Assembly (NCBI RefSeq): GCF_001447785.1
Contig: NW_015163751.1
Coordinates: forward strand, 1 to 64,000
Origin: Gekko japonicus
Lineage: Eukaryota
Direction: 5' to 3'
DNA: 64,000 nt
Under the pieces are notes generated by a model, which was not told where the DNA came from, searched no databases, and was given only the letters and a program-made list of their open reading frames with translations. How positions within the stretch are numbered: position 1 is the stretch's first letter; each line of letters starts with the position of its first letter. The position numbers were made by a program, and so were the translations under genes. Positions 1 to 64,000 of the stretch are shown here, piece after piece.

Positions 1-31
1 GTCTCTCACACTAACTGCTTCTAAAGGAAAT

Positions 32-682
32 TGTGACATCCTCCATAATGGGGAGACTTTCCTTTAAATTTAGTAGATTACTGCTGCCACCAGGAATTAA
101 AAATTCCAAATCTCTCAATTATGGTAGAATGACCCTGTGTCTGGTCACTTCAGAGGACTATGTGGCCCTGAGGAAGGGCTGTTCTGACTGCTGGGATAAG
201 TTTAAACAAATAATGATATATTTATAAAAGAACAAAATAGGTTTCTGGGTATTTCTGAACTGTTGTTGAAGAAAGGAACTTATAAATATTACTGATAAAG
301 CTTGGCGTTACACACTGTCCCTCAAAACACCAAAACTCAACTCTGACAGACTTAGCCACAGAGGCTAAACTCTGACTCTCTTAGCCACACAGGCTAAACT
401 GTTTGTCTTAGCCACACAAGCTAAACAGTTTGTCTTAGCCATACAGGATAGACTCAAACTGCTTCTTCTGCCATACAAGCTAAAAACAGCCACTCTCCAC
501 ACTCATCTCACCAAAAACAAAAAATCACCTCAGAGACACCCCTCCACCCACACTTTCAGTCATCAGCCAATCACATCACACTCATCTCCCTCTACCACTC
601 TCCTTGCATGACTGTCTCCTTACATGCAGTCAAACCAAACATTTAAAGAAACACACACACACCAAAAGGTGAAATCATTACA
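32..682. mobile_element. possible solo LTR with internal short tandem repeats
   Basis: TG...CA ends, near-matching 5-bp flanks gaaat/gaagt, tandem cttagccac..ggctaaac units at about 350-490. Confidence 0.35.
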
Positions 683-769
683 GAAGTGCTTCTTCATTTA
701 AAAAGGAATCAACATTTGGAGTTTGCTGTTTGAGGATACAGTGATGGCCTCTACTTTAGTTGGAGGTTT

Positions 770-1075
770 ACATAGATTCATGGAGGATGGGTCAGACCAG
801 AATGAATGGGTTGAAATTAAATCAAAAGAGTTTTTTGCTCAGCATTAGGAAGAACTTCCTGACACAGCGGTTCCTGAATGGGACAGGCTTCCTCAGGAGG
901 TGGTGGGCTCTCCTTTTTTGGAGGTTTTCAAACAGAGGCTAGATGGCCATTTGACAGCAAATGTGGATTCTGTGAACTTAGACAGATCATGAGAGGAGCA
1001 ATGCTGATTCTGTGAACTTAGGCAGATGGTGAGAGGGAGGGCAGGAATGGTTGCAATGGTGTGGAAGCTATTGTT
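770..1075 (+). mobile_element. CR1 LINE 3' fragment
   Basis: cattaggaagaacttcctgac...gaggttttcaaacagaggctagatggcca, typical of the CR1 ORF2 end/3' UTR. Confidence 0.6.
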
Positions 1076-1348
1076 ATCACTGTGCATTTCCCCCTCGCCG
1101 GGGGTTCACTTATGGCACCATTTTTTAAAAAGCAGTTAGCAATATGTGCATAGGCACATATGCGCACAGGCGCACAAATGCATTCACACACCACATCAGT
1201 GTGCGGACAGGGAAGTCAATGAATAAACACTTATGCTCATGCGCAAGTGAGGGTTTTTTTTAAAAGAACCTCATGTGCTGGCGAGTGTCTGGAGGGCAGA
1301 CTGCGGGGTGAGCACTGGGTGTCTGATTGTGTCACTGCGGAATAAATA

Positions 1349-1625
1349 AGCCAGTTTGGTGTAGTGGTTAAGTGCGCGGACTCTAATCTGGGAGAACCGG
1401 GTTTGATTCCCCACTCCTCCACTTGCACCTGGCTGGATGACCTTGGGCAAGCCGCAGTTCTGATAAGAGCTGTTCTTGAAAAAAGAGCATTTTCTGTCAG
1501 AGCTCTCTCAGCCCCGCCTACCTCACAGGGTATCTGTTGTGGGGAGGGGAAGGGAAAGGAGTTTGTAAGCCGCTGTGAGACACCATTGGGTAGTGAAGGA
1601 CGGGGTATAACTCCATCCTCCTTCT
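1349..1625 (+). mobile_element. tRNA-derived squamate SINE (Squam3-like)
   Basis: agccagtttggtgtagtggttaag...gggtttgattcccc (A/B boxes), L2-like tail; several copies in the window. Confidence 0.8.
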
Positions 1626-1689
1626 AATATTTGAGGCATGTCAACAGCGCTATAATCACACCATCTGACCACTACCGCAGAGAGGTGCT

Positions 1690-1897
1690 CATTGGCACTT
1701 TGGGGTTCAGAAGCAATTTTTCTCCAGGCCAATTCTGCCAGGGTTCAAGGAGGGTTGTATTTGCCATCTTCTGGGCATGGGGCAGGGGTCACTGGATGTG
1801 TGTGTGGAGGAGGTATTTGTGAATTTCCTGCGTTGTGCAGGGGGTTGGACTAGATGACCCTGGAGTGTTCTCCCAACTCTATGATTCTATGATTCTA
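1690..1897 (+). mobile_element. CR1 3' end
   Basis: gggttggactagatgaccc...ccaactctatgattctatgattcta terminal (ATTCTATG)n repeat. Confidence 0.75.
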
Positions 1898-2047
1898 AAT
1901 GCCAAATAGCTACGATGGTAAATGAAACCTCCATATTCAGAGTCTCTATTGGGTTGTCAACTCTGGACTGGGGAATTCCTGGATGTTTAGGGGTGGAGCC
2001 AGGGGAGGGGGGCTTGGGGAAGGAGGGAGGGGTATAATGCCATGAAA

Positions 2048-2262
2048 CACAGTGTGGTACAGAGGTTAGAAGCGGTGGACTGTAATCTGGAGAGTGGAGT
2101 TTGATTCTCCCCCTCCTCCACATGAACCCTGCTGGGTGACCTTGGGCCAGTCACAGTTCTCTCAACCCCACCTACCTCACAGGGTGCCTGTTGTGGGGAG
2201 AAGAAGGGAAGGTGATTGTAAGCCATTTTGAGACTTCTTAAGGTAGAGAAAAGTGGGGTATA
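2048..2262 (+). mobile_element. Squam3-like SINE (older copy) nested in a ggttg..caacc element
   Basis: homologous to 1349-1625. Confidence 0.6.
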
Positions 2263-2626
2263 GAGCCCTCCTCCTACTCCTCCTGTTTTCCCCAGGGGAC
2301 CTGATATCCGTAGCCTGGTTGGCAACCCAAGTGCAGAAGCAGGGAGAGGCTTTGGCCTTCTGGAGCAGGGGGTCTTCCACAGAGTTACAGGGTCTGCTGG
2401 ACTACCGGTCAGATCCAGTAGGGCTACTCTTACGTCGATAAGATCTGATTATTATGCTTCGCTTGTAGTTTTACTCAAATGAGTATTACTTTAAAGGGGG
2501 GGGGAAAGCAAAGATGAAATCCATCAGCACATTGCGGGGGTGGGCAGGCGTGGATCTGTTTTCTGTCTCTTTGTGGCTCTTGCCTCCGTGAAACCCCCTT
2601 TCCCTTTTCTGTCCTCGTGCAAACAG

Positions 2627-2715
2627 CTTATATAGAATCATCAGATGACGTGACTGTCCATGACTTTGAAAACCTCATGCAACTCAATGTTGTGAGCTGT
2701 TTGTTATTATCCAAG
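2627..2715 (+). CDS. HSD17B14: HSD17B14-like copy A exon 5
   Basis: aaacAG|ct tat ... tcc aag|GTgagt; 89 bp, same size and phase as in copies B and C. Confidence 0.85.
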
Positions 2716-5700
2716 GTGAGTGTTTCTAAAGTATCAGCAGATGCCCTATTCCTGAGGGCAGCTGGCATCTTCCAGAGTGGAAAGTCAAGCAGGAAAAAAG
2801 AGGTGCTGCAGGGCTTTACCTGGGTCCTTCAATCATCCGCTGCCCGAATGAACGTGATGAGGAAGGTCCCTGGCTCCACAGTAGAGGGCCTGATGTCCCC
2901 TAAGGATTCATCCCTGCCAGGGCTATTTTGGGGCAGGAACGCACAGGAACGGAGTTCCGTCTGGCTTCAGAGTTGGCCACGCCCACTACAGCCAAAACCT
3001 TTGTGTGCGTGGCTACAGAGGGAAGGCCTGGAGAGCGAACCCCCCAGCAACTCCGAGGCAGGTGGGCCAGGGGGCCCCCTGGAAGGATCGGGGAGGCAAT
3101 TAAATGCCTCTCGTGCCTTCCCTGGCCTGTCGAAGGGCCGGCTTGCCTGGGTTCCCTGCAGCCGTGGGGCGCCCAGGCAAGCCAAGGGAAGGCATGGGGT
3201 GTGGCCTAATATGCTAATGAGCTATGATGTCAGGGTGTGGCCTAATATGCTAATGCATTCCNNNNNNNNNNNNNNNNNNNNNNNNNNNNNNNNNNNNNNN
3301 NNNNNNNNNNNNNNNNNNNNNNNNNNNNNNNNNNNNNNNNNNNNNNNNNNNNNNNNNNNNNNNNNNNNNNNNNNNNNNNNNNNNNNNNNNNNNNNNNNNN
3401 NNNNNNNNNNNNNNNNNNNNNNNNNNNNNNNNNNNNNNNNNNNNNNNNNNNNNNNNNNNNNNNNNNNNNNNNNNNNNNNNNNNNNNNNNNNNNNNNNNNN
3501 NNNNNNNNNNNNNNNNNNNNNNNNNNNNNNNNGGCTGTGGCCTATTATGCTAAGAAGTTCCTGCTGGGCTTTTTCTACAAAAAAATCCCTGATCCCCGCC
3601 ATCCCCAGTTGCAAGGGTTTCTGCTAGTCATACCGGGGAGGGGCTTTGCCAGTGGACAATTCTAAGCTATATGGATTAATGTAAAGATCTGTGGCAGCAT
3701 ACAGCAGCTTTGGACTTTTTTTCTTTTGAGGTTAGGCACATCTTTTCTCCTTCTACCTTGTGTACAGTATGCACTGCCCTACTTACGGCAAACGAAAGGA
3801 AACATCGTCAACATTGGCGGCATTGCCGGTATTATTGGGATGAAAAATGCTCTGCCAACTACCACAAGCAAGGTAATCCTGACCAAGGACAGAATTGTTT
3901 GCCAATTTTTTTTAATGCTTCTGCTCTTGAGCTTCTTAGAGCAGCTTGGCTGGCAGATGAAGGTTTGCACAGCATGGGGATGACCAGTGATAGTGTCTCC
4001 ATTCTCTGTGCTTTGAAAAACTCAACTCTACCTGCGGGTTCTTGTAAATCAAGGTGCTCCCAAAGGCACAGGAGGAGGCTGGCTTGATATTTTTCGGTTC
4101 AGATATCAATCCTCATACATGATCCTTACGCCAGTTCAAAACCAGTAAAGGTTTCATGGGACGTTGATTTGCTTTCTTTTCATTATCAGACTGGGAAAAG
4201 TTCACTTAGGCCTCAGCGCTGAAAACATCCTACATCTTTGACCCTTCCCTTAGAACCCCAAGTACGGTTCCCGACTACCTAGAGTAAATGGGATGCCCTC
4301 CCCCTTGACTCGAGGCTTCATGGGAAGGTTATTTACATGGTGATGTCATTTCCCCCATGCTATGAAAAGCTTGATGGCAACCGTAACTCCAAGGGACGAG
4401 ATTTCTACCTCTCTGCTCTAATTTATCAATCTGCCAAAGAAATCTGTCCTTCAGGTCCCCAGTATTCAGGCTTCAGTTTCCTGGTCTAGGGATCAGACTT
4501 GGATATCTAGGGACAAATCGCCCCATGATGGAAGTCAGGGGGTCGTGGCAGTAATTTGGGGGGCCAGGGCCCAAGATGCCCCACTGTAGCTACAGGCCTG
4601 GATAAGGTCCAGCCCCCCCCTCCACCCCGTCCTCACCAGGGTTGCCAACAGGACTTAAGAAAAATACCCTCTCCCTTTAAGAGAAGCTTAGTAGCCACTT
4701 GGACTGTAGGCATTATTGAAGCCCATACCGTAAAAAATCATTCTCTTTATTCACATCAGAGTTTAGTCAGAGGCATAAGAGGAGGCGAGGATATTTCTGG
4801 ACAGTTTGCAACCCTGCTTGTTGGGTATTCTCTTGCAGGGCGCTGTGATTGCAATGACCAAGGCCCTGGCCATCGACGAGAGCAAATACGGAGTACGGGT
4901 CAACAGGTAAAAACGATTATCATCATTACAGAGCCCTCGATGCACAGTGTCCCTTGCAGAACACTCTCAGGAAAGAAAGATAGGACCTCCGTAGCCTAAC
5001 ACCAGGAGTTAACAGGCCAAGTTTTTTGCTAAAGCAAATAAAGAGATAATACAGGGGGAAAGATAAGGAATGATAACAGGTAATTGGAACTAAAAGAGTG
5101 TAACACTCAGACAAATGGGCTGGGGTAACTTTCCTGGAGAAGGTATAAGTGATTCAAAGTCCACAAATTTCTTTTCCCTTTCAAATATCATTGCTTATGA
5201 GAAGAGAACAACAATAAATAGATTAGGTACAAAGCATGGTATCTTCTAAAATTAGAGGTTAGGAAATTAATCCCATTATTTTCAATTCCACTTGAATAAT
5301 CTGCTTTGCTATAAGGACGTACATCCTCAGTATATCTGAAACGACCAAAGTACCCAAATCACTGCACTTACAGATAGAGGAGAGGAGGGGGACGTCTACA
5401 TACTAGCGGGTCTCCCCCAGGTATGCAGGAAAGTACAACATTGACAATTAACTAAAAAAAGCACAAGATACTGAGGAAAAAACCCAGCTTAAAAGAGAAC
5501 CGAATCTTCTCCAGGGAGCTCGAAATGTGGAGAGCAGGTGAGAATCCGTTAAAGGAGGGGAAAAAAGGTGGGGTGGGGGAGAAATCGGCCTCCTTAAGTC
5601 CACCCCAAAGAGTTTACAGAATCCTGGAGGTTTAGCTATTACTTTTTTCCTGTGTCTTAAACAAATGATCTGTTTATTCCCTGTGGACTGAGATTGCAGA

Positions 5701-6668
5701 GGCTGCATTCCACGCCATGTTTTTTCTGGGGCGTAGAAATGAATAACGAGGAGTCTGGGGTGAAAGACTGTAAGGTCATCATGGAAGTTGCTGTCTTTCT
5801 AGGAATAATTAGAAAGGCATGTCTTCAACACTCATTTGGGGACATATTCCTTGATGTTTCATGATGCCCCATATCTTTTTCTTAATTCTCAATCATTTCG
5901 AATTTTAGCATCTCGCCAAGTCATATCTGGACTCCTTTGTGGGAAAGGGAAGCAAATCGTTTTAAGAATCCAGAGGCCATAGTCCAGGAAGGCGAAAGTT
6001 ATCAGGCAAGTGTGTTGTGGGGAAACAGGAATGGAGCTGGTGCAGATGAATGGTTTCTTCCAGGGGTTGCCATCCTCAAGGTGGGGCCTGAAGTTCTCCT
6101 AGAATGACCGCTGTTCTCCAGGCGACAGAGATCAGTGCTCAGGAGGAAATGGCAGCTCTGCAGGGAAGGGGAACAGAAGTCCTAGAGTGTCCCCAGATGG
6201 AGGGTGCTGTTGGTCTTCACTATCTCCTTTGGAAGAAGCATCCCCCCTCCCCAGATTCTGCCCTCCGCAGGCACGGTTTCCCAAGCCAGGATTGGCAGTC
6301 TTAGTTCTACCACATGTAAAGTGGTAATAATAAGTACGGGAGTGTATGCAATGGCAGAAATTCGAATTTTGCACCCAGGAAACCTGAATTCTACTGCTTA
6401 TAAATCCTGCCCCACCCAGATTCAGCTTCTGAGACCTCATGATCTTATCTTATGTGAGCTGAGTTCAGAATTCTACATTTATCTCTCTTCTCTTGCACAT
6501 GTATAGCTTATGGGACGGTTTGGGACCCCAGAAGAGGTGGCCTTGGGCGTTCTGTTCCTTGCTGCTGATGGAACTTTCTGCACTGGTCTGAACCTTCTAC
6601 TCACTGGTGGAGCTGAAGTTGGCTTCGGAAGAAAGAGCCAGATGGGTCCTGACCAATGTTCCCTCTAA
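2627..6668 (+). CDS. HSD17B14: HSD17B14-like SDR, copy A (partial: exons 5-9; join 2627-2715,3768-3872,4839-4906,5909-6005,6507-6668)
   Basis: Spliced translation ..YIESSDDVTVHDFENLMQLNVVSCLLLSK/YALPYLRQTKGNIVNIGGIAGIIGMKNALPTTTSK/GAVIAMTKALAIDESKYGVRVNS/ISPSHIWTPLWEREANRFKNPEAIVQEGESYQ/LMGRFGTPEEVALGVLFLAADGTFCTGLNLLLTGGAEVGFGRKSQMGPDQCSL* matches HSD17B14 motifs (ALPYLR, TKALAIDES, ISPxxIWTPLW, FCTG..GGAE). Exon sizes 89/105/68/97 are the same in all copies. Confidence 0.9.
2918..3591. mobile_element. hAT-type non-autonomous DNA transposon (spans the N-gap)
   Basis: cagggct...ccctg TIRs; 8-bp TSD atccctgc/atccccgc; empty site present in copy B intron 5 (about 23230). Confidence 0.7.
3768..3872 (+). 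CDS. HSD17B14: HSD17B14-like copy A exon 6 (active-site exon)
   Basis: tacAG|tat ... agc aag|GTaatc; 105 bp; YALPYLRQTKGNIVNIGG...TTTSK. Confidence 0.9.
4839..4906 (+). CDS. HSD17B14: HSD17B14-like copy A exon 7
   Basis: ttgcAG|ggc gct ... aac ag|GTaaaa; 68 bp; GAVIAMTKALAIDESKYGVRVN. Confidence 0.9.
5909..6005 (+). CDS. HSD17B14: HSD17B14-like copy A exon 8
   Basis: tttAG|c atc tcg cca ... tat cag|GCaagt; 97 bp; GC donor. Confidence 0.88.
6507..6668 (+). CDS. HSD17B14: HSD17B14-like copy A exon 9 (stop codon supplied by an inserted MITE)
   Basis: tatAG|ctt atg gga cgg ...; TAA at 6666-6668 lies inside the MITE TIR; ancestral in-frame stop at 6913-6915; AATAAA at 7074-7079. Confidence 0.88.
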   Translation, partial: LMGRFGTPEEVALGVLFLAADGTFCTGLNLLLTGGAEVGFGRKSQMGPDQCSL

Positions 6669-6859
6669 GCTGTGGAGTCTTGTGAGCAAAAATTCTATTG
6701 TGTGAGCTACTGGCATTAAAGTTGTGAGCGAGCAATTTGGTTACTGCATAGATTAGTCTGCTCTGGAGCCATCCTTCCTGAGCTAAAACAAAAATGTGTG
6801 AGCAGGAGGCTAAAGAACTGTGAGCTAGCTCACACTAACTCAGCTTAGAGGGAACACTG
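6654..6859. mobile_element. 206-bp hAT MITE inserted in exon 9 of copy A
   Basis: TIR caatgttccctctaagctg / cagcttagagggaacactg; perfect 8-bp TSD gtcctgac at 6646-6653 and 6860-6867. Confidence 0.92.
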
Positions 6860-7984
6860 GTCCTGACTCTTCTGCAATTGATAGTGGGAATCTGAAGGAC
6901 TCCTCCAGCAACTAATAGAACCACAAAGAGGGGTGGGGATAAGAGCAAAGAGTACAACTGTCATTGATTCAAAGTCATTATTCAGTCTTCATTAAATGCT
7001 TCTTTTTTATGTTTTCTGGTTGTTTCCCCTTGACCAGCAACTGTGCCTATTCTTGTTCCAAATCCCACCATCCAATAAAGAAATGGCTCAAAGGAAAGAG
7101 AGGTCATAAAGGTGTCGTTGCTGTCCGGCTTTAATTCATGAAAATGAGTTTGCATCAGGACCTACCCTTCCTTGTTGAGCTGGGTTTGGTGCTCTCTGCC
7201 CGGCCTTACAACCTCCTTTTCCTGCACCTCCTCTGCCTGGATTCATTTGCAAGTTTGTACATTATCCAAAAGTTGGGCTTCTAACCAGGGTGGTGGCAGC
7301 AGCTGTGGTGTATATCTTCTTACCCTGAGATACCACCAAGCCATTCAAACTGTTGAACCAAGGCTGAATAAATTTACCCAGCTTTTTCAGAAGCCTCCAT
7401 CAAAATAGGTACCTTCTGAACTTCCAGGTAAGAACTCAGGTACTCTGAATGAGTTCCTTAGAAACACTTCAGGAAGTCTGAGGTTGCCAAAAATGGCATC
7501 TGCCTATCAAAACTGCACTCATTTATTTATATTTATATTTATTTATACCTTCGGCTTATGTACCGCCCTGACCCCGAAGGGTCTCTGGGCGGTTTTACAT
7601 AGTGGTTCTAACCAACCAATTAATCTAACTGGGGCCACATTGTCTACAGTGTGGTGACTGCCTACCAGCAGCCCGGGCTAGTTGTCATCCGGCTTCATTT
7701 CGCGGCTTCAGATATTGGCGTCCTGGTGCCCTTTCTGGAGCCGATCTTTCTGGAGCAGCTTCCTCCGGCAGGTCTCGTCTTGGCGCATGGCTCTGTGTTG
7801 GCTGCAGTTCTGGCTACTGTCCACAGGTGGCTCCGCCACGCTGCACCACACGTCACCACGCTCTCCAAGGCCTCCGACATTGCTCCACTGGGTCGCCAGG
7901 AACTGCTCCGCCGCCATTGTTGCCGCTGCCGCCGCTAAACTCTCTACCTCACAAGGATTAGGGGTGGCCCCTGCCACCTAGGGC

Positions 7985-8150
7985 AGGTACCCACTTTATC
8001 TACTTGCATTTATGATGCTTTCAAACCGCTGGGTGGACGGGAGCTGGGACGTGGGCCGGGAGCTCACCCCGACTGCGGTGGGTTTCGAACAGCCATAATG
8101 GCTGTTCATTGATGTTACTTTGTAGGCGTTCTTACTGCCTGTGCCACCGC
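7985..8150 (-). mobile_element. Sauria SINE fragment
   Basis: reverse complement of the gagctccc...cagctcc...aagtagataaa..ggtac core, also seen at 27315-27606. Confidence 0.55.
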
Positions 8151-11100
8151 TCCTTCCTGCCTGTCCCCAGCTTGGCAGACTTAGCAAGCTGAAGTCCCCA
8201 ATCAGCTGAAAGCCTTCCAAGAGAACAAGAAAACTGAATTTAAAAACCCGTTCACAACAATTAGATCTTCCTTTAGTGGTTTAGCAGAGGGATGGAGAAG
8301 GCACCAAAGCAGCGAAGGTGCGGGAACAGCAGTCCAGAATGTTTGGAAAATGAAAAGTGTTTTCCAGAAAAAGAGAGGGAATGCTGGGGGGAGGGGAGCA
8401 GAAGCAGTTGCCAAGCAGAGAAGGGAGGCTGAACACCTGTTTTGAAGTTATCCCTCAATTTTGGGGAGGGGATAACATGGAAAGAATCATGTCAGAATGG
8501 GTTACTCATATAAAGTAAGAGATGGCAAGAGAAGCCCGTGTCTTTATCGCATGATTCATTTAAATTCCCTCAATAGCTGTTCTGTTGGTATCGATTGACT
8601 GAGAAAATACATACTAACAAAAAACAATATAATGTCAATGCTTATGGATTTGCAGAACCATTGAATCACTCCAGGGCTTCCAGGTTGATAACCACTGCTT
8701 TAGAGAAAAAATACACCTTGGAAAGTATTCCATAACTGTGTGGTTCTCTCTCTCTCTCTCTAAAAAAAAGACTGCTGATGTGATTACACACCTTGAAGAA
8801 GGCTTAGAACAGTCATCCTCAACCTTCAATGGTGTTTCCTGGAGCCTCCCCCTCCCCCTCCCAAAAAGGAGTCAGGTTCTGGGTTTTCTCCACCTCGTTA
8901 CAGCAGGAGAGGCTTCACAAGGCAGAGAGAACACTCAAGACTTCGCTTGCACAAGGGGGTTCATGTTTTGGGCAGGGTATTAACTTGATCCCTGTTTTCT
9001 GAACAATGTTGACAGGTTGTTCAGATCTTTCAACCCTTCCAGCCTGAGCTGGTGGGACGTTCCTTACTCAATCCAAAGGTAGGGAGTCTGCTCCCTCCTG
9101 AGATAAGTGAACCCTCTTCTCTCTATCATTTAAGAGGGCATGTCTCCCATGCCTCAATACCCAACTCATGTTTTAATGACAGCTATCCATCCTGTCCTTC
9201 CTGGCAGGTACAGTCTCTTTACAGAAACACATCTCCACTCTTGCTGACACTTTGTGCATTGTATGGCTCTCTTCCCTGGGAAAGCAAAAAGCTCCCAGAT
9301 CCCTTGCGTAGTGGTGGCTATGATATCACTAAGCTTTGTTTTGCTGAATTTGCCGATGAGTCAAGCTCAAGCTCTTTTTAACTGTCCATGAATTCTGTTT
9401 CAATTGACTTCCATCTTTGGCAGTTAGCTGAACCAGTGACAGGAAAAAGTAGATCAATTACTTTTTAATAGACTCTAAAAGTTGAGATTGGCCTTCTTAT
9501 TTTGTTTACCAGATGTATCTCATATGTACCTGCAGATTAGCTCATATGTTGCTTATGTTTTATTTAGTTAAGAATCGGTTATCAAAAATTATTACATGAT
9601 CATGTTTATAAGATTCTCAAACTATCTTAGCTTATTATAATAGATTTACAATATATTATCAAATTAATCTTTGAACTAAATTATTCTGCCAATAATTCAG
9701 CTCAGTCCTAGGAGGTCTTGGGTCAGGAGGGGGAAAGAAGATGAGGAAGATATGACGATAAAGTCTGCAAAAGAAGTTTTGTCTTTCATAATATTCATGA
9801 TTTTGGTTGTGGTGTTAAATTATAAAATTCTTTCTTCAATAAAACAAAATACAATAAAAAAGAATCAGTTATCTAGATAATATCACAGGATTATGCTAGG
9901 TAATTGTGGTAAGAAAATTTAGAAATATGGAAGGTTTGGGTTTAAAATGAACCAAATAGTTCATAAAATCTATGTACCTGTTCCTGTCATTGCTAGCAAC
10001 ACAGCAGACAGCCTTGGCCTGTTTGAATCAAACCCCATGATTCTTTGCAAGCCCTTTTGTCCCAGGAGGATCTCTTTCTTGGTCACACACGCAAAGATGT
10101 AACACATTCCATTCCCAGCCACAGGTGTGAGACCACCAATTTCCTAGGCAATAAAATGTGTGGCCATTTGGGAAGTTGGCAGACTTCAATCCATAAGACT
10201 AACTTCCTGAGATACAGAGGGTTCACACACACCCCGCTTTCATCTCTCTGATAACTTCAAAGGATAGTTTATTTCCCATGATTGGGAAACACCAGGAGTA
10301 AACAATGACACTGTATTGATCCTGTGGAATGTGAACTTTTGTTGTGTGAGACCAAGGAAACAAATTTCCTGTAAAACAATTTCAACTTCTAAATGTTAAT
10401 TTACAATTGTAATCTGATTATTTGTTCTTTGGTATAAATACTGGTCAGATCCAACAGACTTTCGTTGACTCTTGAAGGATCAGGAGAGAGGCTCATTTCT
10501 CCTGAGAATTCGGAGTCAACCCGAGAGGCCTCTCGTTCGCTGCATGCCATGGGGTGGGGGAAACTTTGCTTGCATGTTTATTTTTCTGTGTATTCTATCA
10601 ATGTTTAGGAAATAGGATTCTACTGTGTTGGCAGGCTGGCATAACGTCTTGCTGGTCATCTTGCCAGGCAAATCTCTGAATGTTTTTCTATAATAAAGAT
10701 AAGTTTTATTTTAAGAAGAGACCTTTGAATGTCTCTGCCAGCGCCTTAGCGATTTCCAAGCTTACACCTCTGCCTTTGGTAAGGAGGTGACACTCAGTAG
10801 ACATGAACTGAGGGGAGAGTATGGGTGACACGGGTAAACACGCTTTCACAGACACGGCAAGCCAAACACATTTTTCTTACAACAGTAATCAGGTTTTATG
10901 TTGTTTATCTAATTTAGTTATGTAGTTAACTAATATTAATTTTGTTTTAATTATGTATGTTTTATTCTGTATTTATGTTACCTGGAAGCCGACCTGAGCC
11001 TGCTTTGCGGGGAGGGCAGGGTACAAATTTGATGATGATGATGATGATAATAATAATAATAATAACAATATCACAATTATGATAGACAAGATTTAGAGAT

Positions 11101-12457
11101 AAGAACTGGTATTTCTCTACAAATATGCACTCCTCTGACAAGCAAATTAGATTTCTCTGGATGGAGATCTCAGAAGAAGAATAGGCGAGATTTCTTGGTG
11201 GGTAACTTGGCTTTTTGATTATCCCTAAAAGTAGTGAGACAACCAGTCGAAACCTGATTTGCTTTTAAAGCTATTACTTGCTAAAAAGCAATGTTAGATA
11301 TTTTGATACCTTTAGCATTTATTTTCAGGGTATTTGTAGGATTAGCTTTTTCATACTTTTATTTACTTCTGTCTAGCTCATTAAAGAAAATAACTTCTTA
11401 TTTCAATAAAAGATAAACATTTCTGGTGATGTTCTGTCTGGTTTGCTGGTTACACTCAAATAACTATACTCACCCCCTTATTCTTTTGTATTATCAGAAC
11501 TAAGGGTTGTAAATCACCCTTCAATTAAATAAATCCAGAGAACTTTGTTACTAAACACGTTTTATAAAGGCAAAGCTATTAGACGTGTTACGTTCAGGCT
11601 CTCTGATTGGATATGGGATGCAAGTATAAGACAAATGAAATTTCCTAGAGAATATTTGCCAAATAAAAAAGCACTCCTTTATTTTACATGGGGGGGGAAT
11701 GTAAAAATTCCACCACACCATGGAGGGCACTGTTTTTAAACACAGAGAAAAGTTATTTTAGTAAACTCTCCTGAGGAACTGTGATTGCCTTACAAATCAA
11801 TGTTTACATTTTAATAAATTTCATTTAAGATCTATGACCTAGAAAGGAGATGATGTAACGATAAAAAGGAATATGTGAGCTAAACTATCTGGAAAGCTTT
11901 TCAGAGGTATTCCCTTGCGCATTTTCTAATTTCTAAGGACAGATGGAGAGGGCAATCTTTATTCCAACAGATCTCTGGAGACATGAAGGACTACCTCTCC
12001 CAGCATGCTGTAAGATCCGTGGGTATGCTCACTGGTAGAAATGACATGCTTTGCTGTTGCCATTATTTAATCAAAAGATGAGATAGATGTTCGAACCTGG
12101 ATCTTTTTTTTTAGAAGTCCCCTCCCCCCTTTCAGCTAACACACCTTGGTGAACTCTAGATAATCCTCACTTCATTATTGGAATAAAATAGGACCCTTAT
12201 TTAATCCTGTAAGTGAGGTCAGAAGGAATCATAGCTCTGTGGCAAGTTACACCAATGAATCCCCATTATTATCACACATTATCACACAGGCAGCGAGAGG
12301 GTGGAACATGATGCAGTACAGGGGAAATGACTGTCACGCTTCTAGAGAAGTTGCATTATCCCTCATACTGGCAAGTCACTGGACAGAGCCTCTTGAATGA
12401 CTCAGCTGTTTTTTCAAGAAACACACATCCAGTCTGTCTCTTTGTAAGGGATCAAAG

Positions 12458-12810
12458 CAGGGGTTGTTTCATAGAAAAAGAGCTAGGGGAACTCATTAGC
12501 ATAACACATTAGCATATGCCACACCCCCTGACATCAGGGGCCCGGCGGTGGACCTGCAAGGCCGGCGGGAGTGCGAGGAAGCCCCGCCAAGGCCCTCCTT
12601 GGCCCCAGGCAGGCAGGGGTGGGGAGAGGCGGGGAAGAAGCAACTTACCCTCCCTCTTCTCCTGCCTCCTCCTGGCTGAATGAGGGCCGGAAGCGGGGCG
12701 GCCAGAAGCAGGGGGCAGGGCTTCATTGTGTGCCCTGCCCCCCCGCACCTCACCCGGGGGAACTGCGATCCCCCGCGTTCCCCCCCGAAATGACCTCTGG
12801 ATCAAAGTAT
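12458..12810. mobile_element. hAT-like element related to 2918-3591 and 17158-17533
   Basis: cagggg..tagaaaaagagc..gaactcattagcata..gccacacccc; right boundary uncertain. Confidence 0.45.
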
Positions 12811-13958
12811 TCAATGTATATTATGTTTTTATTATGGAAAGGTTTTGCCTTGCCTCTGTAAGCCGCCCTGAGCCTATTGGGGAGGGCGGGGTATAAATGC
12901 GAAAAATAAATAAAATAAATAAATAAAATAAAATCCAGAAACTCTCTCATGTGCTCCTGGACTTGAATCCAGCTGCTTTCTTGCAGAATCTCTCTTGTAG
13001 CCACACTCCCTCCAGTCCAAGGTGAAGCAACGTTCTGAAGACCACACTCCTACTCCAAATAGGGTTGCCAACCTCTTGCTGGAGGTGGGAGCTCCTCTGC
13101 CACAGGCCACACCCCCTGCCTCTAATCAACTGTCTGGCAGGGGGACTTACCAGGAGCAGGAAGAAGGACTAGGCTACGATTCCAGCAATGTGGCAATATT
13201 ACTTCTGGCATTTGCTGGAAGTGATGTCATCAGGCTGGCAAGATCTGGGCAATGCTCTGGTATTGTAGCAAAAACTCTGTGGTAGAAGCCATTTTTCCAT
13301 AGAGTTTTTACCCAAATACCAGAATGTCACTGGGATGGCCAAATGTGATGATGTCACTTCCGGGACGTGCTGGAAGTGATGTCACCAAATAACTGATGAC
13401 GTAGCCTGGCCCTCCTCCCCACTCCTGGTAACCTCCCCACATTCTCCACTGGTTGCCAGCAGGGACCTGGCAACTCTAACCCGAAGGCTAGGACAAAGGG
13501 CCCAGCTGAGAAGAAATTAGGTTGAATTTAAAGAGATGGGGAATGGGGGTGCACATTTTCTTGAAGAAGTGGTTTTAGTGAAGAGGGAATGGGTGGGAGG
13601 GGGGCCCATTCCTCCCATATTAAAAGACATATCCTCAGCAGCACAGTCGTGACTTGGAATCTAATGACACTTGCTTCTTTCATATCTCCTGTCTACTGCT
13701 TCTTCAGTTTAGACCCTTCTGCAATGAAGCCATCCCTTGGAGCAAACACAGGAGCTTCTGAAAAGCTCCCCCCATCCATTATTCTTCTCCCAGTTCAGAA
13801 AGGACCAGCCCTCATGCTCCACAGCCCACAATGAGCAAATTAGCCATGGGCACTCCTTCCAACCAATTAAGTAGTGGCACTGCTCCACCCAAGAGCCTGT
13901 ATAGCCAAAGCTCCATGTGGATTTTAGTCATTAAGAGAAGCAGAGGCAAACAGCTGAC

Positions 13959-14046
13959 ATGGCAACTTGTCTGCGTTATCCGGGCAAGGTGGTGATTGTG
14001 ACTGGTGGTACCCGAGGGATTGGTCTGGCCATCGTGAGAGAATTTG
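13959..14046 (+). CDS. HSD17B14: copy B exon 1
   Basis: ATG at 13959; MATCLRYPGKVVIVTGGTRGIGLAIVREF g|GTgaga; 88 bp. Confidence 0.92.
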
Positions 14047-17000
14047 GTGAGAATGGAGAGAAGTGGGTATGGAGGAGGGGGCATTTCCTGTCAACAGGGG
14101 CTGGGGTTGATCCTTTCAGGAAGACTCAGGACGTCTTGCTTCCTACATCTCTTATCTGGGGCGGAGAGAAATTGGGAATGAGGAAAATGTCTTCTTTATA
14201 TCTGCAGAGGCATTTTTGTCTGTCCTGCCAACATATAAAAGACTCATGGAGTAGTACCTTCTGGCATAAGGTCTTGTGGACTAGAGACTTTTCATTTGCC
14301 TTTGACATCCCATGACTCTTTCTTATGTTATCGTAAATAATAGGTTTGTGTGCTCCAGAACAGATTCCTTCTGTGGAAAACAGGTTACATGAACTATCCC
14401 TATTAGCTCTGGGGTGGGGTGAGCAATTCCTATTTTCATAGCAGGTAATGCTACACCTGCTGAATTTCCAAACTCTTGAAGCAGGACACCAGAATACAAG
14501 GTAGCAAATCTGACTGATACTAGGACTGTGAAGCTGGGTTGGGAAGTATTGGCTGTCCCTTATTTCCAGAGTAAGACTGGATCTTAGGGCTCCAGTACAG
14601 CAAGATTTGAGCACAAAAGTACCTAAAAGAGAAGCAAGATTTTCGGGGTATATCTGACTTTACAGACTCAGATATCTGATGATTCAAGGAGTTTTGACTC
14701 TCAAAAGCTTCTCCCCTGGAGACCTTGTTGGCCTTTCAGGTGCTCCTGGATTCTAATCTGGCTCTTCTCCTTCAGACCACAATGGCTGCCCACCTGAAAG
14801 GGTCTTCATGGAGGGTTTGGGGGGAGGGGGCTTCTGCTCCCCTTATCAGAGAGAGTTTGCTCTGGACAAGGAGATCTGCCTGCAGAAGGCTGCCCGTCCT
14901 GAAACATAAAACAACTCTTATCCCCTCTGAAGTTTTCTGAGGTTGTTTGAGGATGTAAATGGGGGGATGGGGGAAGCAGGGATTGAATCTGTTAAACAAA
15001 TAAATTAATCCAGTGCTGTGCATCTGTGAGTGAGCCAAGCCCCTCTGAGTTTTGTCTTGCGTTCCTTTCTCTCTTCGCCCTCCAGTTCGCCAAGGAGCCA
15101 AAGTGGTCTTCTGTTCACGAGCCTCTGAAGGTGAGACTAAAGCACTTTTTCTACTCCCCCCCATGACAAGCTCCCCTTGTTTGTTTAAATATGGCTGCGG
15201 TCACACAGGCAGGAAAATGCAGGGGGGAAGCGTGGCTGTTTGCCCCGGGGCAAAATAACGCACGGTTGCGCGAGCAGACATCCCATGGAGGTTCTGTGGA
15301 GGTCCCGTGGTAGGGGGGAGGTGCCGATCACACCACAATCCTGCGACACGGCAAAGAAGCGGCGTGCTGTGGCAAACGGGTGGGGGTTTTTTTTGTACAC
15401 AGACGTGTGCGCATGCCCCGTTGGGTGCTTGTGTGCATCCCGAGGACACTTGGGAAAAAAAACCTTTTTGCGAGGGGACATGGGCGGGTGCCGGATGCCA
15501 TGGGATTCCACCGGAAATGCGATCACATGCCCGCCCTTGCCTCACGGTTTCCAGAAACTAGTACCTCCAAGGTACTAGTTTTTTACCGCGCATCTTCGGA
15601 GTGAAGCCTTGGGTTCGCCACGGGAGCTCTATGCTTCCCAGATGTGGCGGTGAGATCGTGCCCAGAAAATCCGCCTATCTTCCATCTCTCTAGCGTGCCT
15701 AATGCTCCGTGTGACTGCAGCCTATGTATTTCCCACCTCAACAGAGATCCTTCTTGAAGCAGTGTACAAAGTAAAACTTAATGAAATCATAAAGCAGAAT
15801 AAATTGTCAATGAAATATTTATTTACTAATGATCAAACACATGAGTAGGAGCAAACCAGAACAACAAGCCATTTAAAGCATGAGTAAGCCACCACTAATA
15901 CTTGCCTACTCTGAGGCAGATTTCCCCCCCAAAATTATTAGTTCCCTTCTGTGACTAAGCAGCTCCAAGTAGTGTGTAAATAATTGTGGTTTTGAAAGAC
16001 TGTCTGTCCCACCCTGTCACACTGATTTCATTTTGACTTTTAATCCAGCCCAGGAATTTGATGCAGAAAAGCAGGAACACTCTTGCTTTATCCTTTGAGA
16101 CGGTATAACATTCAAACAGAAAGAACAATTTTATTTAACAGACAGGGATGGAATAAGTGTAGTCATGGATTGGAAATGCTGAGGTAAAAGTTGTTGATAG
16201 TACAGAATCCACTTCTTTAAAATAGCAAAATAGTGTTGTTCAGTGTTCCCTCTAAGCCGTGGAGTCTTGTGAGCAAAAATTCTCTTTTGTGAGCGACTGG
16301 TATTAAAGTTGTGAGCGAGCGATTTGGCTGTTGCATAGATTAGTTTGCTCTGGAGCTATCCTTCCTGAGTTAGGACAAAAATATGTGAGCTGGAGGCTTA
16401 AAAACTGTGAGCTGGCTCACACTAACTCAGCTTGGAGGGAACACTGGTGTTGTTGAAGCTTATTTTCATTTATTCTTGGATCTTAACTATGAGAGGCATT
16501 TTACTTAGTATTTTAGTTACGGCAACAATGTTTCTCAGACAGATGGTTTTTAGTGTATTGATAAAGGACCAAGTGTGAATGATGGGTTGAAAGGCCCTCT
16601 TGGTGGCTTATCCTGGGTGGATTGGAGGTTAAGCTGTCTTTAACAATGGCTGGGTTCAATTAGAGATACTTAAGAGTTGCCCAGTGATCTATATCGGGAA
16701 ATGGCTCATATTGACTTGATGAATTATCCCTTGGGGCTCGGGGAATATAAATGCTTTGTACATTTCAGTGACACCCTTCCTATGTGATAGAATTTACCTT
16801 GGTCACGACAGGACCAGGAGTGTTTTTGAGATTTGTTTTCAGGCACCCCACTGCGCTAAGGCTTACAAGGAGGTGCCCTTCAAAACAGGCAAGCACAGAT
16901 GAGGAATGAGATTGAGGGGTCTCCATGGGAGGTAATAAAACATGTAAGATCTGCTATGTGCCTGAAGCAAGAAGGAGAATATCCTACCGGGGGCATTAAA

Positions 17001-20000
17001 GGGCTTAGCAGCTAGCATGGTCAAATTAAGAACTTTCTAGTATTTTCAAATGATCCCCTCCTATCTCCTGATAGGCTCACTGGAGACTTCCTCTTCTTTT
17101 AAACCCATTTCCTCCTTAGTTGCTTATTATACAGTTAATTGATTAGATAGTTAGAACCAGGGCTTTTTTTGTAGAAAAAGCCCAGCAGGAACTCATTAGC
17201 ATACTAGGCCACACCCAACAGCAGAAACTCATTAGCATATTAAGCCACACCCCTGACACCACAGCTCATTAGCATATTAGGCCACACCCCATGTTACCAC
17301 ACTCACCTTTTGCTTGTTATTCTGTTTACTTTGTTTGTTGTCAAAACCCTGGGCTTCTTTTTGTAGCAGGAACGTCTTTGCATGTTAGGCCACACCCCCC
17401 TAATGTAGCCAATCCTAATGAGTTTCTGCTGTTAGGTGTGGCCTATTATGCTAATGAATTCCTGCTGGGCGTGGCCAACTCAGGAGCCAGCCGGAACTCC
17501 GTTCCTGTGCGTTCCTGCCCCAAAATAGCCCTGGAGAACCTTCTCTCTTCTCTCTGCACAGTTGTTTCTCTTCTAAATTAAACTGTTTATTCTTTCAGCA
17601 GCTTGAGCTCCGCTCCTTTTTGCATATTTTAAATTCTGCCAACAGGAGGAGGGGTCAGGGGCCTCACAGTCACCCACATCACTTCTGTAGGCACACAGAG
17701 CAGGGCTTCAGAAGCAGATCTTAACTGAGGGAATGGATGGCTCCAAGCCACTGACATCCTTGAAGCTAAGAAACAGCACTGTGGATGGATTGTCAGCAAC
17801 AGATGGGTAGCCAGTGCAGATCTTTCAGCACAGGGAAGGTATGATCCCTGTATCCAGCCCCTGACTCACTTCCAGTATCTCAGGTTAGCTAATATAAAGA
17901 AAATATGAGGTTTAGGATAGTGGTGTAAAAGTAAGTTAGAAGAATAAGAGCTGCTTCAGGCCCTGCAAGAGAGAGCACAGGTAAGAAATTCAGGTTATAT
18001 TCACCCTTGAATAGAATGTTGCAAATGGAGAGAGAGAAATATGCACATGACAGAGGTGATTTCCCACAAGCACTGCTCCGCACTCACTCCTCCCTTTTGC
18101 CCCGATGGTACGTGTCAATTTCACACAAGCTGCTGCGTGGCCACATTTTGCCCCACAGCTTCGTGTGATTTCCCCCGCGTCTACTCAATCCTCAAAAAAC
18201 AGGATTGAGTAGACGCAGGGAAAATCGCACAAAGCTGCGGGGCAAAATGCGGCCGCACAGCAGCTTGTGTGAAATTGACATATACCATCGGGCCAAAGAG
18301 AAGAGTGAGCGCAGAGCAGCACTTGTGGGAAATCACCCAGAAAGTGGGATCATCAGACCTTTTTGGGCTGTGGTTTATCTGTAGACTAGTCAGTCATCAA
18401 GTTCTTTGTCTTCCCCTGTTCCTGTAGGCGACACTAGATGGGGCCTGCATGCCCAAGGAGTTTGTTACCCCATTTAAAGCAAATGTATTTGTTTAGTTTG
18501 CAGAACTTTTTACCTGCCTTTCTCCCAAATGGAGACGACAACCAAGAGAGAGGAGCAACAGTCTCCAAGTCATTTAGCAAACATTCCTGCACGTATTTAA
18601 ATCTTGGGCACAGCTGAAAAGGAAGATGGAGGGATAAGGCAGAGGTTGTACAAGAAAGGCAGGGTTGGAAGGTTTGTTCTACTGGGAACTGTTCTGTTCT
18701 CCCCCCTTGCAGCGAAAAAGGGACAAGCGATTCAGCGGGAGGTGCAGACTTCTGGTTGCCCAGGGGACGCTTTCTATCAAGTCTGTGATGTTCGCAAGGA
18801 GTCAGACATTAAGGTAGGCTAAAACTGAGTGGAGAGTGGTACTTCTTTTGGAGGTTCTTTATTCTGTTGCTACCCTTGCCTTGCCTTAGACGTCTCTTCA
18901 TCTTTGTTCCTGCAGAGGCTGATTTTGGTAACTGTAGAGCATTACGGATGCCTGGACTGCCTTGTGAACAATGTTGGAACTGGTGAGTGACATACAAACC
19001 TTTGGGGCCTGCACCTGTTCCAGGTGTTGGGAACAAGACAGAGAAGGATGGGCAACAAAGACAGAGAAGGATGGGCAACAAAGGAGCCTGGGATGTATGT
19101 GTCTGGATGGGAGGTCATTTCCTGTTTCTTCAAAAGCCAGAACAGACTTGACCTACAGAGGGTTTGAGATAGCCTATATATTCCGGTTCAGGAACTGTTC
19201 CCTCATGGTTTCTGGTCTGACATTTCAGACAGAGCCGTTTTAGTAACGGTTGCCTACTGGAATATATTTTCACTTTCAGACAGAAATGCTTCTGTCCCGT
19301 TAGGGAAGCATTTCTGAACTGTTTTACCTGCAGACTGCTTCCAAGCGGTCTTCACTTTTCTATACCATTTCTGAAGTGCTACGGGGTGCTGTGTAAAATG
19401 CCCCAGTGTGTAAGTACCATGGAAGAGTGCATCTTTGGAGTACTAAGTATAAAGTATGAAGGAGTTAGAGGACATCTCTAATGATAACCAAATGCAAAGA
19501 GTTATTCTGACATTTAAAAGCCCAAGAATTCCCTCCAAGATACTCACTTATATCAATGAACTGAGGTATAAGGGCAACAAGAGATCCTTAATTGATAGTT
19601 AAACACAGAAAAGCCGAGGAAGAAAGGCTACACTAAGGGACACTGAAGTATATCAATGAACTGAGGTATAGGGCAACAAGAGATCCTTAATTGATAGTTA
19701 AACACAGAAAAGCCGAGGAAGAAAGGCTACACTAAGGGACACTGAAGAGTCCAAAGAGCATTTACAAGAAACCTCACTGCTATAGCAGGACTATCAACAA
19801 GAAAAGATTATAAAGAATTAGAGGGAGTCACTGGAATCAACAGCACCATTGAAAATAACCTTTATATTAGGAATCTTGATATTAAACAAGATATTTGTGA
19901 GAATGTCAGCCATAATGATTTTATCAACCAGAAGCATAATGCATTTTTCATGACACTGCCAAAATACTGGATGTTAATAGGTAAAGACTGACTAAAACGT

Positions 20001-23000
20001 GGTCAATCTTTATTTCAGCTGGTCACGATAATATCATGGAATGTCATGGGTTGGGTGGCTAGATCAAAAGAATTGGATGTCAAAAAATTTCCTGAGGAAG
20101 TTTGATGTTATACTGATACAGGAATCATGGTGCGAGAACCCCCTGGTATTAGCGGGATATGATGTATATGACCTACAGGTCAAACCGTCCCTGCGGGGTG
20201 GGGCTGAGGGAGGATTGGGAATATTAATATCTACAGCCTTGAAGGTTAAAATTATCCAACTCCCCTCACATGAACAAATAGCTAAGAACTTGATTATAAA
20301 ATTCAAAGCATTAGACTGTTTATTAATGAATGTATATATTCCCTCTCTTAAAACCAAAGGCTATATAGGATGGGTCTGGCAACAGTTGGAAACTTATATT
20401 TGGGAACTGATCAAAGAAAATCCAACTACAGAGCTGATAGTGGGAGAAGACTTTAATGCTAGATTGGGGAGAGATGATAATTCCTTGTATAGGGGCTATG
20501 ATTTTTGCCCACGATACAGAATTTTCACACTTGCTTTATATAAGACTATCCAAAGATTTGAAAAGCAACTATGCAGGGTTTAGGATGGCATGTATGGCCA
20601 ATGTCTTAAACCTGAATATCCTAAATGGTTCCCATGCAAATCACCACCTTGGAGAGTTTACCTACTGGTCGGGAGCTAGGTTTAGTGTAATTGATTGTAT
20701 TCTGGTCTCAGAAAATGTAATACAATTCATCGAATCATTTGAAGTTGCTACATATTACGGTAGTGATCATATCCCACTTACGATGATCATATCAATCCCC
20801 AAATGTAATTTGCGATCTGAGGATAATTATAAAGGAGAAACTGAATATGGGGAAAAGCACATTAGGATAAGATGGGATGATAAAATGGAAAAAGTTATGC
20901 AAAAGCTTCTCAGCCAGGAAAACATCACTAGCACAGCAAGAAATATTATGTATTTAGATGATGGATATGAAATTGTTAAGACATATGAAGAGCTTATCCA
21001 ACAATTGCAACTCTCATTAGAAAATCATCTTCCTGACACTATCAAAGGTAAACATAGGAAAAAGAACAATGGATGGTTTTGACAAGGAATGTGAACAGGC
21101 CAAAAAAGATCTATTCGGAGTATAGAACTGCCCCTGAGATAGTTTATGAAGAACAACTGAAAATGCAGAAGCAAAAATACCATAAGCTACTCAACAAGAA
21201 AATAAGGAGGCAAGGGAACGAGCTTGATTGCAACTCAGTCAGGCAGTAAGATTAAAAATCCCCTCACTTTTCTGGAAATTAGTGACATTTAATCCTAACA
21301 GAGTCTCTTCTCAGTTCTCTAATGCTGTTTTACCAGAAGTTTAGGTAAGGCATTATAAAGAACAAGTGGAGACCCGCAACAAAATGTTGCGTACTGGGCC
21401 TCGCTGGTCTCTCCCCACCCCTGGCTCTGAAGTGGCGGCAGCTTGCAGCCGCCCGGGCCTCGCTTCGGAGCTGGGCTGCCGGGGGACCAGTGAGCCCCGG
21501 GTGGGCGGGCGGAACAGCGAGGCCCGGGTGGCTGCAGCCGCTCCGGCCTCGCTTCGGAGCCGAGCGGGGGGGATAGCGAGGCCCAGTACGCAATATTTTG
21601 TTGCGGGTCTCCACTTGTTCAAATATAAATAGCACTGCTTTCCCCCAGTTCTCCTCTCAGGACTTGGCAGAACGCCCACCAATAGTACCCCATGAGGCCC
21701 GGGCGGCTCTGAAGTGGCGGCGGCGAGCCCGGCTGCAGAGCGTTTCCTGCGCATGCGCAGGAAACGCTCTGTCACTTTCGGGGGGATTTAAATATCCCCC
21801 CGATATTTGGGGGTTTTTTTTAGATTTTTGTGCACACCTGGGGCCCACCCCACATTTGCACAAAACTCTCCCTCCCCCCCAGCTGCCCCCGGTGCGCGGA
21901 TTTAAGTATCCGCACACCAGGGGGCGACTTCAGTATTAGATATATAGATTATATGGAGCGTTCCGTGCACCTTGGTGTTTAGTCATGCTGGCCACATGAC
22001 CATGGAAGCGTCTTCGGACAGCACTGGCTCTTCGGCTTTGAAACGGAGATGAGCACCGCAACCCTAGAGTCGGATTTGACTGGCTTTCGAGCAAGGGAAC
22101 CTTTACCTTTATGGAGTCATACTCCAGATTGGCTACCTGTTGAACCCTCCGAAGCGAGGTCCCTGGTAGATGCTTTGAAACCAAACAAAGCACCAGGGCT
22201 TGATTTAATACCTGCAGAACTAATTAAGAAAAATATAGATTGGTGACAACCCAGCCCATACCTTCGGATAATCTGGATGAGTGGGCACATATAGATATTA
22301 AACAGCATTGAGGACAGAATCAACCCCTGCGGCACATCACATTCTAGTAGGTGTCACTGAGATAATTCCCCCCAAGTGTCACCCACTGTCCCTGACCTTG
22401 GAGAAACGAGGTCAGCCACTGCAAGGCAAGCCCCCTTATCCCCACACTGGCAAGACAGTGGGTTAACAGACTGTAGTACTAATAAACTACTTTACATCCA
22501 GACGATCTGATGATAATGTGTGACTGGTTGTTTAAACAGTCTTACTTTAAAAAGAGGTATGAAATCCCTCCACATGTTCCAGGGGTGGGGCTCTTTTGCT
22601 GTTTGTGTGTCTTGCCTCTGTGAAACCCATTTTAAATCCTCTCACAAACAGTTCATAATGAACCGATAGATGATGTGAGTGCCCAAGATTTCCGCAACCT
22701 CATGGAACTCAACGCTGTGAGCGTTTTTTTGGCATCCAAGGTGAGTGTTTCTAACATCTAAGCAGAGCCAGTTTGGTGTAGTGGTTAAGTGCGCGGACTC
22801 TAATCTGGGAGAACCGGGTTCGATTCCCCACTCCTCCACTTGCACCTGGCTGGATGACCTTGGGCAAGCCATAACTCTGGCACAGCTGTCCTTGAAAAAG
22901 AGCAGTTTCTGTCAAGAGTTCTCTCAGCCCCACCTGCCTCACAGGGTGTCTATTGTGGGGAGGGGAAGGGAAAAGAGTTTGTAAGCCGCTCTGAGACACC

Positions 23001-26000
23001 TTTGGGTAGTGAAGGGCGGGGTACAAATCCAATCTTTTCTTCTTCTTTACCCTCTTCCCTGAGGGCAGCTGTCTTCATCCAGAGTTGAAAGAACAGTGGA
23101 AGAACCTGGAAGGGTACTCAGAGGTGTCGTGCTATCCCTGTGTCCATCAGTTCTCTCCTGCCCAAATCAGAACAATGGGGAGGAGTCGTGGCTCCACAGC
23201 CGAGGACCAGCTTTGCACCCAAAGGGTTCATCCCTGCCAACTCTAGTTGCAGGGATTTCTGCTGGCTGTGCTGGGGAGGGTCTCTGCCAGTAGGCAATTC
23301 TAAGTTACAAATGCTCCTTCTAAGCTGTGGAGTCCTGTGAGCAAAATTTCTACTTTGTGAACTACTGGTATTAAAGTTGTAAGTGAGCTATTTGGCTGCT
23401 GCATTAATTAATTTGCTCTTGGAGCCCTCCTTCCTGAGCTAAGACAATAATGCATGAGCTGGAGGCCAAAAAACTGTGAGCTAGCTTAGAGGGAACCCTG
23501 GCTATGGCAGCTTCATAAGTTTCTGTTTTGAGATCAGGCACACTGTTTCTGTTTCTCTTTTGTGTACAGTATGCGCTGCCCTACTTACGGGAAACAAGAG
23601 GAAACATCATCAACATGGCCAGTATGGCTGGTGTCATTGGGGTGAAGCATGGTGTGTTGTCTGCCTCAAGCAAGGTAATCTTGACCCAAGGACAGAATCC
23701 TTCTTTTTAAAAAAATGCTCCTCCTCTTCAGCCTTTAATAGCAGCTTGACTAGCAGATAAAGGTTTGCACAGCATGGTGATAGTTAGTGATGAGGGCCCT
23801 TTCTGCACGGAGGTTTCCCCCCCCCACTCTCACAGCTGCTCCACTTCACATAATATTTGTCATTCTGCCTTACCCCCGCTTTCACCCTGCCTTTCTTTCC
23901 ATTTATTTTTTGATTCTGCATGGCTCAGCTCTCAGTTTGCTTTCGGTCTGCTGTTTCCCCGGCATATCTGAATGCGGTTTTCCCTCAGACTTTCCCCTTG
24001 TATCGGTTCCATGTCAGAGTAATTCGAATGCAGAATCATTTCTTTGGATTTATCATCCCCACCTTTTTTTTAACATTTTATTTTCAGTTTCACAAACATT
24101 AAAATAAATCAAACATTCCTTTTATAACTCATACTTTTCTAAAGAAAGTTCATCTTCCTATTTTAACAATTAATATTTTAAACTAGCATTTTCCATTCTT
24201 ACTATAACTTCTTCATTTTCAGCCAGTCTTATATTATATTATATCCCTTCTCATCCACAATTCTTACTCTGACTTATTTTATAATATTAATGTCAATTTA
24301 CACAAACATTCAAATAACTCAAACGAATCCTTTTAGAATTCATACTTTTCCAAAAGCAAGTTTCATCTTTCTAGTTTAGCAATTAGTATTTTTAACTAGC
24401 ATTTTCCATTCCTACTATAACTTCTTCATCTTCAGCCAGTCATATATTATATCCCATCTCGTCCAAAATTCTTCTTCTGGCTTATTTTGTAATATTAAAG
24501 TCAGTTTGTCCATTTCAGCTATCTCTAGTATCTCATCCCCACCCTTAAGGGACCCTCTTGGCTCACTGCTCTGCCCTTCTGCGGGAGTGATTTGCCCTTT
24601 CCCGCTGGTCGATGCAGTGGATGAGTGTTCTCATGTCTGTGCAGGAACACTTTGTATCTGGTTGCCATGGCAGTCTGGGAAGGAGAGAGGAGAGGCTGGG
24701 GGCATTCCAGCAGCCTGGGGTCCAGCGTTCTGCCTTGGGTGTCTTCAGAGCGGTTTCATGTTTCCGCCACCCTGCACCCTTCAATGGTGCACAATCCACA
24801 GCACAGCATTTCCCATTCTGTTTTTTTGTTTGTTTAATTGTATGGTAGAGTCTAGTGGGGTGGCTTTATTGCTATTCTTTGAAAGCTGTGTGACTCCAAG
24901 ACTCGGAAGATAATGCATTCAATTTTTCATATGTATGTTTTCAGTTTGAATGAGCCTTTTTAAAGACCGGGAAAAGTTCCCTTCTGGGGACACGGTGGAT
25001 AACTGTGAGGTGACCAGCAGCAACAATGTGCATGGCATACCACCACTACCCGGAATGTTATCCAAAATGTATTAATGACCTTCCCCTCCTAAATAGGCCA
25101 ATTCCGTGCAGAATACATAATCCACATGATTTGCAATTCCTGGGGGAAAAACGAAGGTTCAGAATTGCAAGCATGGCATTCTTAGTAAAGGTGAATAACT
25201 CAACTGAAAAAGAGAGATTTGCTTCAGTTCCTGGCGATTTCTCTCTATCCATCTTTTTATATAATGAAGTTATATTATATCCATCACTGTCATATTGGAA
25301 AGTAACTACATCTTCTTTGGGATTTGGCATACTCAGCCTACTACAAATTATATGACTGCCAATGAAAAGATCAATAATCAGCAAGACAGTCATTGAATCC
25401 TTCAAGACAAAATGATCTAAGGGATAGAGGACCGAAGTATACTCACTTATGGGAAGGATTTTAGTCCCTTCTGCACCACATTCCTCTCTATCACCATGAT
25501 ATATGCCTATACAATGCAAGTGGGCAACTTGTTCCTAACTTAGTACATTTGTCCCCTGTATCTTCTGCACAACAATGAGGGAGGGAGGAGAGATTCTAGT
25601 CTAAAAGGAGCTCACTAGTCCCGCAGAAAATGTAGAGAAAATCTGCATGGGGAAAGGGATCGGGTCTCCATTCTCTGTGCTTTGAAAAACTCCACTTGTG
25701 GGCTCTTGTAAATCAAGTCGCTCCTAAAGGCACCAGAGGTTAGGTTTTTTCAGGTTCGTTGTCAATCTTCATAGATGAGTTGAAAACCAGCCTGTAAGTG
25801 GTCAAGGTTTTATGGAATGTCTGTTTCTTCACATTGTCAGACTGAAAAGAGCTCACTTAAAGCTCTCCCTTGAATTGAGGCTTCATGGGATTTATTTACA
25901 TGGGATTTATTTACAAGGTCCCCTGCGGTGGCTCAAGTGGTTAAGACGCTGAACTGCAGGTTGTGGAAGGTCAGCATGGTAATGGCGGCAGTACATTACC

Positions 26001-29000
26001 CCCTGTTTCTCTTGTCCAGAGGGAAAAGATGTGTTTGGTGGATGGTGATAACTCAGGTGCTGAAAGTCAACATTTAAAGATGAGAAGGTCTGGCTTACCA
26101 CCCCCTATACTGTCTTCACTAGGGTTGCCAAGATTGAGACTAGACGACTGTGAGGCACTGCGCATTGCTGTCCCCTGTATTGTGTCTTCACCAAGGGTTG
26201 CCAATGGACCTTGAGAACAATGGCTTATCCTTTAATAGAAACTGAATAGGGCTGCCCTTTATCTTTTACCCCTATATTCATTTTACTGGGCAAGGGATCA
26301 GACTAGGATATCTATGGCCAACCCCCCCCCCAAGGAATTTTAGTTCCCCTAACCCTTTTTCTCTTGTCCAGAGAGAAAATATGTGTTTGGTGGATGGTGA
26401 TAACTCAGGTGCTGAAAGTCAACATTTAAAGATGAGAAGGTCTGGCTTACCATCCCCTATACTGTCTTCACTAGGGTTGCCAAGTTTGAGACTAGACTAC
26501 TGTGAGGCACTGCACATTGCTGTCCCCTGTACTGTGTCTTCCCCAAGGGTTGCCAATGGCCCTTGAGAACAATGGCTTGTCCTTTAATAGAAACTGAGTA
26601 GCAGCATGGATTGTGGGCATTATTCATATCCATATCATTAAAAAATCCTTCTCTTAATGCACATCAGGCTGTAAAGGGAGGAGGCCAAACCATTTCTGAT
26701 CAGTTGGCAACCCTGCTTATTGTGCATTATTTTTGCAGGGGGCTGTGATTGCAATGACCAAAGCCCTGGCCATTGATGAGAGCAAATATGGAATACGAGT
26801 CAACAGGTAAGTGAACCCTCGATGCACAGCGTCCTCTGCAGAATACTCACAGGACAGAAAGACAGGTCCTCCATACCCCAAGGACAGGAGCCTTCAGAGA
26901 TAATAGAGGGAGAACATAATAATAACAACAGGAAACTGGCATTGTAAGAGTCTAATATCCAGACAAGTGGGCTCGGTTATGTTTTCTGGAGAAGGTATAA
27001 GTGGTGCAAAGTCCCCATATTTGTTTTCCCTTTCCAATGTTGTTACCCAAGAGCACAGAAACGCCAAAAAAATAGACTAGGCACAAAATAGGATATCTTC
27101 TAGAATGCAAACATAGGAAATGAATGACGCGTCAGGTCAAATCTATCAGCCCTTGTGTGTTCTAATTTGTTATTTGTACATGAGGTGTAACTGGGCCCTT
27201 ATATATACTTTTAAAATCTTTGTTTAATAAATACATGTATCTTTTTAATAAATTTCATATATTAAGCTTTTATTGTTGGCCCTCTTTTGCATTTGACTAG
27301 CCTTTTTTATATCCAAGTTCGAGACCCGAGTGTGCCGCATGACGGAGTGAGCTCCCGTCTCTAGTTCCAGCTCCTGCCAACCTAGCAGTTCGAAAGCAAG
27401 AAACTGCAAGTAGATAAATAGGTACCACTTCGGTGGGAAGGTAACAGCATTCCGTGTGCCTTGGTGCTTAGTCATGCTGGCCACATGACCACGGAAACGT
27501 CTTCAGACAGCGCTGGCTCTTCGGCTTTGAAACGGAGATGAGCACCACAACCCTAGAGTCGGATTTGACTGGCTTTCGAGCAAGGGAACCTTTACCTTTA
27601 CCTTTAGCCTTTTTTAGGTTCTAGACACCACTAGGGTGGCCAGCTCTGGGTTGGGAAGTACCTGGAGATTTTGGGGGTGGAGCCTGGGGAGGGGAGGGAC
27701 CTCAGGAGGGTCCACCCACCAAAGCAGCCATTTTCTGCAGAGGAACTGATCCTGGTCATCTGAAGATGAAGTGTAACAGTGGGAGATCTCCAGGTGCCGC
27801 CTTGGACACTGGCCACCCTGGATACCACCAAAGCAACAAAACGAGTGTGCCTGCAGACAGAGAAGGTGGAGGGGTGTCTCCATACTAGCAGGTCTCCCCC
27901 AGGTGTACAGGGAAGTACAGCCTTTTCAGCTAACTAGAATCAAAATAAGAGACTGAGGAATAAATCCAGCTTCAAAGAGAACTGAGTCTTCTCCAGGAAG
28001 CCCAGAATGTAAAGAGCAGCTTAGAGTCAGCTAAAGGTGGGAAATGGGGTGAGGGGAGAAGACATCAACCTGCTTAAGTCCTCCCTGTAAGAGCTTACGG
28101 AATCCTGGAGGAGATTTGGTGACAGAGGTAATACTTTGAAGTTCTACAACCCCCTCGCCCTGCCACTGATTTCTTGCAGGGCCTCAGCGTGTGCAACTAT
28201 CCCTCAGGTCCTGTTCCGTCTGGCGCTGAGCACAGGTCCTTTTAAAAGCGGATTTAAAAATTGATGTTCACTACTGCTTTTTCTTGTGCTGTGAACAAAC
28301 AATTCCTTTCCCTGAAATCTTGGAGGTTGCATTTCGTGCTGTATTTTCCCTGGAATGTATAAATGAATAGTCATGAATAGTCACGCCAAGGATTGCGGGA
28401 TGATCCATTTTATATAGTGTGTTAAACTCTATGATTGTCATGGAAGTTGATATCATTCACTTGGGGACATATTTCTTGATGCTTCATGGTATCCCTGCCC
28501 CCTTTTTAATGTCCAAATGTTTTGAATCCTAGCATCTCATCAAATTATATCTGGACTGATTTTACGAAAAGTTATATAAACCAGTCACCGGATCCAGAGG
28601 CAGCAATGCAGGAAGCCAAGGATAGTCAGGCAAGTGTGTTGTTGGGAAACAGGAGTGGCGCTGCTGCAGATAACGGCTTCTCCTCAAGGTGGCCATCCTC
28701 GGGGCGAGGCCTGAAGTTCTCCCAAAAGGACAACTCTTTCTTTTATGAAGTTGGAGAACTTCCGGCCAACCTTCCATGCTTGGGCAAGGTGTTTGCGTGG
28801 GTTGTGGCTTCTCAGCTTCAAGGGCTCTTGGAAGACGCTGATTTTTCTAGACTCATTTCAAACTGGCTTCAGGCCAGGATTTGAAACAGAGACTGCTTTG
28901 GTCGCCTTGGCTGATGAGCTCTACTGAGAAACAGACAAGTGGAATGTGACCCTGCCAATCCTGCTGGATCACTCAGCAGCCTTCAATACTATCAACCATA

Positions 29001-30800
29001 GTACCCTACTGAGTTGCCTGTCAGCACTAAGACTAAGGGAGCCTGTATTGTGGGAGTTCTAGTCCTATTTTGTCAGTCTCAGAAGGTAGTGCTGGAGGAT
29101 TCCTACTCTGTCCTGTGGCCATTGGACTGTGGGGTTCCTCAGGGTTTGATCGTACCCCCCATGCTGTTTAATATCTATGTGAAACTACTGGGAAAAGTAA
29201 TAATCAAGTCTGAGCTGCGGTGTCACCAATATGCGGATGATATCCAGCTCTGCCCCCCCCCCCCGTTCTGAAGATGCTGTTGATCTTCTGAACTGGTTCT
29301 TGGAATCCATAATGGGCTGGACGAGGGTGAACAAGCTGGAACGACAAGACAGAGGTTCTCCGGGTTAGTAGAAAGGTAGACCAGAACCTTTGGATTCCTC
29401 CTGTCTTGGAGGGGGTTATACTCTCCTTGAAAAGCCAGGTTCACAGCTTGGGAGTGCTACTCGACACAGCAGCTACCTTTGAAAACCAGACGGCTACAGT
29501 GGCTCAGAGTGCTTTTTCCCAGCTTCAGCTGGTGCATTAGCTGCATCCATTCCAGTTCAATCAGATCTTACCCACCGTGCTGCATGCCTTAGTTACACGC
29601 AGACTGGGCTATTGCATTGCACTCTGCTTGGGGCTACCCTTGAAGAGGGCTCAGAAGCTGCAGCTGGTGCAGAATAAAGCGGCTGGACTGCTGGTTGGGA
29701 ATAGCAATTTGGAGCATGTCTCCCCAATACTACAGCATTTACAATCTATCAATCCACTCCCAAGCCCAATTCAAAGTGTTGTTTTCAACCTTCAAAGCTT
29801 GGACTGGAGAATCTTCTTCCATATGTTCCTGCCGGGGAATTAAGGTCACAAGGAGAGCCTCTCCTTTCTTTCCGATCAATCATAGGAACTTCTTTGGTGG
29901 GTATACAAGACAGGGCCTTTTCAGTGGCAGCCCCACAATTCTAGAACAAACGTCTCCCCAGGGAGGCATGCCTGCCCCCCCCCGGATCTTTAGGAAGTAG
30001 TTGAAGACAGCTTTATTTAGGATTGCATTTGATTATGTTGCTTGCAATCCTAAATTGTGATTTTTGATTTTTTTTGGGGGGGGGTATTTCATGTATTCTA
30101 TATTGTGTATTTTACCTTTATCATAAGCCATCGAGCACTGAAAGGAAGAACGGTGGCTAATAAATGTTTTAAATAAATTAATATTCTGTAGGAAACAGTG
30201 CCCAGGTGAAAACAGCAGCCCTGGTGGGTAGTAGGAGAACCAGAAGTCCTAGAGTGGCTGCAGGGGGTGGATGCTGGTAGACTTCAGCTTCTCCTGTATA
30301 GGAAGAAGCATCTCTGCTGGGCTCCCTCCCCTCCCCAAACGTTGCCCTCCCCGGGCACTGCTTCTTCTACATCTGTTAAGCTGGAATGGACAACTCAACT
30401 TCTTCATCTTCTAAGATGGTAACAAGAAGAAGGGTTGTGTATACACAAATTGGAAGTTAGAATTCTGCCCCCAGGAATTCTGAATTCTACTGGTAGTGAA
30501 CCCTGTCCCACTCAGCTTCAGCTTCTGAGACCACATGATCTTACCTTGCATGTGATGAGTATCGAATTCTACATTTATCTCTCTTCTCTTGCACACTTAC
30601 AGCTTATGGGACGTTTCGGTTCCCCAGAGGAAGTGGCCTTGGCTGCCCTGTACCTTGCTGCAGATGGTACTTTCTGCACTGGTTTAAACCTTGTCCTCAC
30701 TGGCGGAGCTGACATCGGCTTTGGGAAGAAGAACCAGGGGAATCCAGAGCATGAGCCAAGTGGGGGTAGGAACTCACAGGGTTCCTCCAGCAAAGAATAG
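13959..30800 (+). CDS. HSD17B14: HSD17B14-like SDR, copy B, complete 9-exon gene, 285 aa (join 13959-14046,15086-15130,18713-18813,18916-18982,22652-22740,23570-23674,26739-26806,28533-28629,30603-30800)
   Basis: Exons sum to 858 nt with consistent phases. MATCLRYPGKVVIVTGGTRGIG (Rossmann TGxxxGxG), CDVR, LDCLVNNVG, YALPYLR, TKALAIDESKYG, FCTG..GGADIGFG. AATAAA at 30820-30825. Confidence 0.92.
15086..15130 (+). CDS. HSD17B14: copy B exon 2
   Basis: tccAG|tt cgc ... gaa g|GTgaga; 45 bp; VRQGAKVVFCSRASE. Confidence 0.88.
15193..15722. mobile_element. PIF/Harbinger-type MITE (530 bp)
   Basis: TIR ggctgcggtcacac/gtgtgactgcagcc; 3-bp TSD tat. Confidence 0.8.
16241..16446. mobile_element. 206-bp hAT MITE (same family as 6654-6859)
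   Basis: TIRs plus 8-bp TSD gtgttgtt. Confidence 0.9.
17158..17533. mobile_element. hAT-like non-autonomous element(s) with cattagcatattaggccacaccc repeats
   Basis: cagggctttt...aaatagccctg ends; same family as 2918-3591, opposite orientation. Confidence 0.65.
18055..18338. mobile_element. nearly perfect palindromic MITE (Harbinger-like)
   Basis: the whole element folds back (ggtgatttcccacaag...cttgtgggaaatcacc); 3-bp aga flanks. Confidence 0.75.
18713..18813 (+). CDS. HSD17B14: copy B exon 3
   Basis: tgcAG|cg aaa ... att aag|GTaggc; 101 bp; KKGQAIQREVQTSGCPGDAFYQVCDVRKESDIK. Confidence 0.88.
18916..18982 (+). CDS. HSD17B14: copy B exon 4
   Basis: tgcAG|agg ... act g|GTgagt; 67 bp; RLILVTVEHYGCLDCLVNNVGT. 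Confidence 0.9.
21360..21950. mobile_element. Helitron-like non-autonomous element(s) with an inverted duplication
   Basis: 46-bp inverted arms at 21360-21620 containing a cgcaac..gttgcg hairpin next to cttgt; TC-tatata end and hairpin at 21890-21950. Confidence 0.4.
21958..22111 (+). mobile_element. Sauria SINE 3' part
   Basis: gtcatgctggccacatgacc...gaaacggagatgagcacc...(accttt)n tail. Confidence 0.75.
22244..22480 (-). mobile_element. L2-clade LINE RT fragment
   Basis: PQGLILSSMLFNIYMCPL...GCHQ. Confidence 0.7.
22652..22740 (+). CDS. HSD17B14: copy B exon 5
   Basis: aacAG|tt cat ... tcc aag|GTgagt; 89 bp; HNEPIDDVSAQDFRNLMELNAVSVFLASK. Confidence 0.88.
22765..23047 (+). mobile_element. 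Squam3-like SINE
   Basis: near-identical to 1349-1625, with (ctt)n tail. Confidence 0.82.
23308..23500. mobile_element. degraded copy of the 206-bp hAT MITE
   Basis: internal homology to 6654-6859; absent at the equivalent site of copy C. Confidence 0.75.
23570..23674 (+). CDS. HSD17B14: copy B exon 6 (active-site exon)
   Basis: tacAG|tat ... aag|GTaatc; 105 bp; YALPYLRETRGNIINMASMAGVIGVKHGVLSASSK. Confidence 0.9.
24085..24505. repeat. AT-rich tandem duplication (about 215-bp unit)
   Basis: cacaaacatt..aactagcattttccatt..cagccagtc occurs twice. Confidence 0.6.
25050..25560 (-). mobile_element. degraded Penelope-like RT fragment
   Basis: GTSCPLA, IIDLFIG and ITSLYKK-like motifs in the order expected for Penelope RT, broken by frameshifts. 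Confidence 0.4.
25997..26600 (+). repeat. local direct duplication (about 250 bp) in copy B intron 6
   Basis: 25997-26250 is nearly identical to 26352-26600. Confidence 0.8.
26739..26806 (+). CDS. HSD17B14: copy B exon 7
   Basis: tgcAG|ggg gct ... aac ag|GTaagt; 68 bp; GAVIAMTKALAIDESKYGIRVN. Confidence 0.9.
27315..27606 (+). mobile_element. Sauria SINE (5' truncated)
   Basis: gagtgagctcccgt...caacctagcagttcgaaagc...aagtagataaataggtacc...(accttt)3. Confidence 0.8.
28533..28629 (+). CDS. HSD17B14: copy B exon 8a
   Basis: cctAG|c atc ... agt cag|GCaagt; 97 bp; ISSNYIWTDFTKSYINQSPDPEAAMQEAKDSQ. Confidence 0.87.
28780..30180 (+). mobile_element. L2-clade LINE (RT plus 3' end) in intron 8a
   Basis: FQTGFRPGFETETALV, GVPQG..LFNIYV, HQYADDIQL, LQLVQNKAA. 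Confidence 0.85.
30603..30800 (+). CDS. HSD17B14: copy B exon 9a (terminal)
   Basis: tacAG|ctt atg; LMGRFGSPEEVALAALYLAADGTFCTGLNLVLTGGADIGFGKKNQGNPEHEPSGGRNSQGSSSKE*. Confidence 0.9.
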   Translation, partial: LMGRFGSPEEVALAALYLAADGTFCTGLNLVLTGGADIGFGKKNQGNPEHEPSGGRNSQGSSSKE

Positions 30801-32146
30801 GACTGAAAATAGGAGAGGAAATAAAAGCTAAGAATACAGCTGGCATTGGCTGATTCTGCAATGACTTTTCCCTCTCTTGTTTTACGAAATCCACGTTGGA
30901 ACAGGAATTCCCATCTGCATTGCATGCTGCTTTCAGTTCCTTTGATCATCAGATTTTATGGTACCCTAAACACTCCATGCCACTTTCACTTTCTTTGATC
31001 ATCGGGTTTTATGGTACCTTCTGCATAGATTTATGGCCATTCAGGGGTGACTTTGCAGTCAGTAGAGCATTGCCCCGAGGTATTCGAATGTGGTTTTGAG
31101 CTGCACTTTCCCCTCCCAGTTGAGAAAATGTGGAGTGAGTGCTAGATGCAGAATCGTCCAAAGATGGAAAGTCATCCTTCCAAGAAGAAGAGCTCCACAA
31201 AGGTGTTGTAGCCAAAGAAAACAAAGCAAGAGACATTTAGCATTGGACTAGGTGGACTACTCAGCAATGAAACTCACTGGAGGCCCTTGGGCCAATCACA
31301 GATACACAACCTAAGGCTGCCACACAGGATGTTGTGAGCAGAAAGAGGTTTCTTCTTTTCAAACTGGTCTTTCACTGATTACTTAAGTATTGGTTTCATT
31401 CACATCAGATATCGGGGGGGGGGTCATGCCACTTCCACGCCATGGACAGCTCCAACTGCCCATTTCCACACCTGAAGCCTCTATACAAAACTGGTGAACC
31501 TGCAGATACAGAAGGTGTGTGGGGGGTGTCTCCATACTAGTGCATCTCCCCCAAGTGTGCAGGAAAGCACCGCTCTGTCAAGTAACTAGAAGAAAATTAA
31601 GAGATGGAGGGGAAAAGACAGCTTGAAAGAGAACCGAATCTGCTCTAGGAAGCCCAGAATGTAAAGAGCAGCTTAGTTAAAGGAGAAAAATGGGGTGGGA
31701 AGGAGAAGATATCAGCCTGCTTAAGTCCTCCCCCTAAGAACTTAGAGAATCATGGAGGAGGAGATTTGGTGACAAAGATATTACTTTGAAGTTCTACAAC
31801 CCCCTCTCCCTTCCAGTGATTCCTTGCAGGGCCTCAGCTTGTGCAACTATCCCTCAGGTCCTTTTAAAAACGGATTTTAAAATGGATGTTTGCTACTGCT
31901 TTTTCTTGTGCTGTGAACAAACAACTCCTTTCCCTGAAATCTTGGAGGCTGCATTTCGTGCTGTATTTTCTTTGGAATGTATAAATGAATAGTCATGAAT
32001 AGTCATGCCAAGGATTGTGGGATGAATCATTTTATATAGTGTGCTAAACTCTATGACTGTCATGGAAGTTGATATCATTCAGGGGCCATATTTCTTGATG
32101 CTTCATGGTATCCCCCTTTTTAATGTCCAAATGTTTTGAATCCTAG

Positions 32147-32243
32147 CATCTCACCATGTTATATCTGGACTGATTTTACGAAAAGTTATATAAACCAGTC
32201 ACCGAATCCAGAGGCAGCAATGCAGGAAGCCAAGGATAGTCAG
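32147..32243 (+). CDS. HSD17B14: duplicated exon 8b (alternative cassette of copy B, or remnant of another copy)
   Basis: cctAG|c atc tca cca ... cag|GCaagt; 97 bp, intact; ISPCYIWTDFTKSYINQSPNPEAAMQEAKDSQ; no exons 1-7 were found between 9a and 8b. Confidence 0.7.
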
Positions 32244-32389
32244 GCAAGTGTGTTGTGGGGAAACAGGAGTGGTGCTGCTGCAGATGACGGGTTCTCCTCA
32301 AGGTGGCCATCCTTGGGGCGAGGCCCGAAGTTCTCCCAAAAGGACAACTCCTTCTTTTATGAAGTTGGAGAACTTCCAGCCAACCTTCC

Positions 32390-33800
32390 ATGCTTGGGCA
32401 AGGTGTTTGGGCGGGTTGTGGCTTCTCAGCTCCAGGGGCTCTTGGAAGATGCTGATTTTCTAGACTCAATTCAAACTGGCCTCAGGCCAGGATTTGGAAC
32501 AGAGACTGTTGGGTCCTCTTGGTTAATGAGCTCTACTGAGAAACAGACAGATGGAATGTGACCCTCCTAAGCAGCCTTCAATATTATCAACCATAGTATC
32601 CTACTGAGCTGCCTCTCAGCACTAAGTCTAAGGGAGCCTGTATTGTGGGAGTTCTAGTCCTATTTCTGAGGGGGGTGTGTGTCAGTCTCAGAAGATGGTA
32701 CTGGAGGATTCCTACTCTGTCCTGTGACCGTTGGACTGTGGGGTTCTGCAGGGTTTGATTGTACCCCCCATGCTGTTTAATATCTATGTGAAACTACTGG
32801 GAAAGGTAGTCATCAAGTCTGAGCTGCAGTGTCACCAATATGTGGATGGTACCCAGTTCTGCCTTTCTTTCTCACTTCATTCTGGAGATGCTGTTGATGT
32901 TCTGAACGGGTGCTTGGAACCCATAATAGGCTGGATGAGGGTGAAGAAGCTGGAACTTAATCCTGACAAGGCAAAAGTTCTGTGAGTTAGTAGAAAGGTC
33001 AACTAGAACCTTAGGATTCCTCCTCTCTTGGAGGGGGGTTATACTCTTAAAAGTCAGGTACACAGCTTGGGAGTGCTACTCAACATAGCAGTTACCTTGA
33101 AAACCAGACGGCTACGGTGGTTCAGAGTGCTTTCCCCCAGCTTCGGTTGGTGCATTAGCTGCATGTGTTCCTGGTTCAATCAGATCTTACCCACCGTGCT
33201 GCATGCCTTAGTTACATGTAGACTGGGCTATTGCATTGTGCTCTGCTTGGGGCTACCCTTGAAGAGGGCTCAGAAACTGCAGCTAGTGCAGAACAAAGCA
33301 GCTAGACTGCTGGTTGGAACCAGCAATCTGGAGTATGTCGCCCTAATACTACAGCAGTTACAATCTATCAGTCCACTCCCAAGCCCAACTCAAAGTGTTG
33401 TTTTCAGCCTTCGAAGCCCTCCTGGCCTGGGACTGGAGAATCTTCTTCCATATGTTCCTGCCTGGGAATTAAGGTCACAAGGAGAGGCTCTCCTTACTGT
33501 CCCACCAATCAAAGGAGTTCCTTTGGTGGGTACACAAGAGAGGGCCTTTTCAGTGGCAGCCCCACAGTTCTAGAACAACCTCCTCCCCAGGGAGGTGTGC
33601 CAGGCCCCCTCCCTTTAGATCTTTAGGATGTAGTTGAAGACAGCTTTATTTAGGATTGCATTTGATTATGTTGCTTGCAGTCCTAAATTGTGATTTTTTT
33701 TATTTTGTATTTTATGTATTCTATAATGTATTTTACCTTTATCATAAGCCATCAAGCACTGAAAGGAAGAATGGTGGCTAATAAATGTTTTAAATAAATG
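32390..33800 (+). mobile_element. L2-clade LINE, duplicated copy in intron 8b
   Basis: same motifs and insertion position as 28780-30180. Confidence 0.85.
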
Positions 33801-34217
33801 AATATTCTGTAGGCGACAGTGCCCAGGTGAAAACAGCAGCCCTGGAGGGTAGGATAAAGAGAAGTCCTAGAGTGGCTGCAGAGGGTGGATGCTGGTAGAC
33901 TTCAGCTTCTCCTGTATAAGAAGAAGCATCTCTGCTGGACTCCCTCCCCTGACCACACTTTGCCCTCTCTGGGCACTGCTTCTGTGTCTCCCATGCTGGA
34001 ATGGGCAACCCAACTTCTTCATCTTCTAAGAAGGTAACAAGAAGAAGGGCTGTGTCTACACAAATTGGAAGTTAGAATCCTGCCCCCAGGGAGTCTGAAT
34101 TCTACTGGTAGTAAACCCTGCCCCACTCAGCTTCAGCTTCTGAGACCTCAGGATCTTACCTTGCATGCGATGAGTATAGAATTCTACATTTATCTCTCTT
34201 GTTTTGCGCATTTACAG

Positions 34218-34415
34218 CTTATCCGACATTTTGGGACCCCGGAAGAAATAGCATTGGCTGCCCTGTTCCTTGCCGCAGATGGTACTTTCTGCACTGGTTT
34301 AGACCTTATGATTAGTGGTGGAGCTGAAGTCGGCTTTGGGAAGAAGAAGCAGGTGGATCCGGAGCCTGAGCCAAGTGGGGGTGGGAACTCACAGGGTTCC
34401 TCCAGCAAGCAATAG
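34218..34415 (+). CDS. HSD17B14: duplicated terminal exon 9b
   Basis: tacAG|ctt atc; LIRHFGTPEEIALAALFLAADGTFCTGLDLMISGGAEVGFGKKKQVDPEPEPSGGGNSQGSSSKQ*; AATAAA at 34435-34440. Confidence 0.7.
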   Translation, partial: LIRHFGTPEEIALAALFLAADGTFCTGLDLMISGGAEVGFGKKKQVDPEPEPSGGGNSQGSSSKQ

Positions 34416-35984
34416 AACTAAAAAGGGGAGAGGAAATAAAAGCTAAGAATACAAGTGTCTGATTCAAAGTCATCCCTCCAAGAAGAAGAGCTCCACAGAG
34501 GTGTTGTAGAAAAGCAAAAAAAAAAAAAAAGCAAGAAAGCAAGAGACCTTTAGTGTGTGGAGTAGGACAATTCAGTAATGAAACTTACTGGAGGCCCTTG
34601 AGCCAATCACAAATACACAACCTGAGCTGCCACACGGGATGTTGTGAGCAGAAAGGGGAGACCCATGTGTGTCACCTGCAGGGTTTTTATTTTTAGAGAA
34701 GGCAGAATTTATTTACTTATTTTTATTTGATTTGTTTTTCATCTTGCCCTACCCTGCAAGCTGGCTCAAGGCATGTTACAACATACAAGATACTGAACAA
34801 AAAAAAAAAATTAAAACCCTAGAAGCAACTATTTCAAAAGTCTGACTCAGTCACAAGATGGCAATTTGAAAAACTTGCGTTGTCCGAGTACATAGAGGTA
34901 TGAATGGTCCAGGTTCTCAGAGTGGTAGGACCGTCACAGAGGGCTGATTAATCAGGAGGGGGACCTTAAAGTCCCTTTAAGACACACCCATCCAGATGGG
35001 CCACACTGATAAAAAAGACTCGTGTTCTGTATTCATGTGGGTAGGGTTGCGACTTTTCAAACTGGCCTCTTGCTGGTTTCTTTAGTATCCATTTGATCCA
35101 CATCAAATATCGGGGGGTATCATTCACTTCCATGCCATGGAAAGCTTCTGCTGCCCATTTCCACACATGAAGCCTCTATTAGAGGGACAGGACATTCTTC
35201 CCCAGGTCTGTTGGCCACCGTGCTTACTGGGTTTCCAGGCCTGTAACATCTGAGGGGCAACGAGAAATTCAACACATCCACCTGTCCTGGAATGAAAGAT
35301 GGCAGATCCATCTTGGATTCATGCACCTCGGACTCTGATAGTGTAAGCAAGAGCTAAGCCCTGGAATGTATCTTCTCTATTCAGGCTTTGGTTGGTCATA
35401 TGAATTTGCTCCAGGACAGCGAGACCAGGAAATGGTGGAACTTCATTAAGCGTTTTCTGTCGATGTTTTCTCTTCCTGTTGACTGACAACTGTGCCTTTT
35501 CTGATCCCAATAAAGAAACAGTTCAAGGAAAAGAGATGCCATAGTTGTGTTGTTGCTGTTTGGCTTTAATAGATGAAAATGAGTTTGCATCAGGAGCTAC
35601 CCTTCCTAGTTAAGCTGGGTTTGATGTGCTCTCCCTGGCCTTCCATCTTCCTTTCCCCACACCTCCAAGCTCTCTGCCTGGATTTGTTTCCTTCTCCCCC
35701 TCAGTTCCCTTTTTGTTTGTTTATAAGCAAATTGTGCTTTCTTCCTGATGATGGAGAAGCGAAAGCAGGGCTTCTGATGAGAGGGGTGGTGGTGGTGGTG
35801 GAGTAGATCTCCTCATCCCGAGATACCACCCAGCAATTCAATGGTTGAATCAAGGGTAAAAAAGTCACCCAGCTTTTTCAGGTGCCATCATCAAAATAAG
35901 CTATTAAGAAAGTGCAACATCACAAAACAGGGGAAAGCAACTGCCCACTAAGCTGGACAATGTATGGGAAGGTCTTTCAGAAAA

Positions 35985-36174
35985 CCTTGGGCAAGCTGTA
36001 GTTCTGATAAGAGCTGTTCTTGAAAAAGAGCAGTTTCTGTCAAGCACTCTCTCAGCCTCACCTACCTCACAGGGTGTCTGTTGTAGGGAGGGGAAGGGAA
36101 AGGAGTTTGTAAGCCACTCTGAGACTCCGAGTGAAGGGCGGGGTATAAATCCAATCTCTTCTTCTTCTTCTTCA
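35985..36174 (+). mobile_element. 5'-truncated Squam3-like SINE
   Basis: ccttgggcaagc...gggcggggtataaatccaatc(tct)n. Confidence 0.75.
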
Positions 36175-37174
36175 GATACAGTTACATAAAGGAAACACAT
36201 ACACCAAGATGCAAGCAAATTCAATGACTACTTGCAAGAAAACGTGAAAGAGAACATGACAAAAGAGCAGAATGACAATTGGGTCGATGTCAGCATATGC
36301 TCTGGTGGGCCACCACTGGGCCCATGGTTTCTGGCAGGGCCCACTGCTGCTGACTGGCACCCCCTGTTCACTCACTGCCCAGTGCTGCAGCACTCACCGC
36401 CCAGTGCTGCAGCACCCATGGTCCCTCCTGCCCGTGTGCCACTGGGGAAAGATCTGAAGGTAGCTGTGAGCAGGGATGGTGTGACGGATTGTGAGCAGAT
36501 AGGGCAAGGATACACAGCAGGTGGGAGGCATACAGGTGGGTGGAAGGTCCTAAGTGCTTGGTAGTGGGCAGAGGAAGGGAGGGGGCCCTGGGAGCTGTTT
36601 GTCAAGGACCCCCAAACACCTGGAACTGGCCCTGAGTGACATCAGTGAGCCCTGCCAGGGCCAGGGAAATGGCAGCCAGGTACTGTGTGAATTTAGGAGG
36701 GGAAAGAACAGGGATTCGCCCCATACAGAAAAAAAATGTACAACATGACCAGAAGGATAAGAATAGGTGGGAGTGCATATTACAGAGGCTATTCCAGACC
36801 TGGGGAAGCACCTTTCTTTATGTAATTTATTCCAGTTTCTTGCATGCAGAACTAAAATGTAATGCTTCCCATTTCCGAGACTAAGCATTCCTTCNNNNNN
36901 NNNNNNNNNNNNNNNNNNNNNNNNNNNNNNNNNNNNNNNNNNNNNNNNNNNNNNNNNNNNNNNNNNNNNNNNNNNNNNNNNNNNNNNNNNNNNNNNNNNN
37001 NNNNNNNNNNNNNNNNNNNNNNNNNNNNNNNNNNNNNNNNNNNNNNNNNNNNNNNNNNNNNNNNNNNNNNNNNNNNNNNNNNNNNNNNNNNNNNNNNNNN
37101 NCCTCCTCCTCCTCCTCCTCCTCCTCCTCTCACTGTGGTTAATCTTACTTGTGATCCAGGCACTATTCTGCACT

Positions 37175-37364
37175 CAAGTAAGAGTTGTGCAACAGTGGAA
37201 TCAACTGCCTAGGGAGGTGGTGAGCTCCCCCACACTGGCAGTCTTTAAGCAGTGGCTGGACAAACACTTGTCAGAGATGCTCCAGGCTGACCCTGCATTG
37301 AGAGGGGGTTGGACTAGATGGCCTGTACGGCCCTTTCCAACTCTGTGATTCTATGATTCTATGA
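37175..37364 (+). mobile_element. CR1 3' end
   Basis: QQWNQLPREVV...; ends attctatgattctatga. Confidence 0.8.
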
Positions 37365-39216
37365 CACCTCATCATTGAATTTAAAAAGTAGGAGAAATTA
37401 AAGGGAAAAAATTAACTGAAAGCATATTCATATATTATTCCTACTGATGGAGGTGAAGTGGGTTTTGTTTTAAATTCCCTTCCTGGTATTAGTTCAATAA
37501 AGATGACATCAAAGTGTGTGAAAGTAAACTCAGAATGGAGTAACCATGTTTCTACCAATAGGCCAAGAAGATATTTTGAAAGTGTGTTGTCAAACAGAGG
37601 GGAAAAAGCCAGGACCAATGCAAAAGATTCATAAAAGGAAGGAAATGTTGTGAAAACACCCTGGGTTTACATTAGGGTTTCTAGCTCCGGGTTGGGAAAA
37701 TACCTTGAGATTTTGGGGCTGAAGCCTGAGGAAAGGGGATTTGGGGAGGGGAGGGACTTCAGTGGGGTTTAATGCCACAGAGTGTTCTTTCCAAAGCAGC
37801 CAGTTTATCCAGGTGAACTGATATCTGTTGCCTAGAGATAAACTGTGATAATGTTTGGGTTGTAGTGGGCGTGGCCAACTCTGAAGCCAGCCGGAACTCT
37901 GTTCCTGTGTGTTCCTGCCAAAAAATAGCCCTGCTGCTACATAAATACACCACTGGCTTTATTTCTTTATTGCTCTCTTTTCCCCAATGAAAAGATTATT
38001 AAAACTCATTCCATTATATCCTTTGTTTCTTGAGATGTGTTGCAGGCGAACTCTATGAGTGGCCTCCCTCCTCCTCCTTCCCCCCTTTAGACACTGTTTT
38101 GTTTAAAATTTTCTGTTTTCCAGATCGAAGCTGTCTGCTTTTCCTCAGTCACCCTCAAGCGTATGGAAATGTTCTGCAATCATCTCTCTTTCTTTACTTC
38201 CTTTCCATTCTTCCCTTCAAACATTTGCTTCAAATGGGGTGAAGCAAACGAATCCAGGCAGAGAGCTTGAAGGTGCAGAGAAAAGAAGCTGTAAGGCCGG
38301 GGAGAGGGCACGAAACCGAGCTCAAGTAGGAAGGGAATGCAAGTTCATTTTCATATATTAAAACCAAACAGCAACAAAATGTTTATGACATCTCTTTTCT
38401 TTGAAGCATGTCTTTATTGGACTATGGGATTTGGGATCAGAAAAGGAACAGTTGTTAGGAGGAAATAAACAGAAAACATCAATAGGAAACATTTAATGAA
38501 GTTTGACCATTTTGTGGTCTTGCTGTCCAGGGGCACATTCGTATGACCAACTAAAGCCTAAATAGAGGAGTCACTCCAGGGCTTAGTTCTCGCTTACACT
38601 ATCAGAGTCTGGGCTGGGTGAGGCTGAATCCAAGATGGGGACAGGTAGACATGCTGAATTTCTATTTGACCCTCACACATTACAGGACTGGAAACCTGGG
38701 AAACAGGGTGGCCAGCAGTCCTGAGGAAGAATGTCCTATCCCTTATGTGTGGAAATGGGCAGTTGAAGCTGTCCATGGCATGAAAATTAATGACACCTCC
38801 TTGATATTTGATGTGAATCAAATAGATACTAAAGAAACAAGTGAGAGGCCAGTTTGAAAAGTAGCAACCCTACCTGCAAGACTAAAGAACACGAGTCTTC
38901 TTTATCAGTGTGGCCTATCTGAACAGGTGTGTCTTAAAGGGACTTTTTGGATTCTGCCTTTCTCCAAAAAACCCTGCAGGTGACACACATGGGTCTCTTC
39001 TTTCTGCTCACAAGATCCTGTGTGGTAGTTCAGGCTGTGTGTCCACGACTGGCCCAAGGGCATCCAGTGAGTTTCGTTACTGAGTTCTCCTAGTCCAACA
39101 CTAAACATCTCTTGCTTTGTTTCCTTTTGCTTTGTGGAGCTCTTCTTCTTGGAGGGATGACTTTCTATCGATGACAACTGTACTCTTAATTCTTATCCCT
39201 ACTCCTCGTTGCAGCA

Positions 39217-39414
39217 CTAAGGCTTGATGGAGAAACCCTTTGAGTTCCCACCCCCACTTTGCTCAGGCTCAGGATCCATCTGGTTCTTTATCCCAAAGCC
39301 GACTTCAGCTCCGCCACTGATCAAAAGGTTTAAACCGGTGCAGAAAGTACCATCTGAAGCAAGGTACAGGGCAGCCAATGCCACTTCTTCTGGGGCCCCC
39401 AAACGTCCCATAAG
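39217..39414 (-). CDS. HSD17B14: copy C exon 9 (terminal)
   Basis: LMGRLGAPEEVALAALYLASDGTFCTGLNLLISGGAEVGFGIKNQMDPEPEQSGGGNSKGFSIKP*. Confidence 0.9.
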   Translation of the reverse strand, partial: LMGRLGAPEEVALAALYLASDGTFCTGLNLLISGGAEVGFGIKNQMDPEPEQSGGGNSKGFSIKP

Positions 39415-42400
39415 CTGTAAATGTGCAAAACAAGTGAGCTAAATATAATATTCTGTATTCATCACATTTGAGGTAAGATCATGAGGTCTCAGAAGCTACT
39501 TGAGAGGGGCAGGATTTCCAGGGTGCAGAATTCTAACTTTCAAGTTTTGTATGCCCAGCCTTTCTTCTTGTTACCATCTTAGATGTGGTAGAAGACAGGT
39601 TGACAATTCCAGCTTAGGAGACGTAGAACCAGTGCCTCGGAAGGGCACACTTTGGGGAGGGGAAAGAGCTCAGCAGAGATGCTTCTTCCTATACAGGAGA
39701 AGCTGAAGTCTACAAGCATCCACCCTCTGCAGCCACTCCAGGACTTTTGTTTCTCCTACCCTCCAGGGCTGTTGTTTTCACCTGGGCACTGTTGCCAGGA
39801 GAATATTTATTTATTTAAAACATTTATTAGCCACCATTCTTCTTTATGGTGCTTGATGGCTTATGATGGATAAAATACATCATAAAGAACACATGATACA
39901 AAAAAATAAACCCAGACCAAAATTGAAATTCCTAATTTAGGACTGCAAGCAATGTTCCCTCTAAGCTGTGGAGTCTTGTGAGCAAGAATTCTACTTTGTG
40001 AGCTACTGGCATTGAAGTTGTGAACGGGCAATTTCTCTACTGCATAACTTAGTTTGCTCTGGAGCCCTCCTTCCTGAGCTCAGGCAACAATCTGTGAGCT
40101 GGAAGCTGAAAAACTATGAGCTAGCTCACACTAACTAGCTTAGAGGGAACATTGACTGCAAGTATTGTAATTGTCTCGACTCCAACGGTCTGGGCCTTTC
40201 CCTTGAGCCCCTGCTCGAGCCCCACCCTGAAACTCCCCCACTTACCGTGGCCAACAGCCTCGGGGGGAAGTCTCAGAGCTCTGAAACGGGCGAAGAGACA
40301 ACTGACCGAGATGAGGGGAACAACGAACACGCTGGCGCAGCTCAGCCCCTTCCCCGCAGAGCACGTCCCCGTGTACGTGGCAAAATGGCGAGCCCCCAGG
40401 AGACGCCGCCATTGCCAAGGCCCACAGGGCTATCACACCCTGACACAGGTGGCCGTTCCGTGCCGCCCAGCATGAGCTGGGCAACAGCCTCCACGCCCCC
40501 TGCTCCGGGCGGGGTCGAAACGCCCCCGCACCTGGCAGAGCGTCGAAGCTCTTATAAGGAGGCGGAGCCACCTGAGATTGACACCCCGGTGTCCAGTAAG
40601 GGGGGGGGTTGGAGAAAAGAATACATGGGGAACAAAAAGGGATACCAGTGAGGAAGGAAGGAGATATAGAGTGGAGAACAAAGACGGGCTGACCAAGAGT
40701 CGAAGAGAGAGACGACGAGGCAGACGTCTCCTATGGCTCTCTCCTGGGCGCGGGCTTGCCTTTGGTGACGGAACCAGGTAGCTGGCCCTATTTCTGAGGT
40801 CTCCCATTTCTCTTCTAGAAAAGGGGGATGCAATTCTCTGGAACGGTGACTGGAAGTAAAGACGGTGTAATGTACAAAGACGAGCTTTCGTCCCACAAGG
40901 GGTGTGTGATGTGGGGGGGCCGGGTAGTGATCCCCTCCCCGCTTCAAGACCGGGTGCTAGCAGCCCTGCACAAGGCACACCCAGGCCTCGTGCAGGCCCT
41001 GCCTACGAATGAAGGCCCTGGCCCGGAGTTATGTATGGTGGCCAGGCCTTGATCGGGACATTGAGAGTCAGGTGAAGCAATGCCAGCCCTGTCAGGCCTC
41101 CCGGCCAGACCCTCCCAGAGCTCCTGCATGGGCTTGGGAGTCCTCACATAAACCCTGGTCCCGGCTACATCTGGACTTCGCGGGGCCGTTCCAGGGACAA
41201 ATTTTCTTTATACTGGTCGACGCCTACAGCAAGTGGCTGGAGGTGGTACCCGTACTGTCAACCTCATCCAAGGCGGCGATCCGAGCGATGTGGCGCATCT
41301 TCAGCGCCCAGGGCCTCCCGGACACGTTGGTTACGGACAACGGGATGGCCTTCACCTCGAGTGAATTTCAAGAATTCACTAAGTACAACAGGATCTGCCA
41401 CGTCCGAAGGGCCGCCCTGGATTCCCGCATGAGTGGTCCGAGGTTCCCGGTTGTACGAGGTCTCCTGTGAGGATGGACAGCTACTTCACCGCCACATCGA
41501 CCAACTACGGCGGAGGGTCCTCCCCAACGATCCCAAGGATCTAGAATTCCCAGAATCGGCTGAAGCGTCCTCCCCAGCTCCCGAGCCGCCGATCCTGGCA
41601 CCCCTGCCTGAGCCCCTCGCCACAGGGCTCCAAGACAGCACGCCATCCCCGCCACCGGCAGGGCCAACCACGAGCTCCCCGCCAAGGCCCCAGACAACTT
41701 CCGCAACCCCGACTCCCGAGCTCCGCCATTCCACAAGAAACAGGACGGCTCCGGCCCGGCCTATCTCCAAGACTATGTGTGTGGGTAGTCTGGACTATGG
41801 GGGGAGGGGTGTAATGTACTCCGCCATGGCCACATGCGCAACCGTTGGGCCATGCGGTCAGGCTAACACCAGAGCTTCGCTCCTCAGAGAACAATAGCCC
41901 AGCGGATCCTAGCCCGCACCTATCAGAGGCCCAGGTCCGCGGCCGAGAGCCTATGGGACTCTCGGCCACTGTAAATAGCCTATAGTAAAGTAGGGGGTGT
42001 GTTTTGGTGGTGGGGTTTCTGGGCATATATACCGGCCTGCGAGCCGGCAGTCCTTGTCGTGTTCCTGCTTAATAAAAGTACTCTTGCTGAAATCACTCAA
42101 CGCTTCTCAGTACTTTTCAGACTACCTCTTTAAACAGCTGGAGCGCCACAGTAATCAAATGTGGGCATAAATTAAACTGTCTTCTACTACATCCTAAAGA
42201 TTGAAAGTGAGAGGGCCAGGTGGTTGTCTGAGAGTTGTGGGGCTGCCACTGAAAAGGCCCTCTCTTGTGAACCCATGAAAGGAACTTCTTTGATTGGGGG
42301 GCCGTTAGGAGAGCCTCTCCTAAATTCCTGGAAAGGAACATATGGAAGGAGATTCTCCAGTCCAAAGCCAGGAGGATGTTAAAGGTCTAAACAAACACTT

Positions 42401-45400
42401 TGAACTGAGCTTGGGAGTGGATCGATATACAGTGTTAATGCTGTAGTATTGGGGCGACATGCTCCAAATTGCTAGTCCTGACCAGCAGTCTAGCGTCTTT
42501 CTTCAGCACTAGCTGCAGCTTCTGTACACTCTTCAAGGGTAGTCAAAGCTAGGAAAAAGTACTCTGAACCACTGTAGCCTTGTAGTTTTCAAACAGGTCT
42601 GCTGTGTCAAATAAGCTGAGAACCTGGCTTTTCAAGGGGAGATTAACTTCCTCCATGACAGGAGAGATCCGAAGGCCATGGTCTATCTTTCTATTAATTC
42701 AGAGAACCTCTGTCTTCACTCAGAGTCTCAGAGCTTACAAACTCCTTTTCTCTTCCACTTCCCACAGCAGACACCCTGTAAGGTAGGTGGGGCTGAGAGA
42801 GCTCTTTCAAGAACTGCCCTTTCAAGGACAGCTCTTGTCAGAACTATGGCTTACCCAAGGTCATCCAGCAGCTGCAAGTGGAGGAGTGGGGAATCAAACC
42901 CGGTTTCCCCAGATTAGAGTCCGCACACGTAACCACTGTGCCAAACTGAAGGATAGAGCTGGGCATCATCCACATATTGTTGACACCACTGCTCAAACTT
43001 CCTGATGGCCTCTCCCAGCACTTTCACCTGGAGCTGAGAAGCAACAACCCACCCAAGCACCTTGCCCAAGCATTGAAGACTGAAGGCCAGAAGTTCTCCA
43101 ACATAGTGAAAGGAAGAGTTGTCCTTCTGGGAGAACTTCAGACCCTGACCCAAAAATGTGTGAATCAAAGGGAGAATCATGGAATAATGATATAACCAAT
43201 GCAAATGTCCCTGTGAGAAGATAGTGAATCAATAACTAAAGATATTTGTTGATCTATTTGAATAAATGTATATGTAAATATTAAATGCTTTATGTGTGAA
43301 CACAAACATATCTCTACTCCATTCCAGAACCAATAGTATTTAAATGCAAAATGTCTTTTTCTTGTGTTGAAATTCTTCCAAGCACCATTCAGAGTACTTG
43401 GAAGAGTTGATGGATATGCAGTTCAATGGTTGTTCAAATCCAAATGCTGCCACGTTTCCCTTGAGACCTTTCCAATATGATTCAAGTCTCTCAGAAATAT
43501 AATTCAGAGTCTCCAATTCAATCCAACGAGCAGCTAGCTGGATCAGTTTGTTTCCCTTGATGCTTTCTCAATGTCAGGAAACTGAAGAAAATTAACAAGA
43601 ACACTGAAATTCATGAATGTATTTTCTTGAGTTGTTTCTTGAGTTGTCATAAATTGTAGGATGGCGTATCTGTTACTTGCAGGAAGGAAGGAAGGAAGGA
43701 AGGAAGGAAGGAAGGAAGGAAGGAAGGAAGGAAGGTAGGTGAGGGGGGGGGACATAGACAGACAGTCAGTAAGCCAGACAGACAGGGAGGGAGGGAGGGA
43801 GGGGGGGAGGAGGGGAAGAGAAGTCAAAGCTGTTAGATCGCGCTAACAAAGGACTCGTAGAGTGATTCAGCAAGTGATTCAGCTTTATTTAGAAGTAACG
43901 AACAAGCACTAACTCAGTAAGAAACCAGAACAAGAAACAGTGGGAGCTTATGCTCCTTTTAAACATAACCGGGCTAATGTAGCCACGCCTATTTACATTT
44001 AACAACCAATGAGATTGCTTGGTTAAGGACCAATGGGAGTCTTTCCCTCCTAGGGAATGGTATCGTTCTGATTGGTCGCTGTTACGAAGCGACCAATAGG
44101 AAGTTCGCTCAGAGGAGCCCTGGTCTGGCTCGAAGCTTAACAGGGGAGTCCTATGAGGTGATTCATGTAATCATTTCAATACATTACAATTCCTCCCAGC
44201 CTTTGTGTTCTGAGGTGGGACTTAGGCGACATGGCCAATGGAAGCTGGGGAAGGTTCTGACGGACACTTCAAGCCTCCAAACACTGTTGGTGCGCATTTT
44301 CTCTCCGCTGCATCTGACGCTGCGTGTTACTCAATTATATATATATAAGGGAGATATAAGGGATATATATATATATATGTATGTATGTATGTATGCATGT
44401 ATGTATGTATGTATGTATGTATGTATGTATGTATGTATGTATATGTATAGGATACTAAAGAGTCTTCAGTCTGTGTGACTTTAAAACTCACACAAGTGAG
44501 TCTAATTAGTGGCATTAATAGTTGGTAGCTGCAGTGAGACCTTGCCAACTCTCTCAGAATGGAAGCCGTTTAAGCGAGATAGATTTTTGATTGGTCAAAA
44601 TACATACACTGTGCATGTTTGGTGCGTGTGTGTTATATTTTGGTTAGAGCTTAAAATGTTATGTTTTGGTTGGAGTTTAAAATGTTCTAGAATAGAGTTT
44701 GCTATAGGAATTGTTTACATGAATTGCAGGGTTCTTGTTAGTCTTCTTCAATTTCCCGATTTCCAGAAAACATTGAGGGAAATGAACTGATCCAGCTAGC
44801 TGCTCGTTAAATGGGATTGGAGATGCTGAATTATATTTCTGAGAGACTTGAATCATATTGGAAAGGTCTCAAGGGAAACGTTGCAGCATTTGGATTTAAA
44901 CAACCATTGAACTGCATATCCATCAACTCTGAAGGTTCATACCTACCAAACGGTGCTTGGAAGAATTTCTACAAAAGAAAGAGACATTTGGCATGTAATA
45001 CTATTGCTTCTGAAATGGAGTAGAGCTATTCTTGTATTAACACATATATGGTTTAATGTTGACATATAAATTTATTCAAATAGATTTGCAAATATCTAGT
45101 TATTGATTGCGATGGTTATACCCACCCCAAAAATGGTAACCTTAAGGAGAACCAGTCATCTGCCACAGCACAATTCCGGTTTCCCCACAACACACTTGCC
45201 TTACTATCGATGGCTTTGTGCATTGCCGCCTCTGGATTCGGTTTCTGATTTACATCCCTTTCCATCAATGGAGTCAAAATATGACCCGGTGAGATGCTAG
45301 GATTCAAAATATTTGGAAATTTAAAAAGGGGCAGGGGTACCATGAAGCATCAAGAAATATGCCCCCTAGTGAATTAGTTTTTGAGGAAGTGTCTTTCTTA

Positions 45401-48400
45401 TCATTAGAGAGAGACCAGCTTCCAATTACATGACAATCTTTGCATTAAGCACACTATATAAACTGATTCATCCCACAATCCTTGGCATGACTATTCATTT
45501 ATACATCCCAGGAAAATACAGCATGAACTGCAGGGACCAAGATTTCAGTCCACACTGAATCATTTGTTCATGGCACAAGAAAAAGCAGCAGCAAACATCC
45601 ATTTTTAAAAGCATTTTTAAAGGACCTGTGGGTTAGTTGCACAAGCTGATGGCCTGCAAGGAATCACTGAAAGTAATACCTCCTTCACCAAATCTCCTCC
45701 TCCAGGATTCTGTAAGCTCTTTGGGGGAGGACTTAAGCAGCCTCCCGCCCCATTTTTCCTCTTAATTAAGCTGCTCTTTACATTCTGGGCTTCCTGGAGC
45801 ACATCCGGTTATTTTTCAAGCTGGTTTTCCCCCTTAGTCTCTTGTTTTCTTCTAGTTAGTTGAAAAAGCTGTACTTTCCTGCACACCTGGGGGAGACCCG
45901 CTAGTATGGAGACACCCCACATTCTCGACCTGAAGGTGCCCTGGTTTTGGTGCTCTGGTGGTAACTAGGTTGGCCAATGTCAAACACGGCACCTGGAGAT
46001 CTCCCACTGTCACACTTCATCTCCAGATGACCAGGATCAGTTCCCCTGGAGAAAATGGCTGCTTTAGTGGGTAGACCCTTCTGAGGTCCCTCCCCTCCCC
46101 AGGCTCCACCCCCAAAATCTTCAAATATTTTCCAACCCAGAGCTGGTCACCCTAGTGATATCACATATGCTAATGTACACTATTATATCTAGTGCTACTT
46201 CCAATGCACGGCCTTAAGGAAAACCAGATTATTCCAGTAGATTTGAAAATAATGGGATTCATTTCCTAGGTTTTAATTTTAGAAGATATTTTGGGCCTAG
46301 TCTATTTTTTTGTGTTTCTGTGCTCATAAGTAACAACATTAACATTGGAAAGGGAAAAGAAATATGGGGACTTTTTAACATTTATACCTTGTCCAGACAA
46401 AGTAACCCAGCCCACTTGTCTGGATATTTGACTCTTACAATGGCAGTTACTTCTTATTATTATGTTCTCCCTTTTCATTTCTTTTAGCAAAAACTTTGCC
46501 TGCAATATCCTGACATTGGGCTACGGAGGACCAGTCTTTCTTTCCTGTAAGTATTCTGCAAGGGACACTACATATCAAAAGTTCTGTATGGATAATAACC
46601 ACTTTTACCTGTTGATTCGTACATCATATTTGCTCTCATCGATGGCCAGGGCTTTGGTCATTGCAATCACAGCGCCCTGTAAGAGAAAAGAACAACAAGC
46701 AGGGTGTCCAACTGACCAGAAATGGCTTGGCCTCCTTCTCTTACAGTCTGATGTGCTTTAAGGGAAGGATTTTTTTTAATGATGCAGACATAAATAGTGC
46801 CTACAATCCATTTTGCTATTCAGCTTCTATTAAAGGATAAGCAATTATTCTCAAGGCCTGTTGGCAACTCTCAGTGAAGATACAGTACAGAGAAGACCAA
46901 TGTACAATGCATTACATTAGTCTAGTCTCAACTTTGGCAATCCTAGAGAAGTTAGGACAGGGGTTGGTGGGCCAAACCTTCTCATCTCTGAATGTTGGTT
47001 TTCAGCTCCTGAGTTGCCACCATCCACCAAAAAGATCTGTTCCCTCTGCCCAAGAGAAACAGGGGTAGGGGCTGAGATTCCTCTAGGGGGGCAGTTTGGA
47101 CCTAGATATCCTAGTCTGATTACTTACCCAGGAAAATGGGTATATTGGACCTTGGAAACAACATTCCCCTGAAGCCTCTATTAAAGGGACAGGGTGTTTC
47201 ATTGTCTCTAGGTGGATGTCAAATTTACTTGGGGTTCTCATGTAAGGGTGATAGATGCAAGATGTTTTTGCATTTGAGGCTCAAGTGAGATTTTCAGTCT
47301 GATAATGAGAAGAAAATGGACATTTCATAAAACCTTTACTGGTTACAGGCTGGTTTTAGACTTATCTATGAAAATTGACAAGTGATCTGAAAAAAAAACT
47401 AACCTGGCCTCCTTCTGTGCAAACCTTCATCTGCCCATCAAACTGCTATTAAAGGCAGAAGAAGAAGAGGAGGAGGAGGAGGAGATTGGATTTGTACCCC
47501 GCCCTTCACTTGGAGTCTCAGAGCAGTTTACAAACTCCTTCCCTTCCCCCCCCCATAACAGACACCCTGTGAGGTAGGTGGGGCTGAGAGAGCTCTTTCC
47601 AGAACTATCTTTGAGAGAACAGCTCTAACAGAACTATGGCTTGCCCAAGGTCATCCAGCAGCTGCATGCACACTTAACCACTACACCAAACTGGCTCAAG
47701 AGCAGAAGCATTAAAACAAAAAGGGATTCTGTCTTTGGGTCAGGATTACCTGGCTTGAGACATATGCCACATCATCCTTCTTCCCAAAGACACCAACGAT
47801 ACTGGCTATGTTGATGATGTTTCCTTTTGTTTCCCGTAAGTAGGGCAGTGCATACTGTACCCAAAAGACAAACAGAAAAAGTCTGCTGTATCTCAAAAGA
47901 GAAAACTTATGAAGCTGCTGTAACTTAGAATTGTCCACTGGCAGAGTCCCTACTTAGCACAGCTAGCAGAAATCCTTGCAACTAGAGATGGCAGAGATGA
48001 ACACTTTGGATGGAAAGATGGTCCTCAGCTGTGGAGCTTAGTTCCTGTCCCTGTAGTTCTGATTCGGACCTTAATATAGTACTATACCTCTGGCAATGAA
48101 GTTTATACAATGATTAGAGCGATTTATACTAAACAACAAGCTAAGGTCCTTATTAATGGAGATTTATCATGAAATATTGAGATACAAAAAGGAACTAGAC
48201 AAGGATGTCCCCTCGCACCTCTATTGTTTATTTTTGTTCTTGAGGTCTTAAATGACATCATTAAAGTGGATGTCCAAATTAAAGGCCTAAAAATAAGAGG
48301 AGAAGAATATAAACTTCAAGCCTTTGCTGATGATCTAGTATTTCTGTTAGAGAATCCATTGAGTTCTATTAAACAACTGATAGCTTCTTTGCAAAAGTAT

Positions 48401-51400
48401 GGTGAAGTGGCAGGACTGAAAATCAACTGTAAAAAACCAAAAATGCTTATTAAAAATATGACCAAACTTCAAGCACATCAGCTACAAGAACTATCAGGCC
48501 TGGAAATTCAAAAGAAGGTATAATATTTAGGAATAAACAGATGCAGTTCTTTGATGGAAAACAATTATATGAAACTTATAAAAGACATAAAGGCTTGGAA
48601 AAATGGAAAAACCTTCAAATATCCTTAATGGGAAGAACTGCCTTGTCAAAACGACTATATTACCAAGATTTATATTTTTATTCCAAACAATACCTATTCT
48701 TCAAAACCAAAAATATTTCAAATAACTTGATAAACTGACTAAACAATTTATTTGGCAAGATATGAGGTCAAGAATAAAGCTTAAAGCATTACAAGATGCT
48801 AAAGAGAGAGCTGGCTTTGCATTATCAGACTGGCTTATGTATTACAGAGCAGCAGCCTTGACATGGTTAAAAGATTGGATTACTCTAGAAAACATAAGAC
48901 TACTGAAACTAGAAGGACATGACCTTCTGTTAGGTTGGCACTCTTTTATATGGTATGGTAAAGCAAATACTCATAAGTATTTTAAACAACATTTTATTAG
49001 ATCATCCTTATTGAAGGTGTGGGAAGAAAGCAAAAGTAATTTCTACACTAAGATACCAAAATGAGTTGCACCATTAGAACCTTTACAAACCTTAATTTAT
49101 TTCAGGAAGACACAATGTTAAGATATGAAGATCTACTGGACAATAGACATGAATTAAAGCCAATGGAATCCCTAACTTGGTGGCAAAAAGCACAAATTGA
49201 ATCAAGATATATCAAAGGTGATAGGTTTTTATGACAAAAACCAGTAATAGATAAGATATTGATGTATTCTGATGAGAAACTGATTAAGAAATTTTATTTG
49301 TTATTGTTAGATATTAAGACCCAAGATGAAGGAGTTAAAATGTTATGATAAAATGGGCACAAAACCTGGGTCATAATACTGAGTTGGACCAATGGTCACA
49401 AATATGGGAAATATATATATAAAGATTACCAAAGCAACTTCATATAAACAAAATATTTAGAAAACGTTTTATAGATGGCATATTTCTCCTGATAAACTGG
49501 CAAAAATTTATCCTAATTGCTCAAATGTATGCTGGAAATGTCAAAATAATGGCATATCTTATTACCATATGTGGTGGTTATGTGATAGAGTTTAAAAGTA
49601 TTGGTTTTGGATTCATGAAATTCTACAAAAAATGTTAACATGTTGTGTACCCTTTGTTCCAGAAATATTTTTATTGAATACCTTACCTGAAAATTGTAAA
49701 ATTACCTTATATTACATGTAATTGCAACTGTGAGAATACTGTATGCTAAATATTGGAGAAGAACAGATCCCCGAGAGAAGAAATTTTAAGTAAAATTTTG
49801 GAAACTGTGGAGATGGACAAATAACTTGAATTTTGAAAGGACAACCTGAGTCCACATTCAACAATGCATGGTCAAGATTTTACTAGTAGTTTGAACACTA
49901 TAGCAAATAAACTACACAGACGTTCAAAACGCTTTAAGGATATGCAAAAATATAACTTCGATACATTTGCAAGAGATGTGCATAATGCTTTGTGGTGAAA
50001 TAGATAAGTATACCAGTTGTTATGCAGAAGTTTGTTAAACAAGAATTGGTAAGAATATTTTTCCCTCTTACATGTTTGTTTTTCCCTATAAAAATACAAA
50101 AATTGACAAAAAAAGATATAGCACTACACCTCTGAGTACCATTCCAGGTATTTTCTACTGGACTTCCAACTCCAGATGAAGACAGCTGCACTCGGAGAAG
50201 AGGAGAAATTCCTTAGAAGTTAAAAACACTCACCTTGGATGCTAAGAAACAGCTCACAGTGTTGATTTTCATGATGTCATGGAAGTCTTGGGTGCTCATT
50301 TCTTCTATCGGTTTGAAATAACCTGTTTGTGAGAGGATTTAAAGTGGGTTTTACAGAGGCAAGGCACACAAACATTTCTGGAACATGCTGATGGATTTCA
50401 CACTTGTTTTTAATGTAATGCCACTTTGAGCACAACCTCAAGCCACACAGAATCATCAGATCGTCTGGAAGTAAGAGTAGCCCAGTAGTCCCAGTATGTC
50501 CCTGACATGAAGTAATCATGTCAGGGACACTGTGCTGCCCCCAGTCAGCGTTATCTGTAGTTTAGTAAAACTGTGCTGTATCTTTAAGACTTGTTGCTCC
50601 TGGGAATTGTAGTTTGCAGTTAGAGGTCTCAGAAGCTTCCCTCTGACTGGCTCATTAAGAGCAATTTCCTGACTTTATGGTTCTTTTCCGTTTCTTTGTT
50701 CATCAACCCTTACGGCAAGGAGAGGGGAAACCCATCTCTTTCTCACCGCGGCTATAAAACTGACCTATATCACAAGATATAGCCTTCCACCCAGATATCA
50801 GCTGATGTGAGTAAAATATTGTCTGACTGTGTGTGAAGCGAAATAAAGATGATTTAGGCTTTCTCAGTAGTCGTGGTTGAATCACACCTAGAGGCGTTGG
50901 CTTAGCACAGCTAGCACCGGACAGGACAGACACCACGTGCAGTGATGTCACCCTGGCCCCCAATCCCGGAAAACTCTTGCCCACCTCCACCGGCAGAAAG
51001 TAAGCACCTGGCAACCCTACGGTGGAAAGTTTTACTTCCTCGAACCCTTTACTGATCAAGTGCATTCTGGCTTTTGAATAAACAGGAAATTTTATTTATT
51101 TATTTATTTATTTTGGGATTTGTATCCCACCCTATCCAACAGCTCAGGGCGGCTAACAGATGGCTATGCCGAAGTTAAAATATAACACAGTAGACAGTAC
51201 AGCAGTAAAACAATGTTACCTACAAATAAAATTCGGTGCTCAAATAATTTACATAAAAAGACACAAGATGCACAACGTCCCACACTGGCGGCCAAGTTCT
51301 TCATAGCATGAGCGCCAGGAGGAATGTTTCCCCGGCTCAATTGGGCGACATCTACCCCCTCCAAATGAGGTAGATGGTTGGAATCTCAGTGGTGGAATAG

Positions 51401-54400
51401 TGGTGGCGGTGGCTCCCCCTCAAAGGCCTGGTGGAAGAGCTCCGTTTTGCAGGCCCTGCGGAACTACACCAGGTACCGCAGGGACCGGATCTCCTCCGGG
51501 AGCTTGTTCCACCAGGTGGGAGCCGCCACCGAGAACACCGTAGCCTTAGTTTGGGCCAACTTCACTCCTCGGGGACCTGGAACTTCCAGGAGGTGGGAAT
51601 TCCCCGATCGCAGTGCTCTTGGGGGAATATATGGGAAGAGGCGGTCCCTTAGGTAGGAAATGACCTCACATCCAGGAAATGACCTCACATCCAGAAACAA
51701 ACATCACAGGGATTCTTCCCAGGCCCCAAAAGTTTGAACGTCACTCACTAGTTCCCGCGTTGTTCACCAGGCAGTCCAGGCATCCGTAACGTTCTACAGT
51801 TACCGAAATCAGCCTCTGCAGGAACAAAGATGAAGACGCATCAAAGGCAGGGCAAGGATTAACAACAGAATCGAGAATGCTGCCATTCCAGAGCTGCAAG
51901 CGACCATCCACATATGTGCCCCAGAAAGCACTGAGGTCGGGGCTACAAAATCGCCTGGCTCTCCCTGGCTTGAAAGACACCAGACTGGCTACCACCAGAG
52001 CCAGGGCATTTTCGCTGGTGGCCCCATACTGGTGAAATGAGCTCCTGGAGGACATCAGGGCCCTGCGGGACCTCTTACAGTTCTGCAGGGCTTGTATAAC
52101 AGAGCTCTTCCACCAGGCATTCGATTAGGAGCCGCCACCGATGAATTGAATCATCGGAACATCTATGGCCCCTGATATACCACTGGTTATACCAGCAATG
52201 GACCGTCTACTGAAGATCGACATCATTCGTATTATATTGAATTTTAGTACTGTACGCTATTTTAACTAATTTATTGGACTTACTGTTTTATGTTATTGTG
52301 ATTGTTGTACACCACCTTGAGCCAGCTTGTCTGGCGAGGAGGGATAGAAATTAAAGCAATAAAATAAATAAATCACCTACTCGGGGCTGCACCTGTTCCA
52401 GGTGTTGGGAGCAAGACAGAGACGGGTGGGCAGCAAAGGAGCCTGGGGGGAGGGGAGAGGAGAGGGGCAACCAGAGCAGAGGGCTCCTGTGTGGTTTGGG
52501 GGACGAGGCCTGATCCAGACTGGGGAGGGGGAAGCTTAGGCATTTGGTGGTTGAGGGTCTTTGAACCCTAAGCTGCCTCCTGCCGGAATACACCAGGGTC
52601 TTGTATACAAGGAAGAAGAGGAAAGAAGATCCTGCAGGGAGCAGCAAGTTCTAGCTCGAGAGGACTGTAGAGGGAAGTACTTTCTTTCTAGATGGGCTTC
52701 TCATTGTCTGTCTTCAGAATGATCTTCTTTGGCTTTCCTTCTGAAAGAGTCTAGAAGTCTCTGCCTCTCACTTACCAGGGTAGCTAGGTTTACATCTTCT
52801 GTTTCCTATCCACTTTCTTAGTTCCACAAATAAAGCTCACTCTTAACCAATTCCCTGCCCCAACTGCTGCATAACCATTCAGCTATAACACCTCCAGCCT
52901 GACTAAGCACAGAGTTAAGGAGGCAATGTTTGGGCTCATCTTCTGATCCTTGCCCATTTTCAGACTCCAGAGCATGCTGTGACTGTGAGGAGGACTAGAA
53001 GTTTTAAGCTGATGGAGAAATTCAATGGAACCCCAGGGCAAGAACTTAAGCAGAGGAGAGACACATGACATTATAGGTGATATAGTCTGAATTTATGAAA
53101 GAGGAGCATAAATCAAGGGGAGAGGCCTAGAAGAGCACCGTTATGGCCATTTAGACACCTGAGAATTAGAATACAGAGAACGGTTTTAGTGATGGGCTCA
53201 GAGATGAAAGGACATTTCTTGGAAGTGCTGCATAAGAACCCCCAAAGAAGCACCACTCTTCTTCTCCCAGTTCTCACCTACCTTAATGTTTGACTCACTG
53301 CGAACATCACAGACCTGGTAGAAAGCATCCCCTGGGCACCCTGAAGCCTGCAGCTCCCTCTGAATTGCTTGTCCCTCTTTCGCTGCAAGGGTGGTGGTGG
53401 TGGGGGGGGGGGAGAGAACAGAACGGTTGTCAGCAGGACAAAACTTCTAACCCTGCCTTTTTTGTGTGCAGCCTTTGTTTTATCCATCTGTTTCCCTTTC
53501 CAGCAGTGCTGAAACTCCAGGTACACACAGGCACGTTTACTAAGTGTGTTGATGATTGCTGCTCCTTTCTCTTGGTTGTCTTTTCTCCATTTGGAGAAAG
53601 GCGGGCAAAAAGGCCTGCAATCTGCAAACTATACAAATACATTCTGTTTTAAATGGGCAGGCAGGTCCTGTTTACTGCTACCTACAGGAACAGGGGAAGA
53701 CAAAGAACTTGATGATTGGCTAGGAAACTGAAGGATTATTAGGTTAGCAGAGCCCATCTGGGTTGTGTGTACTGACAAGAACCAAGTCACACACAGAGCC
53801 TCATTATTTTTGAGAAACTATTATGAGTCCTTTATTTACAGTTTCAATTTATATACCACCCTTCCCTGAGTTCACAGGGCTAAGAATGGTTGACAACAAC
53901 AACAACAACAAAATACAATATAAAACAAAAAATAAAACAGTTAAAGTTAAAAAACCCCAAAACTTAAAATGGCACCAAAGTAGATACAATATGTATCACT
54001 GTCCCACAAGTGGGAGAAAGTGGGGTGGGGGTCGGGGAGTGCCAGATAAGATGGCCCTTGTTGCTGTCCTCAGCTAAAAGCCTGGTGGAACATCTCTGCC
54101 TTACATGCCCTGTGGAAATGCTTCAGGTAGAAAGCTCCACCAGGTAGTTGCCAGGGCTGAAAAAGCCCTGGCTCTGCTCAAGGGCAGCCAGACATCTTTT
54201 GGGCTAGGGATCACCAGCAGATAATTTCCAGCAGAACACAGAGCTCTTCGGGGGAAATACCAGAGGAGGCGGTCCCGAAGATACATGGGTCCCAGACCGC
54301 TCAAGGCCTTAAAGGTCAATACCAAAACCTTGACCCTGACCCGGTACTCCCCGGGGAGCCAGTGCAGCTGGTGCAGCAGTCCGCGGTGTCTCTTCTCGCA

Positions 54401-56770
54401 TCCTTCCGTGTAGTATGCGGGCGAGGGTGTATCGGGAAGGAGAGAACAACTTACTTGCGCTTTAAAGGGCTTGTTGTTTTTGTTTCTGCCCAGTCATGTG
54501 TTTGATCATTAGTAAATAGATATTAAATTGACTTTTAATCGGTGAGTCTCTGTCCATTTTCTCGTACGTATCTTGCTGTGGACTAAAACTTCAGATGAAA
54601 CATCCCTTGTTTGCCCCTCTGGAGACCCCTCGAAGAGCTCTTCCACCCTCTCTGGGTCCATTTCAGGAAACACGATGCCCAGAGAAAGGGGCTTTTGTAG
54701 TGGTGGCACCTGACCCAATATGGAGGAAAGGTGGCCTGGTATAGTCCAGTCTCGTCAGATCGTGGATGCTAAGAGCATGGCTGGTACTTGAGCGAGAGAC
54801 TACCAAGGAAGGCTCTGCAGAGGAAGGCAAAGGTAAACCATCTCTGCTTCTTTCCTGAGAAAAAGCCCCTTGCTGGAGTCGCCCATGCTTGTTGGCACCG
54901 GCAGAGGTACCTGACCGATTAAGTAGCATCCCATTTGATCCCCACCTGCCCCAAACAGTTCTTTTTACCCAAACTTGTAAGGAAGGAGTAGTTCTTTCAA
55001 AATTCTTTTTGACATTTTAGGGTAATGACTGTTATGAAAATCATTTCAGGCTTACAAAATCTTTTATGTTACTTAATGCACTGGCTAGGGTTTTAATCTT
55101 TTAAATTAACAATGGTCCCGGTCACACAGGCCGGGGGAAGCATGGCTAATTGCCCTGGCGCAGTTTGATCCATGATTACACGATTAGATGTGCCGGCGAC
55201 ACACCACCGGTCCTTCCCTCGGCGCCGGCGGGTAGATGAGGGACCGGAAGGAAATGCCGCATGCCAGTGCAATCACACCATGGGCGTCTGGAGGCACCCC
55301 ATGGCAAACGTTTACTAGTACCTTGGAGGTACTAGTTTTTTAACGTGCATTGTCGGCGGTAAACCATGGGTACACTCCACTTCCCAGATGTTGGGGTGTG
55401 ATCGCACCCGGATAATCCACCCACCATGCGTGCCTCTCCCGCGGCAACTTTGCCGTGTGACCGGGGCCAATATATGCTGCTTTAAAGAGTTTATTAAGTT
55501 TTACTTTGTAAGCTACCTCAAGAAGGATCTCTGTTGAGGAGGGAAATGCCTTTTTGAAACAAATAAGAGGGCCCTGTCATGGGAGGGGGGGGAAGTAGAA
55601 AAAGTGCTCTAGACTCACCATTGGAGGCTTGTGAACAGAAGACCACATTGGCTCCCTGGCGAACTGGAGGGCAAAGAGAGAAAGGAACACAAGACAAAAC
55701 TCAGAGACTTGGCTCAGTCACAGATGCACAGCACGGGATGTATTCATTTGTTTAAAAGACTCAATTTCTACCTCCCCACCCCCCATTCAGGACCTCTAAC
55801 AACCTCAGAGAACTTTTTTGTGTGTGGCGGGGTTGTTTTCCGTCTCAGGAGGGGCAGCTTTCTGCAGGTAGATCTTCCGAACAAACCCTCTCTAATGATG
55901 GGAGCAGAAGCCCCCTCCCTTCCCAAGCCCTCCATGAAGACCCCTTTCGGGTGGGCAGCCATGGTGCTCTTCAGTAGAAGAGCCAGATTAGAGTCCAGGA
56001 GCACCTGAAAGGCCAAAAAGGTCTCCATGGGAGAAGCTTTTGAGAGGCAAAGCTCCATGAATTGTCAGATATCTGAGTCCGTAAAGTCGGACATACTCTG
56101 GAAATCTTGCTTCTCTTTGAGGTACTTTTGGGCTCAAATCTTGCTGTGCCAAAGCTCGGAAATATAGGACACCCAGTGCCTCTGTCCACAGGCTCACCGT
56201 CCTCATATCCGTCAGATTGCTACCTTGTATTCTGGCAGCCTGGACTTCAAGAGCTTTACAACAGGTTGAAGTTCAGCTGGTGCAGCTTCACTTGCCTAGA
56301 AAATAGGAGCTGCCCACCCTTTACCAGAATCTGAACCACAGGTAATAGGGATAGTTCTTGCATCATACACACACACACTAATTTCTTATTACTTTTGATA
56401 ACAAAAGAAAGTGTCTTGTGGAACATCAAAGGCAAGTGAAAAGCCTCAAGTTCACAAGACCTTAGGTCAGAAGATACTACTACATGAGTCCTTTTTGTGT
56501 TTACAGGACAGACAAAAATGCCTCTGAGGACATAAAGAAGACTTCCCTCCCTCCCAGTTTCTCTCCACCCCAGATTAGAGATGTAGGGAGCAAGACTTCC
56601 TGAGTCTTCCAGGCAGTCTTGACCCCAGCCCCTGTTGGCAGAACATGCCCACTCCTCCATGCCCACTTCTCTCCTTTCTCACCAAATTCTCTCACGATGG
56701 CCAGACCAATGCCTGAGGTGCCACCAGTCACAATCACCACCTTGCCCGGGTAACGCAGCCAAGTTGCCAT
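39217..56770 (-). CDS. HSD17B14: HSD17B14-like SDR, copy C, complete 9-exon gene, 285 aa (complement join 56770-56683,55663-55619,53382-53282,51815-51749,50322-50234,47854-47750,46676-46609,45296-45200,39414-39217)
   Basis: Exon sizes are identical to copy B (88/45/101/67/89/105/68/97/198) with an open frame throughout. MATWLRYPGKVVIVTGGTSGIG, LDCLVNNAG, YALPYLR, ISPGHILTPL, FCTGLNLLISGGAEVGFG. Confidence 0.92.
39950..40154. mobile_element. 205-bp hAT MITE (same family as 6654-6859)
   Basis: TIRs plus 8-bp TSD actgcaag. Confidence 0.9.
40172..42150. mobile_element. LTR-type insertion (TG...CA, 5-bp TSD gtaat) containing a deleted Gypsy element
   Basis: TSD at 40167-40171 and 42151-42155; integrase ARSYVWWPGLDRDIE..CQPC..RLHLDFAGP..VDAYSKW..VTDNG at about 40870-41410; polypurine tract then 3' LTR starting at 41810. 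Confidence 0.8.
42180..43100 (-). mobile_element. fragments of the same L2 insertion in copy C intron 8
   Basis: reverse complement matches pieces of 28740-29960 (GKVLGWVVASQL, CQQYVDDAQLY). Confidence 0.7.
42705..42945 (-). mobile_element. Squam3-like SINE
   Basis: reverse complement of the 1349-1625 family. Confidence 0.75.
43190..45120. repeat. long inverted repeat (arms about 43190-43620 and 44715-45120) around (GGAA)n and (TATG)n microsatellites
   Basis: e.g. cccttgagacctttccaatatgattcaagtctctcagaaatataattcag at about 43458 is reverse-complemented at about 44826. Confidence 0.8.
45200..45296 (-). CDS. HSD17B14: copy C exon 8
   Basis: ISPGHILTPLMERDVNQKPNPEAAMHKAIDSK|GCaagt (GC donor). 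Confidence 0.88.
46609..46676 (-). CDS. HSD17B14: copy C exon 7
   Basis: GAVIAMTKALAIDESKYDVRIN ag|GTaaaa. Confidence 0.9.
47458..47696 (-). mobile_element. Squam3-like SINE (internally deleted)
   Basis: cttaaccactacaccaaactggctc head; purine tail on +. Confidence 0.75.
47750..47854 (-). CDS. HSD17B14: copy C exon 6 (active-site exon)
   Basis: YALPYLRETKGNIINIASIVGVFGKKDDVAYVSSQ|GTaatc. Confidence 0.9.
48093..50115 (+). mobile_element. 5'-truncated L1-clade LINE in copy C intron 5 (antisense to the gene)
   Basis: KGTRQGCPL, YKLQAFADDL, LLKLEGHDL..GWH; A-rich tail; about 19-bp TSD atatag(t/c)acta(t/c)acctctg; empty site in copy B. Confidence 0.88.
50234..50322 (-). CDS. HSD17B14: copy C exon 5
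   Basis: YFKPIEEMSTQDFHDIMKINTVSCFLASK|GTgagt. Confidence 0.88.
51090..51655 (-). mobile_element. L2 3' fragment
   Basis: YLRDRL..PRALRS..FSVAAPTWWNKLP; (taaa)n tail. Confidence 0.75.
51749..51815 (-). CDS. HSD17B14: copy C exon 4
   Basis: RLISVTVERYGCLDCLVNNAGT a|GTgagt. Confidence 0.9.
51895..52372 (+). mobile_element. L2 3' fragment
   Basis: RARAFSLVAP-like sequence, gagctcttccaccaggc, aataaa tail. Confidence 0.7.
53282..53382 (-). CDS. HSD17B14: copy C exon 3
   Basis: KEGQAIQRELQASGCPGDAFYQVCDVRSESNIK|GTaggt. Confidence 0.88.
53830..54380 (-). mobile_element. L2 3' fragment
   Basis: VLTFKALSGLGPMYLRDRL...RARAFS. Confidence 0.75.
55114..55468. mobile_element. PIF/Harbinger-type MITE
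   Basis: TIR ggtcccggtcacac/gtgtgaccggggcc; TSD aat. Confidence 0.78.
55619..55663 (-). CDS. HSD17B14: copy C exon 2
   Basis: tccAG|tt cgc cag ... aat g|GTgagt; VRQGANVVFCSQASN. Confidence 0.88.
56683..56770 (-). CDS. HSD17B14: copy C exon 1
   Basis: MATWLRYPGKVVIVTGGTSGIGLAIVREF g|GTgaga. Confidence 0.92.
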
Positions 56771-56824
56771 GCCAGCTGTTTGCCTCTGTTTCTCTGAATG
56801 ACTAAAATCTTGTAGAGCTTTGCC

Positions 56825-56830
56825 TATATA
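56825..56830 (-). promoter_or_regulatory. candidate TATA element of copy C
   Basis: TATATA about 55 bp upstream of the ATG, inside a 5' flank conserved with copy B (which has TGTATA at 13898-13903). Confidence 0.3.
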
Positions 56831-57360
56831 GGCTCTTGGGTGGAGCAGTGCCACTTATTTAGTTGGGGGGAGTGTCCATGGCTCGTCTGCTCACTGTGGG
56901 GTGTGGAGCATGAGGGTTGGTCCTTTCTGAACTGGGAGAAGAATAATGTGGTGGGAGAGCTTTTCAGAAGCTCCTGTGTTTGCTGCAAGGGATGGCTTCA
57001 TTGCTGAAAGGCCTAAACTGAAGAAGCAGTAAACAAGATCTATGTAGGAAGCAAGTCTCCTTGGATTCCCATTCATGACCTTGCTGCTGAGGATATTTCT
57101 TGTAGTATGGGAGGGATGGGTCCCCTCCCACCCATTCCCTCTTCACTAAAATCCCTTCCTCAAGAAAATGTTTGCCCCCATCTCCTTAAATTCAGCCTCA
57201 TTTCTTCTCACCTGGGCTTTTCATCCTAGCCTCAAGGTTAGGGTTGTCAGGTCCTTGCCAGTGGGGAAGCAGGGTGGGGATTTAACAGAAGAAGGAAAGT
57301 GGCCCAGAGACCAATCTCACTTCTGGTCACATTCTGGTATTTGGTCAAAAACTCTATGGT

Positions 57361-57890
57361 GGCTCCGGTCACACGGCCAGGAAAATGCGGGAGGGGAGCG
57401 TGGCTCTTTGCCCCGGGGCAAACTAACGCGCGGTTAAGCGATCAGACCTCCCATGGAGGTTCCGTCGAGGTCCCGTGGAGGTCCCGTGGGTAGGGAGAGG
57501 TGTCGATCACAGGACAATCCGGCACGCAACAAAGAAGCGCGCTGTGAGGCAAAGTGTTTTTTTTTGTGTGTGTACACCAAACCTGCGCATGCTCTGTTGG
57601 GTGCTTGTGCGCATCCACGGAGACTTGGAAAAAAAACCCCCTTTTTTGCAAGGGGACATGGGCGGGCGCCGGATGCCACCGGAAACGCGATCAGATGCCC
57701 GCCCTTGCCCCGCGGTTTTCGGAAACTAGTACCTCTGAGGTACTAGTTTTTTGCCGTGCGTCTTCGGCGGGAAGCCTCGGTTGAGCCATGGGAGTGCTAC
57801 GATTCCCAGATGTGCCGGTGAGATCAGGCCCGGAAACTCCACCTGTCTTCCGTCTCTCTAGTGTGGCTAATGTTCCGTGTGACCGCAGCC
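57361..57890. mobile_element. PIF/Harbinger-type MITE (530 bp, sister of 15193-15722)
   Basis: TIR ggctccggtcacacgg/ccgtgtgaccgcagcc; TSD ggt. Confidence 0.82.
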
Positions 57891-57914
57891 GGTAAATGGC
57901 TTTTACCTAAGTTG

Positions 57915-59070
57915 CTGCACAGGATGTTGTGAGCAGAAAGAGGAGAGCCATGTGCGTCACCTGAGGCTTTTTTGGGGGGAAGGCAGAGTCCAAAAAGTCT
58001 CTTTAAGACACACCAGCTCAGATGCCACACTGATAAAGAAGACTCATGTACTTTATTCTTGCAGGTAGGGTTGCTGCATTTCAAACTGGTCTCTCACTGG
58101 TTCCTTTAGTATCGATTTGTTCCACACAAAATATCAAGGGGGCGTCATTCACTTTCATGCCTTGGAAATCCTCAACTGCCCATTTGCCCGCCCACCCCTC
58201 GAATGAAACACAGCACAAATGATGGGTTAAACTGGGACTTTATTTACATACAAGCTGATCTGCATAATTTATACCGATTAAGCACGGGTTGCACTGGGCC
58301 TGCGAAGCAGGCTTCTTAACAGGGCAAACCCACCCCAGTTTCGAGCTAGGTCCAGCATCCAGCCATCTCTGATAGGGCAGTGCTCCTGCACTGTGCCCTC
58401 ATAGGCTTCTCTCACTCTCATGATTCCATCTGAGGATGTGGGGGATGGGCAAAAGCCTGCGCTCGCACATGGGCAAGTACGGGTCTTCCACACATAAGGG
58501 AGAGGACATTCTCCCCCAGGCCTGTTGGCCACCCTGATTCCCAGGTTTCCAGTCCTGTAATGTCTGAGTGGCAAGTAGAAATTCAGTATAACTCCCTCTC
58601 CCAGAATGAAAGACAGCAACCCCATCTTGGATTTAGCTTCACCCGGCCCCGACTCTAATAGTGTAAGCGAGAGCTAAGCCCTGGAATGTCACTTCTCTAT
58701 TTAGGCTGTAGGTGGTCATATGAATGTGCACCAGGACAGAGAGTCCAGGAAATGGTGGAACTTCATTAGATGTCTCCTGTTGATGTTTTGTGTTTACTTC
58801 CTCTTCTCTAACAACTGTGTCTTTTCTGATCCCAAATCTCATCCTCTAAGAAAAAAACACTTCAAGGAAAAGAGAAGCCATAAATGTGTTGTTGCTGTTT
58901 GGCTTTAATACATGAAAATAAGTTTGCACCGGGAGCTCCCCTTCCTGATTGAACTGGGTTTGGTGCCCTCTTCCTGGCCTTACAGCTTCCCTTCTCTGCA
59001 CCTCCAAACTCTCTGCCTGGATTCATTTGCTTCTCCCTCTTAACTCCCTTTCTGTTTGTCTATTGACAAT
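57915..59070 (+). repeat. orphan copy of the HSD17B14-like 3' flanking region with no exons
   Basis: collinear with about 34635-35730 (+) and about 38200-39030 (-). Confidence 0.75.
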
Positions 59071-60692
59071 CAGTGAAACTCCCTGACTGCTTGGGTCAAT
59101 ACCAGACACCTGGCAACCCAATCCAGATCCTGAAGGTGAGTGATGACCTCTCAATTCAGGGCCTTACTATTCAGGTTACAATTTTTTGACAATCCTGCCC
59201 TTGGGCAAAATCTGGCTTGGCGTAAGGCAGCTCTTGTAGTCCTTTGGCCAATGTCCTGGAAGCGCTTGCTTGCGGGTAGTTTCCCAGGGTAGGCACATTG
59301 GTCTGCAGAAGAACCAAGTAGCACCTTAGGGACCAAAACAGAACAGGAAGAAACTTCAGCCTGGTAAACCAGGTAATGAAGAAGGCTGAGAAAAAGCCTC
59401 TTAACAGAATGAATTCTGATGGGTTCTGCGAGGATCAGGGCTGTGTGCGAGCGGCGCCTGCTTAAAATAACTAACTTTGCTTCTTAGACGGCAACTAACA
59501 TCTTAAAATGCTCTCGGGAAAAGAGAGCGAAAGCAAGGGGTGCATGAGCTAAACATCGGGGGGGGGGGTAGGCAAAATCCCCAGTGTGGCGGGCTTTGAC
59601 CCTGAAGTGAGAGGCAAAGGCAAGGCTCGGCATGAAGAAATGCCGAGTGAAAGCGGGGCCATGAGAACGGGAGGAGTCGCCGTTGGGATGCGCTAGAAGA
59701 TGGCTGGAAAAGCTTTGAAATTAAGTATAACAAAAGAAAAGAAAATCCATCCATTCTGATTGCTAAAAGAGTAAAAAGCAGGTTGGGCTGAGGGAAAAAT
59801 TTTGTCTGCTCTGAAAGGTGGGGAGAAGTGGTTTGCCCTGTTGAAGTGGCTATTAAGAGTAGCAGGATGAGAGTTAGTGGGGCAAAGACAATTTAAGTGA
59901 GTAAAAAGTATTAGCAGAAGTATTTACCTGTAAATTGAGATGAAACAGGAAGGACGCACCTGAATCGGTGTTTGTTTGTTTTGTTTTCTCTCATGTTGAC
60001 CTGGAGATGCTGTTCCTTTAACGATGCCATCTCTCCCTTATATATAATTGTATAAGATGCAAACTCACACAGCGGAGAGAAAATGCGCACCCACAGTGTT
60101 TGGCCGGCTGAGCTGTCCCTCAAAGGCTTACCCAGGTTCCATTGGCCATGTTGTCTGAGTCCCGCCTCCGACGTAGCTTCACGCAACGGACCGCCACAAG
60201 GGAAAGCGGCAGCGGGTACGGACGAGGGCCAGGAGGCAACTTTCCGCGCAGGTGACACGGAGGTCGCCGCCATGGCCGAGGTGCTACTCGCCTATCTGGT
60301 GGGCCAGAAGGTGAGATCCATGAGTGGCTGGAGGCGCCGGCCTCCTCGATAAGAGTGGGGAGGGGGAGTAGGCGAGGGAGCCGTGTGCTCCTGCTCCGTC
60401 TGCTGCTTCTGCAGCGGCGCTTGCCTGCCGCCGTGGCCGCAGCCATCTTAAACACAGCCACTTCCCTTCTCCCCCCACTTTCTCTCTCTCTCTCTCTCCC
60501 TCCCTCCCCCACCCGCCCACTTCGCCAACCCACCTGCCCCACCGAACAGACGGATAGACAAAAACAGGAGAACACTGGGAAACCAGTGAAAAGAGGAAAA
60601 AGAAACACAAATTCAAAGCAAACAGTATCACACATACTAACGAGGTTTCGATACAAAATCAGAGGACAACACGTTAAAAAGTAAAAATAAAA

Positions 60693-61670
60693 ATGGCAAT
60701 GAATAAATGTTTTAAAATTGTATCTTTGAATGTAAATGGCCTAAATAGCCCACAGAAAAGACATAGAACTTTTCATCAGATCTATAAATTACAGGCAGAA
60801 GTGATAGGAATACAGGAAACACACATTTAAAAAATGATGAAAAATATTTAAAGTGCAGAAAACTAGGTAAAGAGTTTGTAGCAACAGATAAAAAGAAGAA
60901 GAATGGAGTGGCAATATTTGTGAAAGAGCACCTTTCTCCAGAGTTAGTATATGCGGCAGAGGATGGTAGAATGGTAGCAGTAAAAATAAGGAGACTAGAA
61001 AAAGAGATGTTGATCATAAATATATATGCACCTAATCAGAACCAAGAGCCCTTTTATAAAACAGTATATAAATTTATCAAAAAGCAAAAGATGGAAAATA
61101 TCTGTATTTTGGGGGATTTCAATGCGGTATTTGATGAAGAATGGGACAGGAAGTTAAATAGAGGTAGAAAAAGGAAAAGTCAGACTTTTCCAAAAGTTTT
61201 TCTGGAAATGGTAGAAGAATATAACTTAACAGATCTATGGAGAGTTAGGAATTTGAGGAAGAGAGACTTCACGTACTACTTGGCTAGACATAATTGTTGG
61301 TCGAGATTAGATATGATATGGGCACCTGCTAGCTGGGTACAAGAGATACGAGAAGTAGAAATACTACCGCAAACGTTTGCAGATCACAACCCGTTACTTT
61401 ACATTGAAAGATAGATACAAAAAACCAAGATGGAGACTTAATATGGGACTACTACGGGATCGGGAATTTATAGCAAAGATGAAGGTAGAAATCCAGGAAT
61501 TTTTTCAAAGAAATAAACAAGGAGAAACAGCGATTGACATAATTTGGGATACATTTAAGGCCTATGTAAGGGGCTGGTTTATTAGCCAGGACACATGGAG
61601 GAAAAAGAAAAAGAGAGAGGAATATGAAAAAATAAGTGAACAAATAAAGAAGGAGGAAGATTAGAGGGGA
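60693..61670 (+). mobile_element. L1-clade ORF2 endonuclease fragment
   Basis: SLNVNGLNSP, IQETH, NIYAPN, GDFN, SRLD, DHNP motifs; frameshifted. Confidence 0.88.
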
Positions 61671-62504
61671 AAATTAATTGAAATTATATTCACATATCAT
61701 TCCCTAGTGAACCCACTGATGGAGGGAACATCGATAGTGAGACAACTTTTGTTTCAATTTCAGTTTCTGGCATTAATTCAATAAAGATGACATAAAAGTG
61801 TTTGAAAATAAACTCAGTATGCACTAACCTCATCTGTGTTTCTACAGTAGCCCAAGAAGGTATTTGGAAAGAATTGGCAACCCTAGTTTGCAGGTGTGAA
61901 TGTGATTCATCAGGACCCCTTTTCTTTGTGTAATTTATCAAGTTTGTTGTATATACAATTAAAATGTAATGTTTCCTGTCCCTGAGACTTGGCACACATT
62001 TGAGACTCCTGCCCTTTCCTGCATATTCTCACCATAGTGAGGTTTATTTTGTGCTTCTGCTGCTAGCCTGTGCTGGTAAAGAGACACCTAATGATTTACT
62101 TTTAAATACAATTTAATTTAATTAAATTAGGGTGCTAAATGATTAAAATTATATTCACAGATCATCCCCTAGTGAACCCACTGACAAAATGGAGCGAAGG
62201 AGACAAGTTCAGTTACTGAGCTTCAATCAAAGACCAACATAAAGGTGTATGAAAGTAAACTAAGTATGGAGTAAGGTCATCCATGTTACCACAACAGGTC
62301 AAGAAGATAGTTTGAAAATATGTTGTTAAACAGAAAAATGCCACTACAGAAGATTCATAAAGGGAAAGAAGTGTGCTAAAAAGAATCCGTAAAAAGAGGT
62401 GGGAGAAATCTCTATGCAAACTAGTGTCCAGACAGACCTCCCCAGCCAGTTGAGAGCATGGGCAGAACCAGGAGGCAACTGGTCAAGCTCACTTCTGTTT
62501 AAGA

Positions 62505-63490
62505 CATGAATGGCTACTATAAAGATGAATATATTACCAAGATTCCTTTTTTTAGCACAAAATATTCCTATTTTAAAGAAAAACAAGTTAATTACAGAAA
62601 TGGATAAGATTACAAGAAAGTTTGTTTGGAATTCAAAAAAAGCCAGGATAAAATGGAAGTTACTACAATACAACAAAGATAATGGAGGTCTTAGAATTCC
62701 TAACTGGAAATTTTATTACCAAGCGGCTGCTCTATGCTGGATCAAGGATTGGATTAATTGACAAAATGTGAGAACATTAAAATTAGAAGGACATGATCTA
62801 AGCATGGGGTGGCATGCATACATCTGGTATGGAAAGGACAAAATTCATTCTAACTTCCACCAACATATAATAAGAGGATTGTTGATTAAAATATGGAACT
62901 CTATAAAAGAAAGATATTATATAAGAATTCCAAAATGGGTGTCGCCTCTAGAGGCATTTATGAAACCCTCGTTAATCAATAAAAATAATAGAGAAGGTTA
63001 TGAAATACTTCTAGATGAGAAGAACGAGTTGAAAAATGAAGAAAAACTGTTGCAACATAATATTCAACTGTCATGGTGGCAATACTTACAACTAAAGTCA
63101 AGATACACCAAAGATAAATCTCAAGGTTTTGAAAGCAACAAAAACGAACTTGTTAAGATTTGGCTGTCTTCCAACGATAAACTTATTCAAAAACTGTATA
63201 AATTATGGCAACCTGACTGATTTCCCTTTGATCTTTAAGGCAATTATAATAGATATTACCGATATAGAACTAAAACTAGATCCAGAATGTTATCTTCTTA
63301 ATATGTTACCAGAGGAATTGAGATATGTGAATAAATGTCTGATAATTTTAATAATTACTTCGGCTAGGATTCTTTTTGCAAAAAAATGGAAATCAGAAGA
63401 AATCCCCGGAGATAGAGAAGTAATTGACAAAATTATGAATTTAGCAGAAATGGATAAACTAAACTCATTACTGAAAGACTGGAATCTGAA
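62505..63490 (+). mobile_element. L1-clade ORF2 C-terminal fragment
   Basis: IKMNILPRFLFL, GGLRIPNWKFYY, LKLEGHDL..GWH, ARILFAKKWK. Confidence 0.85.
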
Positions 63491-64000
63491 CGCACCACAT
63501 GCACAAGAAATAGGGGTTTGGGGAGCAAGAACTGAGCCCAGTAGGTCCTAATAGACCCACAAGATTTCCACGGTCGAAGCTTTTGAGACTCATATATTCA
63601 GCAAAGGGAGCTTTGACTCTCAAATACCTGTTGGCCTATAAGGTGCTACTTGGCTCAGAGCTTGCTCTTCTCCTGCAGACCAACACAACCACCCACCTGA
63701 AACTTATCTTCCTGGAGGGCTTGTGGGAGGGGGCATAATCACAGACAGTCTGATGGTGTGTTCTTGGCAGGGCTCATTTCCTGCAGGAGCTCACAGGAGT
63801 GGAACTCCGGCAGTAAAGAGCCCAGGGGGCGAGCACATGCAACAAGCCCCACCCCCTGCTCCCAGCAGCCCTCAGTCAGAGCAAGAAGTGGCCAGATAAG
63901 TTGCAGAGCTCCCCCCCTGTCCAAAACAGTCCAGTGGCACCTTTAAGACCAAGTTTTATTCAGGTACAAGCTCTCCCTCCTCTGTGAGGGCAGATCTGCA

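What the first reader, a model, noticed from the sequence alone, without database searches (positions are those of the whole stretch)
3768..47854. Three intact HSD17B14 paralogues, each with a differently broken catalytic triad: a candidate pseudoenzyme family
Seen: every copy keeps an open frame, conserved exon sizes and good splice sites, and B and C keep the TGxxxGxG and NN[AV]G motifs. The active-site exon 6 reads A NIGG...TTTSK (Ser>Gly at 3819-3821, Tyr>Thr at 3858-3860), B NMAS...SASSK (Tyr>Ser at 23660-23662) and C NIAS...YVSSQ (Lys>Gln at 47750-47752). Established: classical SDRs need Ser plus YxxxK (human HSD17B14 NISS...YVATK; S141/Y154/K158), and the human enzyme is a tetrameric NAD+-dependent steroid/L-fucose dehydrogenase. 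Inference: three separate catalytic lesions with no frameshift or nonsense decay, despite diverged TE-filled introns, suggest selection for a non-canonical role. Candidates are a dinucleotide or ligand binder/sensor, a regulatory subunit in heterotetramers, an abundant structural or gland protein (enzyme-crystallin style), or altered chemistry.
Basis: partly seen in the sequence, partly recalled or inferred. Interest (0 to 1): 0.92.

Follow-up and report, generated by a model that had tools for sequence, protein, structure and literature searches.

The report
Gecko HSD17B14-like genes lacking catalytic residues
Three neighbouring gecko copies of a sugar/steroid dehydrogenase gene have each lost a different key catalytic residue yet are clearly kept intact by selection, and they belong to a large, apparently undescribed gecko-wide expansion in which this loss has happened again and again.

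Summary
The window matches Gekko japonicus: my exon model of copy B is 285/285 identical to a RefSeq "HSD17B14-like" protein. B and C are complete nine-exon, 285-codon genes. A is seen only from exon 5 to exon 9. The catalytic exon reads G/T/K in A, S/S/K in B and S/Y/Q in C, where human HSD17B14 has S141/Y154/K158. The assembly gap at 36895-37101 lies between the convergent 3' ends of B and C and touches no exon. A second gap (3262-3532) sits in A's intron 5.

The copies are not decaying pseudogenes. B and C exons show no indels (about 14 expected from intron rates, P~7e-7), no stops (P~0.02) and all splice sites kept. Constraint is mosaic: the cofactor-binding and core exons have dN/dS 0.05-0.4, the active-site loop and lid exons about 1 or more.

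The three are part of a Gekkota-specific clade (45 sequences, 7 species), sister to a canonical gecko HSD17B14. Across the whole 71-sequence tree, which includes a separate Anolis expansion, Tyr was lost at least 8 times. A belongs to an all-Tyr-less clade shared by three gekkonid genera. B's lesion is shared with G. kuhli. C's is recent.

Function is inferred: non-canonical or pseudoenzyme SDRs.

The parts
2627..2715 (+). Copy A exon 5 (helix alpha-E region). Separated from exon 6 by the assembly gap at 3262-3532.
   Evidence: tblastn with P0001 halves and splice sites. Closest relative is G. kuhli P0040.
3768..3872 (+). Copy A exon 6, the catalytic exon: NIGG...TTTSK (Ser141>Gly, Tyr154>Thr, Lys kept).
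4839..4906 (+). Copy A exon 7 (helix alpha-F / beta-6), highly conserved.
5909..6005 (+). Copy A exon 8 (SPSH in place of the PG motif, plus the lid). GC donor at 6006.
6507..6668 (+). Copy A exon 9. Homology to B and C ends at about 6652, where a ~210-bp repeat is inserted. The new tail is CSL followed by a stop at 6666-6668.
13959..14046 (+). Copy B exon 1 (ATG, VTGGTRGIG).
   Evidence: Model identical to RefSeq P0062.
15086..15130 (+). Copy B exon 2 (end of beta-2, VVFCSRASE).
18713..18813 (+). Copy B exon 3.
18916..18982 (+). Copy B exon 4 (NNVG).
22652..22740 (+). Copy B exon 5.
23570..23674 (+). Copy B exon 6: NMAS...SASSK (Tyr154>Ser).
26739..26806 (+). Copy B exon 7.
28533..28629 (+). 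Copy B exon 8 (SSNY in place of SPGN). GC donor.
30603..30800 (+). Copy B exon 9, with TAG stop.
32147..34415 (+). Spare duplicated cassette of B: exon 8' (32147-32243) and exon 9' (34218-34415). Both are open with intact splice signals. The RefSeq model does not use them.
36895..37101 (.). Assembly gap, intergenic, at the centre of the inverted duplication between B' and C. Not filled and not read.
39217..39414 (-). Copy C exon 9, with TAG stop.
45200..45296 (-). Copy C exon 8 (SPGH, PG motif kept). GC donor.
46609..46676 (-). Copy C exon 7.
47750..47854 (-). Copy C exon 6: NIAS...YVSSQ (Lys158>Gln).
50234..50322 (-). Copy C exon 5.
51749..51815 (-). Copy C exon 4 (NNAG).
53282..53382 (-). 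Copy C exon 3.
55619..55663 (-). Copy C exon 2.
56683..56770 (-). Copy C exon 1 (ATG, VTGGTSGIG). The RefSeq model P0101 uses an upstream exon at 60273-60133 instead.

Best explanation
A, B and C are members of a Gekkota-specific, tandemly and invertedly duplicated subfamily that arose from HSD17B14 (L-fucose / 17-beta-hydroxysteroid dehydrogenase, a classical tetrameric SDR).

Shown: the genes are kept as full-length Rossmann-fold proteins by purifying selection on the reading frame, the splice sites, the dinucleotide-binding N-terminal half and the alpha-F/beta-6/C-terminal core. The active-site loop (exon 6) and substrate lid (exon 8) change at or above the neutral rate. The Ser-Tyr-Lys chemistry has been given up repeatedly in the family.

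Inferred: these copies no longer carry out the canonical Tyr-based hydride/proton transfer. They act as catalytically impaired SDRs (pseudoenzymes). In the Gekko copies they probably still hold NAD(P)(H). Their fast-diverging pocket would serve either to bind small ligands or to form non-catalytic subunits beside catalytically competent paralogues of the same array. Which of these two roles applies is not resolved.
For: - Identity: B is 52% identical to human HSD17B14 over about 262 residues, E 6.6e-75. Pfam adh_short and adh_short_C2 score far above their cut-offs for B and C.
- Lesions at S141, Y154 and K158 are confirmed. Y154F abolishes activity in rabbit HSD17B14 (PMC11293516).
- Retention: no indels in 855 nt between B and C against 14.2 expected from intron rates (P 7e-7). 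None in 495 nt between A and B against 11.1 expected (P 1.5e-5). P(no stop) is 0.017 and P(all 32 splice dinucleotide bases kept) is 0.003.
- Mosaic constraint: B-C dN/dS is 0.30 in exons 1-4 and 0.94 in exons 5-9. A-B is 0.44 and A-C 0.52. Exons 7 and 9 give 0.05-0.2 in the comparisons with A, and exons 6 and 8 are 1 or more in several pairs. The N:S heterogeneity has P 0.002 to 2e-5.
- The same pattern holds across 65 gecko copies: exons 1, 3, 4 and 7 are as conserved as in canonical orthologues, while exons 5, 6 and 8 are much more variable.
- Phylogeny (IQ-TREE with UFBoot/SH-aLRT): the gecko-expanded clade has 45 rows at 100/100 and is sister to canonical gecko HSD17B14 (98/94). A sits in an 11-row clade (100/99) from Gekko, Heteronotia and Paroedura in which every member lacks Tyr. 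B and its G. kuhli sister both read SASSK (100/92). Tyr was lost at least 8 times, Ser at least 4 and Lys at least 4, always inside expanded clades. All 18 rows outside the gecko-expanded and Anolis clades keep N-S-Y-K.
- Precedent for dead SDR subunits in heterotetramers: petunia benzaldehyde synthase beta and BbsCD (PMC13418739).
Against: - No expression evidence could be obtained.
- dN/dS in exons 5-9 is about 0.8 on the B branch and about 1.3 on the C branch, from small counts. This is also what recent relaxation would give.
- C's Lys>Gln is younger than its split from the Lys-bearing sister P0063.
- A is incomplete in the window, has a repeat inserted in its last exon, and matches no protein model in the databases searched.
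- No ligand, cofactor or partner binding was tested.
- The exon classes used for the heterogeneity test were chosen after the per-exon values were seen.
- Gene conversion between copies could help keep frames open.
Confidence: 0.5

Rival explanations
1. The copies are still working oxidoreductases with altered chemistry or substrates. The fast-evolving lid and active-site loop reflect substrate diversification in a detoxification or pheromone/steroid-type enzyme array. The missing residue is tolerated or is supplied from elsewhere. One example is C, which keeps Ser and Tyr. Another is the Tyr in the SSNY / SPGY segment of many copies.
For: - B and C keep the Gly-rich motif, NN(A/V)G and the structural Asn.
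- C lacks only Lys.
- About half of the sampled family members keep the full tetrad, so the array as a whole is probably enzymatic.
- dN/dS of 1 or more confined to the substrate-facing exons is what substrate diversification would give.
Against: - Y154F kills rabbit HSD17B14 (PMC11293516).
- A lacks both Ser and Tyr.
- The Paroedura relatives of A also have bulky residues in the Gly motif, NLAE/NTAE for NNAG, and Arg at the Ser position. This is hard to reconcile with any dinucleotide-dependent catalysis.
- The Tyr after the PG motif also occurs in copies that keep Tyr154, so it is not a specific compensation.
Confidence: 0.2
2. These are redundant copies in a birth-and-death array that lost function recently and are on their way to becoming pseudogenes. 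The open frames are left over from an earlier functional period.
For: - Overall B-C dN/dS is 0.70, with a bootstrap interval that reaches 1.07.
- Branch estimates in exons 5-9 are 0.8 for B and 1.3 for C.
- C's lesion is recent.
- A has a repeat in its last exon and matches no protein model in the databases searched.
- There is no transcript evidence.
Against: - There is not one indel, stop or splice-site loss in any of 23 exons, despite intron divergence of 16-23% with about 0.02 indels per nt.
- Exons 1-4, 7 and 9 remain strongly constrained.
- B's lesion predates the G. japonicus / G. kuhli split, and the Tyr loss in the A lineage predates the split of three gekkonid genera. Intact copies in this lineage have multiplied since.
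Confidence: 0.22
3. The lesions or the gene models are assembly or exon-model artefacts.
For: - Two assembly gaps lie in the region.
- A's exon 5 to exon 6 join spans one of them.
- C's RefSeq model uses a different first exon.
Against: - The B model is 285/285 identical to RefSeq P0062, and C's shared exons are 100% identical to P0101, which the database places on an 80.6-kb scaffold.
- The same lesion types occur in orthologues from other species.
- Neither gap touches an exon.
Confidence: 0.03

Closest known systems
HSD17B14 (DHRS10, SDR47C1), the NAD+-dependent L-fucose / 17-beta-hydroxysteroid dehydrogenase
   Same: - Best solved-structure match: B is 52% identical to the human enzyme over the whole domain.
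- Same classical SDR motifs in the N-terminal half.
- Phylogenetically derived from it, as sister to the canonical gecko copy.
   Different: - These are lineage-specific paralogues, not the orthologue.
- The Ser-Tyr-Lys triad is broken in each copy.
- The PG motif is lost in A and B.
- They carry a C-terminal extension of roughly 10 residues.
- They read CS[RK]AS where canonical squamate proteins read CAPxSE after beta-2.
Inactive SDR subunits in heterotetramers: petunia benzaldehyde synthase beta and BbsC/D of Thauera (PMC13418739)
   Same: - SDR-fold proteins that lost a catalytic residue (Lys>Leu in the petunia beta subunit) but are retained.
- They coexist with catalytically competent relatives.
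   Different: - No evidence here that A, B or C pair with an active paralogue.
- The petunia and Thauera cases are single dedicated pairs, not a radiation of many copies.
Enzyme-derived non-enzymatic proteins, such as taxon-specific enzyme crystallins of geckos and the Drosophila ADH-derived fat-body protein (recalled from memory, not checked here)
   Same: - A dehydrogenase or reductase fold reused after duplication.
- The catalytic requirement is relaxed while the fold is kept.
   Different: - No tissue or abundance data here.
- Crystallin recruitment usually involves one gene, not an array of 10 to 20 copies.
Unprocessed (duplicated) pseudogenes in tandem arrays
   Same: - Tandem or inverted duplicates with repeat-rich introns and missing catalytic residues.
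- dN/dS is elevated in part of the gene.
   Different: - No frameshift, stop or splice-site loss in any exon.
- Several exons are strongly constrained.
- The lesions are shared across species.

Membership tests
Classical SDR superfamily (Pfam adh_short / adh_short_C2) | Domain match above Pfam's gathering score | tested here: met
   P0062 (= B) scores 177.5 and 165 bits, and P0101 (approximately C) 158.8 and 135.9 bits, against cut-offs of 27 and 26.6. A's single exons give only weak matches in the right order (exon 6 to profile positions 119-153, exon 7 to 149-169, exon 9 to 200-235). Each is too short to pass alone.
Classical SDR superfamily | Gly-rich dinucleotide motif TGxxxGxG | tested here: met
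   B has VTGGTRGIG and C has VTGGTSGIG. A cannot be judged because its exon 1 is outside the window.
Classical SDR superfamily | NNAG motif | tested here: met
   C has NNAG. B has NNVG, a variant also found in many family members with an intact tetrad. A is not visible.
Classical SDR superfamily (catalytically competent members) | Asn-Ser-Tyr-Lys catalytic tetrad (S141, Y154, K158 in human HSD17B14) | tested here: not met
   A reads N-G-T-K, B reads N-S-S-K and C reads N-S-Y-Q.
Classical SDR superfamily | PG motif after beta-6 | tested here: inconclusive
   C keeps it (SPGH). A has SPSH and B has SSNY.
HSD17B14 orthologue group (L-fucose dehydrogenase) | Orthology: groups with single-copy HSD17B14 of other squamates | tested here: not met
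   A, B and C fall in a gecko-only clade (100/100). That clade is sister to the canonical gecko copies P0110, P0107 and P0109.
HSD17B14 orthologue group (L-fucose dehydrogenase) | [quoted passage not shown] | not testable with these tools
   Needs recombinant protein. Y154F is inactive in the rabbit enzyme (PMC11293516).
Pseudoenzyme | Homologue of an enzyme that lacks residues essential for catalysis | tested here: met
Pseudoenzyme | Retained under selection rather than decaying | tested here: met
   Deficit of indels, stops and splice-site changes, constrained exons, and lesions shared across species.
Pseudoenzyme | Expressed as a protein and shown to lack activity | not testable with these tools
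Unprocessed pseudogene | Frameshift, premature stop or lost splice site | tested here: not met
   None in the 9 exons of B, the 9 of C or the 5 of A. The one disruption is the repeat in A's last exon, which only replaces the variable tail.
SDR heterotetramer with inactive subunits | Specific assembly with a catalytically active paralogue | not testable with these tools
   Needs co-expression, pull-down or native mass spectrometry.

The most novel reading that the evidence does not exclude
Geckos, and independently anoles, have evolved a radiation of HSD17B14-derived proteins that repeatedly discard the SDR catalytic triad but are kept as folded, mostly dinucleotide-binding proteins with a hypervariable pocket. 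This would be a vertebrate pseudoenzyme family with a new non-catalytic job: ligand carrier or sensor, or modulatory subunit of the active paralogues. It might be tied to a lineage-specific tissue. The co-occurrence in the two best-known pad-bearing lizard groups is noted only as an untested coincidence.
Probability: 0.3. Interest if true: 0.8.

Novelty: new variant of a known kind. Interest (0 to 1): 0.6.

Why it matters
- HSD17B14 has only recently been assigned a physiological role, as L-fucose dehydrogenase. It is single-copy in the other vertebrates sampled here.
- A lineage-specific array of roughly 10-20 copies per gecko genome, in which the catalytic Tyr was lost at least eight times across the tree while frames, splice sites and the cofactor-binding half stayed under selection, is a natural experiment. 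It shows how an SDR fold is repurposed once catalysis is abandoned.
- It offers many independent "dead" and "live" sister pairs for biochemical comparison, for example C against P0063.
- Five of the seven literature searches looked for this expansion and none found a paper describing it. The genes exist only as automatic "HSD17B14-like" models.

Tried and rejected
No orthologous DNA could be fetched, so no branch or site codon models across species were possible.
There is no RNA evidence and no raw-read check of the lesion codons.
- Complex prediction on canonical G. japonicus HSD17B14 (P0110) with B (P0062, residues 22-306) gave no verdict, because one unrelated control scored as high as the pair. 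It counts neither for nor against binding.
- Literature searches for a gecko or lizard HSD17B14 expansion were blank.
- tblastx between the copies was too noisy, because the introns are still alignable. Exons were mapped instead with a leopard-gecko protein found by searching exon 6 alone.
- Joined spliced models of A and C were not sent to any search or fold tool. A was searched exon by exon by reference. B was represented by the identical database protein P0062 and C by P0101. Exons were concatenated only inside local scripts, for codon counting and for the family alignment and tree.
- The N runs were neither filled nor read across.
- Cofactor-preference inference from the residues after beta-2 was dropped, because canonical squamate proteins already differ from the human Asp42 context.
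- Structure prediction was not run, because 52% identity to a solved structure already fixes the fold.

Full report
**What is in the sequence**

- A at 3768-3872 (+) reads NIGG...TTTSK.
- B at 23570-23674 (+) reads NMAS...SASSK.
- C at 47854-47750 (-) reads NIAS...YVSSQ.

Searched alone against solved structures, C's exon 6 hits human HSD17B14 first. That alignment places the residues at S141, Y154 and K158.

**Gene models**

I searched exon 6 of C alone against the representative protein library. This returned a 560-residue leopard-gecko model made of two fused tandem copies. I used its halves for tblastn on the window and then checked splice signals by eye.

B (+ strand, 13959-30800) and C (- strand, 56770-39217) each have nine exons of identical sizes: 88/45/101/67/89/105/68/97/198 nt. 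Each has an open 285-codon frame. Introns are GT-AG except intron 8, which uses a GC donor (CAG|GCAAGT) in every copy.

Only exons 5-9 of A are in the window (2627-6668). They are open and have the same sizes as in B and C.

My B model is 285/285 identical to the RefSeq protein [quoted passage not shown] (P0062). C's shared exons are 100% identical to P0101. The window therefore matches G. japonicus, and both genes are already annotated automatically.

P0062 carries a short upstream 5' exon at 11983. P0101 replaces the canonical exon 1 with an upstream exon at 60273-60133.

**The assembly gaps**

There are two N runs. The flagged one, 36895-37101, lies between the spare exon 9' of B (ends 34415) and exon 9 of C (39217-39414, opposite strand). 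It is intergenic. It sits at the centre of an inverted duplication whose arms run roughly 27.6-35.7 kb and 46.2-38.2 kb. No frame or intron crosses it, although what it hides is unknown.

The second gap (3262-3532) is in intron 5 of A. The link between A's exon 5 and exon 6 therefore rests on scaffolding, on phase, and on both exons being closest to the same G. kuhli protein, P0040. I did not read across or fill either gap.

**Are the genes decaying?**

The introns of the copies are still alignable. Over 4.5 kb of B-C intron, p = 0.164 with 75 gap events, which is 0.0166 per nt. A-B and A-C give p of about 0.23 with about 0.02 gap events per nt. The exons are almost as diverged at the nucleotide level (84% identity for B-C), but they differ sharply in the kind of change:
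- B and C exons have no indel in 855 nt, where 14.2 are expected (Poisson P 7e-7).
- A and B exons have none in 495 nt, where 11.1 are expected (P 1.5e-5).
- A substitution-only simulation at the intron divergence leaves a 285-codon frame open in only 1.7% of trials.
- All 32 splice dinucleotide bases are kept, with P 0.003.

Long-standing pseudogenes are excluded.

**Selection on amino acids is mosaic**

| Comparison | dN/dS | Note |
|---|---|---|
| B-C, whole gene | 0.70 | bootstrap 0.47-1.07 |
| B-C, exons 1-4 | 0.30 | bootstrap 0.11-0.65 |
| B-C, exons 5-9 | 0.94 | |
| A-B, exons 5-9 | 0.44 | below 1 |
| A-C, exons 5-9 | 0.52 | below 1 |

Exon by exon:
- Exons 1, 3, 4, 7 and the core of exon 9 are constrained, at 0.05-0.4.
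- Exon 6 (active-site loop) and exon 8 (PG motif and lid) are at 0.7-2.1.

The N:S heterogeneity between these exon classes is significant (P 0.002 to 2e-5). The caveat is that I grouped the exons after seeing the values.

With A as outgroup, both the B branch (0.79) and the C branch (1.32) are fast in exons 5-9, on small counts.

**The wider family**

A search with the G. kuhli A-like protein returned dozens of "HSD17B14-like" or "L-fucose dehydrogenase-like" models from seven gecko species: Gekko japonicus, G. kuhli, Heteronotia binoei, Paroedura picta, Sphaerodactylus townsendi, Euleptes europaea and Eublepharis macularius. It also returned one canonical copy in each of three of these species (G. 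japonicus, P. picta, S. townsendi).

In a 71-row IQ-TREE analysis (support given as UFBoot/SH-aLRT):
- The expanded gecko copies form one clade of 45 rows (100/100), sister to the canonical gecko HSD17B14 (98/94).
- A lies in an 11-row clade (100/99) drawn from Gekko, Heteronotia and Paroedura. Every member has Thr, Ala or Ser in place of Tyr154.
- B pairs with G. kuhli P0009 (100/92), and both read SASSK.
- C pairs with G. japonicus P0063 (100/96), which keeps Lys, so C's Lys>Gln is recent. An independent Lys>Gln is shared by another Gekko orthologue pair.
- On the whole tree, Tyr was lost at least 8 times, Ser at least 4 and Lys at least 4.
- By my count from the labels, 24 of the 45 expanded gecko rows are non-canonical.
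- All 18 rows outside the gecko-expanded and Anolis clades keep N-S-Y-K.
- Anolis has its own expansion, which includes a Phe/Leu-for-Tyr clade.

Column entropy across 65 gecko copies shows the same mosaic as the codon analysis. Exons 1, 3, 4 and 7 are as conserved as in canonical orthologues that span lungfish to squamates. Exons 5, 6 and 8 are far more variable.

In Paroedura, the Tyr-less copies also have bulky residues in the Gly motif, NLAE/NTAE in place of NNAG, and Arg at the Ser position. At least there, cofactor binding is probably gone as well.

**Interpretation**

Established knowledge:
- HSD17B14 is an NAD+-dependent L-fucose dehydrogenase with triad S141/Y154/K158, and the Y154F mutant is inactive (PMC11293516).
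- SDR heterotetramers with inactive, structurally required subunits exist, namely petunia benzaldehyde synthase and BbsCD (PMC13418739).

Inference: A, B and C are retained, catalytically impaired members of a gecko radiation. Either they use the conserved Rossmann half and core together with a fast-diverging pocket for binding, or they serve as non-catalytic subunits. I put this at about 0.5.

The rivals are:
- Altered but real catalysis, about 0.2. C is the best candidate, since it keeps Ser and Tyr.
- Recent loss of function in a birth-and-death array, about 0.22. C and the repeat-truncated A are the weakest copies.
- Artefact, about 0.03.

**What could not be done**

- The one complex prediction gave no verdict and is not used as evidence.
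- Joined models of A and C were not sent to any search or fold tool. A was searched exon by exon. B and C were represented by the database proteins P0062 and P0101. Concatenation was done only in local scripts.

**Novelty and verdict**

It is a new variant of a known kind, namely pseudo-SDRs and dead-enzyme paralogues. The function is not established. Interest 0.6.

Noticed in passing
window 6006, 28630, 32244, 45199: Intron 8 of every copy (A, B, B', C) uses a conserved GC donor (CAG|GCAAGT) instead of GT. The RefSeq model of B uses exactly this junction.
   Followed up: partly
window 27836-34453: A 3-kb tandem duplication at 86% identity gives B a second exon 8'/9' cassette (32147-32243 and 34218-34415). 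It has intact acceptors, the GC donor and an open frame. Its branch shows a lower pN/pS (0.40) than B's own exons 8-9 (0.92), on small counts. The RefSeq model uses the first cassette.
   Followed up: partly
window 6652-6880: A ~210-bp repeat interrupts A's last exon about 45 nt before the ancestral stop. Other copies of the repeat lie at 16241-16448, 23307-23486 and 39950-40154. Homology to the ancestral tail resumes at 6884. The lost tail is the variable, low-complexity extension of the gecko clade.
   Followed up: partly
window 60133-60273 (-) and 11983-12022 (+): These are alternative 5' exons used by the RefSeq models. C's model starts at 60273 and splices in phase to exon 2, skipping the canonical exon 1 that carries the Gly-rich motif. 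B's model adds 21 residues from an exon at 11983. Both have good GT donors. Their real usage is unknown.
   Followed up: partly
window 60272-60312 (+): The CCATGG at 60271-60276 gives an ATG on both strands. The + strand reads 13 open codons followed by GTGAGA. This may be the first exon of a divergently transcribed gene sharing a promoter region with C's upstream exon.
   Followed up: no
window 41009-41470 (+): An ORF with a Ty3/gypsy-type integrase core lies in the GC-rich part (59% GC) of C's 5.7-kb intron 8. It is a retroelement fragment.
   Followed up: no
window 3262-3532: A second assembly gap, not mentioned in the finding, lies in intron 5 of copy A between exon 5 and the catalytic exon 6.
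   Followed up: yes
family alignment; window 15086-15130 and 55619-55663: Nearly all expanded gecko copies read CS[RK]AS after beta-2, where canonical squamate HSD17B14 reads CAPxSE. This is a shared change at the adenine-ribose end of the cofactor site and might alter cofactor preference.
   Followed up: partly
related proteins P0119, P0123, P0126 (Anolis): Anoles have an independent HSD17B14 expansion of 10 sampled rows. It contains a clade with Phe or Leu in place of the catalytic Tyr, which parallels the gecko pattern.
   Followed up: partly
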